Shown: one piece after another, positions 1-64,000 of the stretch
Layout of the letters: the number at the start of each line of letters is the position of its first letter
Position numbering within the stretch: position 1 is the stretch's first letter
Source of the DNA: Azolla caroliniana
Taxonomy: Eukaryota; Plantae; Polypodiophyta
Assembly (NCBI GenBank): GCA_043228905.1
Contig: JBHGNT010000015.1
Location: forward strand, 124,001-188,000
Direction of reading: 5' to 3'
DNA: 64,000 bases
Program-made: the position numbers and the translations under genes
The notes under the pieces: model-generated
Databases searched by the model: none
What the model was told of the DNA's origin: nothing
Seen by the model: the letters and a program-made list of their open reading frames with translations, nothing else

Positions 1-869
1 TCAGCCCGGATCACCTTGATCGTTCAATGCTCCAAACACACATATAAACTAATGGGTATCTTATATACTGTTGTATCCAAAAGTTTCCTGTCTATGTGGG
101 ATATCTTAAAATTCTATTCCCCCATCTTCTCAAGCTTCACACTTACATAACTTGATATGTAGTCCATTTTATATGTAGTAAAATGTGTTCAGAAGCTCTT
201 GAAGACGTCCATCTTTTTATACCAAGACATTAAGCTATTCTAAAATAATTATTTCATTATTTTTCATATCGTGTGTGAAGAACCACACGACGTTCACCCC
301 CACCAAACCTACACATCCACCGGTATGTGCCAAGTGTGGTTCAAGGTCAATCTCCATCATAGATAGTTAGGTTATGAAGAAAGGAAAATATTTGGACAAG
401 GATTAAAGATTTCAACTAGGCGGATGTAAACCACCAAATCCTTTGTCTGAGCTTTGCATTGCCACGACTGGTTGTCATTGCCTCTTCTGCCTTCCCCAAG
501 CATAACCCTTCATGCACCATGCATGTGTCGCTTTCATTTAGATCATCTTCATGGACAAGACACTTCAATCTTCCTTCTTTCGTCAATCCAAGCTTGTCTT
601 TGTTAGGCCTCATCCGAACATCGACTTTGTCTATTCCTTGGAGCCCATGCTTTCAGTACATGCTCACATTTAGGCTTTTAGACGACCAGATTGCATGTTT
701 TCCAGTTTGTCTTTTCTCATGGTATGCTCTCATGTAAGAGTTGACCATCGATGGTTCGATATTCGTGATGGTGTCCTCTTTCGAGTTAGATATTGTGATC
801 AAATCCCAAGGAACGCCCTTCGAATTCTCCTTTGGCCATCGTCGTGCACTATTGTGCTTTGTTTGACCT

Positions 870-1330
870 CTTCATCATATGTATTAGCTTTGACCTTTGC
901 TTCCTCGCCATCACCTTCCATTTCTCCGGTCTTATGTTGGCTCTCGGGCACAATTGCCGAAGCTCTAGAACCGGTGTGGAGGGATTCTCATCTTTATCGA
1001 CTTTTGCCTTTGTCATGTTGTCCATGGCCATCTCTTTGGCTATCTCTCTGTTGCATGCATCATCTTCGGCCCTTGCTTCCTCGTTGCCATTGTCCTTCTC
1101 ATGGGTCTTACATTAGTTAATGCCCAAGTCTCTCGAATCAGTGTGGAGGGATCCATACATTTTCGTAGTTTGTCTTTGCCGTGCTACCCTTAGCTGCTTC
1201 CACCTTGAGGTTGTTTGTATCGGCTTTGACCTTTGTTTCCTCACTGCCACCTTCTGTCTCTTGGGTCTTACATCGGTTAATGCCCAAGTCTCTAGAACCA
1301 TTGTGGCGAAAGTCTCTTCATGGTCACCTT
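870..1330. repeat. Three diverged ~160-180 bp tandem repeats inside the LTR element
   Basis: The pattern gacctttgcttcctc...ggtcttac...gcccaagtctct...gtgtggaggga recurs at ~890, ~1068 and ~1227. Confidence 0.65.
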
Positions 1331-1753
1331 CTACCCTCTTCACCTCAACGTTATTCTCCACGGCTATCTCTTCAAACTCATGGGCCTCATACCCTTTGTC
1401 TTCCTCGATCACGCAAGCTTTTCTCATACTGGCTTCTTCATCACTTGATGTTTCGGACACAACATGTGTTCTGAAATGCTCATCTACTCTCAAAGCGGCA
1501 TTTCCCGCTCTCCAGTCTTCGGCCCTTCTCTTGACCATCGTTCCTCCGTAAGTTGAGAAGGTGGCTTGTTCCACACCTTCTCCCGTGGTACTGTCATACC
1601 GAACCTGGGCCTTCGTATTGGTCGTATCATTACTCTGTATTTGTTGGGAGGTCTCTTCTTCCTTGATCACCATTTGCCTCGGTTTTGGCTCCATTATAAA
1701 CTCCTCATTAACATCGACGTTTAAGTTCTCGAATACTTCTCTCATCAAAGCTT

Positions 1754-2098
1754 CTATGTTGAGTGTCTTCGAATATTCTCTCTTTGAGCTGCTCTCTTCT
1801 TTTGGTGGTGCATGTTGCCACATCTCATCCTCCTTTGATCATCCCTCGTAGAACATGTTGGTGTCGACAAGATTCCCATCTTTCTCTTGCCATGTTGCCG
1901 ATATACTCTTTCAACATAGGCCCAATTTTCGGTGAGGCCATTTGCATCATCATCATCGTCAAGTCGGATTCCAATGACCTTCCTTTCCTTCAGATTTATC
2001 GATTTCACGAACATTAGGACTTTATTCTCCCCCACCAATCTTTGATCCCCCTCCGAGAGTTGAGCAAACAGACTATCGAACTCAATGAACGCATGCAT
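1754..2098 (-). pseudogene. gag-like fragment of the LTR element
   Basis: The motif EFDSLFAQLSEGDQ...LMFVKSI...GIRLDDDDDANGLTENWAYV resembles gag regions of non-seed-plant gypsy elements (from memory, not searched). Confidence 0.55.
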
Positions 2099-3428
2099 GG
2101 CATTTTGGTGGGTCTTTAATTATGATACCCATTGGTCGAACTTGTATAGGCGACACGTGAACTTGAGGCAGGACCCCGGGGCCTCCGACCAGAGGATATC
2201 AGATTCGTGTGTTTATACTTTTAACAATTAATGGAAATGAGAAAATTTAGTAATTTTTCATTAGCAAAGGAAATGAAAATTACAATATATCCCAAGATTG
2301 GGGTTCAGAAGTTTTAGGTTTACTCAGATTAATAGAAAAGAAAAATTAGGGTTTTGAGAGATATGGCTTCCGTAAGGAAAATTAGGGTTTTTCGAGCTTC
2401 CGTAAGGAAAATTATTAGGGTTAGGATTTCTTCAATCCTCGATTTTTCCTTCCCATCTACCTCTATGAGAAAAAAAAAATCTCTCTCCCCTTCTTTTTTT
2501 GATTTTTCTAATCTAGTTGCATGCATCCACACATGACCTTTACTTTATTTGAATGGCCTCCACGTTCAGTTTCATGTGTCCACACATGACCTTTACTTTA
2601 CTTTACTTTAATTCGGAAGCATGATCCTATCATCCGTAAAGTTCAGCTCGTGCATGATTCGTCCGTCTGGTCCGGTCCTTCCCCATCTGTCCAGTCCCGA
2701 CCGGTCCACATCTATCTGCCTCCACATTCAGTTACATGCATCCACATGACCTAGTTTACTTTACTTTACTTTACTTTAATTCGGTTGCATGATCCTATCA
2801 TCTGTAAAGTTCAGCCCGTGCATGATCCGTATGTTTGGTTCGGTCCTTCCCCATCTGTCTGATCTGCATTTGTCCTTCCCCATCCGTCTGATCCCGTCCT
2901 TCCGCATCCGTCTGGTCTCGTCCGTCTGGTCCAAAACCGTTCTAAGCAATTCGGTCTCATCCATCCATCTGAACACTTCAACCCTGATCACCTTGATCGT
3001 TCAATGCTCTGTCCTTCCCCATCCGCCCGTCCAGTCTGCATCGGTCCTTCCCCATCCGTCTGGTCCCATCCGGTCCAGTCCAAAACCGTTCTAAGCAATT
3101 CGGTCTCATCCTCCATCCGAACACTTCAACCCGGATTACCTTGATCGTTCAATGCTCCAAACACACTTACAAACAAATGGGTTCTGGGTTTGCTTATATA
3201 ATGTTGTATCCGAAATTTTCCTGTCTATGTGGGATATCTTAAAATTCTATTCCCCCATCTTCTCAAGCTTAAGACTTACATAACTTGATATGTAGTTGTC
3301 CATTTTATATGTAGTAAAATGCATTTAGAAGCTTTTGAAGACTTCCATCTTTTTATACCAAGCCATTAAGCTATTCTAAAATAATTATTTCATTATTTTT
3401 CATATTGTGTGTGAAGAACCACAAGACA

Positions 3429-4774
3429 CCGGTTACATGCCAGTAGAACTTATGACCGGATAAGCTTCGATAATGCCTACAGAAACCACAATTGCGACAT
3501 GAACAATGCTACCGTGGAAGGAAGAGATGAGCCGAGAATAACTACTAGCGGTCCGGATAGGACAACTAGAAGGAAGACCAAAAGACATAGCGGAAGTGAC
3601 ATGCCAACAAGAAGAAGCGTGATTCTGGAACAAAAGTCGATTCGACACAAAGCACCGTCTATGGCCACAGAAGATTGAAGACGAAGATTGGGTGATAGTC
3701 TACAACAGTAGTTTAGATCATCAACACAACGATATGGAAATTCACTCAAAGGTGGTTCGGACCATACGAGGTTCGAAAAGCATTCGACAACGGACCTTAC
3801 CGACTAAGTGAGCGAGATGGAACAATGCGTCGAGTGCCTATAGCGGGGAAGTTGGTGAAGATTTTCAAGAGGCGAATTGACGATGAACCCTACGTAATCT
3901 TAGACAAACCCGACACAAAGGAGCAATCGGACAACGATCACAAAACTGTAGGAAGAGAGGAAAGTGAGCTAGATGAAGGAGAAGAGTAACAAATACCAGA
4001 AACTTCGGCACATACCAGAGGATGTGCAGGTTCGGAGGGGGTGGTGTCATAGTGTACTTTGTACAATATGTAAAATATGTGTAGAGTACCCGATTGACTA
4101 ACTATAAAGAGATAGGAGAGAATACTAAAATAATTATGTTACATGCATAGGGCAAAATTTGAACCCTATACCTCCATGTTAACAATTCCAAGCCTTACCA
4201 TTGTACTAGCACATTAGAAGTACAAAAAATTTAAATTCTAGTTGTACAAAAGTTCACCCCGCGTGATAAGCATAAAAGAAAAGTTGTTCATGCATAAACA
4301 ATCGACTTAAAAGAAAAAAACATGATAGAGAAAGTTATTCATGTACATCTAGTGTGCATGAACACTTGAGTTAAAAAGAAAAAGTATGATGGAAAAAGCT
4401 AACACATTTAGTGTGCATGAACACTCGAGTTAGAGAAAAAGCATCATGCTTGCATTTAGTCTTTCCCATCACTATATAATGATGGGGAAGCAAATTGTAA
4501 GGGGTTGTTGAATTTTTTTCATAAGGGCTGACTAATATATTCTACTCATGGGATTCACGACTTTTCTATCTATTTCTCTCTTTCAATCTAAATTCATATT
4601 CTTTCCTAAGTATTGATTAATACACTATACTCGTGGGATTCACGAGTTTCCTATCTTTCTTTCTTGCAATCTATTCATAACTAGACTTATCTCAAATTCT
4701 TCCTCCTCCTAGTCCAAAACCCCAACGGTTCCCACCAGACTCACGCAACAATCCAGCGTCAAAAGGCACAGACA
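3429..4774 (+). mobile_element. 3' end of a Ty3/gypsy element: integrase C-terminus, PPT, 3' LTR (4045-4774)
   Basis: ~3740-3875 translates KFTQRWFGPYEVRKAFDNGPYRLSERDG...IAGKLVKIFKRR (GPY/F integrase tail). PPT ggagggggtgg is followed by TGTCATAG at 4045, and the LTR ends ...cacagaCA at 4774. The LTR is homologous (reverse complement) to the solo LTR at 22278-23000. Confidence 0.8.
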
Positions 4775-5865
4775 ACACATGCTTCTTGTATACAAAAACT
4801 GGGGAGAAACAAAAACACACATGTCACTGATAGACACAGTTATGCACAAATTCTTATATATATATATGTACAATAACAGCAGGTTACAACATCGGCTTCA
4901 AGCCGAACGAGCAGACTAGGTTACAACAACCTTCTGTCAATAAGTCTCCAGTTAGGGAGCTCTCGGGCTCGCCGCACCGAATGGAGTCCTTGTCAGAAGA
5001 TAGTGCAGAACGGGAACCCTCAGAGTTTACGAGCTCTAGCCGAACAGAACCCTAACAAAATGGAATCCCCCCAAAACCGTAGCAGACAAATAGTAAGCTA
5101 AATAGTAGAGAAAAACAAAACAGAGAAACGGCAACCAAAAATCGGGGAACCCCCAAATAGGAGACTCTCCCCTCCATTTATAGCCCAAGGAGGGACATAA
5201 GTTACAAAGTCGATCAAATATTCCTCATTTTGAGAGGGGATATTTGCCTTGATTTTTGGAGAGGTACATTAAACACCCTCACTTTCACATCCCCACCATG
5301 TGTGCAAGTGCACTAATGTACACATGACACTTATTCCTCACTAAATCACGTGCATTTTAGCACCCTTAGAATTTTCCTTTTATTTTTGTTTACATTTTCT
5401 AAGGTACATGTGCAATGTTTCACATCCCCCTTTTATTAGTCGCACTTGGGTTTCTCACCATAGCCGAAAATCCTCACGACATCCACCCCCACCAAACCGC
5501 ACATCCACCGGTATGTGCCAAGAAAGGGGAAGAGATCAGATTTTCTACAATGGTGATTAACCGAGTTCCTCCACGCCCTCGTCCGACTTCGTCTTCTACC
5601 TTGAGCATGCCCAACCTTTCCACCCGAACCACTGTAGCTGCCCGATCCACCGTATCTGCCACATGTCCTCGAACCATCGCCTCCATCCAATCCACCATAT
5701 CCGACGCTCGCACCTTCCTCCTTGGCCGGTCATAGTAGACCTCCTGAACAATGTAGTCGATCCGACCGCTCTTCCTTTGTTCACCGTGTGTGTCATCCGA
5801 TTGGACTCCCCACCTCTCCGATCTCATGTCGGATACCATCCCTCGCGCACCTCGTATATCCCTCC
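4775..5865 (-). mobile_element. Remnant of a third gypsy-type element: partial 3' LTR (4775-5481), PPT and 3' internal region
   Basis: LTR terminus ...cctcacgaCA at 5481 is followed by a minus-strand PPT and the same pre-PPT motif seen at 293-334. 4775-4990 matches 31404-31620. Confidence 0.65.
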
Positions 5866-6837
5866 TGTTGGAAATTCGGTCCCTCTGGATGAGATCCGGA
5901 AATCGGATCAAACAGATCCGGTTTCTAATGCGCCTGTCATGACTATATTTGTAAATAGTCCTAAAGTCATATAAAAGGCAACCACTTTGTTGAGATTGTA
6001 GTCGGAGTTAGTTGTTGAGATTTTATTTTTTATTTTTGTTCTTCCATTGAGTGTTTAAAACTCGGTTGTGTCTGAGCACCATTTCTGCTCAATCTGGTAT
6101 CAGAGCGAAGGTTCTAAACCTTGAACAAAATAGAAAATTCATTCGGAAGCATGTTCAAGCTCACCAGCTCCAACTACCCAATGTGGAAGTCGAAGATGAG
6201 GGATATGCTCGTGGTCAAAGATCTCTGGCTACCAGTATAATTCGGGGACAAGAAACCGGACAAGATCGATGCCACGATGTGGGAGGTGATGCACATGAAG
6301 ACAACGGCTTACATACGGTGCTTCATCGACATGAGTCTATACAACAACTTTAATGAAGAGAGCAAGGCTCATGAGCTCTGGGAGAAGATCGGCATTATGT
6401 TTTAGAACAAAAATGCTATTAATCAGGTTTCGGTATTTCGGAAGCTAGTAAGACTCTGGTACCAAGATGGCTCCAATATGGCGGAGCACATGAATGCCTT
6501 CCAGGGGCTGATCCACCAGGCAACATCATTGGAAGTACCTCTTGCCGATGAGGTACTAGCACTACTCCTGCTCGGTTCCCTCCCAGATAGCTGGGAGACG
6601 TTAGTTGTCACTTTGGGCAACGCCGGGCTGGAAGGGAAACGGTTATCCCTAGCAAGAGTGAAGTTGAGCTTGCTAGATGAGGAGGCGTGTCGGAAAGACA
6701 AGGATACGAACTCCGACTCCAAAGCGCTCATTACCGAATCAGAACGCGGAAGACAAAGGAACCGTAGTCCCCAGAACTGGGAAAAGTCGGGGACACGGTC
6801 AAAAGTCAAGGGGGAGGCCTACCTGCTTCTATTGCGA
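5866..6837 (+). mobile_element. Truncated Ty1/copia: 5' LTR 5866-6091, PBS tRNA-iMet 6095-6106, degenerate gag
   Basis: TGTTGG...CTCA is followed by TGGTATCAGAGC. The gag is highly similar to 10810-11500 (MAEHMNAFQGLIHQATSLEVPL...) and breaks off at the CCHC knuckle. Confidence 0.85.
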
Positions 6838-7045
6838 AGTTGGGCGCCGCAGCCATGGCGGCAAAGCTCTATTAGGGTTAAGTTCTTCTTCTTCTTCTTA
6901 ATGTAGCCCGGCTCAAAGCCGGGGTTGTAACTTCCCCTTTGTAATATATATATTCATATCTGTTTGCGCATATTGGTGTCTCTGATGGTGTCGGGTGCAT
7001 AGCTCCCCTCCTTTGCTTCCTGTACATAAGAGTCAGTGTTGTGCG

Positions 7046-7048
<3 letters not shown>

Positions 7049-7104
<56 letters not shown>
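7049..7104. repeat. (TC)n microsatellite, 5' flank of RTEX-like LINE
   Basis: Perfect dinucleotide run. Confidence 0.95.
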
Positions 7105-7108
<4 letters not shown>

Positions 7109-7562
7109 CCATTGTTGTCGTTGTTGTCGTCGTCTGCAGCCGCTGTCTGCTGCCGCTGCAGCCGTCGCCGTCTGCTCTCTCTCTCTCTCTCGCTTCCTCG
7201 CCTCTGTGTAACGGCTCTCTCTGTCGTTGCTATCACCGGTTAGTGTCGTCGTCGTCGTCTGTTGTTGTTGTCGTCAGACGACTACCACTGTCTGCGGCCG
7301 TCGCCGTCTGCTACCGTCTTCTGCCGTCTTCTGCCGTCTGCCGTCGTTTGACGACCGCCGCCGTCACCGTCGCCGTCACGGGGTGTTTCTTCTCCGTTTT
7401 CTCTTGACGTTGTGAAGTGCCATTTTCTTGACGAGTTCGTGGGTGGGTTCTTTTGGTGTGCTCGTCGCGTGCTACAAAATGCCGATGTGATTGCGACATA
7501 CACACAAACTCGGCTAAGTCTCGAACCCATTTATTTTACCTTTTTTTCTTATTGACACCACA

Positions 7563-8375
7563 ATGACGTCTAAACGAACTAAGGAACATAAGGATATACA
7601 AGACGAGGCTATAAGTAAGGAGGACTTTTTAGATATGTTTAATCGTTTAACAAAAATAGAGATGGATATGAAAAAATGGGTGAAAGACACCGAAACCCAC
7701 AAGAAAAAAGATAGAGAGGAAAAAGACGCCCTCAAGGTCGAAATAGAACAACTTAAAGTAGAAAACACTGACCTTAAAAAACAACTTAAGGACATCGAGG
7801 TATCTCGAGAAGACGGTGAAATATCCTCTATAGAGGATATAAAGGACGAAATTAAAAAAGTTAAAGAGGAAGTTAATAATAACATAGAGTTAACTAAAAC
7901 GGGTTGGGTAGATGTGGTTAAAAGAAACATTAAAAAAGAAATAAAAGATGAAAATATTGTTAATACAACCCTTGAAGAAGAGAAAATGCGTCAGGCCCAA
8001 CGCTTAAATGTACGTGTCACTGGGCTCAAGGAAGGTGCATCCCCAAATGAGGACGCACAAACACTTGGGAAAATGTTAGGGTACACAGAGGCCCTACCTA
8101 TCACCAAAGCATGGAGGGTCGGGCGTGACACAACTAGGAAGAGAGCCTTCGTCCTTCAATTTAAAGACTTAGACTCTAGAATCACTTTCTTTAAGAAGAG
8201 ACCAATCCTTCGAGGAATGGATGGGGACCCCATCTATCTCGATGAAGACCTCACTAAGATGCAAATTGAGCATTGCAAGAGTTGTATGCCACGAGTTATA
8301 CAAGCTCGTAAAGAAGGCCATCGCGCCTTTTACCGAGACGGGCGAGTGATCATAAATGATCGCACTACTAATTGA
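7563..8375 (+). CDS. LINE ORF1 protein (coiled coil plus RRM-like region, NVRVTGLKE...IYLDEDLT)
   Basis: Intact 270-aa ORF immediately upstream of the endonuclease ORF, with motifs typical of LINE ORF1. Confidence 0.8.
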   Translation: MTSKRTKEHKDIQDEAISKEDFLDMFNRLTKIEMDMKKWVKDTETHKKKDREEKDALKVEIEQLKVENTDLKKQLKDIEVSREDGEISSIEDIKDEIKKVKEEVNNNIELTKTGWVDVVKRNIKKEIKDENIVNTTLEEEKMRQAQRLNVRVTGLKEGASPNEDAQTLGKMLGYTEALPITKAWRVGRDTTRKRAFVLQFKDLDSRITFFKKRPILRGMDGDPIYLDEDLTKMQIEHCKSCMPRVIQARKEGHRAFYRDGRVIINDRTTN

Positions 8376-10070
8376 CAGTGTGTGGTCCATGTGACAGAAA
8401 ATGCACTTAGGATGACCCTATGGAATTGTAATGGCGCACTCTGGGCACACCCCGGCCGCCTAGAGGAGATACTAAAGGTATCTGATATACTTTTCTTGGT
8501 AGAAACACATCAGAGCCCAAATAGAGGACTCCCACGGGTTGAAGGATTCCGTTGGGAGTCCGCTTATACACAAACCTCACGTCGACACACTACTAGGGGA
8601 TCTAGAGGTGTCGCGATACTGTTTCGTAGAGAGCTACATCATAGGATAGAAATAATGAAGATAGACCCAGAAGCTCGTTTTATGTGGGTGAAAGTCTCCA
8701 CAAGCAAAGACCAGGCAGTATTTTTCGCCATTTGTTACTTTCCCCCAAAAGGATCCCGTTATAATATTGGTGGCTTGACGAGATTAGTCGATGAAGGAAT
8801 GCCACATGGGCCTTCTCCATACGAACCCCTATCGGATGACATAATCCGATATTCTTCCCAAGGAGAAGTATTTCTTGTAGGAGACTTCAATGCGAGAACC
8901 CAATCCCAACAATGCACAGTATTCTAGATGAATAGAAACCTAGAAATGGTAAATGTTGATCCTTTAGACATAGGCACCACACGTAGATCAAAGGATCAAG
9001 GTGCGGACGCCACGAGCTTTGGCCATCATCTGCTCGAACTTGGCAGTCGACACCGGATAGTCATATATAATGCTTTAGCTAAGTGGCCGGGCTCGAAAGA
9101 GCTCACATGTTTCCCACATGGAGGAGGGGAAAGCACAGTTGACTATCTAATAGGGCGCCCTGAAGCTACCCACATGATTAACTCCTTCCGAGTGGCCCCA
9201 TGCCCTATTGGCGCAGACCATAGTTTCTTATACTTCGAGCTAAAATGTGATATCTCTAAGGTCACCAAGTCTAGTCAACCATGCCATCACACCACAATAC
9301 ATTTCACACATGAGCTCTCTGACATATACTCTCAACATGTTCAGGCCCATCTCCCCTCCCTTGATCCCTCCCTACCGTTAGAAAGCCTTAGTACAAAACT
9401 CACACACATCCTTCACTCCGCAGCAGCTAGCAGTTTCCCATATACAAAACACTCAAATCAAGGTAGATCAGGATCAATGCCACAAAATAAATGGTATGAC
9501 GAGGATTGTAGGGACTTACATAGACAACTCAATGGTAGTATTACCTCCATACAAGCCCGCAAGGAAATGCGTAAGATGACACGTCGTAAGAGACGAGCAT
9601 GGGAGGCATCCCAATACTGGGAACTCTACCATATGCTCATGAGTAGCGATTGCGCCACGGCATGGAAGAGACTACGGGAGCCAAGACCACAAACACCCAT
9701 CGAAGATCCCAAAACTTGGCACACATATACAGAGAGACTTTACCAAATCCCAAACCAACCACCCATTCCAATGCCTTCCACACCCCGGCCTACCACAGGG
9801 ACACATTTCACGACCTCTAGGGTCGTGAAGGTCATAAAGAAATTGCAACATAGGAAGTCCATGGACCACACACAAATGCGAGCAGAACACATTATATATG
9901 CGAGAGAGTGCCTAGCTCCCTTGCTAACTCTAATCTTCAATCGTGCCCTTGCGGAGGGTTTTCCACCACAGTGGACTATGAATACAGTGGCCCCCATACA
10001 TAAAGGGGGGCACCCTGTTGGGAGACAGGTCCCTCCGGATGGGAAGGGAGAAGAAACCGGATGAGGAGTA

Positions 10071-10305
10071 CCCGGTATGAACCGGATGAGGAGTTCCCGG
10101 CTACGGAGAGCCGGACGGTGCAGGCCCGGTATGAACCGGATGAGGAGTACCCGGCTACGGAGAGCCGGATGCTGCAAGCCCGGTATGAACCGGATGAGGA
10201 GTACCCGGCTACGGAGAGCCGAATGGTGCAGGCCCGGTATGAACCGGATGAGGAGTACCTGGCTACGGAGAGCCGGATGGTGCAGACCCGGTATGAACCG
10301 GAGGA
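10071..10305. repeat. 54-bp tandem repeat array in copia A 5' LTR
   Basis: The unit ccggtatgaaccggatgaggagtacccggctacggagagccggatggtgcaggc occurs about 4 times. A longer array with extra sub-units lies at ~20449-20755 in the 3' LTR. Confidence 0.9.
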
Positions 10306-13226
10306 AGAGACATATTCGTAAATATGTTTCTGAGAGCCCATTGTGGCTATATTTGTAAATAGCCGAAAAGTCATATTAGTATAAATATGACTTAGGGCAA
10401 ACTAATATGAAGTTGTTGTCATTTTTCTTGTTGGTGCAAGAAAAAGAGAGAGTGCGTAACTGTACAAAGAGAGAGAGAGAGACGAGGTCCTTGCCTCTGT
10501 TATAACTGCCGCCTATGGCGAAGATCGTGAGTCTGAGGTCGTTGCCTCCGTGTACTCACTGTTTTGTACATTCATACATAGTGACAGTTTGCAGCCTGTG
10601 GGCTGCCGTGGTTTTTTTTTCCCCTAGTTTGGGGTTTTCCACGTTAACCTCCTGTGTATCTTCCTCTCCTTTTGTGTCGTGTTTTATTACCTGTTTTTCT
10701 GTGTATGAAAAGAATCTCGGTTGTGGCCGAGTGTTGGACATAAGGAACGTTGGGTTCTCGTCAAGAGTGGTATCAGAGCAAAATCGACACAGAAAATGGA
10801 CGAATCGTTTGGCGGCATGTTCAAGCTCACCGGCTCCAACTATTCAGTGTGGACGTCGAAGATGAGGGACATGCTCGTGGTTAACGACCTCTGGCTGCCG
10901 GTTCAGTTCGGGGACAAGAGACCGGACAAAATCGACGCCGCGATATGGGAGGTGATGCACATGAAGACAACGGCGTACATACGGTGCTTCATCGACATGA
11001 GCCTGTACAACAACTTCAATGAAGAGAGCAAGGATCATGAGCTCTCGAAGAAGATCGGCATAATGTTTCAGAACAAAAATGCTGTCAATCAAGTGTCGGT
11101 ATTCCGGAAGCTAGTAAGACTCTGGTACCAAGATGGCTCCAGCATGGCGGAGCACATGAATGCCTTCCAGGGGCTGATTCACCAGGCAACTTCATTGGAA
11201 GTACCTCTCGCCGATGAGGTACTTGCACTACTCCTGCTCGGTTCCCTCCCGGATAGCTGGGAGACGTTAGTTGTCACTTTGGGCAACGCCGGGCCGGAAG
11301 GAAAACGGTTATCCCTAGCAAGAGTAAAGTCGAGCTTGCTAGATGAGGAGGCGCGTCGGAAAGACAAAGATACGAGCTCCGACTCCAAAGCGCTCCTTAC
11401 CGAATCGGAACGCGGAAGACATAGAAACCGTAGTCCCCAGAACCGGGAGAAGTCGGGGACACGGTCAAAGTCAAGGGGGAGGCCTACTTGCTTCTATTGT
11501 GGCAAGCCGGGACACTTCCAAAAGAACTGTCGGCATTTCCGTAAAGACAAGGAAACCGACGGTACCGATTCGAAGCAAACCCCGGACCGGAACGGTAAAG
11601 ACCGGAGGGGGCCGGACCGGAAGGGAACGACGGCAATCGCGGCAAGTGAAGAAGAGTTGATGCTCATCACCGAGGAGAGTGAGATAAACCTTGCCGGCGA
11701 CAAGATGACCTGGGTGGTAGACTCCGGAGCATCGTTCCACCTTACCCCGGACCGGAAATGCTTCGCATCCTACTCAGCCGGTGACCACGGCTGTGTCCGG
11801 ATGGGGAATGAAGGTACATGCCGAATTGTCGGCATAGGAGACGTGTGGCTAACAACACCAACCGGATGCAAGTTGCTGTTGAAGGATGTCTGACACGTTC
11901 CGGAAGTTCGTCTGAACCTGATATCAGCCGGTCGGCTAGATGATGAAGGCTACATGGGTAGCATTCGGAACGGTGTCATGAAGTTTAGCAAAGGGAGCCT
12001 GATTGTGGCTCGGGCCCGGAAGGTAAACACGTTGTACCTGATGAATGCCCGGTTATTTCCGGAAGAAGTGAACGTGGCATTCGACACTGCCGGTGAGCTG
12101 TGGCACAAGAGGCTGTGTCATATGAGCGAGAAGGGGATGAAGAGGCTTGCAGACGATAACCTCATTCCAGTGAAGAACGTGCACTTAGAGAAGTGCACTG
12201 ATTGTCTGGCCGGTAAGCAGAACCGGACCTCCTTCCGACCAAGGCCACCAATGAGACGTAATGCACCACTGGAGTTGGTGCATACAGATGTGTGTCAAGT
12301 AGACACGAAGTCACATGCCGGAGCGCAGTACTTCGTGACGTTCATAGATGACCACAGCCGGAAGCTGTGGGCCACACCGCTGAAGACGAAGGATCAGGTG
12401 TTATCCGTCTTCAAAGAGCTCCACGCGAGAGTGGCAAGAGAAACCGACCGGAAGCTGAAGGCGGTTCGAGCAGACAACGGAGGAGAATACCGGGGGCAGT
12501 TCGAGGAGTACTGCCGCTCGAAGGGAATCCGGCTCGAATTTACCGTGCCGAAGATGCCGGAACTAAACGGACTGGCCGAGAGGATGAACCGGACCATAAT
12601 GGAGAGGGTCCGGAGTATGCTAGCGCATGCAAAACTACCCAAGAAGTTTTGGGCTGAGGCACTGTCGACGGCAACATACGTGATAAATAGTTCACCCTCA
12701 GTACCCTTGGACGGAGACACGCCACAGAGAGTGTGGACCGGTAAGGAAGTATCCTACCAGCATCTGAAGGTGTTCGGGTGTCTCGCGTACGTGCATGTAG
12801 CAAAGGACCGGAGAGGAAAGCTAGATCCAAAGACCCGGCCATGCATATTCCTCGGTTACGGTGACGATGAGTTCGGCTACCGAGTGTGGGACCTGGTCGA
12901 CAAGAAGGTATTCCGGAGTCGAGATATTATCTTCATGGAGGACAAGACGCTCGCCGACTGGGAGTCGGAGAAGAAGATAATGAACTCTGAGTCGACCGGT
13001 AAGGATAGACTCTACGATGAGCAGACCCAACCGGCAAGAGACCGGTTAGCACTCAAGGAACCAGCCGGTTACGGTGAGGATACCGAACCGGCAGAAGAAG
13101 AAGTAGAGGAAGCTGAGATCGGAACCGGCCAAGACCTCGAATCCGATTCGGATGAAGAGCAAATGGAGGAGCCGGTTACCGAAGCCCAAAGACGTAGATA
13201 TCCTCTCAGAGAGAGAAGGGCCCCCC

Positions 13227-13313
13227 TGTTGGAGACAAGGCCGTGTCGATGCGGAAGATCAAGTAGCATTCGATTGGGGTTGAGAACCTGCGTATGACAG
13301 TTTGCAAGATCGT

Positions 13314-13355
<42 letters not shown>

Positions 13356-16300
13356 AGGCACAAAAGACTTTCTATTCAATAGAAACAATAATACAAACCA
13401 ACCTTACAAAAAGGTTACAAGGTCACTATATATAGTGACCGACTTAGGGCAACTACCATTTATGCTAATTACACAAATGGCCCAAACTTGATCTATACAA
13501 AGGGATAGTGTGAATACGTCCATTATACACTTGTATTCGACACTCCCCCGTAATGGGCGTATACATGGGTTATCTAAGATTACAGGTATAAACCTAGGTT
13601 CTCGGACATATCAGTTTTGTTCGAGTCGGCAGGGTCCGAAGGCAGAAGACCGGACTGGTCGGGTCGGAAGAGTTGAAGCCGATCATTAGGGAACTGATGT
13701 CGGTTGTCTGAAACCATCCTGCGCTGTGTCCGGCTCTAACCGGACTGGTTTGTCGTTACGCCCATCTGATGCCGAAGGAACCGAAAGCGGTCTGCCGAAA
13801 GACACTTGGTCATTCCATCTGCGACATTGTCGGTTGTGGATATTTTCTCTAGACCGATTTTCCTTGAAATGACGCAGTCCCGAACGAAGTGATATCGAAC
13901 GTCGATATGTTTGGAGGCGTTGTGGTGAACCGGATTTCTCGACAAGGCAACAGCACCTTGACTGTCGCTATAGACAACTGGAGCCGAGTCATGGTCGACT
14001 TGCCGAAACGTGTGCGCCAGCCGGCCGAGCCACAAAGCTTCTTTTGCAGCGTCAGACGCAGCTACATATTCTGCTTCGGTCGTTGAGGTCGTTGTGCACT
14101 CCTGAAGTTTCGACTTCCACGAAATTGCTCCATTGCCGAATTTGAAGCAGTATCCGGTTGTTGATTTCCGACTGTCTATACAGCCGGCGAAGTCCGAGTC
14201 GGTGTAACCGACTACGCCTGAGGTTGAGTTCGGACCGAAAAGAATGCCGTGGTCTTTTGTGCCAGCCAGATATTTGAACACATGCTTGACTGCGTTCCAA
14301 TGCGATCGGCCAGGATTGTGCATAAATCTGCTAACGACTCCTACGGCATGAGAAATATCAGGCCGTGTCGCGACCATCAGGTACATAAGGGAGCCGACTG
14401 CCGGTGCATACGGTACCGACTTCATATCTTCCCCCTCCGGACCGGATGTCGGGCAGTCTCGCTGAGAGAGCCGAAGATTCATGGGGAGCGGGGTTGAAGC
14501 AGATTTGGCTGATTTCATGTTGAAGCGTTCCAAGACACGTCCGATATAGTCGGTCTGAGACAAAAAAAGATGTCGTTTATCGCGATGCCGACTAATCTTC
14601 ATGCCAAGTATGTGTCGTGCCGGACCGAGGTCCTTCATGGCAAACTTCAACCGCAGTTGCCGAATGAGATCGGCAAGTTCGCCCGCGTGGCGTCCAGAAA
14701 TTAGCATGTCGTCCACGTAAATGATGAGGAAGATGGGTGATCCATCTTGAGCTGTGTTGGTAAAAAGACAATGGTCCTCATCGCTTTTTCAGAAGCCGAT
14801 CGATTGGATGAAGTCGTCGAACTTCTTGTACCATTGTCGCGGTGCCTGTTTGAGGCCGTATAGACTCTTCCTGAGTCGGCAGACTAGATGTTCTTGGCCA
14901 GTTGCCACGAAGCCTTTTGGCTGCTCCATATAAATTTCCTCTTCAAGATCACCATGGAGGAAGGCTGTTTTGACATCTAGCTGAATCAGCTCCAAGTTGT
15001 CGGCTGCCACTACGCCGAGTAGAAAACGAAGGGTTGTCATTTTCACCACTGGTGAAAAAATCTCGTCGAAGTCGACGCCATATTCTTGTCGGAAGCCCTT
15101 TGCAACTAATCTGGCCTTGTACTTTGGGGTGGTCGAATCAGACGTCTCTTTTAGTCGATAAACCCACTTGCAAGGAAGAGCACGTCGATTCTTAGGTAAT
15201 TCGACCAGATCCCAAGTCTTGTTTGCCCGTATGGAGTGCATTTCCGACTCCATCGCCAGATGCCAGGTGGTTGAATCGACAGATGTCGATGCTTCTTCGT
15301 AAGACGTCGGTTCGCCGGCGTTGGTGAAGAAAATTCCAGGAGAATACCTCTCCGGAGGTTGCGACAGTCTCTCGGATCGTCGAGGTATGATTGGACTAGT
15401 CGCATCGGGTATCGAGGTCGGATGGTCCGAAAGCGAATTATTCTGTTGTGCCGAGTCAGAGTTGTCCGAGTCGGTGGTGTAAGGTTCAGCTACTCGTGAA
15501 GCTGACCGTGTGTTAAGAGCAGGGCCTTCTTGAAGGGTTGGCACATCGGAAAATGTTACCCTTCGGACTTCGATCGGTTTTTCGACTGATGGATTCATAG
15601 CCGACTCGTTGAACACAACGTCCGAACTTCGAACGATTTGTCTGCGTTCGGGGTCCCAGAGTCGGTATCCCATTTCGTCGTCTGATCCATATCCAAGGAA
15701 AATGCATTTCCTGGACCGAGGTGCAAGTTTTCGGCGATCATCTTTCGGAATAAGGGCGTAGGCCTCGCATCCGAAGATCCTCAGCTTGTCGTAATTCGGC
15801 TTACTGCCGATCCATAGTTCTTGAGGAATTTGAAGTCCTAGAGGTCTGCTTGGCGACATATTGATTATGTGTACTGCCGTGAGTAGAGCCTCTGCCCAGA
15901 AGCCATCCGACAGTCCGGAGTGTTGGAGCATGGAAACTATCCGTTCTTGGATTGTCCGATTCATTCGTTCTGCAATCCCGTTTTGCTCCGGACTGTGTGG
16001 TGCCGTAAATTCACGTCGGATGCCGCGTTGTCGGCAGAATTTGACGAATTCTTCTGATTTGAACTCTCCCCCATTGTCGGTCCGAAAGCATTTCAGTTTT
16101 CGGTCAGTTTGATTTTCTACCATAGCGAGCCAATCGGAGAAGATCGAGAAGACACGATCTTTGGTGCGAATTGGATAAGCCCACACCTTTCGAGTCGAAT
16201 CGTCAATAAAACTGACGAAGTAAGAGGCACCGCCGAGAGACTGATGCGGCATTGGGCCACAGACGTCCGAGTGGACTAAATCGAGAGGTCTCGTTTCTCT

Positions 16301-18538
16301 TGGTGCTGATGTCGGGTGTGATGCGGTTGCTTGTTTGCCATACTGGCAGTGTTCGCAGAATTGATGGTCCGAGAAGGAGAGTTTAGGGATGTATCCGGCT
16401 CTAGATAGGTGCGTAATGCCGGCCTTGCTGAGGTGTCCTAATCTTCTGTGCCATAGTGATGACACAGGAATATCCACCAAAAACAAGTTACCCTCTCTGA
16501 GCGTAACATGTAACGGATACAGTGAGTGTATCTTGGGTCCTCTAGCAAGCAGGAGGTTCCCCCTGTGGAGTGTCCACCCTCCCGAAGAAAAACCGGCACG
16601 AATGCCGTCTTCATCTAGTTATCCGACTGAGATCAATGGCCTTGAGAGCTCGGGTACATGTCGGACATTGTGAAGTACAAGTGTAGAGCCACCTGCAAGG
16701 TTGAGCTCTACTGTGCCAATTCCAATGATGTCACAGTGTTGTGAGTTGCCGACTCGAACTGAGTCGGAGTGACGGATCGTATATTGCCGAAATTGGGATC
16801 GATGAGGAGTCACGTGAAATGACGCGCCCGAATCTAAGAGCCATGTGCTCGATTCTTCAGTCGTGAGCAGAACTTCTGATCCGACTGGATTTTCGATTGA
16901 TAGTATATTCGGGTCGTTTGGTAGCACATCAGCTGAGAAGCTGACGTAATTGATCTCCTCATGCCGGCCACTCTTCTTGTCTGATTTCTGAGACTTGTCG
17001 TTCTTGTTCTTGAGTGCGCGGCAGTCGGCTTTGATGTGTCCGGGTTTCTTGCAATAGTTGCAGATTCGATTATCCCGTGACTGGCTCCGTCTTCGCTGAT
17101 TGTTCGGCTGCCGTGAGGAATCTCTTCCTCGTATGTTCGATCGGTCTGTCGAACCTTGTACTACATAAGCGTCGTCTGTTGAGTCTTTGGCGAAAGACTT
17201 TCTCCGAGCTGCTTCGGTCAGGATTGCGCTCGTGACTTCGGAGTATCTAACAGCCGTGGTTGACGCGTTGCACACGGTTGTGACAAAAGTTTCCCATGAT
17301 GAGGGAAGGCTGCTCATGAGTATCATTGCTTTGAGTTCATCCTCGATTGCCGTCCCCTGAGATGAGATTTGGGAGCTTATGCTTTCGTACTCATTGAGAT
17401 GTGCTTGAACCGAATCTGATTCTTTCATCCGCAAGTTGTAGAGGCGCCGGATCAGAAACATCTTCGTTGCGGCGACCTTCTTTTCGTAGGTGTCCGACAG
17501 TGTTTTCCACAGTTCGAATGCTGTCGTACACGATTGCACCGTAAAGTATACCGATTCCGATAGGTGCATCCGAATCGTGGCGCGGACGATTCTGTCCAGC
17601 TTCTGCCACTCAATTGGTTTGTATCCTTCTGGAGGTTCTTCATTTTCGATGGGATCGATTTGCCCCTTGACTATGAGATAGTCCTGCATTTGCTCCTTCC
17701 AGAAGTTGAAGTTCGATCCATCGAACTTTCGTAGACTCATTTCTGACAAGCCGGATGTTGATGCCATCAAATTTGGTTTCGGTTGACGAAGCTCGGTTCG
17801 GAGTTGACTACGAACCTTGTTGGAGTGCAGCCGGTTGGCTCACCCGATATCGTTCTAGTCGGATTTGAACCCGAGTCGGTTCGGCTTCGGATATATGTAT
17901 TGTTGAACTTGCTCGAATTGACTCCGGTAACTTGAGGGACAGAACCGACTGGTCTTCCCGAATGTTGCCGAGTCGGAGTGAGCCCGGTTCGCTTCCGAAT
18001 ATATATGCCAAATACCGATTGTCTGGACCGATTCTGCTTCAGGTGACTGCAGCGATGAGAGAGACGGATCCAACTGATCCTCCCGAATGTCGATCAGTCG
18101 GATGAAGCACGAATTGGGGTTGTTGTCTTGAGACCGATCTGCACCGAGTGGTTACAATGAGCGGCGAGCAGCGTTTGATGACCTCTTCGGATGCCGTTTA
18201 ACCGAGTGGAGCACGATCGTGTCAATGTTGCACAGGGGGATTTCACCTCGAGCGGTTACGATCACAAGGAACAGAGTACAACCTGCTGGCTTACTCCAAG
18301 CGAAGATGATCTAACGCGATGAGATGCAAGCCTCGTTTTTCTTCTTCTTCTCTCTTCTTCGAATGACGCAAGAAACCGAATGTTGTGCAGGCTGAGACGA
18401 CGGCCGACAGCGGGATGAAGGACCAAATACTGTGCAGGCTCTGATACCAGATGTTGGAGACAAGGCCGTGTCGATGCGGAAGATCAAGTAGCATTCGATT
18501 GGGGTTGAGAACCTGCGTATGACAGTTTGCAAGATCGT

Positions 18539-18574
<36 letters not shown>

Positions 18575-18761
18575 AGGCACAAAAGACTTTCTATTCAATA
18601 GAAACAATAATACAAACCAACCTTACAAAAAGGTTACAAGGTCACTATATATAGTGACCGACTTAGGGCAACTACCATTTATGCTAATTACACAAATGGC
18701 CCAAACTTGATCTATACAAAGGGATAGTGTGAATACGTCCATTATACACTTGTATTCGACA
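13227..18761 (-). mobile_element. Ty1/copia element B, very young: LTRs 13227-13542 and 18452-18761
   Basis: The LTRs are identical except for (GA)n length. PBS tRNA-iMet at 18438-18449, PPT at ~13543-13550, perfect TSD ccccc (13222-13226 / 18762-18766). Confidence 0.96.
13736..17770 (-). pseudogene. Copia B gag-pol in a single frame with two in-frame stops (16619-16621, 14789-14791)
   Basis: ORFs 16619-17770, 14789-16486 and 13736-14716 share one frame. Motifs: CNYCKKPGHIKADC, WLLDSGAS, LDLVHSDV, YVDDML, ADGMTK. Confidence 0.92.
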
Positions 18762-21700
18762 CCCCCGGAGATTTCCGGATGCAGAGCATGTTCTGCTGAC
18801 CGATGAGGGGGAGCCGGAAAGCTTCGAAGAAGTGAAGGAAGACACCCACAGCCGAAAATGGTTAAGTGCCATGCAGGGCGAGATGGATTCCCTGCATGAG
18901 AACCATACATACGAATTGGTGGAGTTGCCGAAAGGAAAGCGGGCACTCCGAAACAAGTGGGTGTACAAGTTGAAACCGGGAGATGCCGGCAACCCCCCGA
19001 GATGCAAAGCCAGGATCGTGGTGAAGGGATTCCAGCAGAAGAAGGGCATGGACTTCGACGAGATATTTGCCCCGGTAGTAAACATGACCTCCATCCGGAC
19101 GGTGCTGAGTATAGCAGCAAGCATGGACCTCGAGGTAGAGTAGCTGGACGTGAAGACGGCATTCCTTCACGGCGACCTCGAAGAGGAGATCTACATGCAG
19201 CAACCGGAAGGATTTGTGGAGAAAGGGAAGGAGCACCTGGTATGCCGGTTGAAGAAGAGCCTGTACGGACTGAAGCAGGCTCCCCGGCAATGGTACCGGA
19301 AGTTCGACTCCTTCATGACCGATCAAGGGTACCACAAGACGCAGGCCGATCACTGCGTGTTTGTGAAGAAGTTTGAAGGAGGGGACTTCCTGATACTCCT
19401 CCTGTACGTGGATGACATGTTGATCGTCGGACGGGACCAAGTCAAAATACGGATGCTGAAGAAGGCTCTCAACCGGACCTTCTCAATGAAAGACTTGGGT
19501 CCGGCAAGACAGATGTTGGGGATGCACATCATCCGTAACCGGAAAGCGAAGCAATTATGGCTGTCACAGGAGAAGTACGTGACAAAGGTGCTTCACCGGT
19601 TCAACATGTCAAAAGCGAAACCGGTCGGATCGACACTTCCGGCAAACTGCAGGCTATCCGGCAAGCAAAGCCCGAAGACGAAAGCAGAGAAGGCGCATAT
19701 GATGAAGATTCCATATGCCTCTGCCGTCGGGAGCTTGATGTACGCTATGGTGTGTACCCGACCGGATATAGGATACGCAGTCGGAGTGGTGAGCTGGTTC
19801 ATGAGTAATCCCGGCAAGGAGCATTGGAACGCGGTCAAATGGATACTCCGGTATTTGAAGGGCACTTCAAATATGTGTCTCCGATTCGGCTCCAGAAAAC
19901 CTCAACTGGACGGTTTCACCGATTCGGACATGTCGGCTGATGTGGATACCAGCCGGTCTACATCTGGGTATGTGATGACATATGCAGGGGGAGTTGTTTC
20001 GTGGCAGTCGAGGCTGCAGAAGACGGTTGCATTGTCAACCACAGAGGCGGAGTACATGGCGGCTGTGGAAGCCGGCAAGGAAATATTATGGATGAAGGAC
20101 TTCATCAGAGAGCTCGGTATCCGGCAAGAGGAATACCGACTCTACTGCGACAGTCAAAGTGCCATCCACCTTGCTAAGAATGCGGCCTACCATTCCCAGA
20201 CAAAGCATATCTAGCGGAGGTATCACTGGATCCGGGAAAGAGTAGATGACCAGGAGTTCGCACTGACGAAGATCCACACGGCCGAGAACGGGTCAGATAT
20301 GCTGACCAAAGTGCTGACACCCGACAAGCTGGACGCATGCCGGAAGAGGATCGAACTGGTAAGACACCCCATGCCGGAGTGAAGGGGGAGTTTGTTGGGA
20401 GACAAGTCCCTCCGGATGGGAAGGGAGAAGAAACCGGATGAGGAGTACCCGGTATGAACCGGATGGTGCAAGCCCGGTATGAACCGGATGAGGAGTACCC
20501 GGCTACGGAGAGCCGGATGGTGCAGGCCCGGTATGAACCGGATGGTGCAAGCCCGGTATGAACCGGATGGTGCAAGCCCGGTATGAACCGGATGAGGAGT
20601 ACCCGGCTACGGAGAGCCGGATGGTGCAAGCCCGGTATGAACCGGATGAGGAGTACCCGGCTACGGAGAGCCGGATGGTGCAGGCCCGGTATGAACCGGA
20701 TGAGGAGTACCCGGCTACGGAGAGCCGGATGGTGCAGACCCGGTATGAACCGGAGGAAGAGACATATTCGTAAATATGTTTCTGAGAGCCCATTGTGGCT
20801 ATATTTGTAAATAGCCGAAAAGTCATATTAGTATAAATATGACTTAGGGCAAACTAATATGAAGTTGTTGTCATTTTTCTTGTTGGTGCAAGAAAAAGAG
20901 AGAGTGTGTAACTGTACAGAGAGAGAGAGAGAGAGACGAGGTCGTTGCCTCTGTTGTAACCGCCGCCTGTGGCGAAGATCGTGAGTCCGAGGTCGTTGCC
21001 TCCGTGTACTCACTGTTTTGTACATTCATACATAGTGACAGTTTGCAGCCTGTGGGCTGCCGTGGTTTTTTTTTCCCCTAGTTTGGGGTTTTCCACGTTA
21101 ACCTCCTGTGTATCTTCCTCTCCTTTTGTGTTGTGTTTTATTACCTGTTTTTCTGTGTATGAAAAGAATCTCGGTTGTGGCCGAGTGTTGGACATAAGGA
21201 ACGTTGGGTTCTCGTCAGACCCCATGGATCCAAATACATATAGGACCATTATGATAGGCCATACCCTTGCTAAGTTATATGGTGCAGTAATGGAAGCAGA
21301 GCTTAGCGACTATATGGAGACCCTAAACATTCATGCATCTGAACAAGCTGGCTTTAGACGAGCCTTCTCCACTATTGATCATATCTTCACACTTAGATGC
21401 CTAATTGACCAAACTAAGGCTCGCAAGAAGAAATTATACTGTTGTTTTGTGGACTTTCACAAAGCCTTTGACACAGTCCCTAGAGAGCGGTTGTTTGATA
21501 GACTTAAAAGCTTGAGGATACCAGATGATATGGTATGGGCCATCTACGCACTATATGAACAAGTGTCCGGGTGTGTCCGATGCCCAGGTGGCCTATCCAA
21601 TCATTTCACTAGCATTATTGGTGTAAAACAAGGTTGCCCCCTATCACCGACGCTTTTTGGGATCTACATTGATGAGATCACAGATTTTATTTCTCGTGAG

Positions 21701-22277
21701 GGAGGCACCGGAGTGGTCCTTGGGGATACGCAGGTTCGTATCTTGCTCTATGCGGATGACATAGTTTTGCCCTCTGAATCCGAACACGACCTACAAAGGC
21801 ACCTTAATGCCTTAGATGACTTTTGTGTACAACGAGGATTGGTAGTGAATCTAGGGAAAACGAAATTCCTTATCTTCCACACATCGGCCCAAGTTAGAGC
21901 TAAGTGTCACCTAACTATCTCCCATAGCCCAGTCGAGGTGGTTGGATCATACGTCTATCTCGGAGTCACTTTTAGTGCCCGCTCAGGTAAATTTTCGATG
22001 ACGCTGGCAGCGAAGGATAGACTCACGAGAGGACATGCATCCCTCTCACTCCTAGAGAGACAATGCCACCAAGCACACTTTCAAGTGCCACGGACTAAAG
22101 GGTGGCTCTTTGACTCATTAGTGACCCCCTCCCTCATGTATGCATCAGCGGTTTGGGCTCCAGGATTACCATCTTTCATGTGGACGCAATTAGAGAGACC
22201 ATTGGTGATGATGCTATCATTCCAACTCCGAAGCAAATCGACTGTACCACATGACATTATTAGGGTCGAGTTCACGT

Positions 22278-23000
22278 TGTCGTGCCTTTCGGCTCCGGAT
22301 CGTTTGCGTGAGTCGGGTGGGAACCACCGAGGTTTTGGACTAGGAGAAAGAAAAATACAAATAAGGCTAGTATAGAATAGGTATAAAGAGTTATAAGATA
22401 AGAATCTCGTGAATCCCACGAGTTTAGTATATTTAGTCAATATTTAGGTAGTAAGAGAGAATTATTTTAGCAAATTCGTGAATCCCACGAATATTTTAGA
22501 TTGATTGATCATTATAGAAAAATAATCAACAAAAACTACAATGTGCTCCCCATCCTTATATAGTGATGGGAGAGACTAAGCATAGCTACATGCTTTTTCT
22601 AATATGTTCATGCACACTAAATGTGCATGTGATGCTTTTCTAATCCTTGCTTTTATTTGCTAAATATAGTGCTCATGCATGCTAGATGTGCATGAGTCAC
22701 TTTTTTAGTTACTTGCGTTTTTCCTATAAAATATTCACGCACTCTAAAAATGCATGATTTACCTTTTAATAAAGGTAGGCGCAAATAAAGCACTTATAGC
22801 TATTAAATCTATTTATAAAACACTAAAAATAAGGTAACATAATGGTAAAGTTGAGGTTTGGCTACGTGGAGGTACAGGGTTCGAATCCTGCCCGATGCAC
22901 GTGATAAATATCTTGATATATTATTTTATTTATTTATATGTAATTAAATCGGTTATATTATTTTTACTTTTTCACGTAGTGTACGAAATACACTACAACA
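22278..23000 (-). mobile_element. Solo LTR of the 4045-4774 gypsy family
   Basis: TGTCGT...ACAACA termini with a 4-bp TSD ACGT (22274-22277 / 23001-23004). Removing it restores the LINE ORF2 frame. Confidence 0.88.
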
Positions 23001-24228
23001 ACGTTACCCCCAATGTTAGTAGAGGCACTTTTTCAACTTGTAGTCTTCATTCACAGGATACATAGCCAACCACATGATAGAATATCTCATCAAGCCTTTA
23101 AGGCCTCTCGATCATTGTATGAGTCCGGCTATACTAGCTCATGGTATGGCATGATGGTGAGTTGGCTTCTTGCGAATGGTCTAGACATTAATAACCTACC
23201 TCCCCTTAGGTACAACCACACGAGTGATAACACTTTAATCTCTCATGAGGACCGCAATAAAGTAATACGCCAAGAAATATGGCAAATTTACACTCGGTGT
23301 AAATGGATCACCCCACTAGAGCCACTCCCATCTAAAATGTTGTACTATAAGAAACACTTCATGCACTTCTCTGAGTTAGGTTTTATCACGCGGCCAAAAT
23401 ATCTAGATGTATTCTTACCACATGCCCTAAGGGTTGCCATTGGACAACTTAGAATATCATCTCACCAACTTGAGATTGAGAATGGCCGTACTAGTGGAGT
23501 CCATAGGGAGGAAAGGATATGTAGGTTATGTCACATAGAGATAGAGGATGAGTACCACTTTACATGCAAGTGTCCAACCTATGCCGAGATAACGGCAAAA
23601 TACCAAGACATACTTGGTTCGTCTCCCACCCTCCCCAAACTATTAGATACTCTAGATATAAAGAAATTAGGCAAATACATTCTAGAGCTAAAACAACACA
23701 GAGAGAATAAGTTACAAAATGTTGACAATAATGTTGCTAATGATCACGAACATGTAACAAATGAAGTTTTTCAGGAACATGAGGAGACAACGAATGCCGA
23801 CACACTTGCACCACTCGGCCTTTCCATTGATGAGGCAGAAAACCAGAGAAGAACCAGACGTCCTCGGGTGCCAGGTTTCAAAGCAACTCGACGTGATGTG
23901 GAAGCAATATTGAAAATAAGGGAACGTGAGCTACACTGCCTAGAAGCCATGGCTAGGGCACTCTCTACATTGGAACCCACATCAAGACCCTTTGACCCCC
24001 CACTTCTTTTCGAGAGGCTTGGGTGGAAATAAAATTAGGCTTAGTGTATAGTCACTTTCGAGTATACTACATATTGTACACTACTAGAACTCTTTTAGTT
24101 TAAGTTCTATTTTTTACTAATTTTATTTTAGTTATGATGACTGGATAAACACTCTTTTGTTGTAAACCAATTGTCTCATGGGCCAAATTTGGCCTTAGAA
24201 GACGTTAATATATCTTTCTTTCTTTCTT

Positions 24229-24232
<4 letters not shown>

Positions 24233-24302
<70 letters not shown>
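24233..24302. repeat. (TC)n microsatellite between the tail-to-tail RTEX-like and L1-like 3' ends
   Basis: Perfect dinucleotide run. Confidence 0.95.
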
Positions 24303-24306
<4 letters not shown>

Positions 24307-27300
24307 GTGAAAACACACAATTATATTAATAAATGTGTGTGACAAACAGTACTTACAATACGTGTGACAATGGAGTATGGTCACACACTAACCACACTAC
24401 ACTACATGGGTAGTGGAACATGTTGAATTGCCAATAGGCAAGACGAACACTCCACCGAGGAAAGAATTTCCACTTGTTCCAATAAAGAAAATTGCCACAT
24501 TAGTACTCCCTTCAACTTTCGTAGATATGCTTTCACTCCATGTCTACCATTGAATACAAAAGCGTTGCGCATGTTCCAATTATGACGCAATCCCCAATAT
24601 CTCAAAAATAGGAAAACAATCTCCATCTCTGATTTTGGGTCAACCTGTGTAAATTGTGCAAACACCCATTGTCTAGGTGTCAAATAACTCCGTGATAAAA
24701 CTTGCCAAATTTGAGAAATGTAACTCCAAATTTGACAAGCAATTGGACATTGTATAAATCGATGAGTACTATCTTCTATCTAAACTATGCAAAAGAAGCA
24801 GGTACCCGTTGCTAGTCCACGACGCTTTAAAGCTAATCCCAAAGGCAATCCTCCGATCAAAACTCTCCTAATGAATACCTTTGCAACAAGTGGCAATTTA
24901 GAATGCCAACTACGTTGTAAGATCTGCCACCACCCATGATCAGATTTGTGTATTTTCCATTCTTCTTCAGCCTTAGATGATAACCATCCAAGACTCTCAA
25001 CGGAACAATGATACAAAAGATTAGTAGTCACTTGTAACAATGGTGTTTGACCACTTAAAGTCCAATCAATCCACGGTTGTTCTCCTATTTGTAGAGGTAA
25101 GGGACCTTGCATCAATGCAATATTTTGTAGTTGTTGCCAAATAAACCCATAATTAGGCGGGATGTGTAATAATTGTCGTGCTTCAGTAAACTCCAAAATT
25201 CTTTGAGATGGAACCTCAACTATATCTCCCACCTCTTTGACCCCCAAACGAAACAAACGATTAAATTGAGAACGCAATCTCTCCTTTCCTGGTCAACATA
25301 ATAACCGAGAAGACACAAGTAACTCTTTTTGCAAAGAGTTACAATGCTCTCTACTAGATCATGGTTTCCATACACATAACAAGAGTGCTTCTTGCCATGA
25401 GGTAACTAAGTGTTGAACACGTGAAGAACCCGGAATCTTAAGTTAAATACATTCATTCAGTAATTGCCACCATGAAGCCTTAATCGTTGTCCTCCCATGT
25501 GTTAAACCCTTCTTCTCAATGAAATATCGAACAATAGATATCCATGGTTGTGAGTTTGAACACATGTCTTGTAATAATGAAAATCTACGAGCCATCATAT
25601 GCATAGATAAGTTCAATATTCCAACCCCCCCCAATCGCTTAGGGGTTGCTAGATGATTCCAAGCAATCCATGTGATTCCCATCTTATCCCTCTTCTTCCA
25701 CAACAAATATCGAAGAGGTTGCAAAACAGAATTCAACGCCTTCTTTTTCCATGGCAATAATGGCAAGTAATATAATATCATGGGTTCCATAATACATTGT
25801 ACAACCTTCAAGCGAACATGAAATGGCCAAGATTGTGACTTCCAATACATGAACTTATCCCTCAACTTACTAGAAATCCATTCAATCAATTGACCATTTG
25901 TAACATTCATTCCTAATGGATAGCCCAAGTGTCGAAAAATAGAGCCTTTCTTCACCACGTATCCTTGCCATCCTAAACATTCCAAATCCCTTTCAGTGCA
26001 TGATATGAGACTAGACTCCTTCCGATTAATATGTAATCCGGAAGCCAATGCAAACTGATTCCATACAAGCATCCCCTTCTCAAGATTCTCCCGTGAGGCT
26101 TGTAAAAACATGAAAGAATCATCCGCCAAAGCTTGTGCTACTATTTGCCCTCCGAACGGAAGGTGTAAACCCACAATGTCACCATTTATTGCAAGTCTTG
26201 ATAACATCACTAACAAAGGATGAGTAACAATAGCAAACAACAATGGGCTAAGAGGGCATCCTTGATGAACGGATCTTGTGAGGGCAATATCTGATGTAAC
26301 TCCCCCATTAAGCATTACTCGAGACACTGCATCTTGTCCTAATAAAAATATGAGGCGAGACATACAAGGTCCAAAGCCCATTGTATGCATTAACCCGGAA
26401 ACAAAAGACCAATTAACATGATCATAAGCTTTCTCCAAATCTAATTGCACCATAATCAATTCTTGATGAGTGTTCCGAGCATAATCCATGGCCTTTTGAA
26501 CATTCAACACATTATGCAATATATTTCTACCTGCAATAAAACCATATTGGGTGGGGTGTATCAACTTTGGCAAATACTTTTGTAATCTATTTGCCAAGAC
26601 CTTCGTAAATATCTTGTACAACCCCCCCATCAAAGAAATAGGTCTCCATTGATGAAATGACTCAGGAGATGCCACCTTTGGAACTAGTTTAATTAGACCA
26701 ATCTTCCAAGCTTGAGGCATACAACCAGAATCCCAAGACTGTTGAAACATCAAAGTCAAGGACCCCTTTAAAATGTTGGAATATCTCTTAAAAACTTCAT
26801 TTGTCAAGCCATCCCAACCAGAGCTCTTACCACTAGGAAGATGCCTTAAAACTACATCCACCTCATCCTCAGTGAAATCCGCATCCAATTCATGACTAAT
26901 GAGATCATGCACAATACATCCAACCACATCATAAAACTCATGACATGCTCTACTCACCTCATCTGTCATTAAAAATTGTGTACCAATCAACTCCTTAAAG
27001 TAATGAAGACATATGTCAATTGTTGTTGTAGGATCCACTATCAATTCATCCCCTTGCTTCACATGTACCACGTTAGATCGAGCATAAGTAGGATGTAATG
27101 CTTGGAAAAACAAATGAGATTGACATTGATTATCAATGAGTCCTTCCCTGAGTTGTCGCATCTTAGCATAACGATAACTTTGGCATTGCAACTGAGAAAT
27201 AATAATATGCAATTGACTCTGAATATCCAAAAGCTCCTCATCTAATGGTGTATGTATCAATAATGCATTACACCTAGAGAGAATTTGTGAGAATTGTCAA

Positions 27301-30094
27301 ATAAGACCTCTTCTTCGTTGAGCATTGGTTACTCCATACATACGATGAATGATGTTAATGTTTCGTAATGTGATATCCCATGCTTTAACTCCTTTAAGAT
27401 TCACTTGTTGAGAAAAATTTACCAAAATTTGCTCCATGAGAGAATGAAAGTGAGGTTGAATCAAAAGAGAAGAGTTAAAGCGTAGTGGAGGTTTTCTAAG
27501 TAAAAATTTATACATTTCAATTGCATGATTACACACCTCCAAGAAAATAGGAAAGTGATCTGAAGTTCCAACATCTTGTAGAACGTTCATACGAAGTGAT
27601 GTCGGTAAAAAAGAATCATCATGCATCACATACATTCTATCTAACCGACTCCATGTTTGTCTATGTTGAGCAGATTGGAAGGTAAAACCTGGATCATTCC
27701 CTTGCAACCATGTCCAAACATCCAACTTCAGAAACTCCATAGCCAATGAGTCCCAAGCAAGTTGCTCAGTATCATCCATGATTGAATGTTCAGACGTGGA
27801 TTGAAATGCATCAACACACATGTTAAAATCGCCCATAAGTAATCTTGGACGTCCAATAGACAAGGTTTGAAGGAGTGAACCCCATAATGCAATACATTGA
27901 GTGGCTTGGTTAGGGACATAAATCCCAACCACCCACACAACCTCGCCAAAAAAAGTGATTTCTAGAACCAAAAACCGACCATAAGGATCATTATGCACCA
28001 CTTGAGGATAATACTTATCCCTCACGATTAATACCACACCTGAATAATGATTATTAAGATGTCCTGCATAAAATGATGAATATCCATGCAAATGCACTGT
28101 GGATCCTGCTAACTCATGACACTTATGCTCAACTGCACATACTACATCCCATTCTCTACTTAACAAAGTTTCCCATAGTATATACTTCTTATGAGGAGAA
28201 CATGCCCCTCTCACATTCCATGTTACCACTTCCATTCAATCAACAATGTTATGGGAGCACTTGCTCCTTTAGAGCAACCGATGTCATGAAACTAGTCAAA
28301 GCATGCTCCAATGCTGCATATGGATTTTCATGCACCACATCCTTAGGGTTGTCTATCGAAATCTTTTTTTTAGGTCCTCCCGCTTGACGAAAACCTCGAG
28401 AATTCGATGAATTTACAACTCGTCCCAATGAATCAAATTGAAGGTGAAGGGGTAACCCCTTATCCCTAGATTGCCGTTGCCAAGGAACTTTTCGAGGGCC
28501 CTCCCTAGTTCCTGAATTACCTTGCCAAGTAGTCACACGAGTAGTGGGCAAGCTACTACGATGCATATTCATTGATTTCCCTTTCGGCTTGCCCTTAACC
28601 TCATGCCAATCTTTGTCAACAACATCACTACTAGCTCTATCCAACGGTTTTTTCCCCTTATCTTTAACCACTAAACTTTGTTTTTCCATATCCATAGATT
28701 CAATTCCCTTATTCTTAGGGCCCAAACCTTGAAGTGAGACCTCTTTATAACCTGCTCTAGGTGATGTTCCTTCATCCACAAAATCTGACACACCAACATC
28801 TCTCCCAACTCCTTCCTTATCATTCCCTTCAATAGGAACCTCTGTAGTTGAAGGACAATGGTCGTGGCATTCCGCCATAAAGTGACCCCATTCACCACAT
28901 CCAAAACAATGACCTGCAAATGTCTCCCACTTCAGTTTAAAACAAAGACTTCTCATACCAGGACCATTCATACACACCCATCCTGGCCTCTTATGACTTG
29001 TATCCCATAACACACACAAATATGCACTTATTTGTAGCATTTGCATGTGGAGATACCAACACTTTACCCATTTGACTCATCAACTCTAGTAAAAGTGGCC
29101 ATAAAAAAGCATGCTTACAATCCACTGTAACCCAAACAGGACATTCTTGTTTTAACAAAGCAGGATAGTCCACTACGGGGGACCATTGCATAACATGCAC
29201 CAATCGTTTATCAAAAAACACAGGAACTTTACCCAACAATGCACTTCGATGCTCCGGTGAACGAAATACCACATCATAAAACCCTCATGGTCCCGCATAT
29301 ATATTTTCAACACAATTTGGTGACATGATTGTGTTCAACCATTGTTTAATCCAATTAACATATGGGAGTTTGCCAGTAAAAAATAATATAACAGCACGAT
29401 CATAGAATACATCAAATGATTGCAAAACTGCCTTAGCATCAACTTCCACATCATGCACATCCTCTTCAATGCATTCTTTCGCTGCATTTTCATTTTCTTC
29501 CACAATATCCGACAATAAGGTATTGGCAATTCCCTATAAATTATCCCAATTACAGTGATCCTTGTCAACTTCATCTACATGTATTATTTCGGCATATGTT
29601 AATTTTTTTCTCATTAATTTCTTCAATTCCCTTAAACCTCTTAGAGCTTCCAATGTCTTCCCTTTCACGATTACATTCAACCATCACATTACTCTTTTTT
29701 GGATCAATTGTTTCCATATCAATATCCCCCACAATTTGTGAGGAATTCATGTTTATGTCCATCATTATATCAATCCGGGATAAAAACAATTTTCCATGAA
29801 CAAGAGAGAAAATCAGAACTCACCCGATTGAAGAGGTCGAAGATTTTGAAAGCAATCGAAGACCCACAATGAGTTTTGAGTATGTGGATGCCGACAACAC
29901 AAGATTCCTTATTGCTATCACTGCTTCTCGTACAAACCGCCAAATTCAACTTGTTATATCTCGTTGCGAAGCTCTACTCGATGGCTTTCCAACGTTTGTC
30001 TTTATGCTCAATTCTGTTACCGATAGAGAGTGCAGCAATAAAAACAAATTCGCTTCTTCTTCCCTTCTCCACTCTTGCGTTTTTTCCTCCTCCT

Positions 30095-30098
<4 letters not shown>
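24303..30098 (-). mobile_element. Full-length degenerate L1/Tx1-clade LINE
   Basis: ORF1 pieces span 29789-28249 (DUF4283-like, CFGCGEWGHFMAEC knuckle). ORF2 pieces span 28235-24402: EN (TWNVRG, GDFN, SRLDR, SDH), RT (DLEKAYD, QGCPLSP, LADDS) and zf-RVT (CFFC). The element is flanked by (GA)n at both ends. Confidence 0.9.
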
Positions 30099-30137
<39 letters not shown>

Positions 30138-30252
30138 TTCGGTTGCCTCTGGTACGTGTCTAGAGTCGATTTCCCGTCTTCCCATCTACTCCCTAGTCCA
30201 AGTCCCCCGTGGTCCCACCTTATTCTACACACACACGCGGAAATACGCAACA

Positions 30253-30394
30253 GTGTATGTGTAGGATCCGGGGCGGGACCATCGGGGTCTTGGACCGAAG
30301 AGAGACGGCGGAAGAAAGACCGAGTTTTGTCGGAACCAATTGCTCCTCTAAGGCACCGGTCGGAGCATTTCCAGATGCGTACTGGAGGCAACCA

Positions 30395-30433
<39 letters not shown>

Positions 30434-31332
30434 ATTATCGTGTTCGGAGGTCAAATATGACATATGAGACCAAAAAATATTACATTTCACGTGATACGTG
30501 TGAAAGTGAGTAGTGACTCTCGATGTTCAAGAACTTTACCAATGAATGTTGTAATCAAGAGTGCACATTGTGGTTGTGAGAGGAATTCATGCAAACATTG
30601 GGCTCGGTCGAAGAGATGTGGAAAGCACGGTCGAATATGATCAAAGGCAGAGCATTATATCAAAGTGTGATACTCAGACTCGCGAACTTGTTTAGGGCAA
30701 AGTGTGCATTGTCGACCACTCTCATCACTTGTGCCCCAACGCCCTGTTTCAGATCGCAATGCATGTGAGCTAAGTCACATGGAAGCAATGGTTTGAATGG
30801 TAGATAACGGTATGGGCTCTAACATGTATCAATGTGTACGATTTCCCCGTTCCGCAAAGAATATGGTTTTGTAGTTAGGTGCAACATGTGTAGTATAATG
30901 TGTGAAGCATGAGCCTCCACATTTGTCCCATGTCATGATACATTGGCGTTGCAAGAAGGCCTCATTTACATAGGAATCTAATGATGCATCATGAAGAAAG
31001 TGTCTCACATCCCATCTACCAAACCATTTTTCTATATCTTGCATCCAACCGGAACACAAAATTTTTCTTTTATGCGTCTTTTGGATCTTTTTGCTTGCTT
31101 CCCATGCAATTCTAGGAAGTCGATGTGAGGGATTTTTTTGAACCTTAAGCATGTATTCAACAACCCTTTCAATGGCCATGATCTCAATGGGAAGTGATCC
31201 CGTCTCAAGGAGGAGGAGGGTGTAGGGTGTTTGTTTCTTAACTTGTAGAAACTTTGTAAGAAAATGTTTTTGGACATTTTCAAACTCTTTCCACGTAGAT
31301 TTAGGGATGCTACCGCCCCATACTTCCACCCC

Positions 31333-31383
<51 letters not shown>

Positions 31384-31620
31384 ACTCGCACAACACCCAC
31401 TCAACACATGCTTCTTGTATACAGAAACCGGAGTGAAAGAAAAACACACGCGACACCGACAGAGAGAGTTATACACAACTTCTTATATATATATATATGT
31501 ACAATAACAACAGGTTATAACACCAGCTTCGATCTGTACGAGCAGACCAGGTTACAACGGCCTTCTGCTGGCAAGTCTCCAGTCAGGGAGCTCTCTGGCT
31601 CGCCGTGTCGAATGGAGTCC
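30253..31620 (-). mobile_element. Gypsy-type LTR fragment (30253-30429 + 31335-31620) split at its (GA)n tract
   Basis: 31404-31620 matches 4775-4990. 30253-30397 is the reverse-complement counterpart of 30135-30252. Confidence 0.6.
30430..31334 (-). mobile_element. 5'-truncated RTEX-like LINE, family 2
   Basis: It encodes LYGVEVWGGSIPK...LLLETGSLPIE... (post-RT region). Its 3' end matches 34907-35186, and it is flanked on both sides by (GA)n. Confidence 0.85.
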
Positions 31621-31624
31621 TCGC

Positions 31625-32704
31625 GTAGGTGGCTCTTATGCATGGGTGACACTTGGCACTCATGCATCCACCTTCCTAATACATGGGTAACACTTGCCAC
31701 TCATGCACCCACTTTTCCGTGCATGGGTGACACTTGGCACTCATGCACCCACCTTCCTCATGTATAAAAAGGGGAAGAGTAATCTTATCAAAGGGGGGGG
31801 GATAATAATAGACGAAAACGACTATTGTATAAGAGAGACAAGTTATATTATTGTAAGAAAGATTAACAAGAAATACTTGGTAATCATCTTGAGATATCAA
31901 TACAAGCTATTTTCGGAACTCGTCTTTCTTTGACAAGAAGCTCGGTGCTTACTTCCCGGATTTGCAATTTTCTTTTCCGTCTGCTCTAGTATGACGAGAT
32001 CAACATCACAACGCAGTGTCGTGGGGAATTCCGACTATTGGGAAAAAGGGAGCCGGAGAGCACATGAACAGGGGTGTGCACGGATGCACACGAAATAGGT
32101 TTTGGTGTACAAACGTGTGTAAATAACATAGTAATAGTTGAGTGTTGAGGAATACTAGGTAGTAAGAATTTGATAGGTACTTTATGGTCACACGAATAGA
32201 GGGATTAAAGGGTATTGAAGGGAGAGAATCAAGGGAAAATCTAAGAGAAAAGCAGATGCCTTAACAGTCTGATGTAACAATGTTACCGTATGAGATTTAC
32301 GGAGAGTCGAGTGTGATGAGCGCGGGTGGAAGACTATAATGTTGTTGATGTGTATGTGTAAATGTGTACAAGTGTAATTGTGAGTGTGAGTAGTTGTGTA
32401 TGTGAACACATGCACATGTGTGTGTGGATGTAGACAGATACGAGGAGGTGTGAGTGAGTGATTAGTGTGAATGGCGACGGGGGCTTGCACCCCTGTATAT
32501 GTACCCTTTTGTAACTTATGGGGAATGAATGAATAATGAATAGTTCTCTCTCAATCTTTCCCTCCTGTCATCTCTCTTTCTCTCTCTCTTCCTTCTCTCT
32601 TATGCTAAACCCCTTGGGAGGGGGGTGGAGCCATTCTAGGCACCACCCCCCACCCCGCAATGATTCTCAATCTCGTTATCACCCTATAACGCTAGTCATC
32701 ACAC
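31625..32704 (+). mobile_element. Probable LTR fragments (31625-32010 with ~40-bp repeats; 32017-32704 TG...CA)
   Basis: Three copies of catgggtgacacttggcactcatgcacccac, a TATA-like box at ~31763 and catcaca ends. 32017 begins tgtcgtgggg, like the 5481 LTR terminus. No TSD found. Confidence 0.4.
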
Positions 32705-32799
32705 CCACCATGTCTATCTTCATCATCAATCATCATCACTATTGTAATCCTTAACCCTAAACCTAAATATATAACACTCACAATTACACTTGTACACAT

Positions 32800-34880
32800 C
32801 AACAACATTATAGTCTTCCACCCTCACTCATCACACTCGACTCTCCGTACATCTCGTACGGTAACATATACATTGAAGACCATAACTCAATGCGTTGATT
32901 AGCATTATTGAGTGCATAGATTCCTACCAACCATATCAAATTCTCAAAATACTTGATTTCCATCACCAAAAAACGTCCATATGGATCATTATAGACTATA
33001 TGTGGACAAAACAAATCATGAATAATCATGACAACCCCTGAGTAATGATGTGATAACTATCCTGCATAATATGCAGAATATCCACGCAAATGTAACACAA
33101 ATCCTACTAAATCATGACACTTATGTTCAACTGCACATAAAACATCCCATTCTTTATCAAATAAAGTTATCCATAATATATATTTCTTTTGAGAAGAAGA
33201 TGCCCCTCTCACATTCCATGATACCACTTTCATTTAACACCTTTAGTAAGAACTTGCTCTTTATGAGAAAGTGTATTCATGAATGTACTAACTACTTGTT
33301 CAAGAGCTACATAAGGATTCATGTGTACTACATCCCCTCCACCAATATTAGGGTTTTCTTGTCTAGCTCCATGAGAATGAAATCCTTGATTTAATTGAGG
33401 TCGTACCACCCTTCCGAAAGAATCGAATTGTAATTGGTTGGACAATCTCTGATCTCGCACTTGTTTTTGCCAATGATTTTTCTTAAATCCCTCATTCAAT
33501 CTCAAATTATCTTTTGGTAATGCCTTACCATTAGTATTTTTTGTGCTCCTTTGTATGGCAACACCCTTCCCTTTTATCTTATGCTTCACTTGATGCCACT
33601 CTCTATCTTCAACATCTAGGTCATCATTAATATATACTCCATTCTCCTCCCCAACACCTCTAACATGAACATGAACATGAACTTTAGGATCTCGCTCTAA
33701 CCCATGAGATGTTCCCTCATCCATGACCATATCAACCATTGAGACAATATCCTTCTCAACATCTTCCTTATTTTTCCCTTTCACATTATTTTCTAGGGAT
33801 AGTTCACCATGATATTGGCATTCAGCCATAAAATGCCCCAATTTACCACATTTAAAACAATGTTCTACAAAAGTCTCCCATTGAAGCTTAAAACGAAATT
33901 GACCAAATTGAGATGTATCTATACTCAACCACCCTGGAAGTTTACAACTTGTATCCCATAACATGCAAAATCTACATTTGTTCAACGAATTAACATGAGG
34001 AGCAACCAGAACTTTACCAATTTGAGACATCACTCCCGGTAGTAAATCCCAAAAGAATGAGTTACTACAATCAACGGTTACCCAAATTGGACATTATTGT
34101 TTTAATAAATCTTTATAATCCACCACCAGAACCCATTCCATCACATGCACTAATCTTCTATCAAAAAAGATTGGTGCCTTTGCCATCAAAGCTATACGGT
34201 GTTCTGACGATCGAAAAACCACATCATAGAAACCTCTTGGACCCACATATATATACATCATCAACACAATTAGACATTATGAATGAATTCAACCATTGCT
34301 TAATCCATGATACCAAAGGAAGTTTGCTAGTGAAATACAAAATAACACCACGATCATACAACTTGCCAAAAGTTGTTAACATAGACTTGGTCTCCATCAT
34401 GACCTCTACAACATCCTCCTCCACACAATCTTTAGTATCTTTCTCATTTTTTTTCCATAAAATCAGAAAGCAAAGCCTTAACAAAATCACGACGACTGTC
34501 AATATCATAATCATCTCCAATAAACATCTTTCCCACTAAGAATAACATCATATGATGTTCTGTAGAATCGATACACTTTTGCCTCTTGTAATTTTCACAA
34601 CCATCATTACTACTTCATACATCAACAATCATCAACTCACTTCCTGTTGTTGTGTCAGTCATCCGAATAGAGATTGAGAGAACTAACCTGAGACGATGAC
34701 AATTTTTCTTGTAGATTCTTGTAACGATAAAGAAACTTAACTTCCAAATAATTATTGGAAATATCTCTGAACGAGATTCGCAACGAGCCAAAAATCATAA
34801 AAAACGGAGTTTTGAGTACAAAGTTACATCAAAAACATGTTTCAACACCATTCGTGGAGCGTCATCGCTTTTTTCCCTCC
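32800..34880 (-). mobile_element. Second L1/Tx1-clade LINE, 5' half only (ORF1 plus start of EN)
   Basis: ORF1 with CFKCGKLGHFMAEC is homologous to 28249-29515. ORF2 begins MKVVSWNVRGA at 33233. The 5' end abuts (CT)n at 34881-34906. Confidence 0.82.
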
Positions 34881-34906
34881 CTCTCTTTCTCTCTCTCTCT
34901 CTCTCT

Positions 34907-35186
34907 GCCCTAAACAAGTTCGCGAGTCTGAGTATCACACTTTGATACAATGCTCTGCCTTTGATCATATTCGACCATGCTTTCCACATATCTTCAACCG
35001 AGCTCAATCCTTGCATGAATTCCTCTCACAACCACAATGTGCACTCTCAATTGCAACATTCATTGGTAAAGTTCTTGAACATCGAGAGTCACTACTCACT
35101 TTCACATGTATCACGTGAAATGTAATATTTTTGGTCTCATAGGTCATATTTGACCTCTGAAGACGATAATATAATCTATCTATCTC
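34907..35186 (+). mobile_element. 5'-truncated RTEX-like LINE 3' end, family 2
   Basis: It encodes CPKQVRESEYHTLIQC... (Zn-finger tail) and matches the reverse complement of 30430-30700. It ends gaagacgataatataa(tcta)n and starts directly after (CT)n. Confidence 0.85.
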
Positions 35187-35445
35187 TTGTTAGTGTCATG
35201 TCATAGTAATCAATCTCTATAGTTCATACTCATTTTTTTGTAAAGTTCTAAAGTGAAGAAATTGATACCTTCACTAGTTCCAAGATGAGAACATTAATAA
35301 TTAATTGCAAGATGCGCTCTTCATCAATACAATTATATATGTGTACTATTTGATTTGTATGTTCGTGCTTTCTAATGTTTAGTAGTTAGGTAATTCCTAA
35401 GTTTTGAAGTTTCAATTGTGTTGCCATGTGATTCAATCAATATAT

Positions 35446-36737
35446 TGTGAAATGCACATAAGAGATCAAAACCAACCTAGTTAGCTTCTTACCTCTTACT
35501 CAATTTGTAGTTCATACAAAGGTAACCATTTGGGTTGGCTTAGCTAAAATGGGTGTGCTAAAAGGGTGGCACAAAGGAACACATGCACACCACATTTCCC
35601 CCATGAGAGAAACAAGACACTAAGGAGCATGAACATGAACAGGAACATGAGTAGTGGCTTGTTGAAGGAGGGGGAGCATCTGTTGGAGACAGAGCTCCCA
35701 AGTGGCATTATCCATGCTGGCAAGTTTTGAATTGGACATCAATGGACGATTCTGGTGGGAGGTGAGGGTTATGCCAATAGAGTGCTCAAAAAGGGTTGAT
35801 CCATGTCGACGCATGTACAAATGTATTGTAGGCGTGGGTAACGAAAGGCAAGATTTGTTCCCAGGTTTTGTGGCATGGATCGATGTAAGCGGCAATCTCC
35901 TTCTTGAGGGTGTTGTTGAGGCGTTCGGTGAGGTCATTTGTTTGAGGATGGTATGGGGACGTAAACATCAGTTGGACACCGAGTTGAGCTACAACAATGT
36001 TGAGGACATCCCCATGGAACTATCGGCCCTGATAGTTGGAAGAGGCTAGTGACGGAAAACAAGCTAGCAATCGGCGAATAAAGATCAATCGCTCTTGTGG
36101 ACTGAGGGCTACCTGGACTTGGTTGAGGTGGGGGACAAGAGGGCTATCGTGTACGAGCTAGCAATTGGTGGATAAAGATCAATCGCTCCTATGGATTGAG
36201 GGCAACCTGGACTTGGCTGAGGTGGGGGACAGGAGAGCTATAGGCAGATAGAGATCAATCGCTCATGTGGACTGAGGGTCACTTGGACTTGGTTGAGGTG
36301 GGGGACAGGAGAGCTATAGGCGGATACAGATCAATCGCTCCTGTGGACTGAGGGCCACCTGGACTTGGCTGAGGTGGGGGACATGAGGGCTATAAGCAGA
36401 TAGAGATCAATTGCTCCTATGGACTGAGGGCCACCTAGACTTGGCTGAGGTGGGGGACAAGAGGGCTATCATGTCGGAGGGGAATCGAGGAAACTCGTGG
36501 GACAAGAAGTTAGTGGGCAACCTAAGGTGAGGGGGAAGAGGTGGATGCTTGGACGTGGGGGACTTGGTACCCTGGATCTCCACCAATATGTGAAATGCAC
36601 ATAAGAGATCAAAACCAATCTAGTTAGCTTCTTACCTCTTACTCAATTTATAGTTCATACAAAGGTACCCATTTGGGTTGGGTTAGCTAAAAAGGGTGTG
36701 CTAAAAGGGTGGCACAAAGGAACACATGCACACCGCA
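35446..36737 (-). mobile_element. TRIM-sized non-autonomous gypsy element, 149-bp LTRs (35446-35594, 36589-36737)
   Basis: TG...CA direct repeats with TSD ATAT. PBS TGGTGGAGATccaGGGTA (tRNA-Ala-like) at ~36568-36585, PPT ggggaaa next to 35595, integrase fragment at 35786-35968. Confidence 0.88.
36075..36470. repeat. Five ~76-bp tandem repeats within the TRIM-sized element
   Basis: Unit agatcaatcgctcctgtggactgagggccacctggacttggctgaggtgggggacaggagagcta. Confidence 0.9.
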
Positions 36738-39700
36738 ATATAATATAGACCATAGTCATTTTTTGAAATTCAACTTATAAATCCAATCGAACTTATGATT
36801 TATCATACACGTTTGATTCAATCATTTTCGAATGCGAATCCAAGTATGGTATGTATGGTTCATTCTGCACATATTAATCTCGTCTTTATATGTATGTATG
36901 TATGTATATATGTGGCAAATCAACAGCAGATCAAAGAGGATGTATGTACATATTTTATATGTATGTATATGAAGGGTGCAAGAATAGACAGACAGACAGA
37001 CAGAGAAGACTAGACACAGACACAGACACAGACGACGTTCCGTTCTGGGGGCAGCCACATGGATATGCAGGGGCGTTCCTCTGCATCCTTGGATGGACGC
37101 AGCAACGCAGGAAGAAGATCTCACACTGGTGTCCAGGCGCAACTCTACTCCGCCCGCTCCCCCGCCAAAGGCTTTGCCTCTTCTCGCATTTCCACTTATC
37201 GCCCTCTTGGTAAGCAAGCAAGAACCAGATATGTGTGAAGGAATATTCAGAAAGCAATCATCTATTGTCATTTTCATGTCATCATCCTGCATTTGCAACA
37301 ACGGATAGTAATAAAAACAGGACCTTTGTACGTGGTAAAAACTCCAAAATACTGCAGTATTTTTTTCAATGACTTCCCCTCAATGCCCTTTGTCAATCCC
37401 AACTCAAGCAATTCATATAAGCTATCAGAACAATTATGTAGTCATGTCATGCCTTTTTTATTAGTTAAATACGCTGCTTTAGAAATTTAATAGAACCTTC
37501 GTCTCTCTTTGAGAGATTGACCTGGGTAATCTGGGGAAATAAAGGGGCATTTTGGGATATGAAGAAAAACTTGGTGGTATTTTAGAATGGACAGATCAAA
37601 CACAAAAATTGCACCATGTACATATATTGTGGATGTTGATGCAAAATCTTTCAATATATTTATTATATGCATGCATTGAGAAAACTTCAAGATGATGCAA
37701 GAATGCAATTTACACATGTATTGAATATATTGATGTAATGAGAAGCAAATTGCAATGTACTCTAAGGCTGGTTGACCATGATGATCATCATCATAACTCA
37801 TCATATGTATAAACATCACACATTGTACAAATGCAAGGCATTTTTCTATGTTAACAAAGATGAGAATATGTATAACCAATATATACTCAGTAACTGGCAT
37901 GCATCAACATAGATCCTAATCCAAAATTGTTCTTTCCATAACATAGAAAACTAAGATGAGACTTGGACTTGGATTTTTTTTCTAAGTATTCCAGAAATCA
38001 ATATGTAATATTTTCATTTTATTAAATCAGGCACCCCTGATGTCAAGCGGGATGGGTCATTATTACCGAAAATTGGTAAACTGTACCATTCTCAATGCTC
38101 CCAAAATAGAGGCGAGTTTGAAGACATACAAACAGACTTTGTATTGCCAATGAGATTGAGAGAATGTTATTGGAATGGTGAACGCTGGTGTGGTACTCCT
38201 TTTTTACCAAGATTGGCCTCTGCTCGGAATGGTTATGCATACCTACATGATAAAATAAGAGCATCAAATAAACACTTGATAGCATGTAGGTAATTTCCAC
38301 TTTATCTTAAACCAGGATATTTTTCTTGATGCAGGTTTTTGGTTCAACTTAAGTTTTAATTGATTCTTAGCAATCTCATATATTTGATGGCCTCGATTAA
38401 CATTCACTTGCAACAAGATCACATATAAAGAATCTACTTGGGGAGCTGTTCTCTTGTTACATGATAATCAGAATTATTGTAGATATAGTACTTATATATA
38501 TTACTTTTGCTCAATAATCAGAAATTGGCCACTTGGAAAATCTGGTGGTTTTCTGGCACAATTAAAATATAGCCTTGTTTTTCTTAAAGATATAGAAATG
38601 AGGTAAAACCAAAAGCTACATCCATGTCAACCTTGTGGAGGTACAAATCTGAATTGTACTAAACTAGATTGCTCCCAATGTACAACGATATAGGAACCAT
38701 GGATATAATAAAACAGCAGAATACAATCTGCAAATTAAATAAATATATATGTGGGAGAGATAGAATACAAGTGGATCTGCCCACACACACTCTGATAGAA
38801 TAAGCAGATGCCATATGCCATCAATGTCCTCCATAGTGAACCTCCTGGGATATCGTAATTGAATTTGTGCATCCAAGTACCGGAAATGAGTTAATTTTTC
38901 TATGCTGAAATGTCAGTCATGATGCCATTTGGGCACCATCAAGATGAAATATCAGCCACATTCCCGAACTGTACAGTGGATTCCAACCTGAATATCTATG
39001 TCAAGGATGCTTCCATGTACTATGGCAAAAAGAAACTAACATGAAAAAAGTCTCTACCAAAGGATTGAAATGCCCAATCTTTGTCTGCCATCTCTGATGG
39101 TTATTGAGATTGCATTTGGATTTGAAAATGTTGTAACTTGCGCATTTGGCTTTGAAATGATGTCATGCATTTGCCCCAGTTATGCCCAAGTATTTGAAGG
39201 ATCTCACAGACTCAAAACCTTCACCTCTTTGTATTTGAGGCATTGGTAAACACCTGGCTGTTTGGTTTTGACTATCATGTATTTGGTTTTCCATATGTTC
39301 ACCAAAAGGCCCCTCTATATGAAAGTCCTTATGAGTGTGAATAAACATAGAAGAGAATATATTAATGTCTTGTTGAGGCCAGAATGGTCTGCATAAAGAT
39401 ACATTATCAATCGAAGATTTACACACATTCTCCAGTACAAGGGAAAAGAAATCTAACTAAAACCAAATTGCATTTACTAACCCTTGCTTTTCCTGCAAAT
39501 GCAACTAGACAGGACAATTTGATGGTTGCAGTGCATGACCAATCAGGCTGCTTGTCAGCAAAAGCTTATTGACATAGATAAGGCATCTCAAGTTCATAAT
39601 ACCCCATCTCTGAAGGGGACTATGGAAGAGCAATAACCATTACGATGATTGATTATATGTTTCTGTTGGTTAATCACTCAATCAGGCTGTACATGGTTGG

Positions 39701-40306
39701 GAAATGCCAAGACATCAATGGTGTATTCTACATATGGTTATGGAAAAGATTGATAAAGATATTCAGGACTGCACCTAACAACAGGAGAACTGAAAGTGTG
39801 GCTAAATTAGTTATATATAGGGGGTTCTTGATAATTCATATCTCATCTTTGGAGGGGACTATGGTAGAGCTATAGACCTAGTAACAATTATATGATTTCT
39901 CATAGAGCCCACATGTTTGTCTATATCATGATTTCAATTTCATTTTCTAGGTCTGGCTATGGAGAAGTGTGTCAATAGGGATTTGGCACGACAATTATCA
40001 ACAGGAGATCTGGGATTAACTTGGATAATCATTATATGACACAAATCAGAAGACCGGGGAAAATGGCTTGGATGATAGCATGGTTTTCAAGCAGTAGATG
40101 AAGCAGTCATCTGCTCCTATGTGGCTGCACGTCACCCGAGTTTATCTTTCTTGACATTAGAGATTATTACTAGCATCATAACATGGTATGTCTGGACCTC
40201 TGGCTGTCATTTGATTGTTGTGTGAAGTGACAACATATTCCCATTTCATAGTTTTTAAATGTAACCTTTCTAGGATTTTTCTATATGGGATTTATGTGTG
40301 AATTAG

Positions 40307-43300
40307 GTGGATCAAACGGATTTATTTTTCCCAGTGTGGAATGCATGTATGTCAGGCTTTGAGAAAGGGTTTAAGAATCAAGCTTAGGCTTCAATTTAAC
40401 AAATGAATTTGGATCTCTTCTAAGCATGCTCCTGTATTCTAAACTGTTGACTACCATAATAATGTAAAAAGAGTCTTAGCAGTTTGTACTTGAACATTAT
40501 TTAATACAAATTTCATGAAGTGAACTTTTTGAAACCCAATAAATGCTGTCTAAGTTATCTATCAGTTTTTTCTATGAAGCTAGGAATGGGAAATATTTTT
40601 TGAAAATCTCGAACTGGACAGAACCAAAGTTTAACTCTAAAGATCGTAGGCTAGGATGTGTTCGGACAGCGATTCCAAAGTTAAATCTAAGACATGTTAA
40701 TCAAGATTTTGAGTATTCTCGGCAACTTGCAAGTAATGCTGCCCTTGTTTTTGCATATCGTTCAGAAGCCAAACGGATTGCATCTGCTAGGTAAGTGACA
40801 TGCCAATTTGTATTGTAAGTTATGATTATCTAATATGAGTGATTAGAAAGTGAGAGGAGAGTCAAGTCTATCCTCGGGGGACTTGACTTTCAGAAAATTG
40901 TGAAGAGCCTCATAATGTTCATCAATCAAAAGCCAAGTGTGTCTACCCATCCTATGGTTGATAAATCTGAGTGCTTAGGGTTGGTAACTATGAGTGCTGC
41001 CAGTAAGTTGAGGATAAAAAAGTAGTACTGATCTCTCTGGTTTTTAGTCCCTGATTTATGAGGGCGTCTGCTTCTGCTATTATCTTGAAAAGTGCACCTC
41101 CATGACAGAGAATTCCATCCGCTTTGTTAGGTTGATAGGGAACCTCTAACGAAATTCTCCATGTCAAAAATGTTGATCCCTCCTAGAAGTAGAGCATAGA
41201 AATCTGCTTAGAGGTATAGCTGGACTCATAAATGTATAATCTAGGTCAATTGTAGCACACCCTCTAGAATCAAGGCAAAGATCTGTTCTATCAAATCTAC
41301 TAACCTGCAGTATATAGTGGGGTTCATGATAAGGATGTTGGACTGGTTTTTGTTGAGTACAGATATGGGTATGTGAAAGAGATGTGATGGCGTGATCGAT
41401 TGCTCCAAAACACCAAGGGTGTGAGCCTTTGTGTGAGGAGTGAGCCTTTGTGTGAGCCTTTGTGTGAGCCTTTGAGCCTTTGTGAGCCTTTGTGAGCCTT
41501 TGTGAGCCTTTGTGAGCCTTTGTGTGAGCCTTTGTGTGAGCCTTTGTGTGCAGAAAAATGGAGAGGAAACTCTAGCCGCAAAAAGTCCCTATTTCATTAT
41601 GAGAGATTTGGGACCAATTGTTATTGATAAATTACTTTTAGGTCATTTGGGCATTTTCACACATGGCCGGTGACCAAAAGTTGTAAAGATAATGTAAATG
41701 CCTATAAGCCCCCAAATTGGGGCCAAAAATATAGTAAAACTATGTCTGGAAAGCTCTCTAAGAGCTTTGACATGGAAGGGTTAAAATATACGAAAAAAGA
41801 GTCCTTCAGGAATTTATCCCCAACAACCTCCCACTTAAAGGACCAAGGAAACTCCTTTAAGCTAAGCAACCCCCACCATCTGTATCACATAGTTGACGTT
41901 ATGCCTTGGGTAGACACTTTGTGAGAGCATTTGCAGGATTCTGTGAAGTATTGACCTTGCTTCAAGGATTAGGCCATCCACTAGCACCTCTCTGATGAAG
42001 TGGTATCTCACATCAATATGCTTTCTGCAAGCATGAAACGTTGCATTCTTTGCCAAAACATATGGCACTCTAGGTATCACATTCAAGAACAAGTGCCTTT
42101 TCAGGCATCCCAAACTCATTGCACAAGCAGGCTAACCAAATGGCTTTTTTGGAAACCTTTGTGGTTGAAATATATTCAACCTCTGTAGTATATAGTGTAA
42201 CTATCCTCTGAAGTCTAGAGCACCATGAAATAGCTCCGCTTTCAAGGGTGTATACATAGCCACTTGTGGACTTGCGTGTATCCACATCACCTGCCATGTC
42301 TAAATCACAAAATCCTTTTAACTCTAATGGACCCTTTCCATAACATAGGCATTTACCTTTGGTCCCTTTCAAATATCTGAAGATAGATTTGATTGCCTCC
42401 CAATGAGCTATACAAGGATAAGCCATTAACCTGCTAACAACTCCGACTGCATGAGCAATGTCTTGCAGAGTGGCAACCATAGCATACATAAGTGAACCAC
42501 AAGCTGATGCATATGCAACATTCTTCATGTGCATGAGCACCTGCTAACAACTCCGACTGCATGAGCAATGTCTGGCCAAGTGGCAACCATAGCATACATA
42601 AGTGAACCACAAGCTTATGCATATGCAACATTCTTCATGTGTCTGCATCATCATCTTTGGGACAATCATGCTTGGAAAGCTTAAAATGTGGCTGCAGTGG
42701 CATTCCAAGAGGCTTAGCATCAGCCACCTTAAATTTGTCCAGCACTTTTTCAATATACTTTTCTTCAGATAAATGCAAAGTATACTGCTGCCTATATCTT
42801 TTTATTTGCATACCAATAATATTCTCAGCTTCCGCAAGGTCTTTCATTGAGAATGCAGAGTCCAGGTGTTGTTTTAGAGCATTCAGAGTGCTCTTTGCTT
42901 CCCAGCCAGCAGCATATCATCTACATATAGTACGAGAATAATTGGGCTGCCATACTCATTCTTTTTTGTGTACAAATAGTGGTCTGCATGGCTTCTTTTG
43001 GACCCATGTTTGAGCATAAATGCATCAAACTCCTTATACCATTGCATGGGGGCCTGTTTCAGCCCATATAAGCTCCTTTTCAGTGTCCATACCAGATGCT
43101 CTTTTCCAGGAATGATATATCCTTCTCACTGTTTCATGTACAGTTTTTTGTCTAAATCACCATGCCAAAAGGCTGTTTTAACATCCATTTGGAATGATTC
43201 CAAATCCAAGGCGGCTGTGAGAGCAAACAAAACACTAGTGTGGTCATCATAACCATTGGAGAGAAAACCTCTTGGAAATCAATGCCCTCTTTTTGGGCAT

Positions 43301-46300
43301 ATCCCTTAGTGACTAGCCTTGCCTTATACTGGGTTTGTACCAACAATTTTGATTTTGTATACCCACTTGTTTGGAATGGCCTTCCTACCTTTGGGCAACT
43401 CAACCAAACCCCACATATCATTTGCATGCAAGGCATTTATCTCTTCCTATATGGCTGACTCCCACTTCTTCTTGTGCTCACATAATTTTGCCTCTTTATA
43501 AGTGAGAGGCTCACCCTCATCTGATAACATAATGTAATGTATAGAGAAATCATATCTATTCACTTGCCTCCTAGGACCTGTAGATCGTCTTACCCAATGA
43601 TCCGCATTATCGGGCAATGGATATACATCAGGAGGTACATTGACATCTTTGTTGTTAATTGGCTGCTGTACATCATTTCCAGCCCTGTTCTCAGCATGAA
43701 TAGGTGGCTGCATATGCCCATCATGAGCATCATTTTGCTGTCCAATCATTTGGCTCATTATCATTCAGCCAAATATGGTGCATCCCAAGGGTTCATGTCT
43801 GATTTAACGTGGGGCTGTACATGCTGAAATTTGACTCTTTTATGGTTGCACTTAAGAGGCAATGGATATACATCAGGAGGTACATTGACATCTTTGTTGT
43901 TAATTGGCTGCTGTACATCATTTCCAGCCCTGTTTTCAGCATGAATAAGTGGCTATGAGCAGCATCATTTGGCTCATTATCATTCAGCCAAATGTAGTGC
44001 ATCCCGAGGGTCCATATCAGATTTTACTTGTGGCTGTACATGCTGAAATTTGACTCTTTTACGGTCACAGTTAAGAGGCACAATCATTTTTTAGCAGACT
44101 TGCTTTATTAAATACAATATCTCGGCTGCTTATTACCTTCTTGAGTTGAGGTAGCCAAATCCTGTAGCCCATATCACCGTCATCTCCATAATCCATAAAG
44201 ATTACTTTCATGGACTTTGCAATGTGCATCTAACTTCTTCTCAACTCAGACCTTAAGCACAAAAGCATTACAACCAAAGATGCATAGGTGGTCATATGAA
44301 ACTAGTTTGCTAGACCAAACCTCTTTAGAAATGTCACCTTTTAAGGACATATGAGGGGATCTATTGCAAACATGAATTGAAATTTTCAAGGCCTCTCCCC
44401 AAAATCCATTAAGGAGATTAGATGTGGACAACATCCATCTCACCCTCACATGAAGTCTTGTTATACCTTTTAGCCTCACGATTGGAAAATGGACTGTATG
44501 GAACCGTTAGCTCCCTCTTAACACCCACATTTTCACAAAATCTATTAAATTCAACTCTTGTACAGTCACCCCCATTATCTGTGCGCAAATGTTTCAGCTT
44601 TCTGCCTGTTTGGGTGGTCACAAATGCAACGAAGGCTTCATCCTTAGAATTTATGAAATTTCCTCAAAGATTCCTAGTATAGTCACCAAAAAAAGAAATA
44701 AAATAAACAGCACCCCCATCGATTTGTGGGCATGTTGCAAACATCATAATGAACTAGATCAAGCAGATTAGGTTTACAAGAGATACCAGAGTAGTAGGAA
44801 TTCTTTACTTGCTTACCATATTGGCATTCATTACAAATATCAAGTTGTGAGCCTTTAGCATCAAATTTGTCCAAATTACATAGTTTATCAAGGTATTTTT
44901 GGCTCATGTGGCCAAGCCTTTTATGCCATAATTCCATATGTGAATGGATTGCAGCCAAAGCAATAAACTTGCCCATTAGAGCTTTACCATGCAAGCAATA
45001 GCGTCCCTTTCTTTGTACCTTTAACAAGTAGCCTAGAGCCTTTGATAAGCATCCATGACCCTTTCTCAAAGAGGTACTATATCCATGCATATCCATTTGT
45101 CCAATAAACTTTTCTTGCTGCTTGGTACATACCTTACATCATGTGAAACCAGATCATTAGTACCATCCAGTGTGAGATGCATTGTGCCAATACCTTCTAT
45201 AGAGCAAGCATGGTAATTTCCAAGATATACATGTCCATGGCTGCCTACATGACAGGTACTAAAACACTCCTTAATAGGAGTAACATGAAATGTTGCACCT
45301 GAATACAGGATCCATGTTTGTGGCAAAGCATCATTTAAAGTAAGCAAGGCATCAATTAGATCCTTCTTTGTAATCTGCACATCCTATTTAACAGAAGCAT
45401 TATTAACTGCAGCATGATTTGCTGCCATAGTAGCACAAAGAATATCTTTTGCATCTAATGGCTCCTCATTGTTGACACTAGAGGCCAATTGGTCTTCTCT
45501 TTGTCCTTGTCCCTAAAGCGGTTATGTGCTTCATTCTTGCTATCCTTTTTTTTCTTGTCACCTGTGTTCTTCTTTCTTTCTACTTTAGCTTTGTAGTGTA
45601 TGCAATAATAAGGTCTCTTATGACCTTTCCTACCACATTGATAACAAGTCACTTCAGCGTTGCCTTTGCTTTTGCTCTCGTTCCTCTGTACCTTTCCACT
45701 TTTATTTTCTATTCTTCCTCTAGCTACATTGGTTGAACCACTTCCCTCTTCACTAGCTTTCTTCCTTACGTCATCAAAGGTAAGACTAGATTTATTTGAG
45801 AGTGTAGCAACCAATGTTTCCCACGAATCACATAAGGTCATCAACAAGAAGATGGCCTTAAGCTTATAATAAAAGGAAGGTAATCCAGAGTCTTGCAATC
45901 GTGAGAGAGAACCTATAAAGGCAGATAAGTGCTCAGTTGCACTTTTTGACTCATTAAGTTGTATACACACTAGCTTACACATCAGATGCACTTGATTTAC
46001 AGGTGTGGTAATTTCATAAGTAGCTTTCAACTTCTCCCATACCTCGAAAGCAATTGTGAGGCCCTTATCTCATCTAATACAATCATCTTGATATAAGTGA
46101 TGGCCTTCTTATTTAGTTTCATCCATGCTACATCTGTGATATCTTCAGGCCTGACTTCAAAAAGTGCCCCTTCACAATCTTTAAGAAAGAGAATTCCTAA
46201 CATTCTCTTTCCATCAATCAAAACCACTACCTTCAAATCTCTTGATCTCAAACAAACTTTTCAGATTAGAGGTAATAGTCATGTTTACGGTCAACAGTTT

Positions 46301-49300
46301 TAAAAAAAAGGATAACCAAAAAAATGTAAAATCACATGCTATCTTGTGCATAATCACCCGATGAGACAAATTCTTCGCTATGAAACTCTCTAGACCTGAT
46401 CCCAGTTGAAAAGAGATGTCATGGCATTATTAGTTGTTGTGTGAGGAGAGAGAAAGTAGAGAAAATTGTGCAGAAAAATGAAGAGAAAACCCTAGCTGCT
46501 AAATGTCCCTATCTCATTATGAGAGATTTGGAACCGATTGTTATTGATAAGTAACTTTTAGGTCATTTGGGCATGTTAACATACAGACAATGACCAAAAG
46601 TTATAAAGATAACATTAATGCGTATAAGCCCCCAAATTGGGGCCAAAAATATAGTACAAATGTTTGGAAAGCTCAGTCAAAATATACAAAAAAAGAGTCC
46701 TCGGGGCCTTTATCCCTAACGATCTATGGCTACAAGGTTCCTGTCAATTGTTTGGAGAGGGAAAGAGTATACATCATAGTCCTATTTGTGCATAGTTTTT
46801 TATGGTACCTATTAAATAAAGGGAGAAAATTGCTAAATAAAGTAACAGTGTATATCATACTACATTTATAAGTAGCTTTATGAATTATCTATGTCAGTAT
46901 AGTGTAACCCATGTTAAATTCTTGATCCTTATTTTCATCTTTCTAGTAGTCTCTTTCCTTGTGAAGTTAGCCCATACCTCTCATACATGATTGTGGAGGG
47001 GTTGCAGCAGATTGCTTCTAAAAATGTAATGGTTATGTAGGTCTGTGTGTATCTCTCCAGGAATATTTCACATTGAAAATAAATTTTCTGCATCTTTGAA
47101 GAATGGATTGGTTACAGAACGACCTTCTTGTGGTGTGATACCTCCGAGCGCAGTTACAGATGCGAGTTTGCGACAATTAAGCAATATATTAGACAAAGAA
47201 ACAAGGTTTAAAGCAGTTCAAAACAATCTCAATGAACATTCCAAACAAATTGGGAATGCCATAGATTCAACTCGCCCATTCTCCTATACTCGCCAGTTCA
47301 TGTCTTTGAAGGTAAACAATCTCCACTTTCAATTCATAAAGTTTTTTCATATCTTTTGAGGGGAAATTGTGTTACTAATGTCTCCTCTTGGATGCAGCAT
47401 TTGAGTCCTGCTAGACAGAGTTGGGATAACAGACCAACTGACAGCCCTCACCGGATAGAAGCATTTAGGAAGGGACTTGAAGTTCATCAATGGTATGACG
47501 AACTCATTGGTATGATGTTTTTAGGAAACAGATCACCATCAAAACCAGAATTGGAGATATTATCTTACATAGCCAAGATCCTTGAGGTAATATTTCTCAC
47601 ATGATGCAGAAAATATTAAAGTTTTTTTTGAAATGTGATTTTCCAGTTTTGGATTCCTATTTGTGACATATTTCTAACATTGATGCAGAAATTTGGTTTG
47701 TGGGAGGGGAATGAAATAATTGAAATAAATTAGTCCTTGCTTTTTTTTCCATGTTGATTCTCTGCCTATCATTTCTCAAGCCGTTTTTCCTTATTGTATG
47801 CTTTCACGCTCGAGACTATTAGGGTGCTTGGCAGGGAAAAGGAATCCATTGCTTGAGCATGGGTAGCTTGGAATACAACGTGAATGGCATTATCAATGAG
47901 CCCATTAATTACATGAGGACAAACTTACTTATTATGCTTGAGGTGTTAAATAAGTATTATGGTCTTCATAGAGTATGGGTGATTTTGTTGATTGGAGATT
48001 GAGCAGATCCACGAATATGCATGTACTTAAAGCAAACTATCGTGTAACTCCATACCTGCATCTCCTCACTCTGCTGCCTTGCCAGCAAGTATGCTTATTC
48101 AGCAGGCTTAATTTTGAGAAAGACTGCGAAATGAGGAAGAGACAGTCATCAAATTTTTACTTATTGGAGCCATCTTTACTGGAGAGACCCAGATACCAGG
48201 AGATTTTGTTATTCCCAGGGAGGAGATATACAAGCATCCTAGACCTGGGAGCATTTTCCCCTGGCTTCGTCACAACACATATCCAGATTTATTGTACAGT
48301 TTTAGATGCTCCAATCCAGTAGCCAGGGTTTAAGTTTCCTATTAGAAAGATTGTGTAAATATTCCTAACCAGGAAATTCAAGTCAAGCAATTGATATTAG
48401 TATCAGAACTTCTATTTTATTGTCTGGATGACTCATAGTTGAGTTCCTGATTAGGCATTCAGTCCACAAAAGCTTCTTCTATGGTCATGAAATACTGAAC
48501 TTGCAAGAAGACAATTACAGACATTTTGTTCAACATTGAGGTTCTCCATTGTTGGTCGAGTTATGCTCCAACCAAACAAATCAAAACCAGAAAGCTTTCA
48601 ATTCTTGTGAGCAATGTGTAAAATGTTAGATGCTGCCGTTGAATTTTCATAAATGAATGTGGAATAACGTATATGATTTTCATGGTACTGCTCAACTTTG
48701 AGAAAAGGTAGATTGGAAGTTTTCAAAGAGCACTATAAGATTTTCACAACAATAGCTAAGTGGTTGGCCGCACCTTAAGTCATTCAACTTAATCCCTATT
48801 TCTCATTACAAAAGCATGAATTAAATGATGTTGAACTATGTTATGCAATAAATGGGAGAGTTATTCCTAAGGGAGCAATACAATTGCACTTTCTTCATTT
48901 ACATGGGCAATTACAATTGCACTATATTCATTGACACTTCTACTCTACTTCAACTGCCACCAACACAGTTTGATGCTCTATTCAGCTTGAATATAATGTC
49001 TTTTAAACCCTAAACCATATGTTTCTGGGTATGTTTCTCTATTTGCGAAAATGCCCATTTCTTCAAATTGTGTAGGGAACAAATTCTGGCATGCCCCCTT
49101 TTCAGTAATGTGTATTGATAAGTGTTTTGATTGTATGTTTTACTGTACATTTTATCTCATTCTCCATTGAATAGTTTTGTGCATTGCTCGGAACATAAAC
49201 AAAAGATAGTCTTGCATACACAAATTAATCTCTTAAGCATGTTTTCAGAAATCTTCAAGTTTATGAAATTCAAAATTCATTTGTAAGTTTGTGATATGGA

Positions 49301-49560
49301 TGCAGGCTGGGTCACCATTTGGTGCAGATGATTATGTAAAGTTACTCAAACATCTTGAAAAGATAAGAACTGATCTCAATGACTATGCCACAAGCCAAGC
49401 CATGATCCATATAAGGCTTGCATTGGATATACCAGATGAGGCACTCTTAGAGGGTTACCTTCGCACATGTCATACTATTCCAGCATTTTTGGCCAGCATT
49501 GATGTACCCAACAACTATAGCCGATTAACATGTACTAGATTACGTGAAGTCACAACATAA
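40307..49560 (+). CDS. Unidentified multi-exon gene or pseudogene (candidate exons 40307-40346, 40584-40790, 47061-47311, 47398-47586, 49306-49560)
   Basis: These are open frames bounded by AG/GT sites. The last three join in phase 0 (...FMSLK|HLSPAR...AKILE|[10 protein letters not shown]...EVTT*). The upstream exons do not join cleanly and I recognise no family. Confidence 0.45.
41372..46721 (-). mobile_element. Old degenerate Ty1/copia element C (LTRs ~41372-41825 and ~46407-46721)
   Basis: 41548-41825 is similar to 46467-46721. A PPT lies next to 41826 and a degenerate PBS at ~46395-46404. Frameshifted gag, PR, INT ([17 protein letters not shown]), RT and RH fragments are present. Confidence 0.85.
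41421..41548. repeat. (GTGAGCCTTT[GT])n 10-12 bp minisatellite in copia C LTR
   Basis: About 11 units, absent from the partner LTR. Confidence 0.9.
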
Positions 49561-50209
49561 AGTTGATCATGAAAGTGAGTTAATCATGGTATTTCTATAT
49601 TTCAGATATTTTTGGAGCATTTTCCATTATTGTTCATCTCCGAAAACGTATTTTGCAAAGAGGTTCCATAAATTATTTTTACACCATTGATTTGTTATGC
49701 AGGCATCTGTCAATGAACAAGGAAATGTCACAGTATCCCTATTTGAAAAGGTTTAATTTTAAGGAGAAGAGGTCTGCTATGAGTGATATATGGGTATTGT
49801 GAACTTCATAATACAATAACAGATTAAGCTTACCCATGTAAGGACATATCTATGCAAGGACATACTTGGTTAAGATGGTTTACGTTCATTTTCAATGTAT
49901 TCTTTCGCATCGCTGAATGAATCTTAAATATTTGAATAGCATATTTATAAAGACACCAAGAAACGAAAAACTACAAATTTGAATTCTTATACATGTCTGA
50001 GGCCAAAGTACCACCTTTACCTGAGTTTGATGGTAGTAACAGTCCGCTGTCATCCACATAGCTATGCTGACAATGCAAAGAACTTTGACTACAAGTGTAA
50101 CATAAAATATAGCATTACAAGATTGGGTATCATGCATTGGAGACAATGGATCTGAGTGTAACAAGTCTATTCTCTTCATTGCAACTAATTCATAAATAGA
50201 TTAAAAATA

Positions 50210-50515
50210 GTACCAAGATACCCCTGGAAGTTCGTCTATTTACCAAAATGCCCGTGGAAGTTCCAAATTTACCAAACTACCCCTATGTCCAAAAAAATAT
50301 ACTTTATAAAGTAATTATACACTCAAATCTTTGGTAAATAGGGTTAGTTCGGGCCCATTTCTTCCATCTTTGGTAAATAGGGCTTGTAGATTTGAGTGTA
50401 TAATTATTTTATAAAGTGTAATTTTTTGGACATAGGGGTAGTTTGGTAAATTTGGAACTTCCAAGGGCATTCTGGTAAATAGACGAACTTCCAGGGGTAT
50501 CCTGGTACTTTTCCC
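50210..50515. mobile_element. Mutator-like MITE (foldback)
   Basis: ~120-bp TIRs (50210-50330 / 50388-50508) and a 9-bp TSD TTAAAAATA (50201-50209 / 50516-50524). Confidence 0.88.
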
Positions 50516-50854
50516 TTAAAAATATTAGTGGCCATTGCAAGTTTGAACATTTGAAAAACATTTACATATGAAAATTTACTGTAACCGCGTCATTTAACAA
50601 TGTTGGATAGCACCTGTTATTATTACGTAGACCCAAATGCTCAACCACACAAATATCAGAGGAAAAACTCTTAGCAGATTACAACAGAAATGATGGATGG
50701 GGAAGTTGAAAGGTCTGCCATGGATTAAGGAATGAGAGATACAATAGGTTGAATGTAACAATACATGACCCATGTATTTGCCAATTGTTTCCATTCTTTT
50801 CTTGAACAGGGAGGTTAAACTTACACCACATAAAATATCGCATGATTATTCAAA

Positions 50855-53800
50855 TCAACATCCAGCAGCTCGCAAAAAGTTGTCATAATGGCTGACAGGA
50901 GGAAGTTGCAACATTTGCCATGGATCCAGGGATGAGACATATAACGGGTTCAGTGCTACAGTTGCTTGATTGACATGACCAGTGTATTTGCCATTTGTTC
51001 CATTGTTTTCCTGCAGAGGACATAGTTTGAAGAGCTGATAAGAATATTTTAAAGAGCATAAAAGAGTGTGTATGACTTACCTTTCCTATGTGATCACTTC
51101 CACCTATGTCCATCCATATAGGCATTTTTCTCCTGGCACTCTCGCCAAAAGCTTCACAACGCATCGCCACATCAGAATAGGGAGGAGGAGATGCAGCAAC
51201 AGAAACACCAGCTACCTGTCCAGCTGTTTCAAGAGCCTGTAGTTGCAATTCTTGTCAGAGTTGCAACATGGAGAAACACACAATGAAAATTGTAGAACAT
51301 TAGCACTCGTACAGATTCCAGTAGTTGGTTGACACTAATAACATTTGCTGACGGGGTGTGGATGGGTGTTCGCAGAAACAGAGGGAGGTCTGTACAAGAA
51401 ACATCGCTGATGAGGTCTTCTTTGGGCTCTACAACCTGAAATTTCGTGATCCCAATTAATTAAATACCTCTGGAAAAAGGACATTGATAGATAATAAAAT
51501 AGCAAATTACACAGGACATTGTAGATATGTGCAACCTGGCAAATCTTGGGTTACCTCATCAAACGAAACATTCCTCTGGAATTGGGCAGAGGTCCAAGAA
51601 TGAGCTTTATTTAACTGCATATCTAGACCTGCAATACCTTCATCAGGAGAAAATGGTTGGAGAAGCTCCTCCCGCAATCGATGCAGTTCCATCTATCAAA
51701 TATGGTCAGGATGAGGTTAAAACGTACCCACACAGAACATTCTACATTGATCTGAAAACCTTACCCCAAAAGATGTGGACAGGTTGCTTAAAACCAATGA
51801 AACCATTGATTCAGTGGAAATATCATTCTGTGTCCTAACTATATCCAGAAATTCTGACGCGGATGCATTATCAGCAGATGATGCATAGTGAGAGGTATCC
51901 ATATTTGTAGGCACTCTTAAATCATACGCACCAAGCTCTAAGTAAGGGTCCACCTATCAATGTACATATAATTACAAAAAATACTTTGGCACCTGTCCAT
52001 GTCCATATTAAACTTAAATTCATATTTACCAAGCCTTTCCCCACAAGAGCATTCTTCCGAGCAGTAATGCCAGGTATGTTAAAAATCCTTGATGCAAAAA
52101 CTAGCATCGCCATCGACAGCACAAAAACGGACCTTTGCCTTGAAGGACACGAGTAAACTAAAACAAACATAGCAGTTTCAGATAGTTGCTCTTCCATATC
52201 TTAAATAAAATAGATAACTAAAACTAAATTCTTACACTTAAACAAACCATCTTTTACGACAATGTCGAAAATTATCAGAAAAGCATCTGGTAACCTTGCA
52301 CATGGAATGTCGGATAAATAAAACATCAGCCTACATGAGTTTCAGAATCACGGTTCCCTACCTCTTTTACCCCCTTCTTTGTCACTTCAACTTAGTATAA
52401 TAAAGGAGTATATCAAACAACTAAAGCCACCTGAAGGCCCGAAGGTCACTATTTATGATATACTTGGTACTGTCTGCTGACATTATGAAGACTTAAAATA
52501 GTCTAACGTCCTCCATATAAAAACCAAATACAAAAACATAATCTTTAACAGTCAAAATTAAGATCATGATTCATTACCAGTGGTATGGAGTGCTGCTGTT
52601 CTCAAGGATAATGCCAATTGGAAAACTTTAATAAAGACAATGTGACCTGAATCCTGCAATAGATTGAAGAAAAGGTTCATACATAGAAATATTAATGTAA
52701 ATGTGTACCAGACCACAAACAGGGGAAAGCAAATGAAGGCCAAGGCCAAGTGATGTGATTCAATAAAAACACAATAATGGATTTAAGGGTCTACTTTAGT
52801 CCGTCAAGCTCAACCAATGAAGAAGTACTGGCTTACATGAAAAACTAGTCATTTTTCATGAGATAAAAACTTTACGTTTTGACATTCACATGAAAGTCCA
52901 TGTTTAACGTACGAGTATTAAATTCTCTGAAAATAATATAGTCCGACCATATACTTAGTGCATGCAGTCACATTTCTTCGTTGACTATATACACCTATAG
53001 CATCCAAAATTTCTTGATTCAAATCTTTACAGAAGATGAGAGAGGTGGATCTTAACACTTATATACCACTATAGGGCTGGTGATACTCTGTACCAGGCCT
53101 TAGGTGTAGGGTTGAACAAAATTTCATGTCAAGGAAGAGAGCTTGTAAGTAGATCTCAGAAAAGAAACCAGTTGCAGAAACCCTACAACTAGAACTGCAA
53201 GGAGAAATACTATATTATTGTCTATAAAGATGTTGGAGGGTGGCAGCTCCAGACCTGCACTCTCTTTCATATTTATTATCTCTGTACTACATTCTCTCTT
53301 TTCCCAGATTATTCTCTCTCTAGAATCTGCAACTCTTTAAATGCTTTTTCTCTCTGAATCTGCAATGCTTTAAATACCTTTTCTCTCTTCTACTTTTTCC
53401 AAGATATTCCCTTTTATTCCTAGTTTTTTGTACCTGTTTGGTAGTACAAGAGTCACTTAACTACCAAACAGCCATTTCACCCACATTCCCCAATTTTGTA
53501 TAAATAGGCTATACCAGCCTCTTTTGTATAGTTTTCATTTTCCATTTTGCTACTTAAAGCAAGCTCTATTCCTTGGCTGTGTCTCTGCTCTTTGCAACAA
53601 TTTTTTCTACTGCTGTCTAACAGCCTTCTCACAGCTTGGCTGTGTCTATTTTGTTTTAAGTCTTCCGCTGCTGCTATTAACAGCTTTTCTCACAAAAGAG
53701 ACCCATAAATTGTAAGAAAAAATGGTTGTAAGATTACTCTATCAGAGACTGAGAGGAAAACATTTCAAGCTTACAAACTGACAGAAAAAACAGGAAAAGC

Positions 53801-56800
53801 TGACCTTTAAGAAGTAATATTTTCCATAAGCAATAAGTGAAAAAAGAATATAGATAGAAAGTAAAACTGAAAACAATCCAACATTAATAACAAAAATGCA
53901 ACTACGGAAATGAAACTAAATCATACGGTAATGTAAATGAGGCATTGTTTGATAAGGAATCCCAACAAGCCCAAGAGAAAAGTCAAATGACACATCAACA
54001 ACAGCATCAACTAACAAACGTTATTTGAATATTAAAACTAGAGGCCCCTTGATAAATGAATATCCATGCATATCATATGTTCAAAATTTTCCATTACAGA
54101 AGTGTACACGGTTACACAACTAAAGAGGCATGCATTTGTTACTAACCTTTAAAGGTGAAAACAGCAAGATCAAACTAAAAGTCACAAAGATGGCTTCATA
54201 GTTTGATGGAAAATTGTTATCCATGTTTGCTTCACTCCACAATGATGACAACAGCAAAGTTGCTTGATCTCCAGTTAACCTGACTGTAGTCATTTCCTGT
54301 TATGAAAGCGAAGTCAAAACTACAGTATTGACCACCGAATTCAGATATTAGGATGACTGATTATTTACTGACGTATGGCACACACTATATTTTGATGAGA
54401 CACTTAATAGCATATGTTAGTTGATGAAACTATTCCAAATTTCATGTCAAGAGACTGTATGATCCTTACTCATTTTCTGGTGTGATAAGCACACAACCAT
54501 CAGTATTTTATTACATGATATGCAGCCATGTAAATGTGACTCTTTAAATCTCCATATACAGATTTTCATACTTGCTGAATAATAATACCAAACCTGCTGT
54601 AGGCTTGATCTTTTAGAATAGATTTCTCAATAATTTAAATAATATGCATTATATTATCAAGGGCCCATATATAGAGTTCTTTATAATAATATTAACTGAA
54701 GTTAAAAGGAAAAAATTAAGAGCTCACTAGTAAATCTTCTCTTTAAAAACGTTTTGCCTTACAAAATGAGATCAGTGTTAGATACACTAGATTGACAATG
54801 GATTTCTTTGCTGAAAACTTACGAGTTCTTTGCTATTAGCTTTCAGCTCCAATTCCATTAGAGGTTCAGTTTGTTTAATTTTTAAGCTATCTTGTTTTTG
54901 AACTGTTGATACAGTCCTCAGGTTCCCATCTGTTAATATAAACTTGTCACAGGTAGACGGCTTAATTAGCTGCTTAGAAGCATTTTGATCTTTCCATAGT
55001 GTTTCCAACAAAACTTTTACAGAAGAAAATTTGGATGCACTTGTCAAAAGATACTCCTTGACATTCTCTATGAAAGGTTCTAATCCAGAAGGCGTGCATT
55101 TTTCATCAAGCCATGCAGATACTGGAATCACAACAGTGCCAAAGATATTGTGTACTCCAACTCTAGTTTGCGCGTCTGAATGACCCATAGCCAGTGATAA
55201 TTGATGAAGCAAAGTTTCTGAAAAACACTATAATAATAGCAGAATATCAGAGAAACATAATTTCAAGAGGAATTATCAGTAATTAAAATAACGTGAAAAT
55301 TTACTTGTTGCATTTGCATCAGCTCAGGAACAGAAACCATAATATGGCTCAGAACTAATAAGGAGCTAATTGTACTTCTAGAAATGGCTGCAACTGATGA
55401 CAATTTTTCAAGATTTAAAGCCACCATTTCATAAATAGGAGTAGGATCACCCATCTTCTTTGCAAGTCTTTGCAAACACTCTTGAATAGCAAGCTGCAAT
55501 TTGTTATTCCATCCTAACTCAACACTGTTAAACTCCTCCCCAGCAGGATGAAAGCTGGTGCGTAAATGTCGTAGCATATCATTTAATATACCAGTTTCCA
55601 CTATGGTCCCTTCAGACTTCGACTTTTCAGTAAGGCTTGCAACAACTTTTACTATATCAGCCTTCATCTGGGGTTGCTGGGTCATATTCTTATGATCAAG
55701 GTGCCTAACCAAAACCGGTAGCAAAAAGCAATAATTACCTGCAGTATGGGAAAAGTGTCTGATTTAATGGAAACTCAATAACAATAGTGAAATCTTATGG
55801 ATACTTCTGAAATGTAACTACAGATGTAATAACAATACTTAATTATCTTGCAGCATAAAAACTATGAATGGTGTGAGCGTCTAGCCTAAGCTGTATTTCA
55901 GAAAGGACACATACCCAATTTTTCAGCAGAATGTAGAAATTGATGTAAAATATCCAAAGCAAAACCTCGCTCAAGTGACCAATAATTGCCCACGTCAAAG
56001 TAACAGAACATTGGCTCAAGGAAGCGGCGTGTCGTCGTTGCTTCTTTAGAAAATTGAGCAATCTTCTCTATACATATATGTGCACAGACACTGGGTATCT
56101 CCATTTTCCTGATTGAATATGATAACTCAGAAATTCCTTGATGGTAAAAAAATGCCATTTGATAGATTAATCATCTCATACCATATGTAACTCTCCGAAA
56201 TTATTATCAGCATAACTACCTACCCTGAGAAAAAGTCTTCTTTACGAGAGGGAAGCATCACAAATGTGTCTGTGGCTGTTGCTCTTCCACCCCAATTAAC
56301 AACCTCAGTTTTACCATCGATATCTTCATTGACAGAAGAGAGTTCATAATTCTCCATTATAGCAGAAACTACCTGCATCCAGAAATTTATTCAAACACAT
56401 TACAACAAAGGATGCTAACCCTATCTAGCTTTATCAACACAAATAACGTTACGATTAAAAAGAGAAGAAATCAGAATAGGATCTCCATTTTTTCCCCATG
56501 GATTTTCTGAGACCTATGGAAGAGCCATGGCACAGAAGAGGAGGAGCCATCATCAAAATGTGCCCAGGACTGTAGATATTCATTTGGGGAAGTTCAGTAT
56601 GTCCTTGTAGCAGGGGATAGCATGCCGGGACAAAATGGATAGTTGGGAATAGTTGGTAGAAAGATTCAGAACTTCTTTCAAACTCCATCGTCTTTCCTTA
56701 TTTTTCACTCTTTTTGGCCCTTTGGTATGTTACATCCAGAGGTACTACCCCAGGAATCATGCAATCACATCACTCTACGTTTTGATGTATCAATAACTGG

Positions 56801-57323
56801 TCACAATTTCCAATTCATAGGGTTTTTCTATACGCTAAATACAGCAGATTAAGTGAACCTTTACTAGAGTCAAGGACGCTACCCTTTTGCTAGAAAAGTC
56901 TCTTTCTTTTATCCATTTGTGCAGTAATGCTATAAATCAACGCCAAAACGGAAGCTCAGGAGTACTCCAATCTGGGGCCATAAATTAAGGGCGTTATCAC
57001 AGCTTGTAGCAACTAGAATATACATCAAACTTCATTAGGTTATACTTTTTAAGAGATTTCAAAAATGACTTACATGGTCATATTCAGATGGCATGTATGA
57101 ATGCTGTCCCATGAACCAAATCTGCACCACATTTTAAGAGAAGCAATACAACTTCAATCATTTGTCTCAAAAAATAGCCTTCTGCACTAGAGATAAAAAA
57201 CAAACCTGCTCTGATTTGCTTTAAAGTAGAAGCTAGACAACAAGATCAAACCAAATATACATACCTATATATATATACACATAGAGAGAGAGAGAGAGAT
57301 ATATAGATATGTATATATGTATG

Positions 57324-57378
<55 letters not shown>

Positions 57379-59350
57379 GCCTTATAAGATCAAGAATAGC
57401 CTAGGCCTACAATTGAAGTGTGAGTAGATAGTGAAAAGCCATACTAAAGGTATTGTAACTAATACAAATATATGTATCGAATTTACATTACAAGAGAAAT
57501 TCATCTCAATTAGTATATATCTAAACGAAGATCATTGTACAAACCAACGCTGAAACAGCTCGTAGGCCAGCAGAACGTAGCTTGTTTCGCCTTTGTTCTT
57601 CTCCGGTCTCTCTAGCAAGAGAGCACAGAATTGGTAGTAGTGCATCAAGATGGTGAATATAAGTTCCATCAACCTGTTGTCAACTCAAAAACAAGGATAA
57701 TCATTTGCCTCAGCAACAGATCAAACATTTCAAGCCAGTGGTAATAGAACCACATTTAAATCAAACAAAAATATAACAGCATATGCCAATTTTTAAGCCA
57801 TTAAATAAAAACAAGCGTCTTACCTGATTATATGCAAATTCGAAAAGTGCATCACATCCAACCACTCTCATATCATCATGTCGTGTTTGCTCCAGGAGTG
57901 TTTTGATTATATTGATAGCACTAACAGCAAACAATGGCCTGCAATCCTGGTCAAATCAGATATTTATTTACTAAATTTTCAAGCAGAACATGTCGACAAA
58001 CTTCACAGCTTACATTTGACCTTTACATGAAGAAAACAACTTCATATATGAAGCCATGACGATTTTCACAGCACCAAAATGTTCATTTCGCAACTCCTTA
58101 TACCCCTTCTGTTCAAGAGATGTTGCGATCTGCAAAATCCAAACAGATTATCCAGTTATTTTTAAGATTTCCAAAAGCTGAGTAGCAGCAGAAGATTCAG
58201 AAAATTTCCTACACAATTCTTAACTTCAATTGGGAATCAAACCTTTGGTATGCGTAGAGGATTTCTTGACGCATAATCACACAATTTCGATATTTTTCTG
58301 TCATTTGGAAGCTCCTCCTATCATCATAAACCAATAGTCAATATCTACAACGAGGCAAAATGGGTGGTTGAGGTGGGGGGAACCAATGAAGAAAGATGCC
58401 CTGGAGACAGAACTTCATTAGTGCTTTGAGACTTTTTTAAAAATGAAGAATGATTGATGTGCCTAATAAAGAAGAAAAATAATAAGAATTTGTATTTCGA
58501 AAGGAGAGCCACAATTGCAGGATATCCCAAGACTGACAAAGACACGTTTATTCAACATGTATAATGTCTTTAGGGTAACCTCTTCCTTTATTCGGATATC
58601 ACAATTCTTTGGAACAATTGCTGTCAACATGGAGCACATCACCTGGTTGTATCATGAACGCCCATGTACCCCTTAACTAAACCATAATGAAGATTTTAGT
58701 TTACTAAGAACCTCCTACCTAGATCATAACGCAACTTTGCAGATTTATGCTTATATACATCTAGATGATTAAAGATCTCCCTAAGATTTGAGGCACCTAG
58801 TTTTTATCATGAAACTTCAGACACTGAGAGCTTCATAGCACACTCTATCTAAGCTTCTTACTATAAATTCATATACATACATATATCCAAATGATTATAT
58901 ATGTCCTTACAATATAGTAGTATCATGAATCTACTTCGAAACATGCTCTAACCTAAATTTCCCAGCACGTAAAATTACACTTACATGCATCCCGGTGGCT
59001 ACGTATATCCTAACAATTGTAACAAAATAATGATGATGCACCACCAAGCCTTGCTATTAATGTTGATGTCACATAAACCAAACGGTTGACAAACTTTGTC
59101 CTACTTCTTGAACCAAAGTGGAGTGTATTTACTAGCAATTTATAACATCAGCACATTTCCCTCGTACTCTTGTTTATCAATTTCTTACAGAAGTGACTAG
59201 AGCAGAAAGTAGAAGAAATCCTACCTGGAAGACGTCTGCAACTAATTTCTTGTAGCGTTTCACAGGTTGCCGCGACCGTGACCTGAGAGAGGGGCAGCAA
59301 ATGCAGAAGCTTCCGCAAACAGGAAGAACTCTCCTCGACATGAACCCCAT
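50855..59350 (-). CDS. EFR3: EFR3-family ARM-repeat protein (plant SEMI-ROLLED LEAF 2 / EFOP-like), about 18 exons
   Basis: Starts [36 protein letters not shown] (59350-59225). Exon 58317-58243 encodes [22 protein letters not shown]. Further approximate exons: 58129-58014, 57938-57824, 57673-57545, 57121-57074, 56372-56224, 56109-55914, 55738-55305, 55227-54800 and others. Ends [16 protein letters not shown] at 50855. Introns checked are GT-AG. Confidence 0.9.
53081..53744. mobile_element. Possible solo LTR in an EFR3 intron
   Basis: TGATA...TATCA termini and LTR-like low-complexity content, but no TSD match. Confidence 0.35.
57255..57377. repeat. Compound (TA)n/(GA)n microsatellite in an intron
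   Basis: Direct reading of the sequence. Confidence 0.9.
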
Positions 59351-62300
59351 ACTCTACTCTAACAAAGAAAAAATTGCGAAACAAGAGAAAACGGCTTCCT
59401 TGCGTTCTAGATCCGAGAGAGAAAATATATAGCCGTTTCCTACTCCTCGATCAAAGAAAGAATCACATCTGTTTCTTTAATGATCACAGGGAGAAGCCAT
59501 AGAAAGGAGGCCGTTTGTTTCAACGATCAAGGAGGTGAAACTGTTTCGTTTCTTCCACCTTCCATGGCAGGAACGTGCCAAATTCTTTCCCTGTGAAGCT
59601 GCATTTCATTCATGGATGATAAGCCATATTTCCAAGGAATCGAGCTTTCTTTTTGCCTTCGTCGCCGCGGGCAGGAGGAGTTAGTCGCAATGCAAATGCA
59701 ACGAAATGCGATGTGGTTTCTGAAGAAGGTTCAAGTCAAAACGTCGATGAGCAGAGAGAAAGAGAGAAGAGGAAGAAGAAACATATATGTACATATATTG
59801 GTGTCGTGTCTGTGGTTGAAGAGGACCAAAATGGCCTATACATATATCATATATGTAATAATAATACACGACCAACAAGAGATTACTATATCTTAAAATG
59901 TTGTCTTGTCTTTACGGACCAAATTAAGTACATAAATGTAACTAAGCAAAAATGAAAATGTGACATGCATAGACCAAAATGTCACTAAAGAATCTCGTCA
60001 TCTATACGTATATGATTCTCAAATCAGATTGATATATTGTAAAAAAAAATTGCCTTCGAAAGTTCCCTTGCATATTTAGGTTGATCTAGAATGGAGGGAG
60101 ATAGAGAGCACGATGGTTTTTCAATGTGGTTGTATCTTAGTTCAAAACATACATGGCCATGCTTCTATATAACATGTTATATTGTGTGCGTGAAAGTACG
60201 TGTGTGGTTAGTAGGGCATTATCATGAGACGCATGGTCCTCAAACTAACTCATTGTATACATTGTTCACATGCATTGGGCAGGCAAGTGGTCACTTCGAA
60301 AAGCATATGTTTACTTGTCGTGGAAAAATGTGCTTCTTTCCTAGCATTTAGGGATTCCATTAGTATGCAAGGTTATTTGACTTAATTACATGGCACCATA
60401 GGGAAAGAACATGCATGCATGTATATCTATAGATCCCATGGTCAATTGAAAGCTAACATGTTGAATTGCATTTCCACAAGTTGTTATGCTAGTATACATG
60501 TCCACCACAACCATGGCTCAAGTCTTATTAGCTTTCAATATTTTCCTTTGTCTTACTATGATCATCATTGTGGTCATCAAAACACAGTTATCCTCTTCTT
60601 TGCATGATTGGTTGTTTCTTGTCAACTTGCAAACCCCCTCCAAACCTCAAGCATACATGCCCATCAAGAGCACCATAGCTCAAACCCTACTAGCCTCCCC
60701 TATAATTGTTTTATGAATATTGACAAGTAGTACACCTTACCATCTTCTTCATATGCTTATCCTAGTAATCCTATCACATTGACCTTTTTATATGTTTTGA
60801 TTGTTTCTCCAGTTGAGTGTGTGGACAAGTAATTCGATAATAAGTGTTCACTCGTTATCATTTCATGAAAACAATTTATCATTGATATGGTTCTTCAAAC
60901 ATTGCCATGATTAAATAACTCAAGATATACTTTTTCATTCAAAAAACTGCAATAGTTAAAGCCTTCCCCCAAGATAATGGGTTGATGAATCACTCCATCC
61001 AACACCACATAGATGCCACACAACAACTTTACTCATGAATTTTGGTGGTGGTTTGGACATGGCTTGTCAACATACATGATTATCAAGCTACCAAATAGTC
61101 ATCAATTGTGTAAGTTGCTTAAAAAAGATAAGTTTTGAACCTTAATAGGAAAATGTGCTCCGTCATCTATCTTTTCAAATATCCCTCACATGTAAAACAA
61201 TTGACTACAAGATCGGGTTCCATTTACACAATCACATGCACATTGAACAAATAACTACAAGGCAGTTCTTTAGACAAATAAAAAAACTAATTAGTGCAAT
61301 CAGCACAATCACACTTTCATGGGGCCGTGCTTTCAAGGTGCAATTTTGCAATTGGGGAGTACTGACCAACAAAGAAGGCACATCATAAGAAGTTAGGTTT
61401 CACTGTCCGAAGCAAAAACAGATACAAATAAGCACAGAATATTTTCTTCTCTATAACCCCCAATATATTGCAAGTCACAAGTTTGCAAATGCAGACTTAT
61501 ATTTGGCACCTATGTTGTTAAGTATTAATTTCAAGTTTATTCTCAAGCATGTCAAAAATTCTCCGAGGTGCACTCCTTAAACAAGGTAGGCTCAAGGAAA
61601 CAAACAAAAGCAACACATTTGATTAACATTTAGACACTAACATAGACTATCGTCAAACCTAATCTTTCATGAACCAAAACCAACTTAAGCATACCAAGGA
61701 AAGACCTAAATAGCTCAAAATTGTATGCATATAAATTTTTTCATTACTATCGAACCACAATCCATAATTGCAAATTACTAACCATGCATATAAATACATC
61801 ACAAGGAATAGGAAAGATAAGATAGAGAAACCAATCCCATTCTCTGAATTCAATCAGTGACCAGGTGATACTTACAACAACACTCATGAGCTACCAGTGA
61901 CCAGGTGATACTTTGGACACTCAAAAAAATTATCACATCTTGCAATGCAAGTTCCTTGCTGTAACATGGATCTGAATTTTGCTGACATTTTTCAGTGGGT
62001 GTTAATACAAAATGTCAAAATGCAAGCACCAGAATCTACCACAAATCTGCCATCACTAACAGGTATAGTCAACTTGATAACAGGACATGTTACCCCAGAC
62101 TCTAAACCGCCTCACAACCAAAAAATTGCAAATAATATATTCCCCATGAGAGTCTCTTCTGCGATGAGGATTGGACAACATTCAAGCCTATGATCTGCAA
62201 TTGGGAATGACACCCAGCTCAATGTTTTTATTTCCACTAGATCAAAATAGGGCAAGGTGAACTCTTCAATATAGACCACTCATTGTCCAAAAGCTTGTTT

Positions 62301-62651
62301 GCTGAAAACTATATGTCAGTTAAATTATCCAAGGTATGAAGTATCATGAACAGAAGTAAAGCTTCTGCAATAAGTTTGTAAAATCCAGAAAACATTTCTA
62401 TAAGATATACATGTATTTTGATTGTACAGTCATATGCCCCATTGGGAACCTCTTAAATATCGCTATCAAAAAACCTAGCCGGGTTATTTCAAGCACTCCT
62501 AAATACAGTAAGTCAGGCTTCTGTCTGGAAAAAACACTTGACCTAAACTGGGCCAAAACCTTGCAACGCATTTTTTAAAATAGTACTGGATGTTTCCCAA
62601 TTTTCTACATTCCACATTCTGATAAGAGTTTTCTATACTCTCATAACGATT

Positions 62652-63950
62652 TTAGTCAGACAACAGTTTCCTTAACCTCTTGGCACCATCAATAGCTGTT
62701 CTGTTTGTCGGCTCCAAAACAAGGGCATATCTGAAGTCTGTAGACCAGAGAACCAAACGAAGGTTACATTTACTTTCCACATTAAAAATGCATTTCCTAA
62801 CGAAATAGAAGTTCACTGAAACAACGTTATCACCTTCATTGGCTTCCTTATAGCAGCCAAGATACTCTCGTGCAGTAGCCCTTCTCAAGTAAGCTTTAAT
62901 ATTCTGCATTTTTATAAAACAAACTTTTTATTTTTTATCCATGCAGAAAGTTACAGTCTGACATACATAGAACTTCAAAAATGCCAACCTTTTTATCAAG
63001 TTCAATGGCCTTACAGCAATCTGCCTCTGCTTGATGGTAACTGGAAGGATAGCACAACATATGAGAACAGAACACAAAACCCATCACAAGCCAACGAACA
63101 TGCCATACAAACAGAATTTAGCAAGTACTTGTATAAAGCTAGGTACGCTGCCGCACGATTGCTGTAATAGGTTGCATTGTCCTCATCACATCGGATTGCT
63201 TCTGAATAACTCTCAATAGCTACCTTAAAATCCTTTTTCTTAAATGCTAGATTTCCCTGTATAATGATAGTTGGCACTTAATAGGCAACAAATATAAGAA
63301 ACACAACATCTGAGACAACAATGAAATAAGCGCAAATAGGCACCACAGACTAGACTTTTGACCTTCTCTTTAGCACTCTCAGCATCATCTGGCCTCGGAG
63401 CTTCTTTAACCACTTCTTCTTTTCTATTTGGATAAGCCTTTACTTCCTTCTGTAGAACTGGGAAAAGGAGAGGTGTGGTATCCAGCAACATTCCATCAGC
63501 TCCATTTTTAGCGAGCAATGAGACAGCACAAGGGCATCCATCATGTTCTCCAATGGGGATGCTCACCTTAGCATACAGAGATATGAAATTTGTACAATTA
63601 AGAATTTTCCAAACACTGGGCCTCACATTAGTTAGAAGGCCAAAAAACAAAATGTTGCAAACTTGCTAGATATCTTAGTGTTGCAAAAAGTAATAGAATA
63701 ACCTTACATAGTACAAAATGTTTCTACTGATTCAAACCTGGGAACACTCTGAGCAATACCCAGCAAGTAAAGTTTATTGTAGTGTTTTTTCCTGCCTTTA
63801 ATCTATTCAATTTACCTGGCAACATCCTGACATGCTTGCAACACATAAGAGAGTGAATGCTTGATCCTTATAATCTGTTTGTACCAATTCTCTTACTGGT
63901 ATCTTTGGAGGTGGACCTGGAACTGTTGGCATAACTAGAACTCCATCATT
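62652..63950 (-). CDS. TOC64: TOC64/OM64-like amidase-TPR outer-membrane receptor, 3' exons (gene continues past the window)
   Basis: Exons 63950-63816, 63566-63363, 63256-63129, 63040-62989, 62903-62834 and 62737-62652 give the amidase tail (PTVPGPPPK...ASMSGCCQVSIP) and three TPRs (KEKGNLAFK...YYSNRAAAYL...KAYLRRATARE...FRYALVLEPTN). The plastid versus mitochondrial paralog cannot be resolved here. Confidence 0.9.
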
Positions 63951-64000
63951 CTGTGAATCAGAGAGGATGCATGAACGGCAGCACAAAGACAGAGTCACAT

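What the first reader, a model, noticed from the sequence alone, without database searches (positions are those of the whole stretch)
7049..35186. All five LINE insertions, from two clades, are anchored on (CT)n/(GA)n microsatellites with clade-specific polarity
Seen: RTEX-like copy 1 lies between (TC)n 7049-7104 and (TC)n 24233-24302. Copy 2 (5'-truncated) lies between (GA)n 30398-30429 and 31335-31381. Copy 3 starts directly after (CT)n 34881-34906. On their sense strands all three read (CT)n-element. The L1/Tx1-like element at 24303-30098 has (GA)n on both sides of its sense strand with almost no poly(A), and the second L1 starts at (GA)n too. The truncated copies also have the repeat at their 5' junction, so it is target-derived rather than part of a UTR. 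Known: microsatellite-specific LINEs exist in animals (Tx1-clade Kibi/Koshi, R1-clade Waldo). Inference: this is a plant system in which two unrelated APE-endonuclease LINE lineages target the same dinucleotide repeat on opposite strands.
Basis: partly seen in the sequence, partly recalled or inferred. Interest (0 to 1): 0.85.

Follow-up and report, generated by a model that had tools for sequence, protein, structure and literature searches.

The report
Fern LINEs favour CT/GA microsatellites, strand-specifically
In a fern genome, three lineages of LINE jumping genes sit in CT/GA microsatellites far more often than chance, two with CT and one with GA on their sense strand, likely because each one's RNA tail pairs with the matching DNA strand when it inserts; it is a preference, not strict targeting, since about half of the copies checked have no repeat beside them.

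Summary
The host is a fern (nearest named relatives Adiantum, Ceratopteris). The five LINEs occupy only three (CT)n/(GA)n tracts. The 'RTEX-like' copies are two families about 30% identical in ORF2, so three lineages are involved. Copy 3 has only a short 3' tail, and the second L1 has no traceable 3' end. Outside the window, 115 distinct copies of the RTEX-like 3' end have (CT)5+ on the sense strand at 41 of 109 3' ends and (GA)4+ at none. At 5' truncation junctions 10 of 42 have (CT)4+ against 21 of 3639 background windows, and 1 has (GA)n. However, 21 of 37 copies with both ends readable have no tract on either side. These families carry their own (TCTT)n or (ATCT)n tails behind a conserved stem-loop. 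The L1-group family ends in a few A's against (GA)n or (AAG)n; all 4 of its 3' ends found in the loci lie tail-to-tail with an RTEX-like copy. Best reading: relaxed microsatellite preference whose strand is set by tail-primer pairing during target-primed reverse transcription. The behaviour is known from animal LINEs; I found no fern or dual-lineage case in ten paper searches.

The parts
7049..7104 (+). (TC)28 host tract, 5' flank of A1, inside an LTR-like host element
7105..24212 (+). A1: full-length family A-I LINE (RTEX-like). ORF1 7563-8375 (coiled coil, L1-type RRM/CTD-like end), in-frame stop, ORF2 APE-RT in pieces 8376-10015, 21218-22277, 23001-24032; interrupted by nested LTR elements
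   Evidence: P0241 is 94-96% identical and open across the pieces
10016..21217 (+). Copia element (LTRs 10016-10763, 20393-21217) nested in A1, with a second Copia (LTRs 13227-13547, 18452-18766) inside it; all four LTRs carry LINE-free (GA)7-17 tracts
22278..23000 (.). solo-LTR-like insert (TG...CA, ACGT duplicated) in A1 ORF2
24173..24204 (+). A1 3' stem-loop, shared with family A-II with a compensatory pair change
24213..24232 (+). (TCTT)5 element-borne tail of A1
24233..24302 (+). (TC)35 tract shared tail-to-tail by A1 and B1
24303..30098 (-). B1: full-length L1-group LINE; ORF1 with DUF4283 remnant, ORF2 APE 28235-27297, RT 27296-25443, zf-RVT; 2-3 terminal A
30099..30134 (-). (GA)18 on B1's sense strand, 5' flank; continues into the host LTR-like element 30135-30260
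30398..30429 (-). (CT)16 3' flank of A2
30430..31334 (-). A2: 5'-truncated family A-II LINE (open frame 74% identical to P0271, about 25% to family A-I)
31335..31380 (-). (CT)23 5' flank of A2; host is homologous to the host of A1/B1
   Evidence: left-side alignment score 70, shuffled maximum 34
32868..34887 (-). B2: 5' part of a second L1-group copy (ORF1 with zf-CCHC, start of APE); broken off by a 590-bp inverted-repeat element; 3' end not in the window
34888..34906 (+). (CT)9 tract shared head-to-head by B2 and A3
34907..35187 (+). A3: 280-bp 5'-truncated family A-II copy, 94% identical to A2, ending in a short ATCT-type tail with no long (CT)n

Best explanation
Three fern LINE lineages are enriched in CT/GA microsatellites with fixed strand polarity, likely because a loosely specific endonuclease nicks such tracts and the nicked DNA end must pair with the element's own RNA tail to start reverse transcription. 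Shown: the enrichment, the polarity, the tails and the 3' stem-loop. Inferred: families A-I and A-II end in (UCUU)n or (AUCU)n, which pair with the GA strand, so GA is the primer strand and (CT)n reads on the sense strand. Family B ends in a few A's like any L1, pairs with the T/C strand, and so has (GA)n or (AAG)n on its sense strand. The tract is split by the insertion or lost on one side, so repeats appear on both sides, one side or neither. Insertions away from tracts use only short matches. A-type tails and tracts then serve as sites for later A and B copies, giving the tail-to-tail and tandem arrangements.
For: 3' side: (CT)5+ in 41 of 109 A copies, (GA)4+ in 0 of 109; background 12 and 24 of 1482 windows. 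5' junctions, which cannot be tail-born: (CT)4+ in 10 of 42, (GA)4+ in 1 of 42, background 21 of 3639; odds ratio 54, p 4e-13; polarity p 0.012. Tails (TCTT)n and (ATCT)n behind a stem-loop with a compensatory pair; the same tails in contigs of runs under three organism labels. Empty paralogous sites hold a CT-rich tract in 6 of 10 comparisons. L024 (A-II) and L067 (A-I) hit the same host repeat; A1/B1 and A2 hit homologous LTR-like positions. All 4 B 3' ends in 185,913 bp of loci lie 28-57 nt behind an A 3' end on the opposite strand, against (GA)n or (AAG)n; L011's truncated B has (GA)n at both ends. Loose ends beyond B's 3' end are T/CT-rich in all 8 listed rows. Precedent: tail-target pairing proposed for RTE (PMC6007223, passages); about 80% 3' microhomology and target truncation for ZfL2-2 (PMC2666801, passages).
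Against: 21 of 37 A copies readable at both ends have no tract on either side, and only 3 have one on both. For family A-I alone the 5' count is 1 of 13. 8 of 37 have (CT)n on the 3' side only, which tail slippage could also give. A copies inside B coding sequence (L049, L111) have no tract in the empty counterpart. Only 1 of 4 truncated B copies has (GA)n at its 5' junction, and those four were found because they sit next to A tails. Sequence cannot separate endonuclease choice from tail pairing. No clear target-site duplications were recovered.
Confidence: 0.6

Rival explanations
1. Endonuclease-level specificity: each family's APE domain directly recognises the CT/GA repeat and nicks one strand, as believed for Kibi and Koshi; copies without tracts are old, rearranged or lost their tract, or the short-read contigs under-sample long tracts.
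For: 38% of 3' flanks and 24% of 5' junctions carry the repeat, above the 20% rule Kojima used for 'target specific' (PMC4494074, passage). All five copies in the window are in tracts. The loci come from short-read contigs, which break at long repeats. Two A families with different tails (TCTT, ATCT) converge on the same dinucleotide.
Against: 57% of doubly readable copies lack a tract, including copies with near-intact stem-loops; insertions in B coding sequence have no tract at the empty site; polarity matches tail composition in all three families.
Confidence: 0.2
2. The repeats are mostly made by the elements (tail slippage turning ATCT/TCTT into (CT)n; untemplated additions at the 5' end) and kept by neutral accumulation in repeat-rich DNA; there is little targeting.
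For: Tails are element-borne and grade into (CT)n. 8 of 37 copies have the tract on the 3' side only. B1 and B2 share a GA-rich 5' start, and A1's 5' UTR holds its own (CT)8. Passive accumulation was proposed for Drosophila Waldo-A/B (PMC3812793, passage).
Against: 5' junction enrichment with one polarity; tracts pre-exist in empty paralogs and in LINE-free LTRs of the window; homologous host positions were hit by different families; passive retention gives no strand bias.
Confidence: 0.17
3. The window pattern is a small-sample coincidence in a GA-rich genome.
For: Only three independent tracts in the window; the window has 13 such tracts.
Against: p about 5e-7 in the window, 4e-13 at 5' junctions and 8e-41 at 3' ends elsewhere.
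Confidence: 0.02

Closest known systems
Kibi (TC)n and Koshi (TTC)n, Tx1 clade of teleost fish; crocodilian Tx1 in (TTCC)n/(TTTC)n (PMC4494074 and PMC3812793, passages)
   Same: APE-type LINE of the L1 group enriched in a CT-containing microsatellite; more than 20% of flanks carry it.
   Different: Host is a fern. Family B falls in a fern clade apart from the fish and frog rows and from seed-plant L1. The preference is loose. Two further, unrelated families use the same tract on the other strand. The strand used by Kibi could not be checked (supplement not held).
RTE-clade LINEs and SINEs whose 3' microsatellite-like tail correlates with the cut site (Nishiyama and Ohshima 2018, PMC6007223; abstract and passages)
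   Same: Short tandem tail after a conserved 3' end; tail composition predicts the first target bases; pairing of tail and primer proposed.
   Different: Plant RTEs end in (GTT)n with a T-stretch/TSD signature and have at most a rudimentary ORF1 (PMC3905857, passage); family A has a 270-aa ORF1, CT-rich tails, whole microsatellites as sites and no clear TSD.
RTEX clade of green algae (tails (CA)n, (CAA)n, (CCAT)n, (ACAATG)n, (CTTGTAA)n; PMC3747384 table 3, passage)
   Same: APE-RT with a full ORF1 and tandem-repeat tail; family A groups with Chlorella, Micractinium and Taxus rows.
   Different: No esterase or RNase H found in family A; no named RTEX sequence was available for the tree; no microsatellite targeting is described in the passages read.
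Zebrafish ZfL2-2 and eel UnaL2, stringent-type L2 LINEs (PMC2666801, PMC3747384, passages)
   Same: 3' stem-loop plus repeat tail, 3' microhomology, blunt or truncated target sites.
   Different: Not reported as microsatellite-seeking in the passages read; different clade.
Waldo (ACAY)n, Mino (AC)n, Dong (TAA)n; plant Micron MITE in (TA)n (PMC3812793, passage)
   Same: Mobile elements found inside microsatellites.
   Different: Other repeat units and clades; the only plant case listed is a DNA transposon.

Membership tests
APE-type non-LTR retrotransposon (A and B) | APE endonuclease and RT in ORF2, no LTRs, 5'-truncated copies with a common 3' end | tested here: met
   Pfam Exo_endo_phos and RVT_1 in A1 and B1; truncated copies
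L1 group (B) | RT and EN closest to L1; C-terminal zf-RVT; ORF1 with DUF4283 and CCHC knuckle; A-rich 3' end | tested here: met
   best PDB hits human L1 ORF2p, E 3e-39 (RT) and 1e-12 (EN); zf-RVT in P0001, DUF4283 remnant below cut-off, zf-CCHC in B2; short A run
Tx1 clade (B) | RT groups with named Tx1 elements | tested here: inconclusive
   B forms a fern clade (96-99) next to Riccia rows (84); its relation to the animal rows, one named TX1, is unresolved; quick tree only
Seed-plant L1 clade (B) | RT nests within seed-plant L1 | tested here: not met
   the 9 seed-plant rows form their own clade (99) without B (quick tree)
RTEX clade (A) | RT groups with named RTEX elements | not testable with these tools
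   no named RTEX protein among 360 hits; A groups with green-algal and Taxus rows, far from L1
RTEX clade (A) | full ORF1, unlike RTE | tested here: met
   270-aa ORF1 in A1; Atlas leads to Baculo_FP_2nd/Transposase_22-type clusters at 0.85-0.90; no Pfam hit
RTEX clade (A) | tandem-repeat 3' tail instead of poly(A) | tested here: met
   (TCTT)n and (ATCT)n
RTEX clade (A) | SGNH esterase in ORF1 (some members) | tested here: not met
   no esterase hit in A1 ORF1; the feature is optional
Target-specific LINE, Kojima's rule | one sequence type in more than 20% of flanks | tested here: met
   A: 41 of 109 3' flanks, 10 of 42 5' junctions; A-I alone 1 of 13 at the 5' side; B not counted genome-wide
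Strictly microsatellite-specific LINE (Kibi/Koshi type) | nearly all copies inside the repeat | tested here: not met
   21 of 37 A copies have no tract on either side; short-read contigs bias this count against long tracts
Strictly microsatellite-specific LINE (Kibi/Koshi type) | endonuclease cleaves the repeat sequence-specifically | not testable with these tools
   needs a nicking assay

The most novel reading that the evidence does not exclude
Ferns run a three-lineage microsatellite niche: two RTEX-like families only 30% identical (sharing one 3' stem-loop, perhaps by exchange) and an L1-group family have independently evolved endonucleases that read the same CT/GA repeat on opposite strands, and the CT-rich tails laid down by the first two keep creating landing sites for all three, which would help explain the wealth of GA/CT tracts in this genome.
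Probability: 0.2. Interest if true: 0.72.

Novelty: new variant of a known kind. Interest (0 to 1): 0.47.

Why it matters
How APE-type LINEs choose microsatellites is stated to be poorly understood (PMC3812793, passage), and the listed cases are animal. Here three high-copy fern families with different tails use one repeat on opposite strands, with intact ORF2 relatives on record (P0243, P0276, P0001/P0004). That is a natural set for separating endonuclease choice from tail-primer pairing by tail and domain swaps. It also bears on where fern GA/CT microsatellites come from and on why SSR markers in such genomes may fail or amplify many loci (inference).

Tried and rejected
No whole genome is held for the window, and the metagenome records behind the loci are not searchable as genomes, so no genome-wide count in one assembly was possible. 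The family A motif found nothing in viral contigs; the B motif and B protein found nothing in viral or prokaryote genome contigs, so B has no unbiased locus set. In one search the tool dropped loose ends at the 34869-34914 repeat, so B2's and A3's shared junction could not be read in other copies. A search for target-site duplications gave only short or repeat-made matches. The careful tree did not finish; the quick tree is used, one row (P0086) was dropped as too short. PDB search with A1 ORF1 gave nothing significant. Long-range pairing between A1's ORF1/ORF2 junction and its 3' UTR was not significant: -25.0 against -19.7 +/- 3.3 kcal/mol for shuffles. The right-hand host alignment is weak (43 against shuffled maximum 40). 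The supplement of PMC4494074 was not held; it may show the strand used by Tx1 families. Ten paper searches listed no fern or plant microsatellite-targeting LINE; most were seen as listings only, subscription journals and Repbase Reports are not covered, and Kojima and Fujiwara 2004 was seen only as cited. No structure was predicted, since a fold would not decide specificity.
Full report
Host and anatomy. The nearest named relatives of both reverse transcriptases are from the ferns Adiantum nelumboides and Ceratopteris richardii, so the window is fern DNA. No whole genome is held. The stretch 7049-35187 holds five LINE pieces. A1 (+, 7105-24212) is a full-length element split by a Copia with a second Copia inside it and by a solo LTR; an intact relative, P0241, is 94-96% identical across the pieces. 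B1 (-, 24303-30098) is a full-length L1-group element. A2 (-, 30430-31334) and A3 (+, 34907-35187) are 5'-truncated and 94% identical to each other. B2 (-, 34887-32868) is the 5' part of a second L1-group copy, about 71% identical to B1, with no 3' end in the window.

The observation. The five elements occupy three tracts: A1 and B1 share one tail-to-tail, A3 and B2 share one head-to-head, A2 has its own. A3 has no long 3' tract. Of 13 (CT/GA)5+ tracts in the window, six are at LINE junctions, one is inside A1's 5' UTR, and six are LINE-free, four of them in Copia LTRs. The hosts of A1/B1 and of A2 are homologous LTR-like sequences on the left side (score 70, shuffled maximum 34; right side weak, 43 against 40), so different families hit the same position of related hosts.

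Three lineages, not two. A1 shares only its last 40 nt with A2/A3. A2's frame is 74% identical to P0271 and about 25% to family A-I proteins; full ORF2s of the two families are about 30% identical and fall in separate clades (99 each) of a group that also holds Chlorella, Micractinium and Taxus rows (quick tree, 63 rows, P0271 standing in for A2's RT). B lies in the L1 group, in a fern clade outside the seed-plant clade, unresolved against animal rows. RTEX and Tx1 therefore stay working labels.

Family A elsewhere. The 3' end is predicted to fold into a stem-loop whose inner stem differs between the families by a compensatory pair. It is followed by (TCTT)n in A-I and (ATCT)n in A-II. In the next 70 nt, 41 of 109 copies have (CT)5+ and none has (GA)4+; 6 copies were set aside because the contig ended; background windows gave 12 and 24 of 1482. 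For 5' junctions I aligned each copy to 15 longer references, which were not themselves counted; 46 junctions lay at least 30 nt from a contig end; I dropped the window copy, three with more element sequence upstream and one where the reference ended, and added L114, the longer duplicate of L035. Of these 42, 10 have (CT)4+ and 1 has (GA)4+, against 21 and 24 of 3639 background windows (odds ratio 54, p 4e-13; polarity p 0.012). By family: A-II 9 of 29, A-I 1 of 13. Of 37 copies readable on both sides, 3 have the tract on both, 5 on the 5' side only, 8 on the 3' side only, and 21 on neither. Copies without a tract still have slightly pyrimidine-rich 3' flanks (0.56 against 0.50, p 3e-4). Contigs of four public runs laid on A3 agree: the largest loose-end groups continue in (ATCT)n (98, 124, 90, 112 contigs) or short (CT)n (72, 84, 68, 57) and then diverge; some joints show one copy's tail running into another truncated copy (24 of 1554 rows shown). 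Both data sets are short-read contigs, which under-sample long repeats, and some 5' junctions may be secondary breaks, so the shares are probably lower bounds (inference).

Did the tract come first? Among 10 comparisons of a filled site with an empty paralog, 6 show a CT-rich tract at the empty site (L005/L008, L017/L048, L039, L108 and L056 against the window's 32.5-kb element, L094/L020), one a short TTCTCTCT (L081 against B1), and three none (L049 and L111 in B coding sequence; L054, whose neighbour is probably another A-type copy) (the output was cut and I saw its head and tail). L024 (A-II) and L067 (A-I) sit in the same host repeat. So the tract usually pre-exists where it is seen, but is not required.

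Family B elsewhere. No unbiased locus set could be had. Four B 3' ends turned up in the 185,913 bp of the A loci; all lie 28-57 nt behind the A motif on the opposite strand, where the first 100 nt make up 10,883 bp, and all abut (GA)n or (AAG)n. One, L011, is a short truncated copy with (GA)n at its 5' junction too; the other three are not. Contigs of four runs laid on B1's 3' end gave 8 listed loose-end rows before 24303-24307; all are T/C-rich, 7 show TC repeats, several behind a longer T run, that is a short variable poly(A) (agreement 0.49-0.61; 24 of 854 rows shown). B1 and B2 share a GA-rich start, so the 5' (GA)n of full-length copies is not independent evidence.

Mechanism. By established TPRT chemistry the nicked strand complementary to the RNA is the primer. 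A pyrimidine-rich tail (UCUU, AUCU) pairs with the GA strand and leaves (CT)n on the sense strand; an A-tail pairs with the T/C strand and leaves purines on the sense strand, the rule recalled for human L1. This one inferred rule gives both polarities. Such pairing has been proposed for RTE elements (PMC6007223, abstract and passages), and ZfL2-2 shows about 80% 3' microhomology with blunt or truncated sites (PMC2666801, passages). Three-of-four matches alone may not explain a 50-fold preference for long tracts, so some endonuclease or DNA-shape preference probably contributes; sequence cannot apportion the two. The catalytic motifs of both endonucleases are present by alignment to L1 EN.

Known systems and novelty. 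Microsatellite-seeking APE LINEs are listed for animals only in PMC3812793 (passage) and PMC4494074 (passages); a plant review notes that plant elements are often surrounded by microsatellites acting as landing pads (PMC12477314, passage). By the 20% rule of PMC4494074 family A qualifies as target specific; by a strict reading it does not. Ten searches listed no fern case and no case of unrelated lineages using one repeat on opposite strands; Repbase Reports and subscription papers are outside the library.

Verdict. Real and reproducible beyond the window, looser than claimed, and most simply explained by a known mechanism. New variant of a known kind; interest 0.47.

Noticed in passing
window 24173-24212 (+), 30470-30431 (-), 35134-35173 (+): Families A-I and A-II are only about 30% identical in ORF2 yet share a 40-nt 3' end about 80% identical, with a compensatory change in the stem; strong constraint or a 3'-end exchange between families.
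   Followed up: partly
window 8373-8378: A1's ORF1 stop is in frame with ORF2, with the first ORF2 ATG-like codons just behind it; no significant pairing of this junction with the 3' UTR.
   Followed up: partly
window 32281-32867: 590-bp element with 89-bp terminal inverted repeats (TG...CA) and an inner CT/GA-rich tract; it breaks B2, and relatives of it are hit by A copies in L039, L056 and L108.
   Followed up: partly
window 10016-21217: Copia nested in A1 with a second Copia inside in the opposite orientation; the outer LTRs hold a 54-bp tandem array whose copy number differs between the two LTRs.
   Followed up: no
window 24362-24406: B's 3' UTR has a unit of about 40-45 nt that is repeated a variable number of times in other copies (joints going back 45); many B copies are very short (22-110 nt in L008, L011, L044, L062).
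   Followed up: no
L012, L047, L057, L078: Tandem A copies: the tail and (CT)n of one copy run straight into a 5'-truncated second copy.
   Followed up: partly
P0267-P0289: Several unnamed relatives of family A carry a PHD finger (PF00628) in the RT-bearing protein.
   Followed up: no
P0137, P0182: Fern-type family A RT fragments are filed under Enterobacter cloacae complex assemblies, most likely host DNA contamination.
   Followed up: no
L108 just behind the stem-loop: Two telomere-like units (CCCTAAA type) lie between the tail and the (CT)n tract.
   Followed up: no
window 36059-36469 and 41440-41548: 76-bp and 10-bp tandem arrays unrelated to the LINEs.
   Followed up: no
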